From an uncultured Christensenella sp. (GTDB lineage: Bacteria; Bacillota; Clostridia; Christensenellales; DTU072), in the NCBI GenBank assembly GCA_964450015.1, contig CAYVEU010000001.1, positions 1 through 44,209 on the forward strand: a stretch of 44,209 bases of DNA, read 5' to 3'. Both the position numbers and the translations under genes were made by a program. Shown here piece after piece: positions 1-44,209 of this stretch. How positions within the stretch are numbered: position 1 is the first letter of the stretch; each line of letters opens with the position of its first letter. The notes below the pieces were generated by a model, which was not told where the DNA came from, made no database searches, and worked only from the letters and a program-made list of their open reading frames with translations.

Positions 1-80
1 ACCTCGGGAAAATTATGAGGAAAGGGGGTTTGGGGGGATTGGAGCGATTCCACCCAAGCTATAATTATTTATCAAAAATA

Positions 81-266
81 GCCGCGCCGGTATTCGTCAA
101 TAACGACAATATCCGTTTTTTATTGTCGGACGAATACTAGCGCGGCGTTGGGATTATTAAGGGGACACCCCTTAATTCGTGCGGAGGCGTAGGAACCCGC
201 CTCGAAAGTAGGGTTCCACCCGCTTTTTGTTTCTTTTTTCGCGGCTCCGAAAAAGAAAGCAAAACG
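81..266. other. Cluster of four stem-loops in a non-coding region: long 18+7 bp hairpin 81-146, hairpin 157-175, hairpin 192-217, A/T-armed hairpin ~222-266
   Basis: Arms read directly: gccgcgccggtattcgtc / gacgaatactagcgcggc with inner cgacaat / attgtcg; ttaagggg-aca-ccccttaa; ggaaccc-N12-gggttcc. No RBS-preceded ORF crosses it. Confidence 0.4.
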
Positions 267-357
267 TACTAACTATGTATAAACAATTGTTCAATTTCAA
301 CACAAACAAAATTAAGTGTGATAAGATTACTCTATTAATAAATAGAGGCAAACCAAA

Positions 358-630
358 ATGCAAAAATCAATAATAAAAGATATGTTATACGCAAATAGAG
401 GCACCGTATCGCTTGCACATTGCGACGAAGAACTCAAAAAGAATTTAAAAATTTGGAACGAATTATGGTCTAAAATTTCGGATAAAATAAAAGACGATAA
501 GGATTTAACGACCGATATTATGGAAATAGACGATTTATCCAATGCCATAATGACTATCGAAGTTGAACAAGCCTACATAAACGGCGTTAAAGACGGAATG
601 AAACTTGCATACGAAGCTTTTGTAGAATAA
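358..630 (+). CDS. Small hypothetical protein (90 aa). Helical, with a C-terminal ...EQAYINGVKDGMKLAYE motif resembling small clostridial phage/plasmid-associated proteins
   Basis: Complete ORF with ATG start and an AGAGG ~10 nt upstream. It is followed by a strong hairpin at 659-685. The family assignment comes only from memory of similar motifs. Confidence 0.5.
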   Translation: MQKSIIKDMLYANRGTVSLAHCDEELKKNLKIWNELWSKISDKIKDDKDLTTDIMEIDDLSNAIMTIEVEQAYINGVKDGMKLAYEAFVE

Positions 631-658
631 CGACTATATTATACCGAAGACCTTAAAA

Positions 659-685
659 AGCTTCCCCCGCGGAAAGGGGGAAGCT
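659..685 (-). terminator. Intrinsic terminator between convergent genes (agcttccccc-gcggaaa-gggggaagct)
   Basis: Perfect 10-bp GC-rich stem. A T-run follows on the minus strand (complement of ccttaaaaa at 651-658), so it fits the end of the moxR/DUF58/TGase operon. Confidence 0.65.
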
Positions 686-733
686 GTTAAACCTATATAT
701 GTGAGCGGGCGGGCGGTGAATTGGAACGTCCGC

Positions 734-2980
734 CTATCCGATACAATCCCAATACTTAACTTTCAAATACCTAAGCTTATTCTTTTTCGCCATAGCGTCC
801 AAAACGATTTTATCCAAGTCGTCTATAAAGCTCTTGACGAACTCTCTTTCTTCCTCATCGATTTCGTACAGTCCGTAAACGCTCTTTTCGATAATCGTTA
901 CAAACTTCCGCGTCGTTTCCTCGGACATGCCGTACTTTTCCAAATTTTCTTCGGAAAAACCGCCTATCGGCTTCGCGTCGTGCATTGCGATAAAGTATAC
1001 CGAGCGACCGTACTCTTCGCCGCTTGACAGGAGTCTTGCGCTCTTTCTCTTGTGTTTATAATGACGGTGAACGAATACGATAACGAAGAACGCCGCCGCA
1101 ATAACTACGACTCCTACGATAGGCAGGGAAATTTCCAGCGCCAAACGCGTTCTTGCCTCAACTTCGTCTTGCGACGGTCTGTTCGGGTCTATATCCGGAT
1201 CTTCGGGCGGATCTTTTTCCTCTATTTCATCCGGCTTAACGTTAGGCTTATTCGGCTTGTTCGGCGTTTCCGCTCCGTCGGGTGCGGGGAAAGACTCGCC
1301 TACGCTGTCGAAAAATCCAACCGTGGTTTCTATCGGCAGCCACCCTATTCCGTCGAAATACACTTCCGTCCACGCGTGCGCGTTTTTATCGGTCACAACC
1401 GCCGCTCCGCCACCTGCCAGCGTATCCGAATACAAATAATACCCCTCGGCGTAACGCGCGGCGTATCCGTATGCGCGGAAGATATAAGTTGCCGCCGTTG
1501 CAAAGTACGTCGCATTCGCCTTTTTGACTTTCCCGCCGAAAAATTCCGCTATGAAGTCTCTATCCAACGCGTCGGGATAATCGTCGTACTCGAAATTAGC
1601 CTCGAAATATCGGCGTATGATTTGCGTTACGGCGTTTATCGTCCGCTGTTCGCCTATCGACACGACGGCGCCTATCGTTTTGAGCGTATTGTCGTCGATT
1701 TCGGCATAATTGTCGTAAACGAACACTCTGTACTGCCCCTCGTAGGTCAGATACCTCTTCATACCCTGCGTATACTCGAAGTCGTCGAAAAGCCAGTCGG
1801 CTTGCATAACGTACTCGCATTTTTCGTTGCGCGAAAGCGCGCTAAACGTGTACTTATCCGCCGTACTGCCCCTGAGCTGCAAATCGTAATACGGCGAACC
1901 TGCCGAAAACGAGTCCATAGTGTACGGCGCGTAGACGTATTTTTTCTTTGCGCCCACGTTTTCGACGGAGATGTTTATCCTCTCGTTGTTTTCGCTTAGC
2001 GACGCATATTTTGCGTATTGCAACGTGGGTATGCCGCCTTGTTCGGTGTAGCCCAAAATGCCGTCGTAGCCGTTTTCGACGTACGCGTTTTTATCGGTCG
2101 GATACCATTGCGTCCCGTAAAAATCCGCACCAACAAACCCTTTAAGGTAGAGATTGGACAATTCTTTGTCGATTTTCACAACCAGCCGCTCTTCGTCCGT
2201 CGAGCGCATCCCATTCGACTTTTTCAGCCGTCCCTCGGGCAATTTATCCGTCCCGTATCTTACCGCTTCCGCTGCGAAAACTATCTCTTCGCGCGCCGCA
2301 CGCATAGCGCTGCTGCCGTTATATACAAAGCAAGCCGCCGTTGCCGAAAATATAACGACGGTCGCGGCAAGGCTCGTTAAAAACAGGGATAAAGAAAACT
2401 CTTTGTCGTATAAAAACAAATTGAGAACCGCCAGCCCCAACAATACTATCGAATACACCTTGGGATAAATGCCGAAAGCTATCAGCCCCAAAATAATAAC
2501 CGCATAGCCGATTATTATCGGCATTCTCCACTTGTTTACCACGGTCGTCGTCAAAACAGCCAACCATACGGATATCACCGCCGCAAACACAAAGTCGCCC
2601 GCTCCGTTGCCGCCGGTCGAATACGACGAGAATCCGCGATTCATATTTTCGTTTACTGCCGTACAAATAGCGTTATAAAAATTGACAGCGCCGCCCGTAA
2701 AGGTCTTTAAGTTTACGAAAATGCACAAAACCGTAAAAATAACCGCGACGACTAGGGTAATAAGCTTTGCCCACTTTTTATTGACAAAGCACGCCAACAA
2801 CGCGCTTACGGCTATACCGGGGATTACCGCAAGCAATCTGAACGTTGCGTTTCCCAGTCCCGATACTAAAATAAAATACGCCGCGACGAACGCCAAAACG
2901 GCGGCTATCGGTTCGAATATACGCGAACCTTTTCTTGCAGCGGGTTTTACTACTACTTTGTTTTGCCGTTTCACGCTCAT
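734..2980 (-). CDS. Polytopic membrane protein with a C-terminal transglutaminase-like core domain. The catalytic Cys appears substituted
   Basis: 748 aa with an N-terminal multi-TM region. Transglut_core-like motifs KKANATYFATAATYIFRAYGYAARYAEGYY ... NAHAWTEVYFDGIGWLPIETT. The start lies 10 nt after the DUF58 stop, with RBS aaggggg. Confidence 0.8.
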   Translation of the reverse strand: MSVKRQNKVVVKPAARKGSRIFEPIAAVLAFVAAYFILVSGLGNATFRLLAVIPGIAVSALLACFVNKKWAKLITLVVAVIFTVLCIFVNLKTFTGGAVNFYNAICTAVNENMNRGFSSYSTGGNGAGDFVFAAVISVWLAVLTTTVVNKWRMPIIIGYAVIILGLIAFGIYPKVYSIVLLGLAVLNLFLYDKEFSLSLFLTSLAATVVIFSATAACFVYNGSSAMRAAREEIVFAAEAVRYGTDKLPEGRLKKSNGMRSTDEERLVVKIDKELSNLYLKGFVGADFYGTQWYPTDKNAYVENGYDGILGYTEQGGIPTLQYAKYASLSENNERINISVENVGAKKKYVYAPYTMDSFSAGSPYYDLQLRGSTADKYTFSALSRNEKCEYVMQADWLFDDFEYTQGMKRYLTYEGQYRVFVYDNYAEIDDNTLKTIGAVVSIGEQRTINAVTQIIRRYFEANFEYDDYPDALDRDFIAEFFGGKVKKANATYFATAATYIFRAYGYAARYAEGYYLYSDTLAGGGAAVVTDKNAHAWTEVYFDGIGWLPIETTVGFFDSVGESFPAPDGAETPNKPNKPNVKPDEIEEKDPPEDPDIDPNRPSQDEVEARTRLALEISLPIVGVVVIAAAFFVIVFVHRHYKHKRKSARLLSSGEEYGRSVYFIAMHDAKPIGGFSEENLEKYGMSEETTRKFVTIIEKSVYGLYEIDEEEREFVKSFIDDLDKIVLDAMAKKNKLRYLKVKYWDCIG

Positions 2981-2989
2981 ACCGCCCCC

Positions 2990-4147
2990 TTACAAACGAT
3001 ACGCCGAGATGTACTCGACAAAGCCGTCGCAAGGCACGTTGATGACTTTTGCGCCCCCGTCGTAAACCTCTCCGTTCTCGTCGTCGTTGATAGCGACTGC
3101 GGTAACGAACGAGTTTTCCAAAGTCTTCCACTCTTCGGGACGAACCGACGAAGTAATAAAAATCACCTTCTGGAAGATCCTGCTCATCTCGGTGCGGAAA
3201 TAGAACTCCAACGTTTCGGCATTTTCTTCGGCGACCTTTACGCTCATAAGAGCGCTCGTCATTGCCAAAAGACTTTCGGCGTCGTTTACCTGCGAATGAC
3301 AAAATTCGCCGTCGCCGAACCAACCCACGCTGTGCACAAACCCGTCCGCGCACAACGCGCCCGATATGGATATAGCCGCGTCCAAAATGCAGTTGAGTTG
3401 CTTGTCGGTCGCCTCATACTCCCATTTTTTGCGACTCATGTCTATGAGAATCAGCGCATGGTTGTCTTCCGTCGCGCTGAATTCTTTTGTCTTTAACGTG
3501 TCGAATTTTCCTGAAAGCTTCCAGTGTATGGATTTGAGCGCGTCGCCGTCCCTGTAATCGCGGATATCGAAAATCTCCGTATTGTCATTGCCCTTTTGCG
3601 GCAAAACGCGCTCGCCGGAAACCATCGACTGCGCATTGTCCGCAAGTTTGACTATCATCTCGTCGTAAAGGACCGGAGCCACTATAGCTTCCTCGTAACT
3701 GGAACTTTTTACCGTAATCGAACAAAGTCCGAAAAAGTCCAAGAGCTTTATTTCTTTGATTTTAATAACCAACCGCCCCGAATTATCGCTGAAATATTTG
3801 TAGTCGTAGGGCGTAAATGAAAGGTCGTTGTAAAGAAGAATACGCTGTTCTACCGTATGGAACGTCGTGTTCTCTATCTCCAAAACGACTTTCGCCGCCC
3901 CTGCCAAAAAGCGAGGAGCAAGCCCTATTTTTGCCGTTATCGTCAAAGGCTTCCCGCGAATACATGACGAACTCGCCCCGAAATCGAATTTCACGCGGCG
4001 CATCGCAATACTTAATTGAATCAGAAAAATAAAAGGTATAACGGCGAGCGCCACAAACAAAAAGAGTGCGACGTCGTTGTCCGTCATTATGAAAACGGCA
4101 AGTACCGCAAGCAATATAATCGCATACGTTATCCTGCGGGAAGTCAT
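2990..4147 (-). CDS. DUF58 (vWA-like fold) protein, the usual partner of MoxR ATPases
   Basis: 385 aa with two N-terminal TM helices. DUF58 signature DIRDYRDGDALKSIHWKLSGK. The gene sits 2 nt downstream of moxR. Confidence 0.85.
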   Translation of the reverse strand: MTSRRITYAIILLAVLAVFIMTDNDVALFLFVALAVIPFIFLIQLSIAMRRVKFDFGASSSCIRGKPLTITAKIGLAPRFLAGAAKVVLEIENTTFHTVEQRILLYNDLSFTPYDYKYFSDNSGRLVIKIKEIKLLDFFGLCSITVKSSSYEEAIVAPVLYDEMIVKLADNAQSMVSGERVLPQKGNDNTEIFDIRDYRDGDALKSIHWKLSGKFDTLKTKEFSATEDNHALILIDMSRKKWEYEATDKQLNCILDAAISISGALCADGFVHSVGWFGDGEFCHSQVNDAESLLAMTSALMSVKVAEENAETLEFYFRTEMSRIFQKVIFITSSVRPEEWKTLENSFVTAVAINDDENGEVYDGGAKVINVPCDGFVEYISAYRL

Positions 4148-4149
4148 GG

Positions 4150-5094
4150 TTATTTAATGATAGGCGTTTTGGGCGTATTGTTGCGTATCTCGTTCAAGAT
4201 AGAACGAGTGGACTGCCCTTCGAGTCTAGCTCTCGGGCGTAAAACTACTCTGTGCGCGCAAACGTCGGCAAACACCTCGTCGACGTCCGACGGTATGACG
4301 TAATCGCGCCCTTCGACGACGGCGTACGCCTTTGCCATTTTCGAAAGCGCCAAAAGTCCGCGGGGGCTGATACCGACCTCTACCAAAGGATTTTTCCTGA
4401 CGTTTTCGCAAAGCGCGACGGTATAAGTCAAAACGTCGTCGACGACCGTAACCGTCGATACTTTATTTTGCATCTCGATAAGCTCGTCTTTCGTCATTAT
4501 TTGCTTCAACTCTTGACGAGGTACTTCCGTGGTTTGCTTGATGCGCAAAATTTCCACCTGCTCTTCCGCGGTCGGATAGCCGATGGACAGCTTTACCATA
4601 AAGCGGTCGAGCTGTGAATCCGGCAACGGCTGCGTGCCCGCCGAACCGGTCGGGTTTTGCGTCGCTATACATACGAACGGATTAGGCAGCTTTCTCGTTA
4701 CGCCGTCTACCGTCACCGCGTTTTCTTCCATTGCTTCCAAAAGCGCGGCTTGCGTCTTCGCCGAAGTACGGTTTATTTCGTCCGCCATAAACAGGTTGCA
4801 GAAAATAGGTCCTGCCTTATATTCGAGCTCGCCCGCGTCCTTATTGTACACGGAAAAACCCGATATATCGCTGGGCATGGTATCGGGAGTACACTGTATT
4901 CTCTTAAAATCCATTTCCAGCACTTTGGCAAACGATAACGCCAACGTGGTTTTTCCCACGCCGGGCAAGTCTTCCAACAAGACGTTGCCCCGCGCATAAA
5001 TTGCAGTCAATACCTTTTTGATTACGTTCTTCTTTCCTACCAGAACGTGACCTACGCTCTCTATTATTTCCTTAGTCTTTTCGTTATTAAGCAT
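4150..5094 (-). CDS. moxR: MoxR-family AAA+ ATPase
   Basis: 314 aa. Walker A LPGVGKTT and Walker B LFMADEINR. The length and C-terminal lid are typical of MoxR. Confidence 0.9.
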   Translation of the reverse strand: MLNNEKTKEIIESVGHVLVGKKNVIKKVLTAIYARGNVLLEDLPGVGKTTLALSFAKVLEMDFKRIQCTPDTMPSDISGFSVYNKDAGELEYKAGPIFCNLFMADEINRTSAKTQAALLEAMEENAVTVDGVTRKLPNPFVCIATQNPTGSAGTQPLPDSQLDRFMVKLSIGYPTAEEQVEILRIKQTTEVPRQELKQIMTKDELIEMQNKVSTVTVVDDVLTYTVALCENVRKNPLVEVGISPRGLLALSKMAKAYAVVEGRDYVIPSDVDEVFADVCAHRVVLRPRARLEGQSTRSILNEIRNNTPKTPIIK

Positions 5095-5124
5095 AGCAAA
5101 TTCATCTCCTAAGCTTATTTAATT

Positions 5125-8100
5125 CTACCCCCAAATTTTCGGATTGCCGTTCTCATCGAAATAGAACCAGCCGTAACCGTCGTAGAATACCGTCGGCTCT
5201 TCGTAGCAATAGATATACTTGTCTACGCCTCTGCCGCCGTTATTATAATATGCGTTGTTAGCATTGTCGGGACAACCGCTGACAAGATAAATCTTATTAG
5301 TCCACGACGATCTGTGGAACTCGGACACTTCGTCTACGCTCAGTTTGAGATACAACGACTCTATTCCGTACTGACCGGTAAACGCGTTGTCCCCTATAGT
5401 CACGCCGCCGTACAGCAATACGGATTTCAGCGCGTTGCACCAACGGTAATCGCTGGACGACTTGTTGGTAAACGAGAACGCGTAGGTTCCTATCGATTTG
5501 AGATTGGACGTCGCGACTATCTTCGCAAGCTTTTCGCAGTCGAAGAACGCCTTTTCGCCTATTATTTGAACGCTCGCCGGCAAGGTCGCGTCGGTTAAAG
5601 TCACGTGTCCCTCAAACGCCTGTTTGCAAATTTCCACTACTCCGTCTTCTATTTCCGACAAGCTCGTCATTCCGTTCGCTTGCGCCGCGTACAGGAGTTT
5701 CGTGCCGTCTTTGGAATAGATGACGTTGTTTACCGCTTTCATATACGGGTTGTCTTCGCTTATCGTAATGGTGGCAAGTTTCGGCAGTTGCCAGAACCCT
5801 TCGTCGCCCAAATCTTTAAGTCCCTTTCCTATCGTTATGGACGTTATATTGCTGCATTGATAGAACGCGCGCTTGCCTACCGTCTCTACGCTGTCGGGAA
5901 TTACGACGCTCGTTACCGTCGTGTCGCGCATAAACAATCCGCCGTTTATATGCTTAACGCCGTCTTTAATAACCGCTTCTCTCGATTGACCGATATACAA
6001 AACAACGTCGGTTTCCGTATCGCCGTCTTGACCTTTGGAGTAAATCATATTGCCGTCCGAAGTCAATACGGAATTGCCGTCCGCAATGGTAACGTTGGTT
6101 ATCGACGACTGCAAAAGTATACCGCTGTCGACGTGCTTGATAGTCGAAGGTAATTTTATCTCGTCTATCGACGTAGCCTCGTAGAACGCCGCTTTGCCGA
6201 TATTTTCCAGACCCTCGTTAAGTACCAAAGTCTTGATAACGCTCTGCTGAACGAACGCATACGGCGCGATGACTCTGACGTAAGTAGGCAACGCATAACT
6301 CGTTTCGGGAACTGTTATGGTTTCTTTGGTGAATTTCGGGGGTACGAAGTAAAGAACGCTCGCGAAATTTGGATATTCTTTTCCGCCTATCTCCCTACCG
6401 AAAAGCACTCCGTCGTAATCTATGAAGTTTTCGTTAGCCGGACTGACTCTTATTTGCTCCAAGTTTGCGGCGTGGTACACTGCGGGCACCGCCGTGCCGC
6501 CGAAAGTAACGCCGTCGGCGTCCATAGCGCTATACGTTCCAAACGACTTGACGCTCGCGCCCAAAGTTACTTTTTTAAGTTTGTTGCAGCTACTGAAAAC
6601 GCTTTGCTCCACCGTCACTACGCTGTCGGGCAAATCGACTTCTTCAAGGTTGGTACAGCTCATAAAAGCTTGACTTGCGATAGTCTTCAATTTATCTCCG
6701 AGGTCGGCTTTCGTCAAAATCGTCAAAGACGAACAGCCGCGGAACGCGTTTTTGCCTATCGAGGTTACGTTCGACAACTGAATCGACGGAAGTCCGGTAT
6801 CGTTGTAGAACGCCGCTTCTCCGATAGACGTAAGATTTTCGCTCCAAGTTACGTTGTTAAGCGACGTGCATCCGCCGAAGCCGTAGCTTGCTACCGACGT
6901 TATATTGCCCATTTCCAACGTTAACAAAGTGGTTATACCGTAAAAGCAATACGACGGTATCGACTTTATCCACTCCGGAATCGTTACCTTGGTGAGCTTA
7001 GTCGCGCGGAACGTGGATGACTGTAAGGTTGTAACTTTCGGGCAAGTGGAAAGATCTATCGTAGTAAGTCCGCTGTTGTAGAACGCCGATTGTCCTATCG
7101 ACTTCAAGCTCTCGGGGAATTTGACTTGCTTTATTCTCGCGCAATCGCGGAACGCGCTGTTACCTATCTTTTCTATGGTAGTCGGCAACGTGCACTCGGG
7201 AAGCATCGTACATTTATAGAACGCGCTATCCCCTATTTCTTTAATGCCGTCGGCAAGCGTATTGTGGTCTATATACGCGTTATTTCCTCTCGCAAACGAA
7301 ACGGTGGTAAGCGCGTTGCAGCCGTAGAATAGGTCGGAAGGTATCTTATGCTCCGTTTCGACGGTGGATTCCAACGCGGTTATGTCGCCCAACCCCGTTA
7401 CTTCACTGAGCGCCGAGCAGCCGTAGAACACCGCAGAACCCATTTGTTTCAGGGACACCGGCAATTCGATTCTTCTAAGCGAGGTGCAACCCGAGAAAGC
7501 GGAACTTCCTATCTTTACCAGCGAAGTGCCCAAATCCACGATAGCGAGGCTTTCGCAGTCTCTGAATACGCCCGCAGCCAGTTCTACGGTATTGGGTATG
7601 ACCGTATAGCTCAGCATATTTTTATCCACTATCATAGTCAAAACGTACGGACCTGCTTCGAGGTCGTCGGTTTGCGAATTGTAAAGCGCGACGAGCTTGT
7701 TGTCGATGACGTGCTCTTTAACTTTCATTTTCGAGCCGAAAAACGCGTTTTGGTAAATGTTGCAACGGTTCATGCCGCCGACTGCGGTTAAGGAGGAATT
7801 TGCAAAAGCATATTCTTTTACCGTCATAACGCTTTCGGGAATGACGAAAGCGTCCATCTGCCAATAAGCGCAGGACCACGTTTCGAACATCGACAAAGAG
7901 CTATGGAACACTCCGTCCAAGCAACTGGACGGCATTAAATACAATCTCGTGTAATCTTTGCTGTAAAGCGCGCCGCCGTATGACGCGTAAGCCTGATTGC
8001 CGCTGTCGACCGTTATTTCGGTGAGTCCGTCGGTATTGATACCGGCTATGAGAGCCAAATCCATTCTCGCCGTCGACGGAATACGCACTTTCGTGAAGTT

Positions 8101-8904
8101 GAAGCCCGATTTAAACGTGGAAACGAGGTCTATTTTCGTAACGCCTTCGGGTATTCTCAACGTTTCGATAGGCTCGCCGGTATAGCCCGAGAATATGCGG
8201 TCGCCGTTTATGTCGTAGGAAAGCTTCATATCCGCGCGTTCTTCGAACGTGAGGAAATGCGCGTGCAAATCTATGACGCGTTCTCCGCCCGAGGGCGACA
8301 GACCAATCGAATAATATCCGGTAATCGTATTGCCTACCGCGTCGCGCCAGCCTCTGAAACGGTTGGCAAGACTTTCGTCGTTCGCGCGCGCTTTCGAGTC
8401 TATCGAATAGTTATAATCGGTCATATTTACGTAAACCGCAAGTCTGAGATCGTCGCCGAGCTGCGCGTCGGGCTTAACCGATTTCCATAACTCTGTCTTT
8501 TCCTCGTCCAAATAGAGATTGAGGGTAAAGTCGGTTACGTCGTACATTATAGTCTGATGGAGCTCTTTATAGCTAAGCGTAATCGATTTGTCCTTGCCTA
8601 CGGTGGAAAGGTCGAATTCCTCGTACGTAACGGTACCGTCATCCAAATAATCGGCTACGTTGGCTTCGTTGCCCTCGTCGTCTACGATCTTCGCGCCGCA
8701 TTTTGAAATGATGTCTTTCGTATCAACCGTCATACCCAGCATAAAGTTCAACCGTTCGCGGTCGACCTGCATGTATATGTTTTGATTCAAATTAGGAATT
8801 TCCCTCTCCGTATACGGATCCGGTTTGCAAGCGATAAGAGCGCAAGCTATTGCCACGCAAATAAAAACCGCAATTATAATCTTCACTAAGCCGTTCTTTT
8901 TCAT
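5125..8904 (-). CDS. Large surface lipoprotein with BspA/TpLRR-type leucine-rich repeats
   Basis: 1259 aa. Signal peptide plus lipobox (ALIACK). Dozens of repeats of the IP.SV..IG..AF..C..L..V type. Confidence 0.85.
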   Translation of the reverse strand: MKKNGLVKIIIAVFICVAIACALIACKPDPYTEREIPNLNQNIYMQVDRERLNFMLGMTVDTKDIISKCGAKIVDDEGNEANVADYLDDGTVTYEEFDLSTVGKDKSITLSYKELHQTIMYDVTDFTLNLYLDEEKTELWKSVKPDAQLGDDLRLAVYVNMTDYNYSIDSKARANDESLANRFRGWRDAVGNTITGYYSIGLSPSGGERVIDLHAHFLTFEERADMKLSYDINGDRIFSGYTGEPIETLRIPEGVTKIDLVSTFKSGFNFTKVRIPSTARMDLALIAGINTDGLTEITVDSGNQAYASYGGALYSKDYTRLYLMPSSCLDGVFHSSLSMFETWSCAYWQMDAFVIPESVMTVKEYAFANSSLTAVGGMNRCNIYQNAFFGSKMKVKEHVIDNKLVALYNSQTDDLEAGPYVLTMIVDKNMLSYTVIPNTVELAAGVFRDCESLAIVDLGTSLVKIGSSAFSGCTSLRRIELPVSLKQMGSAVFYGCSALSEVTGLGDITALESTVETEHKIPSDLFYGCNALTTVSFARGNNAYIDHNTLADGIKEIGDSAFYKCTMLPECTLPTTIEKIGNSAFRDCARIKQVKFPESLKSIGQSAFYNSGLTTIDLSTCPKVTTLQSSTFRATKLTKVTIPEWIKSIPSYCFYGITTLLTLEMGNITSVASYGFGGCTSLNNVTWSENLTSIGEAAFYNDTGLPSIQLSNVTSIGKNAFRGCSSLTILTKADLGDKLKTIASQAFMSCTNLEEVDLPDSVVTVEQSVFSSCNKLKKVTLGASVKSFGTYSAMDADGVTFGGTAVPAVYHAANLEQIRVSPANENFIDYDGVLFGREIGGKEYPNFASVLYFVPPKFTKETITVPETSYALPTYVRVIAPYAFVQQSVIKTLVLNEGLENIGKAAFYEATSIDEIKLPSTIKHVDSGILLQSSITNVTIADGNSVLTSDGNMIYSKGQDGDTETDVVLYIGQSREAVIKDGVKHINGGLFMRDTTVTSVVIPDSVETVGKRAFYQCSNITSITIGKGLKDLGDEGFWQLPKLATITISEDNPYMKAVNNVIYSKDGTKLLYAAQANGMTSLSEIEDGVVEICKQAFEGHVTLTDATLPASVQIIGEKAFFDCEKLAKIVATSNLKSIGTYAFSFTNKSSSDYRWCNALKSVLLYGGVTIGDNAFTGQYGIESLYLKLSVDEVSEFHRSSWTNKIYLVSGCPDNANNAYYNNGGRGVDKYIYCYEEPTVFYDGYGWFYFDENGNPKIWG

Positions 8905-9066
8905 AACATCTCCTCAGTCTACCGACGCCGATTTCTTTCCATAGGAAAAAAGACAGCACCGCATGCTAATGACTTATTGTAACACAACTTTGTTTACGTT
9001 TCAACCGTTTTTTATATATTATTCAATAATTCCATATAATTCCACATAAATACGCGTGCGAAACGG

Positions 9067-9095
9067 TTGACAAAAAGCCGTTTCGCCTCTAAAAT
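9067..9095 (+). promoter_or_regulatory. Sigma-70/sigmaA promoter of ssrA
   Basis: TTGACA (9067-9072), a 17-nt spacer, then TAAAAT (9090-9095), about 20 nt upstream of the tmRNA 5' end. Confidence 0.6.
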
Positions 9096-9115
9096 ATGTG
9101 CATACTATAATATAT

Positions 9116-9462
9116 GGGGGTGTTACAGATTCGACTTGTGCGCAAGGTAAGGTTAAGCATACCGAAGGCTCGTCTTCGTAAAAACGGAAAATTAAAAATA
9201 AAATAACAACAATCAAAATTACGAGCTCGCTGCGGCCTAGTTGCAGCCGTCGAAGCGGAAAGTTCTGCGGTTCCGTCTTCGGCGTGTAATCAGCAGAGAA
9301 CGGCTTAAATACCTGTCCGAGTATTAAGCGGCGTCAGGACTCGGGGACGGCGGTGTTTGCCTGATAGAACGCCCGACCGACAAAATTCAATCAAAGCTAA
9401 GTATGTAGAAAAATCTTATCGACCGTGTGAGGACGGGGGTGCAAGTCCCCCCATCTCCACCA
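9116..9462 (+). ncRNA. ssrA: tmRNA (SsrA)
   Basis: 5' end GGGGGUGUUACAGAUUCGAC. 3' end GGACGGGGGUGCAAGUCCCCCCAUCUCCACCA (T-arm, acceptor, CCA). Internal tag frame 9202-9240: aat aac aac aat caa aat tac gag ctc gct gcg gcc tag = NNNNQNYELAAA*. Confidence 0.9.
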
Positions 9463-9464
9463 AA

Positions 9465-9497
9465 ATCGACGAAGAACGCAAGTAATTCGTCGATTTT
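9465..9497 (+). terminator. ssrA intrinsic terminator
   Basis: atcgacgaa-N12-ttcgtcgat followed by tttt. Confidence 0.7.
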
Positions 9498-9522
9498 ACT
9501 TATTCACTCTTAACTCTTCACT
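9465..9522 (+). repeat. 58-bp direct repeat, copy 1 (ssrA terminator plus 25 nt)
   Basis: Identical to 10005-10062 when read base by base. Mismatches lie immediately outside both ends. Confidence 0.9.
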
Positions 9523-9652
9523 ATTCACTCTTCACTTTCTTAGCCCTCGCCGATTTTGGAAGTAATAAGTAATAGTGAAAAGTGAAAAGTTTCGGATTTT
9601 CAGCAAAGGATAATTATAGCTTTTTATTAAAAATTATGTTATACTTACTACT

Positions 9653-9997
9653 ATGAAACAAAGTCCGCTTCTTCAAAAATCAAAACAATTTGCGTTAGAT
9701 ATCATACGCATTTGCAATGAAATAAAAAAAGACTCGAAAGAAACTATTTTATGCAATCAACTTATCCGAAGCGGAACAAGTATCGGCGCAAACGTTCGCG
9801 AAGCATTTTTCGGACAAAGCAAATCCGACTTTATCTCCAAATTGCAAATAGCTTTGAAAGAATGTTCGGAAACAGAATATTGGTTAGAACTTTTAATTGA
9901 GAGTGGCTTCTATAATGATAACTCAATTTTAGTATTGTGCACAGAAATTAAGCGAATACTTATTGCATCAATTAACACCGCAAAAAACAATGAATAG
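9653..9997 (+). CDS. Four-helix-bundle protein (the family formerly called 23S rRNA intervening-sequence protein, TIGR02436-like)
   Basis: 114 aa. Motifs RSGTSIGANVREA and KLQIALKECSETEYWLELL match my recollection of the family. Confidence 0.8.
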   Translation: MKQSPLLQKSKQFALDIIRICNEIKKDSKETILCNQLIRSGTSIGANVREAFFGQSKSDFISKLQIALKECSETEYWLELLIESGFYNDNSILVLCTEIKRILIASINTAKNNE

Positions 9998-10004
9998 CAA
10001 TAAT

Positions 10005-10062
10005 ATCGACGAAGAACGCAAGTAATTCGTCGATTTTACTTATTCACTCTTAACTCTTCACT
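10005..10062 (+). repeat. 58-bp direct repeat, copy 2
   Basis: Identical to 9465-9522. It supplies a terminator hairpin for the four-helix-bundle gene. Confidence 0.9.
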
Positions 10063-10090
10063 GACATGGATTTTCAAAAATTCGGTTGTG

Positions 10091-11740
10091 TTAAAATCCC
10101 CCGCTGAAAAGCATTTCCAGCAGTTCTTTCAGCGACTTACCTTTTATGCTATCTTTAAAATACGCGATTTCCGAGCGTATCATTTCGTCCAAAACCCGCA
10201 TACTACGTAGTTCTACCGAGGCTTTGTCGTCGGTAAACACGTATTCCGTTTTATCGTAACTTTCCATGCCGTTGCACACCTTTGCGAGCAGCGCGCGCAG
10301 GTCGTTGTCGCTTACCGCGTCCAAATTTTCTTTCAGCGCCTCTTTGACGTCGTAATCCGCCGCGTACAGCATTACGTTAGTACCGAACTTTGCCGTATAA
10401 ACGTAATCGAAAACGTTTTTTATCGTGGAAGATATCCAATCGTTTATATTCCCCTCGCCCTCGCTGTGCATATTGAGATTGACTTCTATCATGCCGCCCT
10501 CGTTAAGGTGCTCTTTGACCAGCGCAAAAAATTCTACCGTCGCCATTTGAAACGGAATACTTATATCCTGATACGCGTCTATCATGATGATATCGTAAGT
10601 TTTCTCGGTTGCGTTGATAAACGCTCTGCCGTCTTGTTCGTACGTTTTTACCGAATCGGGCAAATCGAAATACTCGCGGGCAAGCCGAATGATATCCCCG
10701 TCTATTTCCACGCCGTCTATATCGTTGTTTTCGAAATAGTATTCGCATTGCGTGGCAAACGTCCCCGCGCCCAAGCCCAAACTCAGTATATCCTTGGGTT
10801 TGTCCGCCCCGACGACGACGGGTGCGACGAGGGCGTAATCGTGATAGGTATAAGCAAGCCCCGGCGTTTTCGTTTTTACCGACTGCACGCCGAAAAGGAC
10901 GTTGGTGGAAAGAATACGTTTATCCTCTTCGTCCTCAACGCGCAAATAATTATACACCGACTCCCCTTCGTAAAGAATGTTGCTGTTCCAATACGCAATA
11001 CCGATTGCGCTGCTTGCGCCGCCCGCCGCTAGCGTAACGCACGCGAGGACCGTGGCGACCGCGCGCCTTAGCTTGTGCATAAAAAAGTATACCAAACAAA
11101 TAATGAACAAAATTGCGGCAAATATAACGAACGTTACCGAAGTCCCGACGGTCGGGATCGTGACGAACGTAGGTAAAAACGTCCCCAAAATACTGCCTAT
11201 CGTGTTGAGCGCCTCTATTTTGCCGACCGTCTTGCCGCTGTTGCTTAAATCCGAACACGCGTACCTAACCAAATTGGGCGTAACCATGCCGAGAATTAAA
11301 AGCGGATAGACGAAAACCACTATACAAGAGAGAAACGCCGCCCAAATTAAGTACCCTTTCGGCGCGGCGAGCGCGAGCCCGATAGCTATTCCCGACATTA
11401 CGAATTTCCCGAAAAGCGGCACGAGTCCGACCCAAACCGCCGCCGAGAGCAACAGCGTGAACATAAGATCCGGTTTTTGGTATTTGTCGGCAATTCTGCC
11501 GCCCAACATATTGCCCACCGCCATGGAAATCATTATAGTGCCGATTATTATCGTCCAAACTATTTGCGAAGAACTGAAATACGGCGACATAAGCCGCTGC
11601 GCGCCGAGTTCTATCGCCATAACCGACATTCCGCTGAAAAATCCCGTGATATATAAAAGCCACTTTTTTATTGAGCCCTTTTTTGCACGCGGTTCTTTTT
11701 CTCCGCCCGTGTCCTCTCGTAATACTCTTTTCGTTTTCAT
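10091..11740 (-). CDS. Fused polytopic membrane / spermidine-synthase-like (class I methyltransferase-fold aminopropyltransferase) protein
   Basis: N-terminal half has ~7-8 TM helices. C-terminal half carries LSLGLGAGTFA ... VEIDGDIIRLAREYF ... YDIIMIDAYQD. ATG at 11738-11740 is preferred over the upstream TTG at 11776. Confidence 0.75.
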   Translation of the reverse strand: MKTKRVLREDTGGEKEPRAKKGSIKKWLLYITGFFSGMSVMAIELGAQRLMSPYFSSSQIVWTIIIGTIMISMAVGNMLGGRIADKYQKPDLMFTLLLSAAVWVGLVPLFGKFVMSGIAIGLALAAPKGYLIWAAFLSCIVVFVYPLLILGMVTPNLVRYACSDLSNSGKTVGKIEALNTIGSILGTFLPTFVTIPTVGTSVTFVIFAAILFIICLVYFFMHKLRRAVATVLACVTLAAGGASSAIGIAYWNSNILYEGESVYNYLRVEDEEDKRILSTNVLFGVQSVKTKTPGLAYTYHDYALVAPVVVGADKPKDILSLGLGAGTFATQCEYYFENNDIDGVEIDGDIIRLAREYFDLPDSVKTYEQDGRAFINATEKTYDIIMIDAYQDISIPFQMATVEFFALVKEHLNEGGMIEVNLNMHSEGEGNINDWISSTIKNVFDYVYTAKFGTNVMLYAADYDVKEALKENLDAVSDNDLRALLAKVCNGMESYDKTEYVFTDDKASVELRSMRVLDEMIRSEIAYFKDSIKGKSLKELLEMLFSGGF

Positions 11741-11774
11741 ATTTAAAAGTATACCATAAAAGCATAACTTAGAC

Positions 11775-11810
11775 AAAAAAATTCCGTGTGTAATTACGCG
11801 GAATTTTTAC
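11775..11810. terminator. Bidirectional hairpin flanked by A- and T-runs
   Basis: aaaaaattccgtgtg-taatt-acgcggaattttt. Confidence 0.5.
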
Positions 11811-11941
11811 GCTGTTTACCTATATCCGGCACGGTCGGGCGTGCCGTCATTATATTTTTTCTCTTTGGTCATACAAACGACGGTTTTTTAATGAAGCCCG
11901 CTTTATTTCCGGTCGATTTTTGAAATAAAATTTTTTCTTTT

Positions 11942-13213
11942 TCACTCCACGCTATTAGATTGACTCCAAAGTATAGGCTCGTCAAACGTTCCGGTATAAT
12001 AACCTTTTATCAAACGCACCATTAAATCGCTTAGATATTCCACCGTAAACTCGCCTACTGCGGGAAGCTCGTGACTGTCTCCTATGCCGCTGTCGTCCGT
12101 TAAAAACGTGTATGTCCCACCTGTTAAGAGGGCTGCGCTGCGCATTGTATACTGCCCGAGAATATTCAATCCGCTTGCCGCCACGGGAATAATACGTATA
12201 CCTTTTTGCGCAGCAGATTTTACCGAATTCGCAAATACGCTTTGGTTTTCTTGTTGATCATGATACGGAGCGTCCAAAACGTGGAACAGCAATCTTGTTT
12301 TGGAATTTTCATGCCAACTCATATTGACTGCTTCGCTTAACGCCCTGTCAACGGCTTCTGGATAATCTCCGCCTCCGCTAGACACTTGCGCTCGTATATT
12401 CTTTACCGCGTCATTCAAGCCTTTCTCCGAGCTGACAACCGTAAAATCAAAATTTCTCGTCACGTACTCGTCACCGTTGTCACGATAAAACAGAAGTCCT
12501 AAGCGGATTTCGCAATTAAGCGCGGCGGAAACCCTTTTTACTACGCCCGCAAGCTCTTCACACAAAAAGCCAAGTTCGTCGCCCATTGAGCCCGTGGTGT
12601 CCACGACAAGCATTATCTCCAACTCGTCTTCGCAGGCAAGAAAATCGGCAAGCTCGATATTAGTCACCCCTTCGGCAACGTTAACGCTTGCTTCGAACTC
12701 TCCGCTTATTGCTTCCACTGTCGTACCGTTTCCGAAAACATATGCCTTGCCGGCACTGTCGGACATCGCCGAATAAATAACCTCGTTTTCTTTATAGAGC
12801 CGTACCGTCGCGCCGGGCACAGGCTTGCCGTCGCATGTTACGCTTATTTCGCGCATATCGAAGGTATTAAGCCCGCGCGGCGTTGTTAAAAATTCGTTAA
12901 ATATTCCATCGGGAACCGTTTGCTCCCCTTGCTCTCCGTCCACGCCTTTTTCAAATAGCTTCAACCATAATTCATAGTTAAGCGCGTCCCGCCACTCGGC
13001 CGCGGTAAGTTGCTTTACGATAGGCTTATCGTCTACGTCGGAAAATTCGCCGTTCTCCGGTTTACTTGCGTCCGCGATATCCGAGCTGTATTCGGGGGCA
13101 TAGCTTCCCATACCTCCATCCGACTTTGCTTCGGAACAGCCCGTAAAGGCAAATACCATAGCCAAGACAAGTATAATGCAAGTAAAAATCTTAACTTTTT
13201 TGCAGATTTTCAT
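11942..13213 (-). CDS. von Willebrand factor A (vWA) domain lipoprotein
   Basis: Lipobox FAFTGCSE. MIDAS-like LVVDTTGSMGDE. ATG at 13211-13213 is preceded by aaggaaggag. The ORF-track start at 13234 is a TTG. Confidence 0.8.
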   Translation of the reverse strand: MKICKKVKIFTCIILVLAMVFAFTGCSEAKSDGGMGSYAPEYSSDIADASKPENGEFSDVDDKPIVKQLTAAEWRDALNYELWLKLFEKGVDGEQGEQTVPDGIFNEFLTTPRGLNTFDMREISVTCDGKPVPGATVRLYKENEVIYSAMSDSAGKAYVFGNGTTVEAISGEFEASVNVAEGVTNIELADFLACEDELEIMLVVDTTGSMGDELGFLCEELAGVVKRVSAALNCEIRLGLLFYRDNGDEYVTRNFDFTVVSSEKGLNDAVKNIRAQVSSGGGDYPEAVDRALSEAVNMSWHENSKTRLLFHVLDAPYHDQQENQSVFANSVKSAAQKGIRIIPVAASGLNILGQYTMRSAALLTGGTYTFLTDDSGIGDSHELPAVGEFTVEYLSDLMVRLIKGYYTGTFDEPILWSQSNSVE

Positions 13214-13338
13214 ATTCTCCTTCCTTTTGGGCAAAACCGCTGTATATTAATATTATACAATGCCGTAAAACTATTTTCAAGAGTACCTTAAAAATTCATA
13301 AAGCGACGCTCCGTAAATTGCTTTACCCAAATAAATGA

Positions 13339-13356
13339 GGCTGTATTGTAACAGCC
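13339..13356 (-). terminator. Hairpin downstream of the 45-aa ORF
   Basis: ggctgt-attgta-acagcc. On the minus strand it is followed by the T-rich tcatttattt. Confidence 0.4.
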
Positions 13357-13361
13357 CCTAT

Positions 13362-13499
13362 TTAACTATTTTTTATCTTCTCGTTGCTTTCCTTTGCCTT
13401 TCCTTGAATTTCGGGTACGGTCGGCGCATTATCCTTATATTTCTTTTCCTTAGTCATACCGTTACCCGGTCCGTATCTTCTCATCCCTTTCTTTGCCAT
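13362..13499 (-). CDS. Small basic protein, 45 aa (MAKKGMRRYGPGNGMTKEKKYKDNAPTVPEIQGKAKESNEKIKNS). It falls below the ORF-track length cut-off
   Basis: ATG is preceded by a strong RBS (cggaggtaactATG). Stop TAA at 13362-13364, with a hairpin downstream. Confidence 0.45.
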   Translation of the reverse strand: MAKKGMRRYGPGNGMTKEKKYKDNAPTVPEIQGKAKESNEKIKNS

Positions 13500-13566
13500 A
13501 GTTACCTCCGTTTAGGTTAGTATGGCAAAACTTCAACGCTTACACACAAGTTTTTCCTAAAAATAA

Positions 13567-13582
13567 TCTTACGGTTGTAAGA
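13567..13582. promoter_or_regulatory. Palindrome tcttac-ggtt-gtaaga upstream of the XRE gene (candidate operator)
   Basis: 6-bp perfect arms, ~40 nt upstream of the XRE start codon. Confidence 0.3.
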
Positions 13583-13621
13583 ATTTAATCAATTATTTTG
13601 TTTTTAAATTATTATAGTGAT

Positions 13622-13831
13622 ATGGACAATAAATTTGCAGAAAGATTTAAAGGATTGCGATTAGAACGCGGACTGAGCCAAGCCGCCGCAGCTAAACTTT
13701 TCTACGTAAGCCAAAAAACCATCAGTTGTTGGGAACTCGGAAAACAAGAACCCAATCTAAGTTTGATAGTTTTAATCACCCAAAAATTCGGCGTAACAAT
13801 GGACTACTTAATCGGGTTAAAAGACTATTAA
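13622..13831 (+). CDS. XRE-family helix-turn-helix transcriptional regulator
   Basis: 69 aa. FAERFKGLRLERGLSQAAAAKLFYVSQKTISCWELGKQEPNLSLIVLI is a canonical Cro/C1 HTH. ATG at 13622 is preferred over the TTG at 13598. Confidence 0.85.
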   Translation: MDNKFAERFKGLRLERGLSQAAAAKLFYVSQKTISCWELGKQEPNLSLIVLITQKFGVTMDYLIGLKDY

Positions 13832-13855
13832 TCTTCGGTGAACAGTGAATCTTAA

Positions 13856-14027
13856 GGGGCGTAGAAGTGCGGGATTTTTTTCGAAACCGAATGGAAGTTT
13901 ACTGGAGTAAACGACTGCACGGCTTCGGAAAAGCAACCGAAAACTTAAATGAAAATATCCGCCATTTTTGACGGATATTCTATTTTTATAAATTGGTTAT
14001 TATCCTGTTTCGGCACGTAAAGCCTGC
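13856..14027 (+). repeat. Structured non-coding element, tandem copy 1 (~175 nt), ending in terminator-like hairpin 13954-13979
   Basis: Shares with copy 2 the blocks ggcgtag, gatttttttcgaaa, ggaaaag, ccgaaaac, aatatccg...cggatatt and tttcgg(g)cacgtaaagcctg. Confidence 0.6.
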
Positions 14028-14045
14028 CCGTATGTAGACGGCGGA

Positions 14046-14208
14046 GAGGCGTAGGATTTTTTTCGAAAGCAAGCGAGAGGCGTACTGAGTACGCCGAGTG
14101 AAGCTTTTGGAAAAGTGCCCGAAACTATATGAATATCCGCCATTTTATTTTAACGACGGATATTTTTATGCTAATTAATAATTTTTCGTTTCGGGCACGT
14201 AAAGCCTG
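14046..14208 (+). repeat. Structured non-coding element, tandem copy 2, ending in terminator-like hairpin 14132-14164
   Basis: Same block order as copy 1. The internal hairpin has a different sequence but still pairs: ggcgtac-tga-gtacgcc versus gtttac-tgga-gtaaac. Confidence 0.6.
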
Positions 14209-14223
14209 TGGCTATACGCCGCC

Positions 14224-15681
14224 TTACCAGCAACTGTTCTCTATCAAACGGGCGAAGAATTCTGCGCCCTTCACTGCACTCTTTATATTACACCGCTCGT
14301 TATCCGCATGTATTCTGTTTTGGTCGTCAAGGCACATTTCCAGCGGTCCGAAACGGTAAACGTGATCGCATACCTTATAATAGTGCTTGGCGTCGCTCGC
14401 CGCGATAAACGGATACGGCGCAATCGCATAGCCCGAAAATACTTCGCCTATGGATTTTAACATCACGTCGTAAGCAAAGCCGTCGGTAAGGCTCACGGGG
14501 GTCGGGTCGAAACCGGGGTTCAATTCGGTTACCTCTATATCCTTACCTACTACTTTCTTTATATAGTTTTTGACTTCTTCCTGCGTTTGTCCTATATTAA
14601 TACGCACGTTGACGACCGCGCTGGACGTTTTGGGTATGACGTTGGGCGCCGAGGACCCCTGCATTTGCGTAAAGGCAAACGTAGTCCTTATAATACTGTT
14701 CGTAATCGGATTGACTTTTCCGAGAACGAATTTAAGAAGCGGTCCCAAAATATCGCGGTTTGCAAACAGCAATCTGTACGGGAATTTCATATAAGGCGCA
14801 AGAGCTTTCATCGTAAGCTTCAACGGCTTCGACCAGTAAGCGCGCATGGGCAGGTGGCTAAGGTCGTAAATAGCTTCGCTTATCGCGTCCACGGAACTCC
14901 GCTTTTTCGGCGAGGACGCGTGTCCGCCGTCCTTAGTCGACGTGAGTTTATAATCGACGTAACCCTTTTCGCAAGTGCCGATAAGCGCAATTTTTCCGGG
15001 CACGCCGAGCAGCGCCCCGTCCATTATCGCGCCGCCCTCGTCCACGACGTACTCGAAACGGATATTGTTTTGATAGAGGTACTCGGCAATATTCTTCGCT
15101 CCGTCCTTACCGGTTATCTCCTCGTCGTGCCCGAAGCAAAGGTAAATGCCCCTAACCGGTTTTTCCTTTTTTATAAGCGTCGCTTCCAGACCTTCCAAAA
15201 GCGCTATCATATGCCCTTTCATATCCAAACTGCCGCGACCGTAGACGTAGCCGTCGATGATTTCTCCGCCGAACGGCTCGGTTTCCCACCCGTCGGCAGG
15301 CGCGGGAACGACGTCCTGATGCGACAAATAACAAACGGGCAAGAGTTCGGGATTCGAACCCTCTATTTTATAGATAAGGCTGTATCCGTTTATTACCGTC
15401 TTTTCGGCGTATTTATGAATCGTCGGATAAGTTCTCTCCAAAAACTCGTGGAATTTCAAAAACGGCTCGAAGCTTTGGTTTTCGTGAATTACCGTAACCG
15501 TCGGAATTTTAACGGCTTGACTCAAATGCTCCGCCAATACGTTTTCGTCGATGTTTACGGGCTCGAACGCCTCGCAAGCCGACTTCTTCGGACGCGTAAA
15601 CAACGCGCGCAAAACCATAAACAGTATTAATGCGGCGACTAAACCGCCTATACAAATTCCAACAATAGCTCCTGCACCCAT
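14224..15681 (-). CDS. M20-family metallopeptidase with an N-terminal membrane anchor
   Basis: 485 aa. SHQDVVP, WETEPFGGEI, GRGSLDMKG and CFGHDEE are typical M20/M25/M40 metal-binding and catalytic motifs. RBS aggag. Confidence 0.85.
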   Translation of the reverse strand: MGAGAIVGICIGGLVAALILFMVLRALFTRPKKSACEAFEPVNIDENVLAEHLSQAVKIPTVTVIHENQSFEPFLKFHEFLERTYPTIHKYAEKTVINGYSLIYKIEGSNPELLPVCYLSHQDVVPAPADGWETEPFGGEIIDGYVYGRGSLDMKGHMIALLEGLEATLIKKEKPVRGIYLCFGHDEEITGKDGAKNIAEYLYQNNIRFEYVVDEGGAIMDGALLGVPGKIALIGTCEKGYVDYKLTSTKDGGHASSPKKRSSVDAISEAIYDLSHLPMRAYWSKPLKLTMKALAPYMKFPYRLLFANRDILGPLLKFVLGKVNPITNSIIRTTFAFTQMQGSSAPNVIPKTSSAVVNVRINIGQTQEEVKNYIKKVVGKDIEVTELNPGFDPTPVSLTDGFAYDVMLKSIGEVFSGYAIAPYPFIAASDAKHYYKVCDHVYRFGPLEMCLDDQNRIHADNERCNIKSAVKGAEFFARLIENSCW

Positions 15682-15717
15682 TATTAAATCTCCTAAATAA
15701 ATTTCGTTACTATAATA

Positions 15718-15745
15718 GTATACAATATTTTTTCGCTAAAAACAA
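15718..15745 (-). promoter_or_regulatory. Putative promoter of the M20 peptidase gene
   Basis: Minus strand reads TTGTTT-17 nt-TATACT (plus-strand -35 at 15740-15745), ~35 nt upstream of the ATG. Confidence 0.4.
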
Positions 15746-15752
15746 GCCCTTG

Positions 15753-15764
15753 CGCTATGGGGAC
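15753..15764 (+). repeat. 12-bp direct repeat cgctatggggac, left copy (candidate target duplication/att)
   Basis: Identical 12-mer at 42532-42543. Both copies are followed within ~10 nt by aag(c)ttttttcc. Confidence 0.55.
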
Positions 15765-15790
15765 GGTGTCAAGTTTTTTCCGCATATTTC

Positions 15791-17116
15791 TTAATTATTT
15801 TTTATTGCGTTTTTTATCATACGCGCGAACGCGCTTGAAATCTTGCTTATTCCAGGTATTGCGCAAGCATCGACAGAATTGTTGACGGTCTTTGATATTA
15901 CGTTGTTACGTTTCAATTTCGCTACAATAGGGCTTTGCGCCTTTTCGCTAGTCGCAAAAAGCAAATTAAAATCGCCCTTATTGAACAGATACGCTCTTAG
16001 CTTTGCCATGCGCTCCGCGCCTGCTAAGCTCCACCCCATCGGACGCGAACTCATGCGCGCCGAAAGAACGTGCGATACGTGCCCTTCGGCACTGCACCTG
16101 CTGTCGCGGTTTATATACTCGATATTACCTGCAACGAATAATCTCAACCTATTAGCTTCTTTGCTTGAAATCTTATTGCTTCGGCATATACTTAGAAACG
16201 ACTGCTTATTACCCGTATAAACAGCGGTTGAAAGGCTTTTCAGTATTTCCTTATCCCCTTGACTTAAGGTTAGCAACGCTCTTTGCAGATGAAATTTGTC
16301 TAAGCTGAACTCAACGTTCGGCAAGATATAGCTTCCGTTCTTTATCCAGGTTGCGCCGTCGCCTGCTAAATGAACGTTGGCTTTGTGACAACGGTAATTG
16401 TCATTTATGTAATCTGCAACATCGTCCCATATATCGATTGCACCACCTTGTGCCGACGTAAAATAGCGCGGGTTTATGAGTTATGGTCTTTCTTTTGTGT
16501 TCTCCCTACCCTCATGCACGTAAACAAGCTTAACTTCTGCGGGCTTGCCCGTGTTCAAGTGTATGTGGTCTTCGTCCGCTTCGATGAAAATATCCGCCGC
16601 GTCCCTATTCGTTTGGGTATACGGTGCCTCTATCTCCTCTAAACTTTTGACGATGTTATACACCGTTTGTCGGGACACCGTGTTGTCGGCAATCTTTGCC
16701 GCCTTGCCGTAGCTTGTAATTACTGCATCTGATACGAGCTTCGCTTTCATTCCCTTTTCGATACGGCTACGCTTCTCAAGCTCAAGAAGCTCATCAACCG
16801 CAAAAAAATACCGTTCCTCTTGTTTGTCAAAGTAAAGCGTGTGCTTTATTTCAACCTCTCCCATTTCTGTAAGTAGCTTTCTCTTTTTGTTTTTATTGCG
16901 TATAACAATGCGGTGCTTGTCCCTATTTGCGTCGAACGTCGTTTCCAACGTCGCAACGATTAAACCCAGAACATTACATCCTAGCTCGTTCATTTCGTGT
17001 TTTGTTTTTTGTGTTATATCGGCAAACGACAACTTCCCGATACCGTGCGCGGAATAAAGCAAGATTTTATTGACGCTTTCCCTAATTACTTGTTCGATTT
17101 TCTCTTTTATTTGCAT
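15791..17116 (-). pseudogene. ISLre2 / UPF0236-family DDE transposase interrupted by one in-frame TAA (16481-16483)
   Basis: ORFs 16481-17116 and 15791-16324 are in the same frame (offset 159 nt). The frame stays open across the gap: ...VHEGRENTKERP*LINPRYFTSAQGG...HLAGDGATWIKNGSYILPNVEF... The layout matches UPF0236 proteins (..ADEDH.., ..RYFGG.., ..GDGA.WIK..). Confidence 0.8.
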
Positions 17117-17171
17117 AGCAAATACCTCCCGTTTTTGCAGGTATTATACTATTTTTATTTCCGCACACGGT

Positions 17172-17199
17172 AAAAAAAGCGGCATAATTGCCGCTTTTC
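17172..17199 (-). terminator. Intrinsic terminator after the element lipoprotein gene
   Basis: agcggca-taat-tgccgct with a T-run on the minus strand. Confidence 0.6.
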
Positions 17200-17212
17200 T
17201 CTTGAAATTTTG

Positions 17213-17248
17213 CAACTTGTCCGACTTGTCGAACTTGTTTAACTTGCT
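17213..17248 (+). repeat. Four tandem 9-bp units caacttgtc cgacttgtc gaacttgtt taacttgct
   Basis: Read directly. The first 17 nt are identical to 39829-39845. Confidence 0.8.
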
Positions 17249-17813
17249 ATTTCTCGTAAAAATAAGGAATAAATATGTAATCGTTATTATCGTCAACTAT
17301 AGGTTCCCCATCTAGGGTTACCTTTTGCTTGAACGCAACGGCTTGCCATTCCTCTTTTGTCAAATTGGTTTTCTTGAAAATATAAGTTATATCATCTAGC
17401 TCAACTGTCATTCTATCATTAGACACCGTCGCCTTATATATTTGTTGAGAACCATTATTATGCCCGAAATTAAAAGCTAAGCGATATATATCTTGTTGTT
17501 CCGTTGTTTGCGCACTGCCCAACAAACCATAGCTTTCATATAGAATTGTTTTGTCAGTTGAAATATATTCGTGGTTTGGAATATAAGCACGATAATTGTA
17601 AACGTGTATTGCCGTTTCTCCGTCTGCGGCTGTCCACTTCTTACATTCAAAATAATACTGTGCTTTGTCGTGCCCTTGCATATATCCAACCCACGAACCT
17701 ATGATACTCTCTTGCGGTTCTTCGGTTTTACCGCAGGCAACAAGCGATAACGCCATTACCGACGCTAGAATAACACAAAGCAAAACAATGCCTATTCTCT
17801 TTTTCATTTCCAT
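17247..17813 (-). CDS. Lipoprotein of unknown function
   Basis: Signal peptide plus lipobox LSLVACGK. ATG at 17811-17813 is preceded by aaggagagaga. Confidence 0.7.
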   Translation of the reverse strand: MEMKKRIGIVLLCVILASVMALSLVACGKTEEPQESIIGSWVGYMQGHDKAQYYFECKKWTAADGETAIHVYNYRAYIPNHEYISTDKTILYESYGLLGSAQTTEQQDIYRLAFNFGHNNGSQQIYKATVSNDRMTVELDDITYIFKKTNLTKEEWQAVAFKQKVTLDGEPIVDDNNDYIFIPYFYEK

Positions 17814-17879
17814 TCTCTCTCCTTGTTTGATGGGTAGATTATACCATATCATTTAGCCGTATTCAAGGAAAAATGCTAA

Positions 17880-18695
17880 TTAACCTTTCCCCGAACCTTT
17901 CTTTTTATCTTTTCCTTTACTTGAAACTTGTTTTGCTTGTCTAGCTTGCCCGACTTGTTGGACTTGTTGTTGCGATTGCTGTTGGTTCCCTTTTTGTGTT
18001 GTCTTTGTCTGTTCGGTCTTTATTTCCGCGTCGATTTTCTGCCCGCATTGCTCCATTGTTGCGGCTACCAAATCAAATATTTGATTGCCTTTATTCAATT
18101 TTGCTTCGTTATTCTTTTGTTCTGACGATTTTGAATACTGTTGTTGTTCGTGCTTTTTCGCTCCATCATCAATTTCTTCAACGGATAGTACTGTCCATCG
18201 TCCGCCATGCGAATTCAAGTAATTGTCGTTTCTATGTTCAAAAAACGTAACAGGAATAGTTACACCCGCTTTATCGTTCTTCAAAAACAAATGCAAGTTC
18301 CCATTGCCTTCATTCTTTTTTGACAGTAAAAAATCGGCACTGATATTCTTAAATTCGCCATTTAATGCTTTGAGCATTATGTTGGGGGCAAACAATGTAT
18401 TTCTCATCTTGTCAAATACGTCTAATCTAGCTTCCATTTCAGACAAATATGCGCTTTTGGCGATGTCCGCATAGGTTATTTCTTTATTTAGAATACGCCG
18501 ATACAATACTTGACTTTTATTTTTCATCATAGGTAAATCTTTAAGTTTATGCAACCCTATCAAGTGCTTAAAATTACTCGCACTAAAGACTATATCAAGT
18601 TCAAGTAATTTTTTATTTTTACCCGCAGTTAAATGAAACTTCTTTCCCTCTAAATTTTGCGAATAATAAATAGCCGCTTCTTGCAATTTATCCAT
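17880..18695 (-). CDS. PBECR4-like (phage-Barnase/EndoU/ColicinE5-D/RelE-like nuclease) domain protein with a Q/K-rich C-terminal tail
   Basis: 271 aa. The N-terminal ~170 aa (..FHLTAGKNKKLLELDIVFSASNFKHLIGLHKL.., ..NGEFKNISADFLLSK..LHLFLK..) resemble PBECR4 proteins as I recall them. The tail is low complexity (QQQSQQQVQQVGQARQAKQ..KGKDKKKGSGKG). Confidence 0.45.
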   Translation of the reverse strand: MDKLQEAAIYYSQNLEGKKFHLTAGKNKKLLELDIVFSASNFKHLIGLHKLKDLPMMKNKSQVLYRRILNKEITYADIAKSAYLSEMEARLDVFDKMRNTLFAPNIMLKALNGEFKNISADFLLSKKNEGNGNLHLFLKNDKAGVTIPVTFFEHRNDNYLNSHGGRWTVLSVEEIDDGAKKHEQQQYSKSSEQKNNEAKLNKGNQIFDLVAATMEQCGQKIDAEIKTEQTKTTQKGNQQQSQQQVQQVGQARQAKQVSSKGKDKKKGSGKG

Positions 18696-18715
18696 ATCTT
18701 TCTCCTATATGTATG

Positions 18716-18747
18716 AAAAAAGCCCTTTTACAAGGGCTTAATTTTTT
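18716..18747. terminator. Bidirectional intrinsic terminator
   Basis: aaaaaagccctt-ttac-aagggctt followed by aatttttt. Confidence 0.6.
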
Positions 18748-18924
18748 ATTTCGCTTTTCTTTCGGTTACTAAACCTATTCAAGAGTTGGACAGCGATAAC
18801 CGTTTGGGACCTCTGCATAACACTTCCTTGACCAAGCACTATGCTTCACAGGTAGCACGTAAATCTTGTTCACGCACCAAGGTTCTACCTTGTATTTTTA
18901 TTATATGCAATTATATCCGTTTTG

Positions 18925-19203
18925 TCAATATTTTTTTCCTAAAATTTCTTTATACTTATCTATTCGCTCTCTATTTTGCAGTATTGCGTCCTCGATGAGC
19001 TTATTTATAATCTCCGCCTGCGTCATACCCGACGTTGCTACCAACGCTGTGAAATCGTCCCACAGTTCGTCTTTTATCTTCCACGTACGTTGCGTGGTTG
19101 GACTTTTCTTTGTGTTCTCCGATGACGCTATCGTGCGTTGCGTAGGCGATGAAAATAAACTGTCTAAAAGCCCGTAATTTTGTTTGCTGTTATTCTTTCC
19201 CAT
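18925..19203 (-). CDS. Ribbon-helix-helix protein, candidate ParG-like centromere-binding partner of ParA
   Basis: 92 aa. RTWKIKDELWDDFTALVATSGMTQAEIINKLIEDAI fits a beta-alpha-alpha RHH pattern. Its start lies 1 nt after the parA stop. Confidence 0.55.
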   Translation of the reverse strand: MGKNNSKQNYGLLDSLFSSPTQRTIASSENTKKSPTTQRTWKIKDELWDDFTALVATSGMTQAEIINKLIEDAILQNRERIDKYKEILGKKY

Positions 19204-19204
19204 G

Positions 19205-19963
19205 TTATTTTATCTCCTTTAATATTTCATCGGCTAAAGCCGTATAATCTACCGTCGCCCTGCTGTTCAGCTTAAAATCTCGTACCGAAAGTCCGCTTGC
19301 TTGCGACGCGGGTATGTCTACCGTGAACCGTATTTTCGTATCAAACAGCTTACAATTCAGAAGCTCTTTTATTTTCTCCGACAAGACGCCCTCAAGATGG
19401 CGCGTCAACGTTCGGCGGTTTTGGTACTTGACTAGGACAACTCCCAACACCCTTAACGACGGGTTAAGCGGTTTTACTTGCTCAACCGTTTCCGCAATCA
19501 TCTTCACGCCCATTGCACTGAAGTATTCGGCTTCAGCGGGCACGATAACGTAATCGGCGGCAACGAGAGCAGCCGCAGTTACTTGATTTACGATAGGCGG
19601 ACAGTCTATCAAAACGTAATCGTACGAGCTTGTAACCGTTTTCAAAATATCGCGTATACGGATAACGAACGCAGGCAAGGCGGCGAACCGCAACATCTCG
19701 CCCTGCAACGAGGTATCTGACGGTATGACGTCGCCGTAACGACACTGTACTTTTGCTTCGGAAACGCCACACTCGCCGAGAAGAAGCTCGCGCACAGTAC
19801 GAACTGGGTTTATCACGCTACTAAACGCCGTTAAATTGGCTTGAGCGTCTAAATCGACGCCGAGCACACGACTGCCACGCAGTTTGAGTTCAGCCATTAA
19901 ATTGGCAACAGTGGACGTCTTGCCAACGCCACCCTTTTGATTAAATACTACTATCGTTTTCAT
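19205..19963 (-). CDS. parA: ParA/Soj-family partition ATPase
   Basis: 252 aa with the deviant Walker A NQKGGVGKTS. Confidence 0.9.
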   Translation of the reverse strand: MKTIVVFNQKGGVGKTSTVANLMAELKLRGSRVLGVDLDAQANLTAFSSVINPVRTVRELLLGECGVSEAKVQCRYGDVIPSDTSLQGEMLRFAALPAFVIRIRDILKTVTSSYDYVLIDCPPIVNQVTAAALVAADYVIVPAEAEYFSAMGVKMIAETVEQVKPLNPSLRVLGVVLVKYQNRRTLTRHLEGVLSEKIKELLNCKLFDTKIRFTVDIPASQASGLSVRDFKLNSRATVDYTALADEILKEIK

Positions 19964-20165
19964 TTCTTCTACCTCTCTGATATATTGGTTGTCGATTTAT
20001 TCTGTTTTGTGTTCTCACGATACAAACATTAAAAACACCACCGTCCGTTGTTCGGACCTGCAAGCTTTTATCGCCCATAAACGTAATTATGCTTTCGATT
20101 TTGTTTTCCCCCTCAAGCCCCTTTGCTATAAAGGTGGCAACGTCTATTACTTCTACTTTCCCCAT
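19941..20165 (-). CDS. Hypothetical protein (74 aa), first gene of the par operon
   Basis: ATG at 20163-20165 with agagg upstream. It overlaps the parA start by 23 nt. Confidence 0.4.
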   Translation of the reverse strand: MGKVEVIDVATFIAKGLEGENKIESIITFMGDKSLQVRTTDGGVFNVCIVRTQNRINRQPIYQRGRRNENDSSI

Positions 20166-20173
20166 ATTTACCT

Positions 20174-20201
20174 CTACTTGTTTGACTTGTTCGACAAGTC
20201 G
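20174..20201. repeat. Three 9-bp-phased ACTTGT units, the last inverted: ctacttgtt tgacttgtt cgacaagtcg
   Basis: Read directly. The array begins 9 nt upstream of the first par-operon start codon. Confidence 0.75.
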
Positions 20202-20252
20202 AAAAAGGTTAAAAATTTGCACGCCAACGTATCCGATCGGCGTGCAGTGTCT

Positions 20253-20570
20253 TTACTTCTTTTCCGAAACAGGCTTGCGGTCCGTAAACTCAACTTGTAC
20301 GTTTACCAGTTTTACCGCAACGCGACGTTCATCTTCTTTGATATACGTATCAATATTCAAATCGCCGCTACAGCAAACGCCGCTACCCTTTTTCAAAAAC
20401 TTAGCGCAGTTCTCCGCGCTTGCGCCCCAAACCTCAACGCGCAATACGTCGGGGCTGTCTTTGCCCGGTCTATTGGACGCTACGGAAAACACCGCTACTT
20501 TTCTGTCTTCGCCTATCGTTTTAAGCTCGACGTCATTTGTTAGGTTACCTTGAATTGTTGTTTTAATCAT
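20253..20570 (-). CDS. ssb: Single-stranded DNA-binding protein (short OB-fold SSB lacking an acidic C-terminal tip)
   Basis: 105 aa. MIKTTIQGNLTNDVELK...VEVWGASAENCAKFLKKGSGVCCSGDL is typical of an SSB OB fold. RBS aaggag. Confidence 0.8.
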   Translation of the reverse strand: MIKTTIQGNLTNDVELKTIGEDRKVAVFSVASNRPGKDSPDVLRVEVWGASAENCAKFLKKGSGVCCSGDLNIDTYIKEDERRVAVKLVNVQVEFTDRKPVSEKK

Positions 20571-20583
20571 TTTCTACACTCCT

Positions 20584-23244
20584 TTATTTATGATTAGGAC
20601 TTATAGGCGTCCCTGCCTTTATTAAATTGATACCGTCCGCAACGTCGAATAACGTATAAACGACGTCGCTTGCAACGACTTGAAAGCTCGTACGTTCCCG
20701 CGCCGAGCAAATAGCAAAGCATTGCCCGTTGCCTGCCGTTGCAATCTGGTTGCGCTCCACGTCGTTGATTTCGCCTGCATTTCGATACAAGTCTGTAAGT
20801 ATCTGCAGGTCCGCAGGTGCAAGGCTGAAAATAAACGAATATTGCGCGTTATTTATAATTGCCGTAGTCTTTTGCACGACAGCACTATTGCCGATAATAT
20901 CCGACAAATTTTGCGTTAAAAACGCTATGCTACCGTCGTACTTTCTTATACGTTTATACCATAAGAAAACGAACTCCAACGCAATAGGATACTCTGCGTC
21001 AACAAAGTTATAGCCCTCATCGAGCACGACGAACGGGTGCAACGGTACGCTTGAGTTACGGTTAAGCTCTCTTATATTGATAATCTGTTGGTCGAGATAG
21101 CGCATGATAACGAGCATTTGCGCGTTAGCAACGACGTTGTTTTTCGCCGCAAAAAGTGACTGAAAGTTGAATACAACCAGACGTTCATCTGTCGTAAGCG
21201 TAGAAGCTCCGTTCCACAAATTGGCGAACCGTCCGCCTGCCGCGAACTTTGCAACGTACGTTCTAATGCGGTCGAGGTTCTCGTGTCGCATGGGCGACGT
21301 TTCTTTCTCGAACTCCTCTTCAACCAACGATTTCAAATCGTCAAACGTCGGAAAGGCGTCCGCGCCGAGTTGCGTACAGTCCGTCGTTTCATTAATACCG
21401 CGCTTCGCGTATAACTTGCTCAACAAGTTGTTAAGCTCCTCAAGCGCGTCTGACGTAATACCCTTGAGCGTTATCGAAAAGAAGCTCTCAAGAAAACGCA
21501 AGTGTGCGCTGAATACCGCCTCGGGTGCGGCGGGGCTTCCGTCATCTGTTAGTATTTGATATATATGTAACGGGTTCAAACGCCCTTCGGTCGCGTTGCC
21601 CACGTCGATGAACCGCCCCTTTACGTTACGGCATAAGTGTAGATACTCATTTTCTGGGTCAAGAATAAAAATCTTTGAGTTATCCGAATACACAAGAGAT
21701 AACAACGTCTTTCCGAAAAACGATTTACCGCTTCCAGATTTACCGAGAACCATAATATTTGAGTTTATGTACTGTTTGAAATCACGCTTCCATATATCCA
21801 AAATAACGGGGTAATAATCGTAACCGAGCGTAAAGCCCTTAGGCTCGATAACCGAAGTAAAAACGAACGGGAATACTCCTGCAAGGCTTTCGGAATTTAT
21901 GCCGCGTTCTAAACTCTTCAGCGCGGTGCGTCTGGATATGCTCGCCGTGGCGAAACCGTCGAATTGCCTGCCCCGTAACATATTTATTCGGAAGCCGTTA
22001 GATTGTATTTGACGTCGTAAATTCTTCTTAAATGCGGCGTTTGTTTCTGTTGTGTTATTATAGCCCGTTATCGTGATAGAGCAGTCGAATAGCAGTTCGT
22101 TTTCGTTCTGTAATTGCTTTGCAAGCTCCGCCATCGTTTGCACGTGCGTTTCTTGACTTATAGCCTGGCTAATCTTCCCCGTTCCGCCGCGCCTAGTTTC
22201 AAGCTCGACAACGGCGCGGTCGATACGCTTAACCGCTTTGTCTTTATCGACGGGTTTTATCGTCAATACGACTTTCGTATTGTCGATATTAAACAGCCCT
22301 GCCCCCCATGCGTTGCCAACGGCAAGCGGATAATCGGATATAGCGCACGTGAAAGAGTAAACGTCATCGCAAACACATGAATTTGCCGTAAACCGAATTT
22401 TGTCTGGCTTGACAAATTCGGCAATATCTTCTGCCTCGTAAATATCGCGCTCGTCAAAGTTGCGGTTATAGCAGTATTTGAAAAAGACGGCTATTTCCAT
22501 ATCGTCAAGAATAGACGTAGGCAAACCCGCAACGTCGAACGCTCCGCGCGCAAAATCTAATTGCTTCAGAACCGCCTCTCTATCATCATCGTAGACAACA
22601 AAATAGTAATACGGACGATATTGTTTTTCGACGTTGTTTAAGCTATCTATTTGCCCTAAACGGCTCTTTAATATCGCAATTTTAGCCTCGTCTTGCTCTT
22701 TTGCCTTTTCCGCCGCTTCGAGCTTTTCAAACAAGTTCGCCGCTACTTCGTCGTAGTTTATCGGTCTATCGAGCTTTACGAGTTGCACAACGGAATTTTC
22801 GCCCAGTCCGTTCAACAAGCTTGCAACGGCGGATATACGGCGATTTTGTTCTATCTCATCAAGCAAGCCGAACTCAATACTTCCAACGGATAAAACCGCG
22901 CCGTAATAATTGCCGTAATTTATGACGCCATCATCTTCGATACTCTGAAACGGTAACAGTTCGGTAACATTACCCCTCTTCGCTCCCTTGGTATATTTTT
23001 TTCGCGAAACGAAATAGCGTATCATGTAGATTAAATCATTATACATACGCTCTCCGTTGTCAGAAAAAAACAGCATGACCGAAATCGATGCAAAGGCTAA
23101 AAGTTCCGCCCATTTATAGCGAAAGTTACTCATTGCTATCAAAAACGCAATCATACCTAGCCCAAAAGCTAAAACTATATCCAAAAGTGTAAAGTTCCGC
23201 CATACGGTTGGGTTTACTTTTGATTTCTTCGGAATAATTCTCAT
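20584..23244 (-). CDS. VirB4-family conjugative ATPase with an N-terminal VirB3/PrgI-like two-TM segment
   Basis: 886 aa. Walker A LGKSGSGKSF and Walker B-like FVVLDEGYNF. N-terminal TM pair (LLDIVLAFGLGMIAFLIA..). Confidence 0.85.
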   Translation of the reverse strand: MRIIPKKSKVNPTVWRNFTLLDIVLAFGLGMIAFLIAMSNFRYKWAELLAFASISVMLFFSDNGERMYNDLIYMIRYFVSRKKYTKGAKRGNVTELLPFQSIEDDGVINYGNYYGAVLSVGSIEFGLLDEIEQNRRISAVASLLNGLGENSVVQLVKLDRPINYDEVAANLFEKLEAAEKAKEQDEAKIAILKSRLGQIDSLNNVEKQYRPYYYFVVYDDDREAVLKQLDFARGAFDVAGLPTSILDDMEIAVFFKYCYNRNFDERDIYEAEDIAEFVKPDKIRFTANSCVCDDVYSFTCAISDYPLAVGNAWGAGLFNIDNTKVVLTIKPVDKDKAVKRIDRAVVELETRRGGTGKISQAISQETHVQTMAELAKQLQNENELLFDCSITITGYNNTTETNAAFKKNLRRQIQSNGFRINMLRGRQFDGFATASISRRTALKSLERGINSESLAGVFPFVFTSVIEPKGFTLGYDYYPVILDIWKRDFKQYINSNIMVLGKSGSGKSFFGKTLLSLVYSDNSKIFILDPENEYLHLCRNVKGRFIDVGNATEGRLNPLHIYQILTDDGSPAAPEAVFSAHLRFLESFFSITLKGITSDALEELNNLLSKLYAKRGINETTDCTQLGADAFPTFDDLKSLVEEEFEKETSPMRHENLDRIRTYVAKFAAGGRFANLWNGASTLTTDERLVVFNFQSLFAAKNNVVANAQMLVIMRYLDQQIINIRELNRNSSVPLHPFVVLDEGYNFVDAEYPIALEFVFLWYKRIRKYDGSIAFLTQNLSDIIGNSAVVQKTTAIINNAQYSFIFSLAPADLQILTDLYRNAGEINDVERNQIATAGNGQCFAICSARERTSFQVVASDVVYTLFDVADGINLIKAGTPISPNHK

Positions 23245-23260
23245 AGTTTACACCTCACTT

Positions 23261-25162
23261 TTATCTCGGTTTTGCCCATCTCGGTTTGTCGCCGTCTGGC
23301 TTATTGCTTTTTAACATGTCCCCTGCCATATCTTTGACGCGGGTGTCGGTTCCTGTTGTGTTCTCCCCGTTCGGGCTAACCGTACCGTTGCCGTTAGGTT
23401 TATTATCGCTTCGATACGCGTTTCGTCCCTTGTTTATTCCATATCCAACCGCGCCGATAACGCCGTTCTTAAATACGGTCCGACCTTTATCAATAGCACT
23501 GCCAACCTTTTTGCCTGCATTCTGGAAAAATGCGCCAACTCTGGTTTTGGGTTCTCTATATGCAGATTGCCTTTCGGTGTTATCCACGCTCGACTGTTGC
23601 ACCGGTGCATTATTCGCCGTTGCGACGTTGCCCGCTTGCACACCGCCCATTGACGGGGTGCTTGAACGCCTAATGCTTCCCAAGCCGCGCAAGGAATTAA
23701 CGACCGAACCCACTTTTTCGGCGGCTTTATTCATCGTTGAACGATAAGCTTGACCACCCAAAATATTGCCTGCGGCGTTAGTCGCAACGCCTGCCGTTTT
23801 ACCCAAAACGCGCATTGCGCCTTGAGTGTGCCTACCATATTTGTTAGTACCGCCAAACACTGCATTTTTGGCAGAGTGAAGTATTCCGCCTGCCGCCGCC
23901 GCGCCACCGACGAGAGCGCGCGCCGATTGCGCCATTTCTCTACTTTCTTCAGCCGACGTTCCGAATACTCTTGCGATAAGAAGCTGTCCGCCGTTTATGC
24001 ACAGTGCACCGCCTATAAGCATGAACATCTTAAAAAGATTTGAGCTGTAGGCGGACCACCCGATTGAAACAAAATCTATGTTTTGAATTACGGGAATTAT
24101 AAGTAAAAATACATTTACCGATATAACGGCTCCGTATGCAAGTATAACTTTCGATACAACGGTGTCACGCCAGGCTTTAAGCCGTGCACCGTCATCAAGC
24201 GGTATCGTCGCGGATATTAACGGCAACATTATAAATAATTGCACTAAATCAAATATTCTTTTTACAAGCCCGAGCATAGACCAAATAATGGCTACAAGAA
24301 CCATTATTAATACGAAATATGCCGTCACAAAGTTAAAACTGTCCAGTTCTACCATCGGACTATCAACGTAGCCAGAATCTTTCTTCTCAAGGTCGATAAG
24401 GTTTGTATGCCTAACACCGAAAACGTCATCTACCGTGGTTAGCCCAAAGTGAATATCGCTTGCGTTATAAAAAATACCAGTTTCTTTATTCTTGCACCAA
24501 CCGCTTTTAGTGTCGAACGTACCATCCTCTTTCTTCAAAATCGGATAAACTGTTCTAGTCGTCTTAATAGGAATAAAATCCCCATTGTCGTCTATCATTT
24601 TATTGCCGTCTAGGTCTGTTTTCCAAAGCAAATTTCCGTATTCATCGGTTTGTTGCACTTCTTCAAATGTTGGGTTGTCATAATCATAAACATAAACTTC
24701 CGATACGCTCATGTCAAAAAGACGGTTGGCTATAGTCAGCGTCGAGCCATCAGACGTTGCAAAGTACACTTTTTGCAATACTATGTTAGAACCCCATATT
24801 CCGAAAATCATCATAAAGCCCATTACAAGCGTTATGATTATTGCGCCCAAACCTTGCCCTACGGTTTTAGCGTGAGATTTCCGCTCGCCGCCTTTCATAT
24901 TGACAATATTTTTCACGACCGAAACGATAACGGATATTGCGCACACGATAATAGATACTAAAAATATCATTAGAAAAGCTTTCGTAACCACGCTACTCTC
25001 AATAAATATTTCCACTATCGAACGTGAAACCGTTTCTCCGTTCTCCGTGTACTCTACGGTATCAATACCGCAAAGCACACGAAACATTTCAAATATTGCG
25101 TCCAGAAACTCATATAGCCAAAATAACAATTTGGCGGACGTTTTTCCTATTAAAATTCCCAT
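23261..25162 (-). CDS. Polytopic membrane protein, VirB6/TrbL-like channel candidate with a Gly/Ala/Asn-rich C-terminal tail
   Basis: 633 aa with at least 6 predicted TM helices. Its position between the VirB2-like gene and VirB4 is typical for VirB6 analogues. Confidence 0.5.
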   Translation of the reverse strand: MGILIGKTSAKLLFWLYEFLDAIFEMFRVLCGIDTVEYTENGETVSRSIVEIFIESSVVTKAFLMIFLVSIIVCAISVIVSVVKNIVNMKGGERKSHAKTVGQGLGAIIITLVMGFMMIFGIWGSNIVLQKVYFATSDGSTLTIANRLFDMSVSEVYVYDYDNPTFEEVQQTDEYGNLLWKTDLDGNKMIDDNGDFIPIKTTRTVYPILKKEDGTFDTKSGWCKNKETGIFYNASDIHFGLTTVDDVFGVRHTNLIDLEKKDSGYVDSPMVELDSFNFVTAYFVLIMVLVAIIWSMLGLVKRIFDLVQLFIMLPLISATIPLDDGARLKAWRDTVVSKVILAYGAVISVNVFLLIIPVIQNIDFVSIGWSAYSSNLFKMFMLIGGALCINGGQLLIARVFGTSAEESREMAQSARALVGGAAAAGGILHSAKNAVFGGTNKYGRHTQGAMRVLGKTAGVATNAAGNILGGQAYRSTMNKAAEKVGSVVNSLRGLGSIRRSSTPSMGGVQAGNVATANNAPVQQSSVDNTERQSAYREPKTRVGAFFQNAGKKVGSAIDKGRTVFKNGVIGAVGYGINKGRNAYRSDNKPNGNGTVSPNGENTTGTDTRVKDMAGDMLKSNKPDGDKPRWAKPR

Positions 25163-25180
25163 TACCGACCACCTTTTTTC

Positions 25181-25486
25181 TTATTGCTGTGCGGCAACCC
25201 AGTTCGAAAGTGCGGCTATGAGTAACGGCGCGGCTACTGCCACCACGAAAATTACCACGATACCTATCACGAACGACCAAAGTGCATTCTTTGCCTCTTT
25301 GCGCTTGTTTTCATCGCCACCGCTACGCCAAAACTTAAAGCCTAAATAAATGCCCCATATCGCGGTCAAAGAAATCGCTATGGCAATAAGCGGTTGCCAC
25401 ATACTGTCAAACAGACTGGATAACACGTCGCCGAATGACTTAAATTCTCCATTATTGGTGGTTGTTACTGCTAAAAAATTAATCAT
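25181..25486 (-). CDS. Small two-TM membrane protein (possible VirB2/TrbC-like subunit)
   Basis: 101 aa. Two hydrophobic helices are separated by a basic loop (FKFWRSGGDENKRKEAK). Position only; no motif-level support. Confidence 0.35.
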   Translation of the reverse strand: MINFLAVTTTNNGEFKSFGDVLSSLFDSMWQPLIAIAISLTAIWGIYLGFKFWRSGGDENKRKEAKNALWSFVIGIVVIFVVAVAAPLLIAALSNWVAAQQ

Positions 25487-25535
25487 AAAAAAATTCTCCT
25501 TTTGCGTTTTGTATCTATGTCATCAGCCTAAGCTG

Positions 25536-28500
25536 TTATTTTATCGACTGCTTCCTGCGGTAAACGATGACGCCTATAACGACGGCTAACGCGACTACTG
25601 CACCTAGCGCAATCACGACTATGCCGTAAACGTTGATGTAGTCAAGCTCGAAGTAGTAAACGCTCTCGTTTCCCAAAGCGTCAGTTACTATCAATTCGTA
25701 GTTTCCCCTTTCTGTGATTATGGAATTAGGCGAACAGTTTACAAGCTCGCCGTTGCGATAAAGCATATACGTAACGTTATCTTTATTTGCCTTTGAAAAA
25801 ACGACTTGATTTTTTTCTTGTGTTATTTCAATCTCCGGTGCAACGGTATCTACTGTTAAATCTAACGCAAATTCATTCTCGCCGTTGGAAAACACAAGAG
25901 AATAATTGCCGTTATCTTTTAATTCGACGGATACCCCCACGGCATAATCGTTGCCGTCCTTTGCAACAAATATTTGATAGTCATCTGGTGCCGTAATCAA
26001 GTAATTGTTTGCCGATGACGGCACGATAACCCATTCGGTAGTAAAATTATTGCCCAGTTCATCAGTAGCGGTTAGCGAATAACTGCCTACCTCTTTTATC
26101 AAAGACGTATAACTCACTTCCTCGCCGTCCTTTATCAGAATAGTGGTTACTTTTTCGGAAAACTTAATGTTTACCGAGCCTGTTAATATTTGTCCAGAAA
26201 GTAACGACGGGCTTATTTGTACGTCCACATCATTATCTATCACAAATTTATACGTGCTTTCATTCCCCGCAACGTCAACGGCATATACCGTGTACGTCCC
26301 GCTCTCTTCAACAGTGCAGGAACCCTCTATCTCGGTGGTTTCGCCTGCCTTGTCCTTGAAATAAGCGCGTCGCGCGCCCTCAACACTAATTTCTACTTCG
26401 TCCGCCGATTTCCCACCGTTTTCAACGGTTGCGGTAATCAACGGCGCCGTCTGGTCGATAATAATTAGAAACTCTATGTCATTACCGTTCATATCGGAAA
26501 TATAAACGCTATATTCGCCCTCAAGCTCAATACGCGCGCCCTCAATAACGCTAACGTTGCTCTCGCCATTGACGGTAAAAGCTTGATACGCTTCATTCAC
26601 TTGTATTGCAACGCCTGTTCTTGAAAAAATAACGTCGCCGTCGTAATTAAATACCCCTTTTAAGGCATAGCTTACTGACGCGTCAACGGTCACGGTAAAG
26701 CTAACGCTGTTGCCCACGTAATCGGTTGCGGTAAAATAATAAATTCTTTCATCGCTTAATACGCTACCGTCATAAGTCGTAAAATTAATGCCGTTCGTAG
26801 AATACGTAATTATTGCGTTCTCTTCATCAACAACCACGTTAAAGGACCGATTGGACACGCTGTCAATTTGCACATTGGTACCCTCGTCGGTTAAAACATT
26901 AGGCGTCGGCGCAGTCTTGTCAATTACAAGCTCGATTATCGCAACGTTGCCTGCCATGTCCTCTATTGTAACAATGTAACGCCCCTCAAGAGATACCGTT
27001 TCGTCTGCACCAAACGTATAACCGTCGGCGTTTTCCACGTCGAATCTCTTTACATCTTCTTGTAAAACTACGGCTAAGTCCGTTCTGGACGAATAGACGT
27101 TTCCGTTATTTACGTAATTGCCGCGCACTGTGAAGCTCACGGTAACGTCAATAATAACAACAAACGCGCTTTCGTTCCCTACGCGGTCGCTCAATACAAA
27201 ATAGTACGTCCCGCTTTCGGTAAATGCCGTGCCGTCGTAATCGCTATAAGTCGTACCGTTGGGCGAAACCGTTATTCTAACGTCTTCTTCTTCGCAACTT
27301 ACGGAAAAACTCTCGTTTATCTTTGAGTTAAGCTCAACAACGCCCGTTTCCGTCGTTATTAACGCCTCGGGCGGCGTCTTATCAATTACAAGCTCGATTA
27401 TAGCGATGTTGCCTGCTAGGTCTGCTATCGTTACCGTATAGCTACCCTCGCGTGAAACCGTTTCTCCAACGCCAAACGCATAACCGTTAGAACTTTCGAC
27501 GTCAAATCGCATTATATCTTCTCTCGTTTCAACGCTCAAGCCCGTTCTGGATATGTAAAGATTGCCGTTGTTTATGTAGTTGCCCTTTACCGTATACACG
27601 ATACTTAAATCAATCGTTATCGCAAACGAAACTGTGTTCCCGATAAAATCTGAAACTTCAAAATAGTACGTCCCTGCAACGCTACACACGCTACCGTCAT
27701 ACGCATTGTATTTGATACCATTCATTGAAAATGTTATATCGGCTTTATCCTCTTGACACGTCACGATAAAGCCGTCATTGATAATCTCGTTTGCGCCTAC
27801 TTCTTTGTCATTTACTGTCACAATCTCATAACTAGGTGCAGTTTTATCAATTATTATCGTGATAACTTCTTCATTGCCTGCAAGGTCTTTTATTTTTACG
27901 GTATGGGTTCCTTCTTGTGTTATTTTTTCTTCCGGTGCAAACTCATTAGCCAGACTGTCAACGATAAATTCCGAATACTCCTCTTTTACCGTTACGCTTA
28001 CTCCGCTAATGGAAATATACGCGCCGTCCGACGTGCGCTTATATATTCCGTTGACGGTATAATCGACAACCAAATCTATTTCGACAGTAAATGCAATTTC
28101 ATTTCCGACAAGATCTGACAGTCGGAAATAATAAACCCCACTTTCGGCTAACGGTTCGCCGTTATAAACGCTACCGTTTGACGTTTCGGATGCCGCGATA
28201 TTAAGCGTATAATTGCTTTCCGCACACGATACGAAAAACGCCTTGTTTACCTTGCCGTTCGTGACTACGCTACCGTCTTCTGCAATGATTATAGGAACGG
28301 GCGCGGTATAGTCTAAGATAAGCGTTACGTTCGCAACGTTACCAACCGTGTCCGTAATCGTTACGTAGTAAACGCCCTCAAGCGCAATGCGCTCTTCGGG
28401 TAAAAAAGTTATATCGTTCTCATTCTTTACGACAAACGCGGAAAAGTCCTCGTTGACAGTTACCGTAAAATTGTGCCTTGAAATATAGCTCCCGTCTTCA

Positions 28501-31500
28501 AGTTCTTTATACGTCCCTTTGACGCTAAATTGCACGGTCTTGTCAATCGTAACGCTAAATGAAAGCGTATTATTCATTCTATCGGTCATTTTGAAGTTAT
28601 AAACGCCCTCATCGGATAAGACATCCCCGTTATAGCCTACGTTTTGTGTCCCTCTACCGATAGCTATGCTGACGTTCTCTTCCTCGCATGATACGCTAAA
28701 GCTTTCATTTGTTGCGCCGTTCGCTTCGAGCATCGCGCCCGACGCCGTTACGATGATGGGAACAGGCGGAAGTTTATCTATTATCACTATGACGGTAATT
28801 GCATTGCCGCATACATCAACTATTTCAAATAAATAGGTTCCGTCTTCTGAAATCGTGCCGCCGTTCATTACGCTTATGCCGTTACTGGACGTGCAATTAA
28901 ACGTCTTCGTGTGTTCCGTGACAGTTAGTACTAAATTGTTTTTTGAAATATAGCTACCGTCCTCAAGCATTGAATACGGTCCGTCTATTATGTAGCTTAC
29001 TACGTTATCTAGCGTTATCTTAAAACTGGTTACGTTGCCCACTTGGTCGTTTAGTGTGAAAACGTACGTTCCCGCTTTAGTAATCAACGTGCGCTTGGTA
29101 TATAGCGTTTCGCCAAACGAACCCAACACGTCATTCTGGTTATAGTATCGAGCAGTAACGTTCGCCTCGTCCCACGTGACGCTAAACGATGAGCTTGTAA
29201 CCGTTTCCTCTTCGATTGTATCGCCGTTCTCGGCGGTAATCGTCGCCATTGGCGCAACGCAGTCAATCTCAAACCTATACTCTACGAATAGGTTCATATC
29301 GTTTTCAACGTACAAAAAGAACTTATAAATTAAGCTCGTTGCCTCATTTGCCGTTATGGACGCTATCGTATATCCCTCTTTTTCGGTCATAGTTAATACG
29401 CTATCGTACCTAACCCACTCTTTGTTAATAAGCGCATAAAGATAAATGGCGTCGCCGTCGTAATAATCAAAAGAAACGTCCTTGTTTGTTATCCCGCCCT
29501 CTTTTACGCCTTTTAGCGAACCCGACGGCAAGCCTTTCATATAAAATAACGGGTCTGTTTCTACCGTTCTACCGAATATATCGGAAAATCTAACCACATA
29601 TTTACCGCCAGTGCGCAACACATAAGACAAAGTTACTGCTGAAATAGGCGTACCGTCGCTGTCATACGTCAACTCCGTGTAATCGCCTAAATACGAAACT
29701 TTGAAAATATGTATTTCCGTTATGCCGTTATTCGAGCTGTCGTAATTAAGCGTCAACGTGCACCGCGTTTCGTTCGTCAGCGACGTGTTGGAAAGATATG
29801 CCGTTTCGCCCGCAATACGAATTTCAAAAGAAAGATAATTCATGCTACGGTCGTACACGTTTATAACGTACTTGCCATAATAACCGTTCTCAAGCGTCAA
29901 TACGGGCAATTCGTCGCCGTTTACGAAAACCGTATCGCTCATTCCTCGTCCAGATACGCACACCATGACGAACTCGTCAATATTGTCAAATAACATTTGC
30001 AAGTCCAACATAACGTATAACATAACGCCCACGTTAGCTTGGACAAATTCGTTAGTAAACGTAATTGCCGCCTGCTCGCCGTTCCCAAAAGTCGCCGTAG
30101 CGTTTAACGTCGGCATATCGTTATCGAGATAAACGACATATCGTTGCAAATTCCCACACAAGTCACTTTCCGAAACGAGATAATACCCCTGTATATTTGC
30201 ACCCTCTTTCTCCAACGCTTCGCTTATTGCCGTATCGTACGGTATTTCTATATTGCGACCTGTAAAAAGCATATAATCGTTGGCTATATACTGAAATTGG
30301 ACCTTTCTTGTGTTTCCCGTAACGCCCGCTATCGGGGAAATGAATTTATAGTTATGCTGAATTAAAAATAACGGTAAATTCGCATAATTTGCCAAAATCG
30401 ACGGATACGTCATATTCTGGCGCGTCAACGCGTCATCTCGCGTTATCCCGTTGCCGTCAGTCGGGTTCGGATAAGTATTGTTTCCTAATTGGGTTTCTCT
30501 TCGCTCTGAAACGTAAGCCGACGCATATTTCAATATGGCAGTATCTAAATCAGAACGCGACGTGTAAATTTGATAAACACTTTCGTTGGATATATTAACG
30601 TACGACCAACCGTTTTCCAGTTGCTCTACGCGGTATTCCCACTCTTTGGCGATAGCGAAATCAAGTGCGCTGTCACGACTGGTAAAAGAGTAGCTACCTG
30701 CTATATTCGCAAATATTCTACTAGGCAAGTTCGCGATATACCAGGTTGCAACCTTATACCCATTTTTTATGTTATCCATGTTCCCGAAATCGTCACGGTA
30801 ATAAAGCTTTACCGTTTGAGTTTCCGATTTATTCCCAAAGTCATCTACAGCGTAAAAAGTCCATACGCCGTAGTTGCTAACGTCAAGCGCAATATTGACG
30901 GTTCCGACACCGTTCGTCCGTTCTGCTCCGCCATTAAGCGCATATTTTATGGTTGCATTGTGTATATCCGACGCCGTATACGTGAACTCATAGTTCAAGT
31001 ATTCCGCTACGCTTGAAACGTCAGGTGCCGTCTTATCAATAATTATATGATAGGACGAAACGTTGCCCGCGCTATCGCTCAAGCACATTAAATAATAGCC
31101 CTCGTCACTTAACGTGGTATTGCGTGTATACGCAGTAGCCGCCGACGTCGGAAAAGCCGTTGTATTTTTTGAATTATTTATTGAATATCTTGCCGTCAGC
31201 GTATCGTTATTATTCATACGTTGCGTTCCGACGCCCTCTACATTGGTTCCCCACGTTGCAGAAAAACTGGCGTTCGAGCCGTTATATGTCAAGCCGCTTA
31301 AAAGCCCTTGAAGCGTTAGTTTAGGGGCTACCTTATCGATAGTACATTGATATGACGAACTATTGCCCGCCTTATCTGTAATTATGAATAGATAGTTCCC
31401 TTCTTCTGAAATTTGGCTTTTACTTGTGTATTCAATGTTTGCCGTTGTCGGAAAAGCCCCTGTAATCGACTTGCCATAAGTTACGACTATTTCATCGTTG

Positions 31501-34064
31501 CTATTCGTTCTCGCGGCTCCGACGCCACCGACTGTAGTTGCCCACGATGCGCTAACCGTCGTGTTTGAAAAATTGCTTCCGTTCACACCGTATAAAGTCA
31601 ATAACGGCGCGACGTTATCTATCGTTACTTTATAATCTGTATAATTCCCTGCCTTGTCGCTAATACGGAAAAAATAATTGCCGTCGTTCTTAAATTCGGT
31701 TCCAGACGTAAACGTTGTTGCCGCAGACGTCGGAAAGGTTGCCGACGTTAAAGTCGAATACTTTGCCGTAATCGCGTCGCTACTGTTTAGCAAGCATTCC
31801 GAACGCCAACTAACCGTGATACTGCCCTTATAAAAACCGCCGTTAGAAATGCTATTTAGCGTCGGTGCTTCCGTATCGAGATAAATTGTATACACGGCAC
31901 TTTGGTTGCCTGCTAAATCCACTCCGTAAAATTGATACGTACCATTTATCGACGCCTTATCCACTGTATAGCTTTTAGAACTCGTGCTACTATACGCTTT
32001 ACCCTCGGCACCTTTATAATACAACTTAGAAAAATTCTTATCTTCCACGCTTACGGTAAAGTTTGCATTGGTAAACCCGCCACTTTGAACAACACAAGAA
32101 ACAATAGGCAACGCCGTATCTATCGTGAACGTGTATGTTCTACTATTCTTCGCCTTATCTATCGCAACTATCGTATAGACACCATCTTCGGAAAACGATG
32201 TTCCTGTATTAAACGCCGTAGCTGTGCCGCTATCTTTCTTCCACGTTGCGCCCTCAATGTTCGTATCGCTGAATTTTACCGTTACCGCAACTTTAGCATA
32301 CCCACCATTAGCGGTGGTTCCGCCACTTAAGGTAATTTCCGGCAAGATTGTATCGATTGTAAACGTGAACATCGTACTGTTCTTCGCCTTATCCGTCGCG
32401 ACTATCGTATAAACGCCGTCCTCGGAAAACAATTTCCCCGTACCAAACGGCGCGGGCGTGCCGTTGCCTTTCTTCCATGTTGCGCCCTCAATATTCGTAT
32501 CGCTAAACTTTACCGTAACAGCGGTCTTTGCGTACCCACCGTCAGCGGTAGTTCCACCGCTCAACTTAATTTCTGGAAGCGTTTTATCTATCGTAAACGT
32601 TTTTGTTGACTTTCTTTTTGCTTTATCGTACGCTGTGACTGTGTAAACGCCGTCGGCAAGACTATTGTCTACCGTAAATGTAGTTTCAGCAGTCCATGTT
32701 CCCGCAATATTTGTAATTTCGTAATAATCTAAGTTCGTATCGCTAACGCTTACCTTTACCGACTGTTCCTTTTTGAAATATTCTCCGTTAGTCGTTATTA
32801 TCGGGTCTAGCGTATCTATTGTAAACGTGTACGTTCTGCTGTTCTGCGCCTTATCCGTCGCAACTATCGTATAAACGCCGTCCTCGGAAAACGATTTTCC
32901 CGTGTCAAACGGCTCTGCGGTGCCGTTGCCTTTCTTCCATGTTGCGCCCTCAATATTCGTATCGCTAAACTTTACCGTGACTGCGGTCTTTGCATACCCG
33001 CCGTCAGTTGTGGTTCCACCGCTCAACTCAATTTTCGGAAGCGTTTTGTCTATCGTAAACGTTTGGCTCGCCTCGTTATTGGCTTTGTCGTATGCGGTAA
33101 TCGTATAAACGCCATCGGCAAGGTCTTTTGCCGCATAAGTTTTATCACCAGTCAAGCCGCTCTCAATATTCGTAATTTTATAATCTTTTATATTTGTATC
33201 GCTAACGCCTACTTCTACCAACTGATTTTCATTAAAATATTCGCCATTTGTCGTTATTGTCGGGTTTACCGTATCAAGAATCACATAGTAATCGGCACTT
33301 CTATTGCCTGCTTTATCTACGGCATAAAACGTATATTTTCCGTCCCCGTTGTCGCTAGATATAGTAATTGTATTATTCGTTGTAAATTTATAAGCTTCAG
33401 AATTTTTCTGATAATGTATTTCATGAAAATTCTTTTCTGTGGCGGTTATGGTAAAATCATTAGAAGTATATCCGTTATTTCCCACCGTTCCTGATGATAA
33501 AGTCGGTTTTGTAACATCAACATAAATGGTTTCGGACGTAAAATCTATCGTATGTAGGTGTCCGTTCAAAGAACGTTTCCCCGTACCACTAATATGTACT
33601 TTATATTCGCCTTCCTCTACATTAAACGAAAATTCACCACCACCCTTATTCCATTGGTCATTCGCACCATGGTCTGTTTCCATTGCACGCTTAGTTGAAT
33701 AGTCGCTTCCGCCGCTCTGGCTAAGTAGCTCTATTGTTAACTCATCACAGTAAGCATAAAAACCGCCCATGCTTGCACTACCCATAGTAAACTCTAAAGC
33801 CACCTTTTTCTCGGGTATATACATTGAACCGTCACTGACGGCATTTTTTAATAAGAGGTTTGCTTGAAAATAATACGTGGTACTCGCATTACCGCTTCCT
33901 TTATAAAAGTCAAAATTTGCAATAAGTGTAGTTTTCCCGCTGGCCGCACAAGACGCGTCTTTGCTTATAGGGACAAATACGCTGATTGCTATAATTGCAA
34001 ATACCAAAATAAATAGCAAAATCTTGCCAAAAGATTGTTTCCTTTTTACCTCATAGCTTGACAT
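25536..34064 (-). CDS. Giant (2842 aa) surface protein made of Ig-like/beta-sandwich repeats, with an N-terminal signal/anchor and a C-terminal TM anchor
   Basis: N-terminus KILLFILVFAIIAISVF. Many ~78-aa modules end in ..DGVYT(I/V)xAxDKA(G/K)Nxxxxx(F)TID(K)T.P. About six ~152-aa two-module super-repeats. C-terminus YGIVVIALGAVVALAVVIGVIVYRRKQSIK with no LPXTG. The start overlaps the T4CP stop by 19 nt, with RBS gaggagg. Confidence 0.85.
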   Translation of the reverse strand: MSSYEVKRKQSFGKILLFILVFAIIAISVFVPISKDASCAASGKTTLIANFDFYKGSGNASTTYYFQANLLLKNAVSDGSMYIPEKKVALEFTMGSASMGGFYAYCDELTIELLSQSGGSDYSTKRAMETDHGANDQWNKGGGEFSFNVEEGEYKVHISGTGKRSLNGHLHTIDFTSETIYVDVTKPTLSSGTVGNNGYTSNDFTITATEKNFHEIHYQKNSEAYKFTTNNTITISSDNGDGKYTFYAVDKAGNRSADYYVILDTVNPTITTNGEYFNENQLVEVGVSDTNIKDYKITNIESGLTGDKTYAAKDLADGVYTITAYDKANNEASQTFTIDKTLPKIELSGGTTTDGGYAKTAVTVKFSDTNIEGATWKKGNGTAEPFDTGKSFSEDGVYTIVATDKAQNSRTYTFTIDTLDPIITTNGEYFKKEQSVKVSVSDTNLDYYEITNIAGTWTAETTFTVDNSLADGVYTVTAYDKAKRKSTKTFTIDKTLPEIKLSGGTTADGGYAKTAVTVKFSDTNIEGATWKKGNGTPAPFGTGKLFSEDGVYTIVATDKAKNSTMFTFTIDTILPEITLSGGTTANGGYAKVAVTVKFSDTNIEGATWKKDSGTATAFNTGTSFSEDGVYTIVAIDKAKNSRTYTFTIDTALPIVSCVVQSGGFTNANFTVSVEDKNFSKLYYKGAEGKAYSSTSSKSYTVDKASINGTYQFYGVDLAGNQSAVYTIYLDTEAPTLNSISNGGFYKGSITVSWRSECLLNSSDAITAKYSTLTSATFPTSAATTFTSGTEFKNDGNYFFRISDKAGNYTDYKVTIDNVAPLLTLYGVNGSNFSNTTVSASWATTVGGVGAARTNSNDEIVVTYGKSITGAFPTTANIEYTSKSQISEEGNYLFIITDKAGNSSSYQCTIDKVAPKLTLQGLLSGLTYNGSNASFSATWGTNVEGVGTQRMNNNDTLTARYSINNSKNTTAFPTSAATAYTRNTTLSDEGYYLMCLSDSAGNVSSYHIIIDKTAPDVSSVAEYLNYEFTYTASDIHNATIKYALNGGAERTNGVGTVNIALDVSNYGVWTFYAVDDFGNKSETQTVKLYYRDDFGNMDNIKNGYKVATWYIANLPSRIFANIAGSYSFTSRDSALDFAIAKEWEYRVEQLENGWSYVNISNESVYQIYTSRSDLDTAILKYASAYVSERRETQLGNNTYPNPTDGNGITRDDALTRQNMTYPSILANYANLPLFLIQHNYKFISPIAGVTGNTRKVQFQYIANDYMLFTGRNIEIPYDTAISEALEKEGANIQGYYLVSESDLCGNLQRYVVYLDNDMPTLNATATFGNGEQAAITFTNEFVQANVGVMLYVMLDLQMLFDNIDEFVMVCVSGRGMSDTVFVNGDELPVLTLENGYYGKYVINVYDRSMNYLSFEIRIAGETAYLSNTSLTNETRCTLTLNYDSSNNGITEIHIFKVSYLGDYTELTYDSDGTPISAVTLSYVLRTGGKYVVRFSDIFGRTVETDPLFYMKGLPSGSLKGVKEGGITNKDVSFDYYDGDAIYLYALINKEWVRYDSVLTMTEKEGYTIASITANEATSLIYKFFLYVENDMNLFVEYRFEIDCVAPMATITAENGDTIEEETVTSSSFSVTWDEANVTARYYNQNDVLGSFGETLYTKRTLITKAGTYVFTLNDQVGNVTSFKITLDNVVSYIIDGPYSMLEDGSYISKNNLVLTVTEHTKTFNCTSSNGISVMNGGTISEDGTYLFEIVDVCGNAITVIVIIDKLPPVPIIVTASGAMLEANGATNESFSVSCEEENVSIAIGRGTQNVGYNGDVLSDEGVYNFKMTDRMNNTLSFSVTIDKTVQFSVKGTYKELEDGSYISRHNFTVTVNEDFSAFVVKNENDITFLPEERIALEGVYYVTITDTVGNVANVTLILDYTAPVPIIIAEDGSVVTNGKVNKAFFVSCAESNYTLNIAASETSNGSVYNGEPLAESGVYYFRLSDLVGNEIAFTVEIDLVVDYTVNGIYKRTSDGAYISISGVSVTVKEEYSEFIVDSLANEFAPEEKITQEGTHTVKIKDLAGNEEVITIIIDKTAPSYEIVTVNDKEVGANEIINDGFIVTCQEDKADITFSMNGIKYNAYDGSVCSVAGTYYFEVSDFIGNTVSFAITIDLSIVYTVKGNYINNGNLYISRTGLSVETREDIMRFDVESSNGYAFGVGETVSREGSYTVTIADLAGNIAIIELVIDKTPPEALITTETGVVELNSKINESFSVSCEEEDVRITVSPNGTTYSDYDGTAFTESGTYYFVLSDRVGNESAFVVIIDVTVSFTVRGNYVNNGNVYSSRTDLAVVLQEDVKRFDVENADGYTFGADETVSLEGRYIVTIEDMAGNVAIIELVIDKTAPTPNVLTDEGTNVQIDSVSNRSFNVVVDEENAIITYSTNGINFTTYDGSVLSDERIYYFTATDYVGNSVSFTVTVDASVSYALKGVFNYDGDVIFSRTGVAIQVNEAYQAFTVNGESNVSVIEGARIELEGEYSVYISDMNGNDIEFLIIIDQTAPLITATVENGGKSADEVEISVEGARRAYFKDKAGETTEIEGSCTVEESGTYTVYAVDVAGNESTYKFVIDNDVDVQISPSLLSGQILTGSVNIKFSEKVTTILIKDGEEVSYTSLIKEVGSYSLTATDELGNNFTTEWVIVPSSANNYLITAPDDYQIFVAKDGNDYAVGVSVELKDNGNYSLVFSNGENEFALDLTVDTVAPEIEITQEKNQVVFSKANKDNVTYMLYRNGELVNCSPNSIITERGNYELIVTDALGNESVYYFELDYINVYGIVVIALGAVVALAVVIGVIVYRRKQSIK
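32215..33140 (-). repeat. Three near-identical intragenic DNA repeats (~235 nt each) inside the giant gene
   Basis: Units encode LP(K/E)I.LSGGTT.(D/N)GGYAK.AVTVKFSDTNIEGATWKK... Near-identical plus-strand shadow ORFs at 32224, 32458 and 32902 show conservation at the DNA level. Confidence 0.8.
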
Positions 34065-36298
34065 TCTCTTTCTACCTCCTCAATTTGCTCTGGCACAAAA
34101 CACCGAAATAAAATAAAATTCCTTACCTGTATAAACGTTGCAGAAAGTATATAATTACCCTTACCCGCCGCGTCATCAGCTAATCTATCTAGTAATACTA
34201 ATTTGGTCTTAATATCGCATCCGTAAAGTAGCTCAAACGTATCTTTCGGCGTCTTTCCCTTTAGGCATTGCAACCGTTTTTGCACGTCCGCCAACATTTG
34301 TACCGCCTTGCGCTTCCGCAACTCGTTTAACTCTTCCGTTTTATTTTCAACGACAAGTTGCGTATCGTTTCTCACGTCATCTATTTGTTGATAGTCCTCG
34401 CTTAAAAGCTGTTTTTCGGTTGTCATAAACGCCGTATATTTAGCTATATCGTAGTGCATAACGTCCTCATCAAAATCGATAAACTTACTAGGCTTAAGGT
34501 TTGCAGGCTCGGCGTTGTAAATATCTTTTGCTTTGAAAAACGGGGTAAATTTTGCCCTAATCGGATAATTACCCAAACACACAACTATTGCGTTGCCGAA
34601 AATTTTGTTTGCGGGGTCGTTCAAATGCTCAAGCTCATTCGGATAAATAAGCGGTACACTCTGCGCCGACGTCGATACCGACATTTCCTTATTCTCCGAA
34701 TAGCTGACCTGCTTAACTTTCTTTTTGCCGCACATATCTGAAAATGCTTTTCTTGTGTTCTCGTCATTTGTTCCGATAAATATCTGCGCGTTGCAGTTGC
34801 TCCGGATAATCGCCGCTACCTCTTTACCGTATTTATCGTCAAGTTGATTAAAGTCTTGGATAACAGGCATAAGCCATATATGCCTCGAACGTCCGACGGT
34901 AACTATGCTGTCAAGCTTATGGAAACGCGGCAAGTTGCCGAACTCGTCCATAATAAAGTAAACGTTACGCAATAGCTCTTGCGATTTTGTCTTGCCCGCT
35001 ATTTTATTCTCCGTTGCCTTTTCAACGAGGGCTTTATACATTTGAGTGATAAACAAGCTGACAAGCTTGTGACGGTTCTCCTTTTCGTCTGGAATTTTCA
35101 AGAATAACGCGTTCGCGGTTTCGTCAAAATCGCTAAACTCTATTGCGTTGCCGCTAGTAAGCGCGGCAATTCCCGTGTCCGCCATCCACGTTAAGTATTG
35201 ACTAACATCGCTCAAGTACGACGATAAAGTTCTATCCTCGGAAACGAGCACCGTATTCGACAAGCCGTGCGACTTCGATTTCGGCGAGCGAGTATCGAAA
35301 TACGCACGTAACTCTTCGCAATCTCCTTTGGCGTAGTCGCTTACGGTCCTATAAAGATTATAAAGACTAAATTTTTCCCGCGGCATATAGCCGTCGTAAA
35401 CGTCTTCCCAAAACGCAACTGCAATAGCAAGCAACAAATCGCGCGCACCCTTTTCCCAACCGCTTTCGTTTTTATTTTCAATCGGACACATGGTATAAAT
35501 TAAGTCCTGTAAGTCAACGAAAATTTCGTCCTTTAACCGTGCGACAATAGCCTTTCTAGCGTCCTCTGCTTCAGATTGCGTCAAGTATACATTGCCGTCG
35601 CAAAAATACTTGCCCCGTTTTTGCACTATCCTACAACCGTGAATGCGGTCTGTTTTGCGCCATACGTCATTAAATGGGTTCCATTGGGTAGAGTGATAAA
35701 CGTCAGCTAAATCTATAACGCTAACCTTGTACCCCTCTGCCATAAGCTTTTTACCATGGTGGTTATATAACTCCCCCTTTGGGTCGGTTATAAGCATAGA
35801 CGGCTTCGTCTTCGTCCTACACAATATTTCTATAGTCGGATCTATAATTGCCGACGTCTTGCCCGTTCCAGTCGTACCGACTAGAATAGTGTGCGTCGGG
35901 TCTTTCAAAACGACGTTTATATCATTGCCTTTTACCTCGGCAGAAATCGGAACGCCGTCATTAACTTTATGTAACTGACTTAATTTTGTCACGGTATATC
36001 CCTCATTCTTCGATATTTCCGTCCTGCTCATAAAATGAGAGTTCTCTAGGTCTGCGTTTACCTTTAGAACGCGTTTGCTTCCTCGCACCCTTATATCAAA
36101 AGCGACAACGCCTACTATAACCGCTATTACTGCACCCCATATCGCATACAGTTTCCCGTCTGTAATCGCCTCTACAAAATCTGTCTTAAATATGGTCATG
36201 GACAAAAAAGCCAACGCCAAAAGGACTACGACCGCCCCTGCTGTCAGTCCGAATATTGTCAATATTGTTTTTTGTAGTTTCGTCAACTCTTTCTTCAT
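34046..36298 (-). CDS. Type IV coupling protein (VirD4/TraG family)
   Basis: 750 aa with two N-terminal TM helices. Walker A VGTTGTGKTS and Walker B YFIMDEFGNLP. Confidence 0.85.
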   Translation of the reverse strand: MKKELTKLQKTILTIFGLTAGAVVVLLALAFLSMTIFKTDFVEAITDGKLYAIWGAVIAVIVGVVAFDIRVRGSKRVLKVNADLENSHFMSRTEISKNEGYTVTKLSQLHKVNDGVPISAEVKGNDINVVLKDPTHTILVGTTGTGKTSAIIDPTIEILCRTKTKPSMLITDPKGELYNHHGKKLMAEGYKVSVIDLADVYHSTQWNPFNDVWRKTDRIHGCRIVQKRGKYFCDGNVYLTQSEAEDARKAIVARLKDEIFVDLQDLIYTMCPIENKNESGWEKGARDLLLAIAVAFWEDVYDGYMPREKFSLYNLYRTVSDYAKGDCEELRAYFDTRSPKSKSHGLSNTVLVSEDRTLSSYLSDVSQYLTWMADTGIAALTSGNAIEFSDFDETANALFLKIPDEKENRHKLVSLFITQMYKALVEKATENKIAGKTKSQELLRNVYFIMDEFGNLPRFHKLDSIVTVGRSRHIWLMPVIQDFNQLDDKYGKEVAAIIRSNCNAQIFIGTNDENTRKAFSDMCGKKKVKQVSYSENKEMSVSTSAQSVPLIYPNELEHLNDPANKIFGNAIVVCLGNYPIRAKFTPFFKAKDIYNAEPANLKPSKFIDFDEDVMHYDIAKYTAFMTTEKQLLSEDYQQIDDVRNDTQLVVENKTEELNELRKRKAVQMLADVQKRLQCLKGKTPKDTFELLYGCDIKTKLVLLDRLADDAAGKGNYILSATFIQVRNFILFRCFVPEQIEEVERECQAMR

Positions 36299-36300
36299 TC

Positions 36301-37602
36301 CTAACCGTTTACCGCTTTTCCGTATTCGTTTTCACGTTCAATTTGTTTTACTGTCTTCATAAAGTTTGCCCGCTCCCCTTTGCAAACTTCGGTAAGCATT
36401 TTTTGAATATCCCGAATTGCGTCTACACGCTTTCCACGTCTGCGACGCGCCGCTATTTTTAGGCTCCTATCGTTCACACCGTATTTTCGTTTTTTATCGC
36501 GTAAATCGCCGTCCTTTATCATCTTGCAAAGCCCCATAACCACACCGCGTACGCGCTTTTGATAATCAGCCTGCAAACGCTCAAAATAATCAACATTTTT
36601 AAGGTCTACGTACTTCGGCTCAAGCCCTGGTCTACCCGCCATCACATCTTCTATCTCATCTTTGCTCATTCGCCTATTGTTGACGTAAGCAAGCTTATTT
36701 TCTTTTACGAGCTTAACCACGTTTTCCTTAACGCTCGCTAATTCCTTTATCATCTGCTCATGCGCCAGCCGTGCGTTCTCATCGGAAGCTATAAGCAAGT
36801 TGGCCACTAAATCAATTTGCGGATAAAGCGGTTCCATATTCTTGGACCCCGCCTGCAATCTACCAGTTTTAGGCAAACTTGCTATTAACCGATTAAGTTC
36901 ACGGTTAAGTTGCGTATTTCGCTTTACACCAGTTACAACGTCTTTGCGCACCACTTTTAATGCGTCCATTGCTTTATTTCTGGCAACGTAATATTCTTCC
37001 CCATGCTCGTCTAGGTGCATATTTGCGCTCACAAGATAATTATCAATAGCTTTTGCCTCGAATTTGCCTTTCTTTGTGTAACAAAGCTCATTGTTTTTAT
37101 CCCTACGCAACGGCTGTTTCTCGAAAAACGCAAAATGTATATGGCGGTTATCCGTATCATCATGCAAAGACGCATAAAGGCGTACGTTCTTTGGCTTCAA
37201 GTGCGTACGCTCTAAAAAAACGTTAAACGTCTGCTTTAGGAACTTAACGGCGTTCTCTTGAACATCAAACACTTCGTTATACTGTTCTTCAAAGCTTATG
37301 AAGCCGTGCCAGATTATGCTTTCCGTCTTTGCCAACTCCTCTTTCAGTTCCGCTACTTGCTCATCGCTCAAGACACCGTTCATATCGAAAAGTCCGCCGT
37401 TCGTACCCTCGCGCGTGAAGTAGTGCTCAGCGTCCTTATTCTTTACTACCTTTTTATTGTCCAAAGCATACGTAAAAAAGTTGTACTCGCTCGTAAGGTT
37501 ATAGAACTTACGACGTGCTTCGTACTTCTCACGGTCTTTACCTTTTAGGTAAGACGGTGGGTTGGGCTGTGTAAAAGCGATATTAAATAGTGCTTTTGGC
37601 AT
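36301..37602 (-). CDS. Putative conjugative relaxase (HUH/3-His type)
   Basis: 433 aa. LHDDTDNRHIHFAFFEK fits the relaxase H.D...(N/H).H.H metal-binding motif. It lies immediately upstream of the T4CP gene. RBS aggaga. Confidence 0.6.
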   Translation of the reverse strand: MPKALFNIAFTQPNPPSYLKGKDREKYEARRKFYNLTSEYNFFTYALDNKKVVKNKDAEHYFTREGTNGGLFDMNGVLSDEQVAELKEELAKTESIIWHGFISFEEQYNEVFDVQENAVKFLKQTFNVFLERTHLKPKNVRLYASLHDDTDNRHIHFAFFEKQPLRRDKNNELCYTKKGKFEAKAIDNYLVSANMHLDEHGEEYYVARNKAMDALKVVRKDVVTGVKRNTQLNRELNRLIASLPKTGRLQAGSKNMEPLYPQIDLVANLLIASDENARLAHEQMIKELASVKENVVKLVKENKLAYVNNRRMSKDEIEDVMAGRPGLEPKYVDLKNVDYFERLQADYQKRVRGVVMGLCKMIKDGDLRDKKRKYGVNDRSLKIAARRRRGKRVDAIRDIQKMLTEVCKGERANFMKTVKQIERENEYGKAVNG

Positions 37603-37616
37603 TGCCTATCTCCTCT

Positions 37617-37931
37617 CTATAAGTCAAAAATGTCGTTATAAACGGTCATAACAAGACTTGTCCTTGTGTGTTCGGTTTTGCTGTTCTCCAACATTCGTAT
37701 CGTCCAGTCCCTGTGTGTTTCTATCGCCCTCTTACGACTGTCTTCGATGAGTTTGCAATTATTGCAAAATTCTAAATTGTCAATGACGTCTTCGTTATAA
37801 AGAAACCTGTTTAAGCCGCTTGCCAACGCACACGTTTCTATCGTTTTACCGAAAAAAGCGTAATAGTTATCGCTATTACCGATAAATTCAAGCTTTTTTT
37901 GCAATATCGCATTCATTTCTACGTTTTCCAT
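37617..37931 (-). CDS. Hypothetical protein (104 aa)
   Basis: ATG with RBS aggag, packed tightly between the RHH gene and the relaxase gene. Confidence 0.5.
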   Translation of the reverse strand: MENVEMNAILQKKLEFIGNSDNYYAFFGKTIETCALASGLNRFLYNEDVIDNLEFCNNCKLIEDSRKRAIETHRDWTIRMLENSKTEHTRTSLVMTVYNDIFDL

Positions 37932-37935
37932 GCTA

Positions 37936-38385
37936 TTACTCCTTTTTCATAAACCGCTTAATTAGGCTGTCTTTAACACGCTGTATATAGTCTGGCAAGC
38001 TCGATAAATACCCGCTCTCTATCAGTTCGCTACTAACCGCCTCATTCTTTACACGCATTAGTTCCGCATTGTAAAGAGTAGAAACAAGCATTTCCATAAC
38101 GTTCATCATAACGAAAATGTCATCTACCGTTACCGACACGTCCTTTACTTTTTTGTTAAGCTCGTTAAGCTTGTCGTCGCTCCTCTCGAAAACGGCTTTC
38201 TCGCTTTGTATCTGACGTTTATCGCCCTCTTTCATTTGCTTGACGCCAACCGTCAACGCCCTATTAAGTAGCTCGTTCATCGACGAAAATTTGCCATTGT
38301 CTGCAAGTGCATAAAGCGCAGTCAGAAGCTCATCATCATAGACGCGCAGTCTGAACGAATTGGTTTTATTGTCTTGTGTTTTCAT
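37936..38385 (-). CDS. Ribbon-helix-helix protein, candidate relaxosome accessory/auto-repressor
   Basis: 149 aa from the internal ATG (38383-38385), which has RBS gggagagga. N-terminus NSFRLRVYDDELLTALYALADNGKFSSMNELLNRAL fits an RHH pattern. Confidence 0.5.
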   Translation of the reverse strand: MKTQDNKTNSFRLRVYDDELLTALYALADNGKFSSMNELLNRALTVGVKQMKEGDKRQIQSEKAVFERSDDKLNELNKKVKDVSVTVDDIFVMMNVMEMLVSTLYNAELMRVKNEAVSSELIESGYLSSLPDYIQRVKDSLIKRFMKKE

Positions 38386-38438
38386 ATCCTCTCCCGACGC
38401 GCAAGCGTCAACCGAAAAATGGTTTCCATTTTGTCCAA

Positions 38439-38535
38439 ATTTTGGTGTGCCACCGTGGGGCACCAAAATTCCTAGGTGTGCCACCACATAACACTTTGTG
38501 TTAAAAGCCGAAAATTCGGTTTGGTGTGCCACCGT
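38439..38535. promoter_or_regulatory. Repeat-rich region upstream of the mob operon: three copies of GGTGTGCCACC plus an inverted repeat (candidate oriT/operator)
   Basis: ggtgtgccacc at 38444-38454, 38475-38485 and 38523-38533. The 16-mer tttggtgtgccaccgt occurs at 38441-38456 and 38520-38535. Inverted repeat attttggtgtgcc..ggcaccaaaat at 38439-38469. Confidence 0.45.
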
Positions 38536-38584
38536 CTTATCCTGCTTAGGTTTTTAAGGTCAAAAAATAAAGAGAAATTCAATC

Positions 38585-41452
38585 TCACTTTATTTTTTTG
38601 CTACCGTTTTTCTGTCCGCCGCTATAACGAACCTTCAAGCTTGAGCAAGCTTTCTGTATCGAGCGCGTTACATACGCCGCATTTTTCGTTTGAGGACGAT
38701 AACGACCAGAGCTTTCAAAGACGCTACGCATTTGTTCCTCGTTGCAATCGGAAAAGAAAGCCAACATGTTCAGCAACGCTAAATCATCGCGGTGTTTGTC
38801 GCCTGTGACGTCGCCGCCATTATAAAGTGTATCGAACATTTCCCCTCTCTTCGAATTGCGTATCCTCTCTATCAATTCGGCGTCGCTTTGATAGCGTAAA
38901 TCGGTCGTTCTCGGCGTGTACGCTCTAGGTGCAGGTTCTTCTTTCGCCCGCTCCCCTAATTGCTTTCGTAACCACGTCATGGTCGCGGATGGGCATTGAG
39001 TTAGTTCCTTTGACTTGCCAAACATGTTGCCAGTCATTGACATGAAGCGGGAATTATCGTAAACTTCGAGTTCTTCTCCGTTCAACTCCGTACGGTTGCA
39101 ATATTTGCCATTGGATAAAATATCGTCCTTTAAGAAAAAGTGAAGCCCATTTCCAGACGTGCTCTTTTCACAATAGACGTTAGCTAGTTCGGGAACGAGC
39201 TTGTTTGCAATATCGTTCATTTCGCCCTCTGCCTTAGTCGTAGCTACACCGTTAAGCTTCCCGTCTTTCACTATGCACTTATCGAGGTCTATACAACTTA
39301 TACCGCTACCGTCAAGGGCGAACGACAAGCCCTCACAGTTATTTTCAACGGCATAATTGTATGCAGTATCAAAATCAGCCCACGTCGAGCTATCGTCGAT
39401 TTTCGCCCATTTCCCAGTATGCGCCGAAAGAACGAACTTGTCCTTCTTCCCTTTTTCTTCGTTCCATTTCGTCCTATATACACACCAGTTCGGCATTCCT
39501 TTCATCTCGGCAGGCACGTTATTTTTGAGTTCTTCCAACCTTGCAACGTTCCGTTTTGACGCCGAAACCCGCTGCGCGCTCTTGCCACTTTCTTTGCCAT
39601 CTAAAACGGCGCGCAATTCCTCGCTTGTCAATTTGACCTCGCGTCCATCGTCTTTAAGGGTAAATTCAAAATTCGGCGCCGTTACTAATCTAACTGCGTT
39701 TTCTTCGACATGCAATTTACTAGTCGGAGCCAAAAACACAAACGAGGAAAACTCCACGCCCTTTGGCATTCTCAACATCGTAGATTTTCCGTACTCTTTG
39801 AGTTTATTTTCAAGCGGAAAAACAAGTTCAACTTGTCCGACTTGTTGAGCTTGTTCGGCTTGTTGAACTTGTTGTTGTGGCTCTTTTTTGTGTTCTTCTC
39901 GAGCTTTACTCTTTACCGAAATTTTCTTTTGCGTTTTGTCTTTCTCAATTACAACGACGTCATGAGCTTCGCTAAGTTGCTGTATGTAATTATCGGCTAC
40001 ATGATATGGAAAGCCCACCATCGGAACGCGTTCTCTAAGTCCAACGTCGCGCCCCGTTAAGGTTAAATTTAGCTCTTTGGCTACGTCTTGTGCTTTGTCC
40101 CCCATGACTTCGTAAAAATCGCCTATTCGTTGAGCAACGACGGCGTTCTGGTTCTCGTTCTGAACGAGGGCGTAATCTCGATAATACGGTTGCGCTCCAA
40201 ATATTTTTATCTTCTCAATGCCGTTTTCACTTCCGACGTCATACTGTATATCGTTCGCCCACTTGCAACCGTCAGCTTGCGAATAACATACATTTAATAT
40301 TGTTTTATATGTATTCTTTCCTTTGAACGCCTCGTTCATCTCGCCTAAGAGTTGCTCCGCCTGCTCTAACGGCATACTGGTGTTCTCTTTCACAAAACCT
40401 ATTTCAGACTGCCCATAAAGAACGTAAGGCTTCCCCTCTTTATTTACCAGAGTTTCTATCTCTTGACGTAGAGCTTCTTCTTGAGCGACGTTTTGTTTTT
40501 CTTTTGTGTTCTCCACCGTCTTTGCTTTTTCAAGATAATTTTCTTTGATATAGCTCGTTATCTTGCCTGCGTCTGCGGCGGCACGATAGAATACGTTCGG
40601 GTCTTTTTTTACTACGGATAACCACGATTTCAAATAAGCCGCATGATTTGCTATTTCCGCACCGGAAAGGTCTATGCCCATGTCACTCTGCATAAATGCC
40701 GACGTAAGCTCTGCGCGCAATTCTTCGACTACGTAATTTGCGCTACCAAAACCGCCGCTCATATCACGATTTAACCGACTGCTATGCCCCGTCGAGTGCC
40801 CTATTTCGTGCAAAGCCGTAGCGTAATAATCGTTCATTGTCTTGAACTTGTCAACTTCGGGCAAATGAATATCGTCCGTTCTCAAGCTATAATATGCGTT
40901 GTTCCCACCGTCATAATGTACAGGTGCCGCGCTGTTGGCTATTATCGTTTCTATGCGCTCGTTCTGCGCTTGCCGCTCCTCTGCGGTCATTTCTTTTTCT
41001 CTTGTGTTTTCTGGGAAATTATCGCATTGTTCGGCGTTAAAAACATTGTAATATTTCAAAACTCTGCTAACGTGCTCGGCAAGATACTCATTGCGTTCTT
41101 CGTCCGACATACCATCTAATACGCTCTCATCAAACGGCTTCTTTGTCTTTTTGTCGTACTGCGACCAGAAAAAGACGTCGCTTGACTTCGAACCCGCCTT
41201 TATCGACGCGCCTAAGTCCTTGGCTTGGTTAAACGTTACCCATCGAGGGTCTGTAAAGCCCTGCCGTTCGGCGGCTACAGCAAGGAATATGGAATTTAAG
41301 CCGTTATAATTTTTCAACGTGGCTCCGTTAAACGGCACGTTGGTTGAATACCACCCTTTAACCCAACGTTCGGGGTTCTTCTCCATGCTCTCTATTAATG
41401 CGTTGAGCATAGTCATACGCTTTTCTTCTACAAGCTTCCGATAATCAGCCAT
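38585..41452 (-). CDS. Polyvalent protein: ArdC-N ssDNA-binding domain + zincin (HEXXH) protease + MutS domain-I-like module + Q-rich linker + archaeo-eukaryotic primase (prim-pol) + primase C-terminal helical domain
   Basis: 955 aa.
- ArdC-N: NGATLKNYNGLNSIFL..WVTFNQAKDLGASIKAGSK.
- Zincin: ALHEIGHSTGH.
- MutS_I-like: GDFYEVMGDKAQDVAKELNLTLTGR..VPMVGFPYHVADNYIQQL.
- AEP motifs: CIDLDKC, STSGNGLHFFL, EVYDNSRFMSMTGN.
- C-terminal domain: DDLALLNMLAFFSDCNEEQMRSVFESSGRYRP. Confidence 0.8.
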   Translation of the reverse strand: MADYRKLVEEKRMTMLNALIESMEKNPERWVKGWYSTNVPFNGATLKNYNGLNSIFLAVAAERQGFTDPRWVTFNQAKDLGASIKAGSKSSDVFFWSQYDKKTKKPFDESVLDGMSDEERNEYLAEHVSRVLKYYNVFNAEQCDNFPENTREKEMTAEERQAQNERIETIIANSAAPVHYDGGNNAYYSLRTDDIHLPEVDKFKTMNDYYATALHEIGHSTGHSSRLNRDMSGGFGSANYVVEELRAELTSAFMQSDMGIDLSGAEIANHAAYLKSWLSVVKKDPNVFYRAAADAGKITSYIKENYLEKAKTVENTKEKQNVAQEEALRQEIETLVNKEGKPYVLYGQSEIGFVKENTSMPLEQAEQLLGEMNEAFKGKNTYKTILNVCYSQADGCKWANDIQYDVGSENGIEKIKIFGAQPYYRDYALVQNENQNAVVAQRIGDFYEVMGDKAQDVAKELNLTLTGRDVGLRERVPMVGFPYHVADNYIQQLSEAHDVVVIEKDKTQKKISVKSKAREEHKKEPQQQVQQAEQAQQVGQVELVFPLENKLKEYGKSTMLRMPKGVEFSSFVFLAPTSKLHVEENAVRLVTAPNFEFTLKDDGREVKLTSEELRAVLDGKESGKSAQRVSASKRNVARLEELKNNVPAEMKGMPNWCVYRTKWNEEKGKKDKFVLSAHTGKWAKIDDSSTWADFDTAYNYAVENNCEGLSFALDGSGISCIDLDKCIVKDGKLNGVATTKAEGEMNDIANKLVPELANVYCEKSTSGNGLHFFLKDDILSNGKYCNRTELNGEELEVYDNSRFMSMTGNMFGKSKELTQCPSATMTWLRKQLGERAKEEPAPRAYTPRTTDLRYQSDAELIERIRNSKRGEMFDTLYNGGDVTGDKHRDDLALLNMLAFFSDCNEEQMRSVFESSGRYRPQTKNAAYVTRSIQKACSSLKVRYSGGQKNGSKKIK

Positions 41453-41636
41453 TGTCCCCCCTCAAGACGTTTATCTCGATACTTAACGTTGCTTCCTCAT
41501 CTGGTAAATCACTTGCCAACGTTTCATCGCAACCGAAAGTTTGGCGCATGTATTCATCGAATGACATACCCTCAAGGTCTACCTTTATACTAGGAATTTT
41601 CTTAGGTTTAGTATCATTAAACTTTTTTGACCTCAT
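41445..41636 (-). CDS. Hypothetical protein (63 aa)
   Basis: ATG at 41634-41636 with RBS aaaggag. It overlaps the downstream gene start by 8 nt. Confidence 0.45.
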   Translation of the reverse strand: MRSKKFNDTKPKKIPSIKVDLEGMSFDEYMRQTFGCDETLASDLPDEEATLSIEINVLRGDNG

Positions 41637-41778
41637 ATCAGCTCCTTTAAGAACACAAGACAGAACCACCTCGCCACATCAACCTCTTGCTTTACGCGCA
41701 TATATTCTTGTAAATAAGTATTGGCTTCTTATTTGTGTTCTCTTGTTAGTTATTTATTATTTATAATTTATATATCGT

Positions 41779-41892
41779 CTGCAATTTTTGACGTACCCCA
41801 CTGCAATTTTTGACGTACCCCACTGCAATTTTTGACGTACGTCATTTTTTGACCCGCGTCAATTTTTGACCCACGTCAATTTTTGACGTACC
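41779..41892 (+). repeat. Iteron-like array: six same-orientation CAATTTTTGAC cores (3 x 22-bp units, then 3 x ~17-bp units)
   Basis: ctgcaatttttgacgtacccca at 41779-41800 and 41801-41822; a truncated unit at 41823-41840; gtcattttttgacccgc at 41841; gtcaatttttgacccac at 41858; gtcaatttttgacgtacc at 41875. An AT-rich tract (41720-41778) lies adjacent. Confidence 0.85.
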
Positions 41893-42246
41893 TCAACTTT
41901 CGGTTTTATTGCTCGGGCAAAGAATAGCCACTCCGCGCTTGAGTTGATTTATGTAATCCAAGTTGGCACGGTACGCGCAACGTTTAACGTTGTCTTTGGT
42001 AAATTCACGTTTGAATATGTAATTTTTATCTTGTAGGTTTTGTAACATTGCCGTAACCGTGTTGTGTGACTTTATATTGCCAAAAGTTTGCATAAACTTT
42101 AGCGACCCTGTAAACTCGCTCTCCCCGTCTTGAGAAAAACTGTAGATTATGGCAAATATGATAAGCTCGTTACCTTTCAACCTTAAGACGTTCAGCATCC
42201 ACCCTAGTACCGTGTAAAAGTTCTCGTCCCTTATTGTGTTATTCAT
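41893..42246 (-). CDS. Winged-helix DNA-binding protein (RepA_N/DnaD-like), candidate initiator or regulator binding the adjacent iterons
   Basis: 117 aa from the ATG at 42244-42246 (RBS aaaggag). FYTVLGWMLNVLRLKGNELIIFAIIYSFSQDGESEFTGSLKFMQTFGNIKSHNTVTAMLQNLQDKNYI follows the RepA_N-like pattern FY.(L/V)P..L......L...E..L...L. Confidence 0.5.
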   Translation of the reverse strand: MNNTIRDENFYTVLGWMLNVLRLKGNELIIFAIIYSFSQDGESEFTGSLKFMQTFGNIKSHNTVTAMLQNLQDKNYIFKREFTKDNVKRCAYRANLDYINQLKRGVAILCPSNKTES

Positions 42247-42324
42247 TACAGTTTCTCCTTTACTCATTGTCCTTAGAGGCGTTCCCCCTCTCGGACAGAC
42301 ACTCCCCCTTTTTTGCAATAAAAA

Positions 42325-42349
42325 AGGCTTACGTCAATAACATAAGCCT
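42325..42349 (-). terminator. Inward-facing intrinsic terminator near the right end of the element
   Basis: aggctta-N11-taagcct. On the minus strand it is followed by ttttttatt. Confidence 0.5.
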
Positions 42350-42380
42350 AGTTCTGAATATATACTTGACTGGTGATATT

Positions 42381-42431
42381 GACATTCTCTCTCTAAATCT
42401 CTCCACTAATACTTAGTAGAGAGAGAATGTC
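42381..42431. repeat. 15-bp perfect inverted repeat (gacattctctctcta / tagagagagaatgtc) with a 21-nt loop
   Basis: Read base by base: 42381-42395 pairs with 42417-42431. Confidence 0.8.
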
Positions 42432-42531
42432 GGGTTCACTACAAGAATTTGCTAGTAGAATAACGCGTTCAAATAAGAATTTTGCTCGTTCAAATAGCAA
42501 ACCCTTTCATTCACCTAAATTTTACACTAAC

Positions 42532-42543
42532 CGCTATGGGGAC
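42532..42543 (+). repeat. 12-bp direct repeat cgctatggggac, right copy
   Basis: Identical to 15753-15764. Confidence 0.55.
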
Positions 42544-42858
42544 AAATCGGAAGCTTTTTTCCTTTAAACTCTCAAAAAGTGAAAACCACGCTTTTCGCTT
42601 TTTGCCCGCACGGGGTTTGGGTGCGTGAGCCTTGAATACCAACAAAACAAGGGGTCCCCGAAAACCTTATAGGTTTTTGGGGTATAGATACGGGGACTAC
42701 TTTTCTTCCTTATGAGTCGGACTTACGCGGAAAAAAGATTTTATCCGTACAAAGCGTTAGCGACTTCGGGAAAATCCCGCGTAACGAGTGGTCCGATACA
42801 CCACTTTGGGTGTCGTTTTAGTGCTGTTTGGAATTAAAGTTGCCGCTAAAATCGTGAG

Positions 42859-42909
42859 TTATCCACAGTTATACAGGAAGTTATCCACAATTATGCACGG
42901 TTATCCACA
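42859..42909 (+). promoter_or_regulatory. Phased DnaA-box cluster: three perfect TTATCCACA boxes plus two degenerate boxes, all in the same orientation
   Basis: Perfect boxes at 42859-42867, 42881-42889 and 42901-42909. Degenerate boxes ttatacagg (42869) and ttatgcacg (42891). Spacing is 10-12 bp. Confidence 0.75.
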
Positions 42910-43042
42910 AATTTACGACGTTTCGTTGCAACCGCCACCGAATTACAAACGTCAAAATACTATCAATAAATAACAGTAAAAATATACCGAAACGGCGCAA
43001 AGGGTTTACTTTATGCCCGTCTTAATATATAATGATAGCGGT

Positions 43043-44209
43043 ATGCGAAAGATTTTCAAATGGACGATTGCGTTCGCGGTATGTATATTAACGGTATTTG
43101 CGCTCTGCGCCTGCAACGGCGCGGACTTTTCCAAACTGCAAATTATAGCCGAAGACGTTACGGACGTTTCCCCCGACGACGAATACGCCCTGCAATACTC
43201 CATAAAGGACTACGACAAATTTTCAAAAGAATTTAATCTTACTTTGACCGTGCGCGTTTTCGACGAAACGCAATCCCCCGTCGAAGTTAAAAACAACCGC
43301 ACCATAAAAGTGGAAAAGAACAAAACCTATACGGTAAATATCATATGCTCGGCGGAGATTGACGGCGAAATCAAAACGGTTACCAAAAACTTTACGGTTT
43401 CGGCGATAAAAGAACCGATAATTTATCTTTACGCCGGCCGCACTGTGTACAAAACCATTTCCGTACGCGTCGGAGACGCTTATCCTATCGAAAATCTCGA
43501 ATACGTTCCCGATTACTACCCTGCCGACACCCCCGGTATCAAGCGAACGATAATTTCCAAAAAATGGACGGTGGAAGTCAACGGGCAAAAGGAAGACCTT
43601 GCCCAAAAACATTTGGAAAATATTCAGTCGAACGTTATTATTCGCGCAGTGTACCAATATAAAGAAGAACCCGTAAAATTGAAATTGCAATATTTTGTAA
43701 ACGGCGGACTTTTAGCCGACGACGAGGGCGTTCACGATACGGTGACGTACGAACTGGCTTACGGAGAAACGGTATATTTCAGTACCCTGCCCACGCGAAC
43801 GGGCTATATATTCGACGGTTGGTACACCGACGAAAAACTGACGTCTTTACTCATTATCAACTACGACAAGCGCATGACTATCACGCGCGATATGAAGCTA
43901 TACGCAAAATGGACGGAAGAACGGAACGTCGAATGGAACGATTTATACGAATTTAAAAAAGCGACTTACCAAGGATACGACTACTATACGGTAAAATTTA
44001 TCGGAGAAATTCCCGCCGACGGAAAAGTTCTCCTACCGGTCGGCAAGGACAATATCCCCGTACGAGGCTTGACCGCATTTGCGTTCGGCGGCAAAGCCGT
44101 AAAATCGGTTGTTATTCCCTCCCGCTACGACCTGTCGATATACGGCGCGTTTAACGGCTGCACGGAACTCGAAGAAGTCGTTTTCGAAGCCGACAGTCAA
44201 CTCGCTTAC
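43043..44209 (+). CDS. Lipoprotein with a Listeria-Bacteroides repeat and the start of BspA-type LRRs; 3' end lies beyond the window (not in the ORF track)
   Basis: ATG at 43043. MRKIFKWTIAFAVCILTVFALCACNG gives a signal peptide plus lipobox. The frame is open for 389 codons to the window edge. GYIFDGWYTDEKLT...KLYAKW is a List_Bact repeat. The C-terminal VVIPSRYDLSIYGAFNGCTELEEVVF is LRR_5-like. Confidence 0.8.
   Translation, partial: MRKIFKWTIAFAVCILTVFALCACNGADFSKLQIIAEDVTDVSPDDEYALQYSIKDYDKFSKEFNLTLTVRVFDETQSPVEVKNNRTIKVEKNKTYTVNIICSAEIDGEIKTVTKNFTVSAIKEPIIYLYAGRTVYKTISVRVGDAYPIENLEYVPDYYPADTPGIKRTIISKKWTVEVNGQKEDLAQKHLENIQSNVIIRAVYQYKEEPVKLKLQYFVNGGLLADDEGVHDTVTYELAYGETVYFSTLPTRTGYIFDGWYTDEKLTSLLIINYDKRMTITRDMKLYAKWTEERNVEWNDLYEFKKATYQGYDYYTVKFIGEIPADGKVLLPVGKDNIPVRGLTAFAFGGKAVKSVVIPSRYDLSIYGAFNGCTELEEVVFEADSQLAY

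Follow-up and report, generated by a model that had tools for sequence, protein, structure and literature searches.

The question raised by this locus is how a block of conjugation genes came to lie in a chromosome when none of its ORFs encodes a tyrosine or serine recombinase. The window analysed here, an entire metagenomic contig of 44 kb, is chromosomal DNA of a Christensenella-like gut bacterium. Domain searches of all ORFs, including a gene for a 2842-aa protein and the longest plus-strand shadow ORFs, detected no tyrosine or serine recombinase domain, as the preliminary description of this DNA had stated. The sole recombinase gene is a transposase gene of the ISLre2/TnGBS family (p-MULT 3), at one end of the block. 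We conclude that positions 15762-42531 (26,770 bp) very probably form an integrative and conjugative element for which DDE transposition, and not site-specific recombination, was the route into the chromosome. A TnGBS-like conjugative element with a terminal ISLre2/UPF0236 DDE transposase as its only recombinase had already been proposed, and this proposal is borne out by family-specific inverted repeats, a 9-bp target duplication, an oriented insertion upstream of a promoter and relatives of the same design. The block between the two copies of a 12-bp repeat consists almost entirely of coding sequence on the minus strand, which carries all the genes located below.

We first consider the flanks. 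The locus carries no insert in seven related Christensenellales genomes, where a DnaA-box cluster and the LRR gene are followed immediately by the M20 peptidase gene. Because these boxes and the M20 gene are adjacent in the seven relatives, the block in the window is an insertion, and the M20 peptidase and LRR genes were rightly described as backbone. No empty site was found in the same species; among M20 orthologues the closest reach 75-83% identity, and the intergenic DNA beside them does not align with that of the window.

The ends of the element were defined by alignment with other family members, a check that had been suggested from the outset and that also sized the duplication at 9 bp. 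The transposase-proximal inverted repeat (IR-right, GAAATATGCGGAAAAAACTTGACACCGTC read towards the tip) occupies 15762-15790 on the minus strand. Its core of 18-22 nt is identical among elements whose transposases are just 41-60% identical, its tip ends in an invariant C, and a profile built from relatives has a single match in the window, at this position (E = 1.8e-7). The distal repeat (IR-left, 42508-42531, minus strand) reads GTTAGTGTAAAATTTAGGTGAATG inward from its tip at 42531; the tip GnnnGTGTAAAATTT is common to the relatives L092, L112, L114-L121 and L127, and contig L126 begins exactly there. The terminal motif G-NNN-GTGT[C/A]AA[G/A]TTT, with at most one mismatch, occurs twice in the 44 kb, at 15762(+) and 42531(-), in inverted orientation. 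The repeats had been called weak, which holds when one end is compared with the other, but family-wide comparison shows either end to be strongly conserved. In TnGBS and ISLre2, asymmetric ends of this kind are believed to determine which way round the element inserts (PMC3942029).

Identical 9-mers, CGCTATGGG, abut the two tips: the left copy at 15753-15761, next to a tip whose position was set independently from other family members, and the right copy at 42532-42540. The chance of an identical 9-mer at two given positions is about 4e-6. The 12-bp direct repeats reported earlier do exist, since the window contains CGCTATGGGGAC at two positions and no others, 15753-15764 and 42532-42543 (about 0.09 chance matches expected at ≤1 mismatch), but the duplication itself is 9 bp, the last three bases (GAC) of the left copy being the tip of the element's own inverted repeat. 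The similarity noted after each 12-mer ('aag(c)ttttttcc') did not survive comparison with the family repeat profile, in which the right flank gives no significant match. An exact 12-bp direct repeat at both junctions could also be read as an attL/attR core made by an unrecognised or host-encoded site-specific recombinase. We regard this as extremely unlikely, because the element has no recombinase domain of that kind, three of the twelve bases are part of a conserved repeat tip that elements inserted at unrelated sites have in common, and the 9-mers flanking related elements differ at every site, which indicates a target duplication and not a fixed attachment site.

The left-most gene (15791-17116) encodes an ISLre2/TnGBS-family DDE transposase (PF06782/UPF0236, E = 4.5e-63; NCBIfam ISLre2, 250 bits against a cut-off of 200), so its initial assignment as a UPF0236/ISLre2-like transposase stands. 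The further idea that it might represent a different transposase family from that of TnGBS has to be dropped, as published TnGBS and ISLre2 transposases are grouped in a single family, p-MULT 3 (PMC3942029), and PF06782 is present in all TnGBS transposases (PMC4701971). Firmicutes commonly carry ISLre2 insertion sequences (PMC3942029) and the transposase gene is outermost, which would also fit an independent insertion sequence that landed next to a decayed element or an integrated plasmid, with a different route of entry for the large block. This reading is very improbable: no repeat of either type, distal or proximal, separates the transposase start (17116) from the next gene, the profile search found no second repeat, and the distal repeat of the family is 25 kb away at 42531, beside the replicon. 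Moreover, relatives with 41-60% identical transposases share the same end-to-end layout.

The transposase frame, 442 codons long, is free of frameshifts but is interrupted once, by an in-frame TAA at codon 212 (16481-16483). This codon aligns with a mostly conserved Glu, the change being from GAA to TAA. Because the stop cuts off the second Asp and the Glu from the DNA-binding portion with the first Asp, the copy in the window has most likely lost the ability to excise or integrate by itself, and is thus probably immobilised. The element may nevertheless still be mobile, if the TAA is an assembly or consensus error or a minority allele, or if an intact family transposase elsewhere in the genome acts in trans. 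An error at this codon could have arisen because the window is a single metagenomic contig; furthermore, all 73 residues invariant across 15 family members are kept (including D181/D183, D253, D273xxH276 and E344), and the other long genes are all open, among them ORFs of 2842, 955, 886 and 750 aa. However, the given sequence has a clean in-frame TAA, the 44 kb contain no second transposase copy, and family members do decay, as with L127, a deletion derivative present in 22 places. We therefore consider retained mobility of this copy possible but rather unlikely.

We then looked at the target. The M20 peptidase gene has a promoter outside the element, on the minus strand (15717-15745), with a -35 box TTGTTT (15745-15740), a 17-bp spacer and a -10 box TATACT (15722-15717). 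This promoter was read from the sequence; it is a weak match to the consensus (8/12) and was not called by a promoter-scanning tool, and it stands at the same position as TTGACT-17-TATAAT promoters in the relatives L001 and L002. The transposase-proximal tip lies 16 bp upstream of the -35 box, which is of sigma-70 type, a distance that replaces the ~19 bp first given for this junction, and the insertion is oriented. The same 16 bp were measured in L081, L085, L086, L091 and L127; the spacing rises to 17 bp in L082, where the target is a tRNA promoter, and falls to 15 bp in L088. A promoter is thus found 15-17 bp from the tip at 8 of 9 junctions, for a background of 3.6% (binomial P = 2.7e-11). 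For comparison, the repeats produced by TnGBS transposases are 8 bp long, and TnGBS insertions lie 15-16 bp upstream of the -35 box (PMC4701971, PMC3942029). An assembly chimera of a conjugative plasmid and chromosomal DNA could be suspected in a metagenome-derived sequence whose block holds plasmid-like replication and partition genes, but it is scarcely credible: it would explain neither the 9-bp duplication at both family repeat tips nor the 16-bp promoter spacing, and removal of the block restores the gene order of the seven related genomes.

Relatives with intact transposases occupy many chromosomal sites. An identical transposase is found beside two different genes in L081 and L082, which represent one element, and an element with an identical relaxase occurs in eight different chromosomal contexts with a constant distal tip. 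Assembled contigs end at the distal tip or ≤84 nt from it. In the 10.1-kb L127, where the whole element lies within one locus, the same repeats are bordered by their own 9-bp duplication, GAACGAGAT. As for the circular junction whose detection had been recommended, one was seen in the relative L092 (IR-right tip, AAAGTT, IR-left tip), while for the element in the window neither such a junction nor a second insertion site is known. The 6-bp spacer agrees with the circle spacers of 6-10 bp reported for this transposase superfamily (PMC3942029). We found no published description of this clostridial element family.

The gene content listed in the preliminary description was recovered in full (a relaxase, here of MobL type, T4CP, VirB4-like and VirB6-like proteins, ParA, RHH, SSB, a primase fusion, here ArdC-MutS_I-primase, and an iteron array, here of six copies), and a T4SS pilin is encoded as well. 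For DNA processing, the region 34046-37602 encodes a MobL-type relaxase (36301-37602; Pfam MobL, E = 4e-20) and a type IV coupling protein (34046-36298; T4SS-DNA_transf, E = 4e-47); homologues of the relaxase are 56-69% identical, in the same gene order. The mating-pore block (20584-25486) comprises genes for a pilin-like protein (25181-25486; 38.9 against the NF045849 cut-off of 40, hence below it), a VirB6-like membrane protein (23261-25162), which passes NF045848 and NF045889, and a VirB4 ATPase (20584-23244), whose 591 bits just exceed the NF045975 (Mbov_0397 family) cut-off of 590. Their order is that of a Mycoplasma ICE, and the best plasmid matches are from Mollicutes, at 24-27% identity. 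Between the two modules, 25536-34064 encodes the repetitive 2842-aa surface protein with a C-terminal membrane anchor, a putative mating adhesin without Pfam or NCBIfam match; relatives carry a large homologue in the same position.

The partition module (18925-19963) consists of a ParA ATPase (19205-19963; AAA_31, E = 1.9e-43) and a small RHH-like protein (18925-19203; weak match to RepB-RCR_reg). A single-strand DNA-binding protein (20253-20570; Pfam SSB, E = 6e-17) and a polyvalent protein with six Pfam domains (38585-41452; ArdC-N, zincin peptidase, LPD25, MutS_I and primase-polymerase) are also encoded. A putative replicon (41779-42318, minus strand) combines six iterons (41779-41890; core CAATTTTTGAC, spacing 22 or 17 bp) with the adjacent gene for a 141-aa HTH_36 protein (41893-42318), and probably acts in replication. 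Close to the distal end, a perfect 15-bp inverted repeat (GACATTCTCTCTCTA ... TAGAGAGAGAATGTC, 42381-42431) is a candidate oriT or operator; L092 and L125/L126 have a similar GAGAGAG palindrome equally far from their distal repeat. The cargo includes a PBECR4 nuclease-domain protein (17880-18695; PF18813, E = 2e-26) and probably a predicted 201-aa lipoprotein (17247-17852), an ORF with a signal peptide and Cys but without Pfam or NCBIfam family match. A drum RNA (Rfam RF02958; 18747-18854, minus strand; 57.9 bits against a gathering score of 43) lies directly upstream of the PBECR4 gene and is absent at the seven related loci.

From the biology of TnGBS, ISLre2 and Mycoplasma ICEs, the following cycle can be proposed. 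The transposase would bind both repeats and excise a double-stranded circle in which they are a few bp apart. This circle would be replicated by the module of iterons, HTH protein and primase, and partitioned by ParA/RHH. The MobL relaxase would nick an oriT near the distal end, and one strand would be moved to the recipient by the coupling protein, VirB4, the VirB6-like and pilin-like proteins and the giant surface protein. Once the element has become circular again in the recipient, the transposase would insert it 15-17 bp upstream of a sigma-A promoter and in a single orientation.

Among known systems, TnGBS1 and TnGBS2 (Streptococcus; relatives in Enterococcus cecorum) share with the window element a PF06782/p-MULT 3 DDE transposase at one end as sole recombinase, imperfect and asymmetric terminal repeats with a terminal C, a target duplication of 8-9 bp, oriented insertion 15-17 bp upstream of a sigma-A -35 box, plasmid-like replication and ParA partition genes joined to a conjugation module, and a circular junction with a short spacer, seen here in a relative (PMC3942029, PMC4701971, PMC10117131). 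In contrast, TnGBS hosts are Lactobacillales whereas this host belongs to the Christensenellales (Clostridia), the relaxase is of MobL type, no RepA_N replicase was detected here, its place being taken by iterons, a small HTH protein and a primase-polymerase fusion, and the pore genes fall in Mollicute ICE families and not with TnGBS1 or Tn5252-type modules (TnGBS being taken from published descriptions). The ISLre2 insertion sequences have the same transposase family, 9-bp duplication and promoter-proximal targeting (PMC3942029), but hold the transposase alone between their repeats, whereas here the repeats lie 26.8 kb apart and enclose 19 genes, with no second repeat beside the transposase gene. 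ICE6013 of Staphylococcus aureus (IS30-like) is also a conjugative element with a DDE transposase in place of an integrase (PMC3942029); by its description it is set apart by an unrelated transposase family and by promoter targeting not being reported there.

The Mycoplasma ICEs (MICE, e.g. ICEA of M. agalactiae) resemble the window element in size (22-37 kb, about 20 genes), in their flanking inverted repeats, in a Mutator-superfamily DDE transposase as last gene and in the pilin-like, membrane-protein and VirB4 genes of the Mbov_0395, Mbov_0396 and Mbov_0397 families, in the same order (PMC7466169). However, the MICE transposase (CDS22) is of p-MULT 5 and inserts at random, whereas the window element is promoter-targeted and its transposase scores 101, below the Mbov_0401 cut-off of 162 and above that of ISLre2; a MobL relaxase is present, and the VirB4 is just 24-27% identical to Mollicute proteins. 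TnGBS in Streptococcus and ICEA in Mycoplasma, the closest systems to have been studied by experiment, are distant. The element is a member of a widespread clostridial family, and since its pilin-like, membrane-protein and VirB4 genes fall in Mycoplasma-ICE families, it joins integration of the TnGBS type to a pore of the Mycoplasma-ICE type within the Clostridia.

The single recombinase gene of the block is its left-most gene, which matches PF06782/UPF0236 in Pfam (E = 4.5e-63) and exceeds the curated NCBIfam cut-off for ISLre2 transposases (250 bits vs. 200), in line with the UPF0236/ISLre2-like assignment made in the preliminary description. The absence of a tyrosine or serine recombinase was also borne out, as domain searches, which also covered the 2842-aa surface protein and the longest shadow ORFs of the plus strand, gave no match in any ORF. 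The transposase has over 2,300 homologues, the closest being 60% identical and several being named ISLre2-family transposases by NCBI. One in-frame TAA (16481–16483, codon 212), previously missed, interrupts the 442-codon frame. This position is mostly Glu in an alignment with 14 homologues, and the simplest change is therefore GAA to TAA. The frame is otherwise intact at 73 of the 73 family-invariant residues, among which are the predicted D, D, D(2)H and E: following the catalytic D, D, E and C/D(2)H motifs defined in PMC3942029, D181/D183, D253, D273-K-F-H276 and E344 are invariant in the 15-sequence alignment and present in the window. Since the stop lies between the first Asp and the second Asp and Glu, the window's copy should not, judging from its sequence, move autonomously. 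Alternatively, the TAA may be a consensus error, or the transposase may be complemented in trans.

Three related loci (L088, L092 and L096) carry short repeats, TGTACGGACA and TGTCCGTACA, near the transposase gene. These motifs are found just 5′ of its start codon in several relatives; in L092, where this start lies off the contig, a similar motif is found in the intergenic region just inside the distal repeat. Their role may be that of an operator controlling the transposase gene. In the window, a different 14-bp inverted pair is found (17041–17054 and 17159–17172).

The 12-mer CGCTATGGGGAC, proposed in the preliminary description as the direct repeat bounding the block, is present at both junctions (15753–15764 and 42532–42543) and nowhere else in the window. 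Nineteen ORFs, all on the minus strand, occupy nearly the entire DNA between the two copies. Profile searches verified the gene list drawn up from the sequence, all on the minus strand: a MobL relaxase (36301–37602), a coupling protein (34046–36298), a VirB4-like ATPase (20584–23244), a T4SS pilin (25181–25486), ParA with a small RHH protein, an SSB, and a fusion of ArdC, zincin, LPD25, MutS_I and primase-polymerase domains (38585–41452). An array of six iterons (41779–41890) adjoins the gene for a small HTH_36 protein. In addition, a drum RNA (Rfam RF02958, 57.9 bits; 18747–18854, minus strand) is located directly 5′ of a gene with a PBECR4 nuclease domain (17880–18695, minus strand). Drum RNAs are associated with particular neighbouring protein genes and have no known function (Weinberg et al., PMC5737381). 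This RNA is absent from seven related loci, and the RNA and PBECR4 pair therefore looks like cargo.

Related elements were used to delimit the element. One homologous transposase, P0002 (56% identical to that of the window), is encoded at the end of a related element whose genes follow the same order (surface protein, pilin, VirB6-like protein, VirB4, ParA, transposase). With an identical transposase, this element adjoins two different host genes (L081, L083 and L084 vs. L082). Its transposase-proximal junctions share with the window a conserved terminus, GCGGAAAAAACTTGACAC, plus four more bases, the last of which is C. Scanning metagenomes with an 18-mer core of this terminus revealed further true ends in five loci (L086, L088, L091, L092 and L096); 18 of the 26 metagenome matches had no transposase nearby and were discarded as chance or orphan matches. 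On the distal side, relaxase homologues with 56–69% identity led to one element inserted in eight different chromosomal contexts (L114–L121), all eight of which share the distal tip GATAGTGTAAAATTTTGG, and a further contig (L126) begins exactly at this tip. All family members examined end in GACACnnnC at the proximal tip and begin with GnnnGTGT at the distal tip. The family motif G-NNN-GTGT[C/A]AA[G/A]TTT has only two sites in the 44-kb window, at 15762 (plus strand) and 42531 (minus strand), which places the element at 15762–42531 (26,770 bp), with a proximal repeat of 29 nt and a distal repeat of 24 nt.

Directly outside both tips lies the 9-mer CGCTATGGG. Hence, 9 bp of the 12-bp repeat stand as the target duplication, while the remaining GAC is the tip of the left repeat; this extra 3-bp match is best taken as chance (1 in 64). 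An IS standing alone, with its second repeat near position 17200, had been considered as the alternative. Motif and profile searches found no family repeat at 17117–17260 or beside the transposase start, and the only second repeat in the window is 26.8 kb away; the transposase gene is therefore not a self-contained IS.

About 100–150 nt inward of the distal repeat, three divergent family members have a GAGAGAG-rich palindrome followed by GTCAATAT (42381–42431 in the window, about 120–200 in L092 and about 150–215 in L125, with a counterpart in L126). Its arms are perfect over 15 bp in the window, and it is a candidate oriT or operator.

A 1264-bp metagenome contig (L092, PXZU01003800.1) joins the proximal tip to the distal tip at positions 34–80. 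It presents, in order, the end of the transposase gene, the proximal tip (...GACACCGTC), the 6-bp spacer AAAGTT, the distal tip (GTTGGTGTAAAATTTAGG...) and a gene with a primase-type C-terminal domain. From its sequence, this contig looks like the circle junction, or a replicating form, of a different family member rather than of the window's element, whose own circle junction is predicted to join ...CTTGACACCGTC to GTTAGTGTAAAATTT across 6–10 bp. Many contigs of about 27 kb carrying related relaxases were also considered as circular assemblies. The two examined end at the distal tip or 84 nt outside it, which indicates assembly breaks and not circles.

Another transposase, P0078, was found in 22 places of the assembly collection, and 10-kb flanks gave the locus L127. 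This locus carries a deletion derivative of 10.1 kb (L127/L128, 1718–11813) with both repeats and GAACGAGAT (9 bp) on each flank, which confirms the size of the duplication. It has lost the region from the relaxase to the 5′ part of the VirB4 gene, with the coupling protein and pore genes, and keeps the ArdC-primase fusion, VirB4 reduced to its C-terminal third, SSB, ParA and a transposase that is intact. Given its 22 occurrences, the derivative seems to be fixed in one species. In the same collection, one relaxase sequence was found in 147 blocks and one transposase sequence in 283.

For the choice of target, we measured how far the first base of a sigma-70-type −35 hexamer lies from the transposase-proximal tip. 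This distance is 16 bp in the window (TTGTTT-17-TATACT) as well as in L081, L085, L086, L091 and L127, 17 bp in L082 (promoter of a tRNA gene, 11408–11479), 15 bp in L088 and 13 bp in L096. When 8/12 matches are taken as the threshold, a promoter is located at 15–17 bp in 8 out of 9 junctions vs. 3.6% of background positions in the same sequences (binomial P = 2.7e-11). The window's promoter is weak and was not called by a simple scanner; it occupies the place of the strong promoters of the relatives.

The flanking genes show that the host is a member of the Christensenellales: they are closest to genes of Christensenella and Christensenellales MAGs, and the best orthologues of the M20 peptidase are 75–83% identical. 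Directly in front of the M20 gene, seven related genomes have clustered perfect DnaA boxes (TTATCCACA) and an LRR-protein gene in divergent orientation. In the window, the DnaA boxes (42850–42910) and the LRR gene (from 43044 onward) are found on the far side of the block. The preliminary description had proposed a search for the empty site, and none of the same species was found: a collection with one genome for each GTDB species contained no exact copy of the 33-mer CAAGCCCTTGCGCTATGGGGACAAATCGGAAGC, and this contig is the only recorded source of the window's M20 protein. In the orthologous loci, DnaA boxes and a promoter are kept in the intergenic DNA, with no alignment across the junction, so that these genomes provide synteny and not a base-exact empty site. 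With one copy of the 9-mer, the empty site is predicted to read CAAGCCCTTGCGCTATGGGGACAAATCGG.

The DnaA-box cluster itself, conserved in the seven related Christensenellales genomes, consists of three perfect boxes, all within 60 bp, in the region separating the M20 gene from the divergent LRR-protein gene. In the window, gene orientation switches at this cluster: all genes to its left are on the minus strand, and the gene to its right is on the plus strand. The cluster, with no dnaA gene nearby, may belong to an origin, or be a site that is regulated by DnaA or titrates it. The spacer between the boxes and the M20 promoter (42541–42845) exceeds that of the closest relatives by about 190 bp; a strong hairpin (GGGGTCCCCGAAAACC...GGTTTTTGGGG) and a second GGGGAC are found in it. 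We considered this spacer as the relic of an earlier insertion, which the profile search did not support. In particular, the segment 42541–42570 (GACAAATCGGAAGCTTTTTTCC) was examined as the repeat of an older element, an origin that would account for the extra GAC and the aag(c)ttttttcc similarity; it was not detected by the family-repeat profile, and blastn found nothing related. The resemblance seen on this right flank in the preliminary description (aag(c)ttttttcc) was therefore not upheld. Elsewhere in the chromosomal part of the window, a tmRNA gene (9116–9462, plus strand; Rfam, 120 bits) was found that ARAGORN did not report.

The transposases of TnGBS (Streptococcus ICEs) and of the ISLre2 insertion sequences form one family, p-MULT 3, characterized by inverted repeats of 18–39 bp with a terminal cytosine, duplications of 8–9 bp, circular intermediates with 6–10 bp between the repeats, and insertion in one orientation, with a sigma-A −35 box about 16 bp downstream on the IR-right side, the asymmetry of the repeats being the likely cause of this orientation (Guérillot et al., PMC3942029). 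All TnGBS transposases have been reported to contain PF06782, with 8-bp repeats and insertion 15–16 bp upstream of the −35 box (Ambroset et al., PMC4701971). As in TnGBS, the sole recombinase of our element is a PF06782 transposase at one extremity, although its gene has one in-frame stop. The catalytic residues, the repeats with terminal C, the 9-bp duplication and the oriented, promoter-targeted insertion are likewise those of TnGBS, and a spacer in the 6–10 bp range is observed in the probable circle junction of the relative L092 (6 bp). The proposed resemblance to TnGBS and ISLre2 was thus correct at the sequence level, the probable circle junction being that of this relative. The suggestion that a different transposase family might be involved was wrong, as the PF06782 and ISLre2 matches place the transposase in p-MULT 3 with TnGBS. 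Unlike TnGBS, the element has no detectable RepA_N theta replicon (profile searches of all its ORFs), in place of which we found the iterons, the HTH_36 protein and the primase-polymerase fusion, and its host belongs to the Christensenellales and not to Streptococcus or the Lactobacillales. It also differs from the ISLre2 insertion sequences (about 1.5–2 kb), whose repeats bracket only the transposase gene.

The backbone is where the difference lies. In TnGBS, the conjugation module is of the ConjTnGBS1 or ConjTnGBS2 (Tn5252 superfamily) type; in our element, VirB4, the membrane protein and the pilin appear, on indirect grounds, to belong to the Mollicute ICE families. VirB4 scores 591 bits (cut-off 590) with the NCBI model for the “ICE element conjugal transfer ATPase” Mbov_0397, the VirB6-like protein exceeds the cut-offs of the Mbov_0396 and MMCAP2_0566 models (99.8 vs. 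70 and 151 vs. 90, respectively), and the pilin is just below that of the Mbov_0395 model (38.9 vs. 40). In a search of 72,556 plasmid records, VirB4 was best matched over its full length by proteins of Spiroplasma plasmids and Mycoplasma ICEs (only 24–27% identity). The order pilin, membrane protein, ATPase is also that of a Mycoplasma hyopneumoniae ICE. Mycoplasma ICEs measure 22–37 kb, are flanked by inverted repeats and have a Mutator-type transposase gene in last position; this transposase is of the p-MULT 5 type (CDS22) and inserts at random (PMC7466169). In contrast, our transposase scores only 101 bits vs. a cut-off of 162 with NF046004 (Mbov_0401 family), below its score with the ISLre2 model, and the element has a promoter-targeted insertion in a Christensenellales host rather than a random insertion in a Mollicute. 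It therefore combines a TnGBS-like integration step with pore genes and a layout similar to those of Mycoplasma ICEs, and is a strict member of neither group. It is possible, and we put it forward only tentatively, that the element belongs to a large undescribed family of DDE-transposase conjugative elements of gut Clostridia linking these two Mutator-type ICE groups, Mycoplasma ICEs and TnGBS being offshoots of an older and much broader Firmicute lineage of transposon-like ICEs rather than isolated cases.

By analogy with TnGBS, ISLre2 and Mycoplasma ICEs, the transposase would excise the element as a circle. Replication of this circle would start at the iterons and use the HTH protein and the primase fusion, and ParA/RHH would partition it. 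The MobL relaxase would nick an oriT, possibly the perfect 15-bp palindrome, and transfer would proceed through a pore made of VirB4, the VirB6-like protein and the pilin, the giant surface protein serving as a putative adhesin. The element would then re-insert, in a fixed orientation, upstream of a promoter.

In the original survey, TnGBS-type elements were found in Streptococcus only (PMC3942029); the later literature also reports them in Enterococcus cecorum, and no p-MULT 3 ICE was described in Clostridia in the literature searched. The integration logic is known. Its combination with a Mollicute-type pore in Clostridia seems, like the size of the family, not to have been described before. 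Pipelines for ICE detection mostly seek tyrosine or serine integrases, and DDE transposases in ICEs are taken as passengers (PMC5587801). Integrase-based tools would miss or mis-delimit such elements, which insert beside the promoters of many genes and whose relatives are common in public assemblies. Here, a different conjugation backbone, in Clostridia, relies on the same integration logic of an IS-family transposase, a duplication of 9 bp and docking at a site 16 bp in front of promoters, and the Mollicute-type pore genes give a concrete lead on the origin of Mycoplasma ICEs.

Follow-up and report, generated by a model that had tools for sequence, protein, structure and literature searches.

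Why does a gene for a 2842-aa surface protein lie inside the type IV secretion system (T4SS) operon of a DNA-transfer element, directly after the gene for the coupling protein (T4CP)? The element occupies about 25 kb (~17.2-42.4 kb) of the window, by which we mean the whole 44,209-nt stretch of DNA that was analyzed, and carries a MobL relaxase together with the T4SS. Its host looks Christensenellales-like, and a related element is carried by a contig of 25.3 kb. We rejected the window as a circular plasmid, since its ends lack a terminal overlap and chromosomal-looking genes flank the element on both sides; scans of the window found neither a tRNA gene nor an integrase. When PLSDB was searched by tblastn, the central region of the giant protein and the VirB6-like protein returned nothing, and VirB4 alone gave matches, which were distant. 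Pfam and NCBIfam identify the set of a Mollicutes-type minimal monoderm T4SS, namely VirD4, VirB4, a VirB6-like protein of the Mbov_0396 type and a pilin-like protein of the Mbov_0395 type, and the best annotated relatives of VirB4 are the 'Mbov_0397' ATPases of Spiroplasma and Mycoplasma (25-27% identity). Judged by these sequence matches, the T4SS is of the minimal type known from Mollicutes. No VirB1-like or VirB8-like protein was matched by Pfam or NCBIfam among element ORFs of at least 80 aa, and several small ORFs have no assignment. The minimal T4SS of Mycoplasma ICEs comprises VirD4, VirB4, a VirB6-like protein and a small pilin/VirB3-like protein, and Mollicutes-type systems lack VirB1 and VirB8 (PMC12857230).

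From ArdC/primase to ParA the element forms one compact string of genes on the same strand, and all features located below lie on the minus strand. A MobL-family relaxase (36301-37602, 433 aa; PF18555, 4.3e-20) is followed by the VirD4-type T4CP (34046-36298, 750 aa; Pfam T4SS-DNA_transf, E 3.8e-47, TraG-D_C and TrwB_AAD_bind) and then by the giant gene (25536-34064), an intact ORF with an ATG start that encodes a predicted type I membrane protein. Downstream are a pilin-like (VirB2/TrbC-like) protein with a two-TM hairpin (25181-25486, 101 aa; PF18895, 1.3e-6; NCBIfam Mbov_0395 family, 5e-10), a polytopic VirB6-like membrane protein (23261-25162, 633 aa; NCBIfam MMCAP2_0566, 3.5e-44; Mbov_0396, 1.9e-28; pLS20_p028, weak) and a VirB4-type ATPase (20584-23244, 886 aa; Pfam P-loop_TraG and DUF87). 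The ORF map and the Pfam/NCBIfam assignments thus bear out the position given in the preliminary description, between the T4CP gene and the pilin-like/VirB6-like/VirB4 genes, and the giant gene does take up about one third of the element (8.5 kb of ~25 kb). The proposed coupling to the T4CP gene also stands on coordinates and on reading of the sequence: the last 19 nt of the T4CP gene (34046-34064) are also the first of the giant gene, and the giant-gene ATG (34064) lies 10 nt 3' of a Shine-Dalgarno sequence, GAGGAGG (34075-34081), within the T4CP coding end. Gaps around the giant gene range from -23 to +52 nt. The pilin-like gene begins 49 nt downstream, and no terminator-like site was found in this 49-nt gap, promoter and terminator scan counts being close to the shuffled expectation.

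Hydropathy places a hydrophobic segment near the N-terminus (~aa 14-32), within a predicted signal peptide (~aa 1-41, 33942-34064) that has an n-region KRK, an h-region ILLFILVFAIIAISVFVP and a c-region ..SCA|AS. The earlier reading of this segment as a signal or an anchor can be narrowed to the former: because homologues have canonical AXA signal-peptidase sites, a cleaved signal peptide is more likely than a second anchor, and we infer from sequence that the giant protein is cleaved as well. The predicted signal peptide is followed by a hypervariable, nearly orphan distal tip domain (~aa 42-188, 33501-33941), which is recognizable in only 2 of ~190 pooled family proteins, both of them distant members. 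A search of 5.8e9 proteins with the tip returned no relatives, and it has no match in Pfam, NCBIfam or PDB; no adhesive domain was recognized in it by sequence. An N-terminal array of 11 Ig-like modules of the DxAGN type (aa 189-1084, 30813-33500) comes next, in which a 234-nt segment has recently been duplicated in tandem (32116-32600). The array leads into a conserved α/β domain (aa 1085-1292, 30189-30812), which AF2 models with a beta-beta-alpha-beta-beta-beta-alpha core, and into a conserved core of ~4 divergent beta-sandwich domains, also seen by AF2 (aa 1293-1640, 29145-30188). Mean pLDDT for the model of aa 1085-1640 is 87 and pTM is 0.69; the isolated model of the α/β domain is confident for residues 21-110 only. 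Beyond this center, a C-terminal array of ~13 Ig-like modules (aa 1641-2615, 26220-29144), built mainly of two module types that alternate with a period of ~155 aa, extends to a membrane-proximal base module (aa 2616-2842, 25536-26219) of ~3 beta domains, a TM helix (aa 2813-2833, nt 25566-25628) and the basic tail YRRKQSIK.

The self-built HMM that delimits both arrays finds 28 modules of ~77 aa each, with the signature G-x-Y...D-x-A-G-N...I-D...P, and the ~4 divergent sandwiches of the AF2 model bring the Ig-like modules to ~32 in all. The giant protein therefore does have the repeat stalk of beta-sandwich modules that had been noted, that is, the stalk of tandem repeated domains typical of fibrillar adhesins. 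Hydropathy and a motif scan of the whole 2842-aa protein likewise agree with a C-terminal TM helix and basic tail in place of a sortase signal, as no LPXTG-like motif (LPxT[GASN] type) is present anywhere in it.

Searches of Pfam, NCBIfam and PDB sequences with the whole protein identified no known family, and no Pfam match was better than E 0.089. A profile search of PDB with the central region found no match, Pfam matched no member of the α/β-domain alignment, and Foldseek with the isolated α/β-domain model returned nothing below E = 1. With the long central model Foldseek returned generic Ig arrays only. The top match was to the Ig-like domains of PrgB (8beg; E 1e-8, with a TM-score of just 0.16), and since titin and contactin score similarly, the match is generic to Ig arrays. 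We had considered a peptidoglycan hydrolase or a VirB8-like domain in the non-repeat center and rejected both, because in the AF2 model this center consists of an α/β domain and, after it, sandwiches of the Ig-like type. As for the earlier suggestion that the protein may stand in for missing wall-spanning components, no part of it, the α/β domain included, resembles a hydrolase or a VirB8-like (NTF2-like) fold. The α/β domain is well conserved, being found in at least 39 of 119 homologues, and has no known relatives by Pfam, NCBIfam, PDB sequence or Foldseek.

To what extent is this gene a fixed part of the transfer system? In five of five metagenomic contexts, homologues with 24-44% identity lie directly after the T4CP gene. 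A single-sequence locus search with the central region of the giant protein found no relatives; genome loci were collected with the T4CP protein as query, giving 80 loci with T4CP relatives. All nine complete loci among the closest (T4CP at least 44% identical) carry a family member of 1637-2393 aa after the T4CP gene. Each of them matches the A1 HMM (E 1e-174 to 1e-260) and so falls in class A, the giant proteins with a central α/β domain and ~4 beta-sandwiches. The giant protein has this class A core, and its aa 1085-1640 are matched by 74 of 119 homologues. In 28 more of the 80 loci the slot is taken by a second family of giant proteins, identical in topology, and in 10 by a version of 294-385 aa. 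The gene order T4CP, giant-family gene, pilin, VirB6-like, VirB4 is kept in related loci. The link to conjugation is strengthened by these data, as a family member stands directly behind the T4CP gene in all the close relatives that were examined. A syntenic copy without the gene and a sortase signal, either of which the preliminary description had named as evidence against its reading, were both absent, the former among the closest relatives examined. Its view that the size, topology and position are unusual did not hold: of the 64 loci in which a complete ORF follows the T4CP gene, 47 encode there a protein that ends in a TM helix, and in 37 of these it exceeds 1600 aa, so that what seemed an exception is the rule in this T4SS clade. 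The gene is not universal, however: in related Lachnospiraceae systems, 13 loci have no such gene behind the T4CP gene. We found no T4CP-adjacent Ig-repeat family of this kind described in the literature searched, and the relatives are all annotated as 'hypothetical proteins' from uncultured bacteria. The giant protein belongs to an undescribed family of membrane-anchored, T4CP-adjacent surface proteins with Ig repeats, which occurs in a group of DNA-transfer systems widespread among gut Firmicutes.

The small members of these loci reveal which part of the protein is shared most widely. An HMM built from the ~300-aa proteins matches aa 2616-2840 of the giant protein (iE 4.7e-22) and matches the extreme C-terminus in all three size/family classes. 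Using phmmer with the base module, we found 643 clusters in 1.84e9 representatives; the module is at the extreme C-terminus in 104 of 114 near-full-length matches, in proteins ranging from 261 to 5063 aa. It is kept over T4CP divergence down to 35% identity, always within the core operon, and also occurs at T4SS loci whose surroundings differ. Within this clade of T4SSs it is encoded in every case right behind the coupling protein, ahead of or close to the pilin-like, VirB6-like and VirB4 genes. Relatives also retain the juxtamembrane motif and the basic tail at the C-terminus. Because the ~300-aa proteins share the module and occupy the same gene slot after the T4CP gene, we regard the giant protein as a conserved T4SS-linked protein that has been enlarged, and not as dispensable cargo. 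The conserved function of the base is probably not adhesion itself, since the ~300-aa versions cannot reach past the cell wall.

Conservation is distributed unevenly along the protein. Compared with the nearest relative, locus L007, whose T4CP is 71% identical to that of the window, the tip is not alignable, the N-terminal Ig array is 43% identical, the α/β domain 59% and the base module 50%, and the beta-sandwich core (aa 1293-1640), at 68% identity, is the best-conserved part of the protein. A variable tip on a conserved core looks like the gradient expected of a receptor-binding protein.

Taking the stalk and variable-tip anatomy together, a fibrillar mating-pair adhesin that belongs to the conjugation system itself and is docked at its channel is still the best reading, and we would put it at about an even call. 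The protein would be exported by Sec as a type I membrane protein of the MobL/T4SS element. Its base module, probably ancestral and conserved in this clade of minimal monoderm T4SSs, would place it at or beside the transfer channel, a placement suggested by gene position alone. In this lineage the ectodomain would have been enlarged to a stalk of ~32 Ig-like modules. As an Ig domain is typically 3.5-4.5 nm long, such a stalk, if extended, would measure on the order of 100 nm. A compact conserved knob, formed by the α/β domain and the four beta-sandwiches, would interrupt the stalk, and a fast-evolving, swappable tip domain would cap it. The fibre would pass the wall and reach beyond it, and the tip may bind a surface component of recipient cells, so forming or stabilizing mating pairs beside the channel. 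The 19-nt overlap and the strong ribosome-binding site would tie synthesis of the giant protein to that of the coupling protein. We infer extension, adhesion, docking at the T4SS and co-expression from anatomy and gene order. On the other side of the balance, the adjoining VirB2-like pilin could provide cell contact alone, no known adhesive domain was matched, and the ~300-aa versions are too short to pass the wall. The earlier suggestion of a fibre substitute has become doubtful for its part, given a VirB2-like pilin gene immediately downstream.

In a tentative reading, possible and on the whole rather doubtful, the ~230-aa tail module would be an unrecognized core subunit of a large clade of minimal monoderm T4SSs. 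The ectodomain would act as an antenna that is free to grow, from 3 Ig modules to more than 60, and the recipient range would depend on a tip that can be exchanged; the giant proteins would then be functionally equivalent to a conjugative pilus plus tip adhesin, made as a single polypeptide. Such a module would sit at the channel and couple outside events to the coupling protein or the VirB6-like protein, and the clade would span gut Clostridia and Bacilli and be related to the Mollicutes systems. It is unlikely, in our judgment, that the protein is instead a structural T4SS subunit whose base, and perhaps stalk, is a scaffold or wall-spanning part of the channel or the pilus base that functionally replaces VirB8-/VirB10-type components, with adhesion secondary at most. 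A part of this kind would be expected to persist in the core operon down to 35% T4CP identity, as the base does, and to keep a juxtamembrane motif and basic tail; it would also account for short versions without reach for adhesion and for the lack of Pfam/NCBIfam matches to VirB1-like or VirB8-like proteins, bearing in mind the several small ORFs without assignment. However, nothing needs replacing, as Mollicutes-type systems also do without VirB1 and VirB8 (PMC12857230), and the protein shows no likeness to VirB8 (NTF2-like) or another known T4SS fold, Foldseek giving generic Ig arrays. Stoichiometric channel subunits do not typically have a hypervariable tip or vary in size from 300 to 5000 aa, and the gene is missing from the related Lachnospiraceae arrangement.

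Genes for exclusion usually encode membrane or surface proteins inside transfer operons and have hypervariable specificity regions; the tip of the giant protein is hypervariable, and the ~300-aa versions match typical exclusion proteins in size. Surface or entry exclusion would keep donors off carriers, either by steric shielding like that of the PrgA stalk or by recognition of the incoming VirB6-like protein. The parallel with PrgA lies in its long stalk, which reportedly 'extends far outside the cell' (bioRxiv 10.1101/2020.06.18.156562). We consider exclusion very unlikely, as an 8.5-kb gene would be a very costly device and searches of Pfam, NCBIfam and PDB sequences linked the protein neither to PrgA nor to another known exclusion protein. 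Moreover, the center and the base are best conserved, which is not the pattern of a specificity-partner pair, and exclusion proteins are usually dispensable rather than fixed beside the T4CP gene over deep divergence. Giant Ig-repeat proteins are commonly colonization factors, and a cargo adhesin for host benefit, binding gut mucus, host cells, particles or partner microbes and having no role in DNA transfer, is another explanation, one that we hold to be quite improbable. The Ig repeats resemble those of surface proteins outside T4SSs, such as an SLH-domain protein of Sporosarcina (P0096), and in Spiroplasma the ARP adhesins, encoded in an equivalent position, have been implicated in insect-cell adhesion and entry (PMC3485318, PMC1318496). 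Cargo, however, is not normally embedded between T4CP and pilin/VirB6/VirB4 genes with overlapping or abutting frames, and the presence of the gene in nine of nine complete closest loci and five of five metagenomic contexts, together with a base module common to minimal proteins of the same slot and to T4SS loci with different surroundings, argues against it.

Conjugation is a main route of gene flow in uncultured gut Firmicutes, and to our knowledge little is known of mating-pair formation in them. In the current view, Gram-positive systems rely on LPXTG adhesins anchored to the wall, PrgB among them, or, as seen very recently, on VirB2-like pili. The locus described here suggests a third and widespread arrangement, in which a TM-anchored protein has its gene fixed beside that of the coupling protein and combines a conserved base with an ectodomain of ~300 to ~5000 residues and a tip that can be swapped. 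Should recipient specificity lie in the tip, these genes would help in predicting host range for many elements, a large class that spans Christensenellales, Oscillospirales, Erysipelotrichales and Acholeplasmatales, and would offer a handle for blocking or redirecting transfer. If the base is a core subunit and the ectodomain its antenna, the giant proteins would decide between which donors and recipients DNA passes in the gut.

Comparison with known systems shows how far the proposed mating-pair adhesin has precedents. PrgB of pCF10, like other Antigen I/II proteins, is also a conjugation-linked surface adhesin with an Ig-like stalk. It carries a polymer adhesin domain, is anchored by sortase through an LPXTG signal, and is encoded upstream of the T4SS genes. 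The giant protein, in contrast, has no polymer adhesin domain by Pfam and no LPXTG motif, and is anchored by a TM helix, so that the parallel drawn earlier survives as a functional analogy without the defining features of PrgB. Fibrillar adhesins in general share the tandem Ig-like stalk, the distinct N-terminal tip, the C-terminal surface anchor and the recent module duplication; the giant protein differs from them in its TM-helix anchor, its fixed place in a T4SS operon, its base module common to ~300-aa proteins and its tip without an adhesive domain recognizable by sequence. pLS20 of Bacillus subtilis reportedly uses a MobL relaxase, as does the element here, and its adhesin is wall-anchored. 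This class II thioester-domain adhesin is reportedly encoded in the conjugation operon and needed for efficient transfer (PMC8092201). The VirB6-like protein of the window matches the pLS20_p028 family weakly; the pLS20 adhesin, however, is much smaller than the giant protein, in which no class II thioester domain was matched by Pfam or NCBIfam.

A parallel in gene arrangement comes from Spiroplasma, where the ARPs (SARP1, ScARPs and Sk-ARP1, annotated as 'DUF3688 family protein'; pSKU146, pBJS-O, pSci) also combine a signal peptide and an ectodomain with repeats with a TM helix at the C-terminus and a short tail that is charged. The pSKU146 ARP gene is directly upstream of the Mbov_0395, Mbov_0396 (VirB6-like) and Mbov_0397 (VirB4) genes, with a 1-nt overlap (PMC1318496), and these are the same T4SS families matched by the pilin-like, VirB6-like and VirB4 proteins of the window. 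The ARPs differ in length (~800-865 aa vs 2842 aa), in having sarpin-type rather than Ig/DxAGN repeats, and in a T4CP gene that lies downstream of VirB4 rather than upstream of the giant gene; the role studied is insect-cell adhesion. Homology is not established, as alignment of the giant protein with Sk-ARP1 gave one ~50-aa motif match of 8 bits and Pfam found no DUF3688/sarpin signature in the giant protein. The Spiroplasma plasmid ARPs, viewed so far only as insect-adhesion factors, may belong to a general module in which an adhesin precedes pilin, VirB6 and VirB4. A functional precedent within the same minimal T4SS type is CDS14, a surface lipoprotein of the Mycoplasma agalactiae ICE; transfer requires it, and a role in bringing donor and recipient into contact has been proposed for it (PMC6030558). 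CDS14 of M. agalactiae/bovis ICEs is likewise a membrane-anchored surface protein; it is small, lacks an Ig array, has an N-terminal lipid anchor instead of a C-terminal TM helix, and is encoded elsewhere in the ICE, downstream of CDS19; it has no apparent homology to the giant protein. No L-x-x-C lipobox is present in the N-terminus of the giant protein (..ISKDASCAAS). One distant homologue, P0083, does carry such a sequence, LLVSC.

The giant gene is an uninterrupted reading frame of 2842 codons (25536-34064, minus strand) that lies, as the preliminary description had it, between the genes for the VirD4-type coupling protein (T4CP) and the T4SS channel proteins. Upstream is the T4CP gene (34046-36298; matches to T4SS-DNA_transf, TraG-D_C and TrwB_AAD_bind), and downstream are genes for a 101-aa pilin-like protein with two TM helices (PF18895; NCBIfam Mbov_0395 family), a 633-aa VirB6-like protein (NCBIfam MMCAP2_0566 / Mbov_0396 / pLS20_p028) and VirB4, identified by domain matches. 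The T4CP and giant-gene frames share 19 nt, and GAGGAGG stands 10 nt 5' of the giant-gene ATG, in agreement with the start site proposed inside the T4CP coding end. The same-strand gene string, with very short gaps, runs from an ArdC-MutS_I-primase fusion through the MobL relaxase to SSB and ParA; promoter and terminator scans were uninformative. The 955-aa fusion that stands first in the transfer operon (38585-41452, minus strand) combines ArdC-N, a zincin metallopeptidase, LPD25, MutS domain I and an NrS-1-polymerase-type helix-bundle (primase-like) domain. Its relatives differ in domain make-up, the version at related locus L003 being 1389 aa long with MuF_C.

The giant protein begins with a hydrophobic signal-type segment (aa ~1-41), followed by a unique tip domain (aa 42-188), 11 Ig-like modules (aa 189-1084), an α/β domain (aa 1085-1292), about four divergent beta-sandwiches (the core; aa 1293-1640), about 13 Ig-like modules mostly of two alternating types (aa 1641-2615) and a base of about three beta domains, a TM helix and a basic tail (aa 2616-2842). 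The repeated modules were recovered with a self-built HMM as 28 units of ~77 aa with the signature G-x-Y...D-x-A-G-N...I-D...P, and the C-terminal end is indeed a TM helix followed by YRRKQSIK, with no LPXTG-like motif in the entire protein. The hydrophobic N-terminal segment was also confirmed; its proposed role as an anchor is less likely, since canonical AXA sites in family members suggest a cleaved signal peptide and a type I topology. Processing appears to differ within the family, as P0083 (L004 10001-14896), a distantly related protein of 1631 aa binned as 'Bacilli bacterium', has a lipoprotein-type signal (..LLVSC) together with a C-terminal TM helix. Within the N-terminal Ig array a tandem duplication is visible at the DNA level (32116-32600; 234-nt unit, 2.1 copies, 77% matches), suggesting recent module gain in an array that is still expanding.

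No part of the giant protein had a significant match in Pfam, NCBIfam or PDB-sequence searches. An AlphaFold2 model of aa 1085-1640 from an 18-sequence alignment (pLDDT 87, pTM 0.69) retrieved only generic Ig arrays from the PDB with Foldseek (PrgB Ig domains, titin, contactin; TM-scores ~0.15-0.2). When the α/β domain was modelled alone, confidence was limited to a beta-beta-alpha-beta-beta-beta-alpha core, and nothing in the PDB matched the isolated domain below E = 1.

Among 5.8e9 proteins searched, 186 relatives were identified, unnamed or 'hypothetical' and from Clostridia or Bacilli metagenome bins; among the best 120 these were 1569-4456 aa long and at most 44% identical. In all five contexts inspected (24-41% identity) the homologue lay directly 3' of a T4CP gene, either overlapping it or no more than 13 nt away, and the usual order was MobL, T4CP, giant gene, pilin, VirB6-like, VirB4. 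We then examined the ORF following the T4CP gene at 80 genome loci with T4CP relatives (35-71% identical) from Christensenella, other Clostridia, Erysipelotrichaceae, Acholeplasmatales, Oscillospiraceae and Lachnospiraceae. Class A (9 loci; 1637-2393 aa, common central core) comprises every complete locus with a T4CP at least 44% identical; the position in the channel operon, called unusual in the preliminary description, is the norm for this family. Class B (28 loci within L018-L070, e.g. L050 11911-19647; 2420-3084 aa) is a second giant family without the class A core, with a signal peptide and C-terminal TM helix, no Pfam domains and tails such as ..YHTKLKTDD; its bins are Erysipelotrichaceae, Acholeplasmatales, 'Bacilli' and Clostridia. 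Class C (10 loci) encodes only 294-385 aa, with a signal peptide, C-terminal TM helix and basic tail, and class D (13 loci) 102-224 aa without TM helices, mostly with an acidic C-terminus and in another gene order (VirB4 upstream in most). The ORF was open at a contig end in 14 of the 80, the T4CP gene itself was truncated in two, and four had a complete ORF lacking the C-terminal TM helix, possibly a broken gene.

The base is shared across these size classes. Class C proteins are colinear with the C-terminal 230-290 residues of the giant protein, and an HMM built from class C alone matched its aa 2616-2840 (iE 4.7e-22) as well as the very C-terminal end of giants in classes A and B, including 26 of 28 class B proteins (exceptions L018 and L024). 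A search of 1.84e9 representative proteins with the 227-aa tail gave 643 clusters at E <=1e-3 and 198 at <=1e-10. Among the best 150 of the 643, 114 held a near-full base module, 104 of them within 15 residues of the protein C-terminus, and carriers formed a size continuum of 261-5063 aa. Gene fragments may account for some of the short carriers, but the class C loci show that complete ~300-aa versions exist. Class A proteins conserve a juxtamembrane motif, L-x-Y-[IL]-N-x-x-G-I, and a tail motif, [RK][RK]-x-Q-x-[IV]-[RK]. Five class C loci from Acutalibacteraceae and Lachnospiraceae bins (L025, 8037-18494; L032, L043, L054, L068) have the order pilin, 497-aa protein, T4CP, ~300-aa bitopic protein, VirB6-like and a very long VirB4 (~1235 aa). 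L025 adjoins pyrimidine-biosynthesis genes, with no relaxase in the 22 kb examined, and could represent a chromosomal T4SS recruited to a role other than conjugation.

Conservation along the protein is uneven. Compared with the nearest relative, L007 (T4CP 71% identical), the tip is essentially unalignable, and identity is 43% in the N-terminal Ig array, 59% in the α/β domain, 68% in the core sandwiches, 52% in the C-terminal Ig array and 50% in the base. Two distant members, P0011 and P0019, are the only other proteins in which the tip was found, with no relatives detectable beyond them, a recurrence that points to domain shuffling. In receptor-binding fibres the proximal body is conserved and the distal end varies, and by analogy the giant protein appears to follow this pattern.

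We favour, at about an even chance, a fibrillar mating-pair adhesin: a type I membrane protein dedicated to the T4SS that would be made together with the coupling protein, dock by its conserved base at or near the transfer channel, and adhere through an ectodomain enlarged to a ~100-nm fibre with an exchangeable tip on its end. That ~300-aa versions exist at all speaks for a conserved role of the base other than long-range adhesion. A structural T4SS subunit is an unlikely reading; no hydrolase or VirB8-like domain was found by sequence searches of the giant protein or by fold searches of aa 1085-1640. The adjoining pilin-like gene counts against a simple pilus substitute, and a recent preprint reports that pili of VirB2-like type are widespread among Gram-positive systems. 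An adhesin carried as cargo for host colonisation we consider improbable: no close syntenic copy among the loci examined lacks the giant gene, which speaks against the dispensable cargo raised earlier. Surface exclusion is about as improbable.

A mating-pair adhesin would not be without precedent, as conjugation adhesins are already known as a kind (PrgB, the pLS20 thioester adhesin, CDS14). The giant-protein family lacks the defining features of each of these in turn: it has no curated model, its α/β domain and tip are without structural relatives (the tip by sequence search), and no description was found in the searched literature. By position and topology the closest described analogue is the 865-aa ARP adhesin of S. 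kunkelii pSKU146, whose gene directly precedes those for Mbov_0395, Mbov_0396 and Mbov_0397 (PMC1318496) and which likewise has a signal peptide, repeats and a C-terminal TM helix with a tail; sequence homology between the two was not established. Transfer of the M. agalactiae ICE requires the surface lipoprotein CDS14, which can even come from the recipient, suggesting a role in cell contact (PMC6030558).

The best annotated VirB4 relatives are 'Mbov_0397' ATPases of Spiroplasma plasmids and Mycoplasma ICEs (25-27% identity), and together with the Mbov_0395 and Mbov_0396 matches they place the system, by sequence, near the minimal Mollicutes-type T4SS, which is without VirB1 and VirB8 (PMC12857230). 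The host assignment is consistent with a flanking M20 peptidase 75% identical to an uncultured Christensenella genome copy, and the closest T4CP loci are likewise in Christensenella or Clostridia bins.

The distal end of the element, beyond ParA and a RepB-regulator-like gene, encodes a PBECR4 (barnase/EndoU/colicin-like nuclease) domain protein (17880-18695, minus strand) and a 201-aa protein without family assignment (17247-17852, minus strand), which could be toxin or anti-defence cargo. Two adjacent ORFs (15791-17116, minus strand; 211 and 177 aa) match UPF0236, one its N-terminal and the other its C-terminal part; we read UPF0236 as a transposase of the ISLre2 type. An intact 451-aa copy stands at the equivalent place after ParA in the related element L001, so the pair looks like a split pseudogene, and the protein may formerly have been the element's integration enzyme; neither an integrase of the tyrosine or serine type nor a tRNA gene lies in the window. 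The flanks (734-13234 and 43700-44209) carry a MoxR, DUF58, transglutaminase and VWA set, a 1259-aa BspA-type LRR lipoprotein, a fused MFS/spermidine-synthase-like protein and a 23S-rRNA-IVS protein. If the right end of the window is a second BspA-type LRR gene, a candidate judged from nucleotide sequence only, the insertion site of the element may lie among genes for surface proteins.

Follow-up and report, generated by a model that had tools for sequence, protein, structure and literature searches.

A MutS domain I between an ArdC-type module and a primase-polymerase in a 955-residue protein encoded beside conjugation genes

Gene, operon and domain layout

The stretch of DNA analysed here (the window, 44,209 nucleotides) carries on its reverse strand an open reading frame for a protein of 955 aa, and the coordinates, the strand and all of the motifs quoted in the original prediction were present as it had stated. 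The start codon shares bases with the stop codon of a 74-aa ORF lying upstream (ATGGCTGA) and is preceded by a Shine-Dalgarno-like sequence (GAGGGGGG). The gene stands at the head of a MobL relaxase, coupling protein and T4SS operon, in which Pfam also identified a T4SS pilin and a VirB4-like ATPase, both downstream in the window and on the same strand. Two traits of the polyvalent class are found at this locus, namely several unrelated DNA-handling or effector domains in one polypeptide, and relaxase and T4SS genes that adjoin it. The features, with the evidence for each, are as follows.

38585..41452, reverse strand: whole polyvalent gene, 955 aa, start ATG
41039..41413, reverse strand: ArdC-N ssDNA-binding domain, aa 14-138 (Pfam PF08401, ArdcN, 96 bits)
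40574..40960, reverse strand: MPTase-PolyVal zincin metallopeptidase, aa 165-293 (Pfam PF18818, 134 bits)
40796-40810, reverse strand: HEIGH zincin motif, aa 215-219 (sequence)
40220..40441, reverse strand: LPD25-like region, aa 338-411 (weak match to Pfam PF18840)
39911..40195, reverse strand: MutS domain I, aa 420-514 (Pfam PF01624 and fold match)
40109-40117, reverse strand: Phe-x-Glu mismatch-contact motif, F446-Y-E448 (sequence)
39833..39910, reverse strand: disordered linker, Lys/Glu-rich and then Gln-rich, aa 515-540, ending in EPQQQVQQAEQAQQVGQ (low pLDDT)
39602..39832, reverse strand: all-β domain, aa 541-617 (eight β-strands, pLDDT about 90)
38948..39556, reverse strand: AEP prim-pol catalytic core, aa 633-835 (motifs, PDB, Foldseek and PHROG)
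38618..38905, reverse strand: NrS-1-type helix-bundle domain (HBD), aa 850-945, with a Lys-rich tail after it (Pfam PF22763)
34046..38532, reverse strand: downstream genes of the same operon (Pfam results)
within 34046..38532, reverse strand: ORFs of 198 and 104 aa, downstream in the operon (no family in Pfam)
36301-37602, reverse strand: MobL relaxase (Pfam)
34046-36298, reverse strand: VirD4/TraG-type coupling protein, T4CP (Pfam)

The best full-length relative of the protein is 53% identical to it, and the closest full-length homolog (P0002) has a flanking gene order identical to that of the window. An exact-sequence look-up of the protein returned no record from the public assemblies or the public protein collection, and tblastn matches in PLSDB were confined to the ArdC third, with no record covering at least 80% of the protein. 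In the full-length model (pTM 0.40), five confident modules are joined by low-pLDDT linkers and no inter-domain contacts are predicted. The model thus suggests a chain of modules that fold independently and are tied together by flexible linkers.

The ArdC half of the protein

The ArdC-like N-terminus and the HEIGH zincin motif, both recognised in the original prediction, are borne out by the matches to PF08401 and PF18818 given above. R388 ArdC (6sna) was retrieved in a sequence search of the PDB (1.8e-31), and Foldseek gave TM values of 0.76-0.80 (normalised to target) with the ArdC structures 6i89/6sna. Residues H215, E216, H219, E243 and E244 are invariant in an alignment of 54 sequences, and ArdC-N is followed by an intact HExxH...E zincin domain, an arrangement characteristic of the ArdC family. 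The match to LPD25 that follows is borderline, its 27.6 bits lying barely above the cutoff of 27, and the AlphaFold pLDDT falls below 50 at aa 338-362 and 377-418, that is, across most of the region. This match was absent from the first description of the locus. A diverged PcfK domain at this place was rejected (hhalign probability of 0.5%), and the PcfK HMM did not match any of the ArdC-type or giant proteins.

Among the ArdC family, protection of transferred DNA against type I restriction has been demonstrated only for R388 ArdC, which works in the recipient against HsdRMS; its expression in the recipient matters and its export is unnecessary (PMC7213743). The earlier statement that ArdC proteins are transferred with the T-strand has to be softened in view of this, whereas the transfer of the TraC1 and Sog primases stands (PMC7213743). 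R388/pSa ArdC (6sna/6i89; PMC7213743) has ArdC-N and an HExxH metallopeptidase in common with the window protein, but with its length of about 300 aa it extends no further than the peptidase, whereas the window protein continues for ~650 more residues with MutS_I and a primase. RP4 TraC1 and IncI Sog also join an ArdC-N/MPTase-type module to a primase in one conjugative-element protein for the transferred strand. However, their primase is of the Toprim (DnaG-type) family, which is unrelated to the AEP prim-pol and HBD of the window protein, and TraC1 has no MutS_I.

The MutS domain I module

The segment likened to MutS domain I had been given a length of ~60 aa; the domain actually extends over about 95 aa (420-514) and contains GDFYEVMGDKAQDVAKELNLTLTGRDVGLRERVPMVGFPYHVADNYIQQL (aa 444-493), which includes F446-Y-E448. 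The assignment itself passed both an HMM and a structure check. Pfam MutS_I matches aa 422-511 above its gathering cutoff of 20.6 (57.1 bits, E 2.6e-15), and a PDB sequence search with the segment alone retrieved residues 11-94 of E. coli MutS (3e-10). AlphaFold2 modelled aa 405-535 with a pLDDT >90 across the domain, and when the model was compared with the PDB by Foldseek, all of the top 50 matches were to domain I of MutS/MSH proteins, the E. coli structure 1e3m_A aligning with an rmsd of 1.6 Å over 84 columns at 30% identity. The F and E of the F-x-E motif are invariant among 43 relatives; in each architecture class of MutS_I proteins, F is conserved at 100% and E at 93-100%. Profile and predicted fold together confirm a genuine MutS domain I whose Phe-x-Glu is intact. 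Its identity is 44-48% to domain I of Clostridial MutS and 31% to that of E. coli, and the motifs LTLTGRD..G..RxPMxGxPYH are common to mobile MutS_I and Clostridial MutS.

Pfam found none of MutS_II, III, IV and V in the protein, which scores 66 and 58 bits with the NCBIfam MutS equivalogs, whose cutoffs are 480 and 642. Because domains II-V are lacking and the equivalog scores fall below cutoff, the protein is not a MutS, with which it has domain I alone in common. It resembles MutS (E. coli 1e3m; Clostridial proteins, loci L076-L083) in the fold of domain I, in the Phe-x-Glu wedge and in the motifs LTxxGR and PMxGxPYH, but it is devoid of the connector, lever, clamp and ABC ATPase. Since the clamp, the ATPase and the MutL-activating parts are absent, the protein cannot signal repair. 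Moreover, most of the DNA affinity of MutS comes from its clamp domains, and an isolated domain I that lacks this main grip may bind weakly.

Linker, all-β domain and primase module

The Q-rich linker noticed after the MutS segment corresponds to aa 515-540, with a pLDDT <50 at aa 515-537. The all-β domain that follows it (aa 541-617) has no match in Pfam, and it stands ahead of the primase core in about 110 of 120 homolog clusters, whether or not these contain MutS_I. A remnant of the MutS connector was considered for this domain and dismissed, because full-length Foldseek alignments to MutS (165-218 columns) have an rmsd of about 13 Å and because the β domain is also present in relatives without MutS_I.

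Of the primase module described in the original prediction, the AEP core stands, with its DxD, SGNGLH and ExY...TG motifs (D722-L-D724; S766-GNGL-H771; E796-V-Y798...T807-G808), the third of which is EVYDNSRFMSMTG (aa 796-808); the helical domain, however, belongs to the NrS-1 HBD family and not to PriCT. D722/D724, S766-H771 and E796/Y798 are invariant in 54 homologs. Matches to the core were obtained in PDB sequences (a 797-aa 'DNA primase', 7ola, 1e-25; NrS-1 primase, ~7e-11), by Foldseek (NrS-1 N300, E 1.5e-17) and with the PHROG DNA primase (9e-57). NrS1-1_pol-like_HBD (PF22763) scores 43 bits at aa 889-943, where 27.9 is the cutoff, and the HBD is modelled as helical with a pLDDT of about 90. 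Sequence and model thus identify the module as an AEP prim-pol of the NrS-1 type that has intact catalytic residues and its own HBD. NrS-1 N300 with its HBD (6a9w, 7rr4) and 7ola likewise combine an AEP core bearing DxD, sGxGxH and ExY...TG with a C-terminal HBD. However, these enzymes run on into helicase or other replication domains, whereas the window protein lacks a helicase and has, N-terminal to the core, the additional β domain at aa 541-617.

Family census and the mobile MutS_I clade

The census of architectures is based on an exhaustive profile search and a genome scan; a word-indexed protein search with the segment alone returned short proteins only, missed the polyvalent relatives and was not used. 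The order ArdC–MutS_I–prim-pol recurs among the 120 best homolog clusters, 27 of which have it. The constant scaffold consists of ArdC-N, MPTase, a variable cassette, the β domain, AEP and HBD, with MutS_I among the several inserts that can be exchanged. As MutS_I is absent from 75 of the 120 closest scaffold clusters, it is an accessory that is not essential for priming. MutS_I and AEP+HBD are also joined in giant polyvalent proteins (for example at L011, L043 and L047).

The combination had been taken as undescribed, but polyvalent proteins with MutS-I, from conjugative elements of Bacteroidetes and Firmicutes, have a section of their own in the paper by Iyer, Burroughs, Anand, de Souza and Aravind (2017, J Bacteriol, PMC5512222). 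There, MutS-I co-occurs with ArdC-N in about 80% of cases, alongside Primpol and LPD25, and it is proposed to recognise, soon after entry, ssDNA features of the element that are distinct or short (PMC5512222). The window protein agrees with this class in its ArdC-N header, MPTase, MutS-I and Primpol, with LPD25 as a borderline match, in a conjugative context marked by relaxase and T4SS genes, and in homologs of Clostridia-type host range; the window differs in that its relaxase is MobL-type. As to whether the architecture is common and already characterised, on which the original prediction had made its novelty depend, the fusion is common, as the count above indicates, and catalogued computationally, whereas our literature search found no experimental study of it or of any MutS_I outside MutS.

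The claim of Iyer et al. (2017) that polyvalent proteins are the sole home of MutS-I outside MutS no longer holds. In the exhaustive profile search (E<=1e-30), mobile MutS_I domains fell into no fewer than 350 clusters when grouped at 50% identity; they are concentrated in gut Clostridia and form a large separate clade nearest to Clostridial MutS. Overall identity within this clade is only about 45-50%, yet F, E and the other MutS motifs are essentially invariant; these motifs, the number of clusters and the confident fold argue for strong purifying selection on the DNA-contact surface. The commonest setting is that of small PcfK–MutS_I proteins beside PcfJ, and the other fusion partners are ssDNA binders or primases (ArdC-N, SSB OB-fold, AEP/HBD). 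In most mobile copies (PcfK-MutS_I and the SSB fusion), the protein itself contains no primase, and the PcfK-MutS_I-PcfJ cassette stands without a primase and outside any T4SS module like that of the window. Because the commonest setting is without a primase, the role of MutS_I is not specific to primase targeting.

Within ±10 kb of the small PcfK-MutS_I genes, no relatives of the ArdC, prim-pol, MobL, T4CP or VirB4 genes of the window were found except at L008, and a supply of MutS_I in trans to such elements by PcfK-MutS_I is, given these flanks, not supported. A PcfK profile search of the PDB gave no match even at E<=10. The PcfK-MutS_I proteins have a near-invariant QxSLF motif in their linker, which we take to resemble the β-clamp-binding motif used by MutS itself. 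A motif scan for Q.[SD]LF found none in the 955-aa protein, and 'QVELVF' (aa 540-545) was rejected as a β-clamp motif, since it overlaps the first predicted β-strand (aa 541-546) and is not a linear motif.

Possible role of MutS domain I

We favour, with a probability of about 0.6, a reading in which the 955-aa protein serves a conjugative element of the Firmicutes type as a polyvalent 'establishment' protein and MutS_I is a tethered distortion sensor that aids the binding and priming of the incoming strand. In the recipient, the protein would work on the single strand that was transferred, its delivery by the T4SS being assumed. ArdC-N would coat or anchor on the incoming ssDNA and counter restriction, the prim-pol would make the primer for complementary-strand synthesis, and the peptidase may cut the modules apart or be directed at a host target. 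The Phe wedge of MutS_I would stack on bases that are mispaired or left unpaired in the imperfect hairpins and duplex patches of the entering strand, or at primer-template junctions. The domain would in this way provide a second, structure-specific DNA grip beside ArdC-N, holding or positioning the protein and its primase on element DNA. The step assigned to MutS_I is the least certain of this mechanism. The weak binding that an isolated domain I may have, the 75 scaffold clusters that do without MutS_I and the primase-free PcfK setting tell against this role. The recognition of structures on the incoming strand, which had been offered as one possibility at the outset, is the hypothesis of Iyer et al. 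(2017), and it fits the partners ArdC-N, SSB and primase.

While a tethered sensor of DNA distortion is the most likely role for MutS_I, a decoy or blocker directed against mismatch repair (MMR) is less supported, and we hold it to be rather unlikely. In that case, the MutS tip would occupy mismatches on DNA that is incoming or newly primed, or compete there with the host MutS; MutL would not be activated, and the element would be shielded from MMR-directed nicking or from anti-recombination by MutS. Such a function would suit a domain that is a recent derivative of the MutS of the host lineage (44-48% identity, versus 31% to E. coli) with all conserved motifs kept, and the loss of domains II-V would permit binding without signalling. 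The presumed β-clamp-binding motif of the PcfK-MutS_I relatives points the same way, but the window protein has neither a QxSLF-type motif nor a MutL- or clamp-interacting region, and nothing specific in it supports a decoy. Moreover, the fusion partners handle ssDNA and are not anti-defence effectors aimed at repair, and an isolated domain I is expected to compete poorly with a dimeric, clamp-equipped MutS. MMR limits homeologous recombination, but we know of no case in which it restricts the establishment of elements that integrate site-specifically or replicate autonomously, which also speaks against a decoy.

The presence of MutS_I and AEP+HBD in one polypeptide, as in the 27 clusters counted above and in the giants, would agree with a sensor that detects misincorporation by the error-prone AEP or a distorted primer-template and in response restricts extension or favours a hand-off to the replicase of the host, and the flexible linker of the model would permit such an action in cis. 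We nevertheless consider this improbable, as the primase is missing from most mobile MutS_I proteins, MutS_I is missing from most prim-pol scaffolds, and no inter-domain contact is predicted (pTM 0.40). That MutS_I is a functionless passenger, a relic of domain shuffling or a spacer, seems very improbable. The middle cassette of the scaffold is indeed highly variable, MutS_I is dispensable in most relatives, and the neighbouring LPD25 match is borderline and poorly modelled. However, a passenger is difficult to reconcile with a separate clade of this many clusters, with F, E and MutS motifs essentially invariant at so low an overall identity, and with a fold predicted at pLDDT >90.

Although the fusion is real, its class was catalogued in 2017 and is common in gut Clostridia, so that this is mostly a housekeeping result. 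Its point of interest is the large mobile MutS_I clade of these bacteria, in which the mismatch-contact residues are strongly constrained. There is an outside chance that the whole clade (the ArdC–prim-pol fusion, the giants and PcfK-MutS_I-PcfJ) consists of anti-mismatch-repair or anti-anti-recombination effectors; a captured host mismatch sensor, stripped of signalling, would then blind the host MutS at the replisome or on incoming DNA. The elements may grip their own DNA through a fragment of a repair protein or interfere with host repair, and either bears on the establishment of mobile elements, including carriers of resistance, in new hosts. The published computational proposal (PMC5512222) is the same as the reading of MutS_I as a distortion sensor.

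Domain organization of the polyvalent protein

The gene originally predicted at 38585-41452 is a minus-strand ORF with an ATG start that encodes 955 amino acids, and every motif quoted for its product was found at the expected residues. Pfam searches assigned the following domains:

ArdcN, aa 14-138, 96 bits
MPTase-PolyVal, aa 165-293, 134 bits
LPD25, aa 338-411, 27.6 bits (cutoff 27)
MutS_I, aa 422-511, 57.1 bits (cutoff 20.6; E 2.6e-15; profile positions 2-92 of 113)
NrS1-1_pol-like_HBD (helix-bundle domain, HBD), aa 889-943, 43 bits

The NCBIfam MutS equivalogs matched over their first ~85 model positions only, with 66 and 58 bits against cutoffs of 480 and 642, indicating a MutS domain within the polyvalent protein rather than a MutS. 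Sequence searches of the PDB retrieved R388 ArdC (1.8e-31), the 797-aa 'DNA primase' 7ola (1e-25, query aa 639-916) and the NrS-1 primase (~7e-11), and E. coli MutS residues 11-94 (3e-10) when the MutS_I segment alone was the query.

For aa 405-535, AlphaFold2 gave a model (43 relatives in the alignment) with pLDDT >90 throughout the MutS_I domain. All of its top 50 PDB matches in Foldseek are MutS/MSH domain I, with 1e3m_A aligning at 1.6 Å rmsd over 84 columns (30% identity). The MutS_I call is thus upheld by both Pfam HMM and fold search, and the original observation was borne out in every particular. The full-length model (54-sequence alignment, pTM 0.40) consists of separate confident modules:

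aa 1-310, ArdC module
aa 420-514, MutS_I module
aa 541-617 (window 39602-39832), all-β domain without family assignment
aa 633-835, archaeo-eukaryotic primase (AEP) core
aa 850-945, HBD

Model confidence is low for aa 312-418, which covers the nominal LPD25, and for the Q-rich linker (aa 515-537). With the whole model, Foldseek retrieved NrS-1 N300 (1.5e-17), R388 ArdC (TM 0.76-0.80 normalised to target) and MutS. Both the zincin and the primase look active: across 54 homologs there is no variation in the zincin ligands (H215, E216, H219, E243/E244) or in the residues of the primase motifs (D722, D724, S766, G769, H771, E796, Y798, T807, G808).

The fusion belongs to a catalogued class

A scaffold of ArdC-N, MPTase, a variable middle, AEP and HBD is common to all of the best 120 homolog clusters. 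The middle contains MutS_I in 27 and no recognisable insert in 75; LPD25, AAA_28, YodL or MuF_C are found in others. In about 110 of the 120 the AEP core is preceded by the all-β domain, for which Pfam has no family; it may serve this primase clade as an uncharacterised DNA-binding or regulatory module. The claim that the combination was undescribed has to be abandoned, because the architecture is common (27/120) and was catalogued by Iyer et al. (PMC5512222). These authors describe MutS-I from polyvalent proteins in both Bacteroidetes and Firmicutes, co-occurring with ArdC-N in about 80% of cases and probably derived from classical MutS (PMC5512222). An exact-sequence look-up showed this polyvalent protein to be absent from the public collection, matches among PLSDB plasmids were confined to its ArdC part, and a literature search turned up no experiments with MutS domain I from conjugative elements. 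The remaining value lies in the biology of the mobile MutS_I clade, i.e. copies in mobile-element proteins outside true MutS.

Mobile MutS_I forms one constrained clade

For comparison, 101 mobile MutS_I copies were aligned with E. coli MutS and ten MutS sequences from Clostridia, nine of them full-length. The window's MutS_I is 44-48% identical to domain I of the Clostridial proteins and 31% identical to that of E. coli, and a neighbour-joining tree placed 100 of the 101 mobile copies in one clade apart from true MutS. Conserved columns comprise R442, G444, D445, F446, Y447, E448, A454 and L463-T-L-T-G-R-D469, followed by G471, L472, E474, R475, P477, M478, G480, P482, Y483, H484 and Y489. 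A few positions are specific to the mobile clade, e.g. G451 (F/Y in MutS) and the loss of the C-E-Q motif. Because per-column conservation is nearly equal in mobile and true MutS, and neither F nor E of Phe-x-Glu varies in a 43-sequence alignment, the pattern looks like purifying selection on the mismatch-contact surface.

Other homes of mobile MutS_I

Searching 1.84 billion representatives with a profile yielded at least 350 MutS_I clusters at E<=1e-30, the best 150 being mostly proteins of 300-370 aa, with some of 1177-4659 aa. Scanning GTDB species genomes gave at least 598 confirmed MutS_I stretches; the matches listed come almost entirely from gut Clostridia MAGs, e.g. Christensenellaceae, and among the best 80 true MutS appears at the weak end only.

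The 300-370-aa proteins are PcfK (PF14058)-MutS_I fusions (loci L004-L073; e.g. L017:9449-10444, L030:9473-10462, L002:4081-6394), the commonest home of mobile MutS_I, with an N-terminal PcfK, MutS_I and a conserved acidic C-terminal tail. They lie outside T4SS modules of the window's kind, and PcfJ is the next gene in 41 of 45 long loci. About 40-60 aa before MutS_I, their linker carries a near-invariant Q-x-S-L-F-D (e.g. L017 ORF aa 128-133, L062 aa 133), which resembles the β-sliding-clamp-binding motif used by MutS and polymerases. Of 70 PcfK-MutS_I proteins, 24 contain it in the strict form Q.[SD]LF, compared with 0.5% of shuffles. The motif is absent from the window protein; among ArdC-type relatives, a few carry QPSLF close to the C-terminus or QMSLF directly after MutS_I. 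Solo and PcfK-type proteins end in ...EEEMREFDGDIEEP...AFDxxALxxLxExFGxxLxLR (alignment A1), a conserved tail with no equivalent in the window protein.

ssDNA-handling partners are the recurring theme of mobile MutS_I fusions. MutS_I is joined to an SSB OB-fold domain (protein P0322), to MuF_C+LPD25+AAA_28+HBD and, in giant proteins, to an Eco57I-type methylase, SNF2 helicase and AEP+HBD. Another architecture is ArdC-N+MPTase with two MutS_I copies, and several polyvalent proteins (P0205, P0253, P0246) have two stretches in one chain, which is notable since MutS acts as a dimer in which a single domain I contacts the mismatch. Locus L008 (9227-11326) shows a third arrangement of MutS_I within a related conjugative module. 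The protein encoded there (699 aa) has MutS_I, at about aa 259-344, as its sole Pfam domain, and its gene is directly upstream of homologs of the window's coupling protein, 633-aa protein and VirB4. Stand-alone MutS_I also occurs in viruses, as short proteins (74-153 aa) of uncultured gut Siphoviridae and Myoviridae contigs and Klosneuvirus (BFVD A0A8S5PPT8, A0A8S5PL02, A0A8S5L9N2, A0A1V0SJ64). Given the PcfK fusions, the SSB fusion and the short phage proteins, the claim made in 2017 that MutS-I has no home outside MutS other than polyvalent proteins is outdated; the PcfK-MutS_I-PcfJ cassette is absent from that account (PMC5512222).

The gene lies in a conjugative module

The polyvalent gene and its neighbours are a Firmicutes-type conjugative module. 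A 74-aa ORF upstream is translationally coupled to it, and downstream on the same strand follow:

two small ORFs without family
MobL relaxase, then VirD4/TraG coupling protein (T4CP)
25536-34064 (-), 2842-aa ORF, between the coupling protein and the T4SS pilin, no Pfam match at E<=0.001
T4SS pilin, 633-aa protein, VirB4-like ATPase
ParA and PBECR4 nuclease

The closest full-length homolog, P0002 (933 aa, 53% identity), has the same gene order (small ORF, polyvalent gene, 177 aa, MobL, T4CP, giant protein). At its locus, L084, the giant protein is placed after T4CP much like the window's 2842-aa ORF.

Possible role of MutS_I

Domain identities, intact active sites, modular build, conjugative context and strong F-x-E constraint are established for this protein, and we regard its overall identity as highly probable. 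By family, ArdC-N would bind incoming ssDNA and the ArdC module would counteract restriction; R388 ArdC works in the recipient against HsdRMS, where its protease is dispensable (PMC7213743). The prim-pol would prime complementary-strand synthesis, a role shared with the transferred primases TraC1 and Sog, whose fold is different. We favour, with a probability of about 0.4, a MutS_I that acts as a tethered distortion sensor. In this role it would hold on to bases that are mispaired or unpaired, either where the entering strand is folded or at primer-template junctions, giving the protein a second DNA-binding specificity.

A decoy against host mismatch repair would fit the origin of MutS_I from host MutS and the clamp-binding-like QxSLF motif, but this motif belongs to PcfK-type relatives only and nothing within the window protein specifically supports such a role, which we consider unlikely. 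Slightly less probable still is that MutS_I serves the fused polymerase as a fidelity or hand-off sensor. That MutS_I is a functionless passenger is contradicted by its conservation and seems very improbable.

Other features of the window

9116-9462 (+), tmRNA gene, Rfam 120 bits, missing from ARAGORN output
18747-18854 (-), 'drum' sRNA motif RF02958, 57.9 bits (gathering score 43)
41775-41903, six direct repeats, spacing 17 or 22 nt, core GTCAAAAATTGAC / GTCAAAAATTGCAG
41893-42318 (-), 141-aa ORF, no Pfam family
42381-42431, perfect 15-nt inverted repeat GACATTCTCTCTCTA / TAGAGAGAGAATGTC, 21-nt spacer
42859-42909, three exact TGTGGATAA in 51 nt (0.28 expected in the whole window)

The conjugative module starts some kilobases right of the tmRNA gene, and genomic islands frequently integrate at such genes. 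The 'drum' motif lies inside the element, between the PBECR4 nuclease gene and ParA. The direct repeats resemble iterons or operators and are located between the polyvalent operon and the 141-aa ORF. The 141-aa product matches PHROG replication-initiation families (phrog_6969, 9e-21; phrog_270; phrog_428) and probably binds these adjoining repeats; the inverted repeat lies upstream of its gene. On the other strand TGTGGATAA is the DnaA-box consensus TTATCCACA, and the cluster may belong to a replication origin or regulatory region at the element edge.
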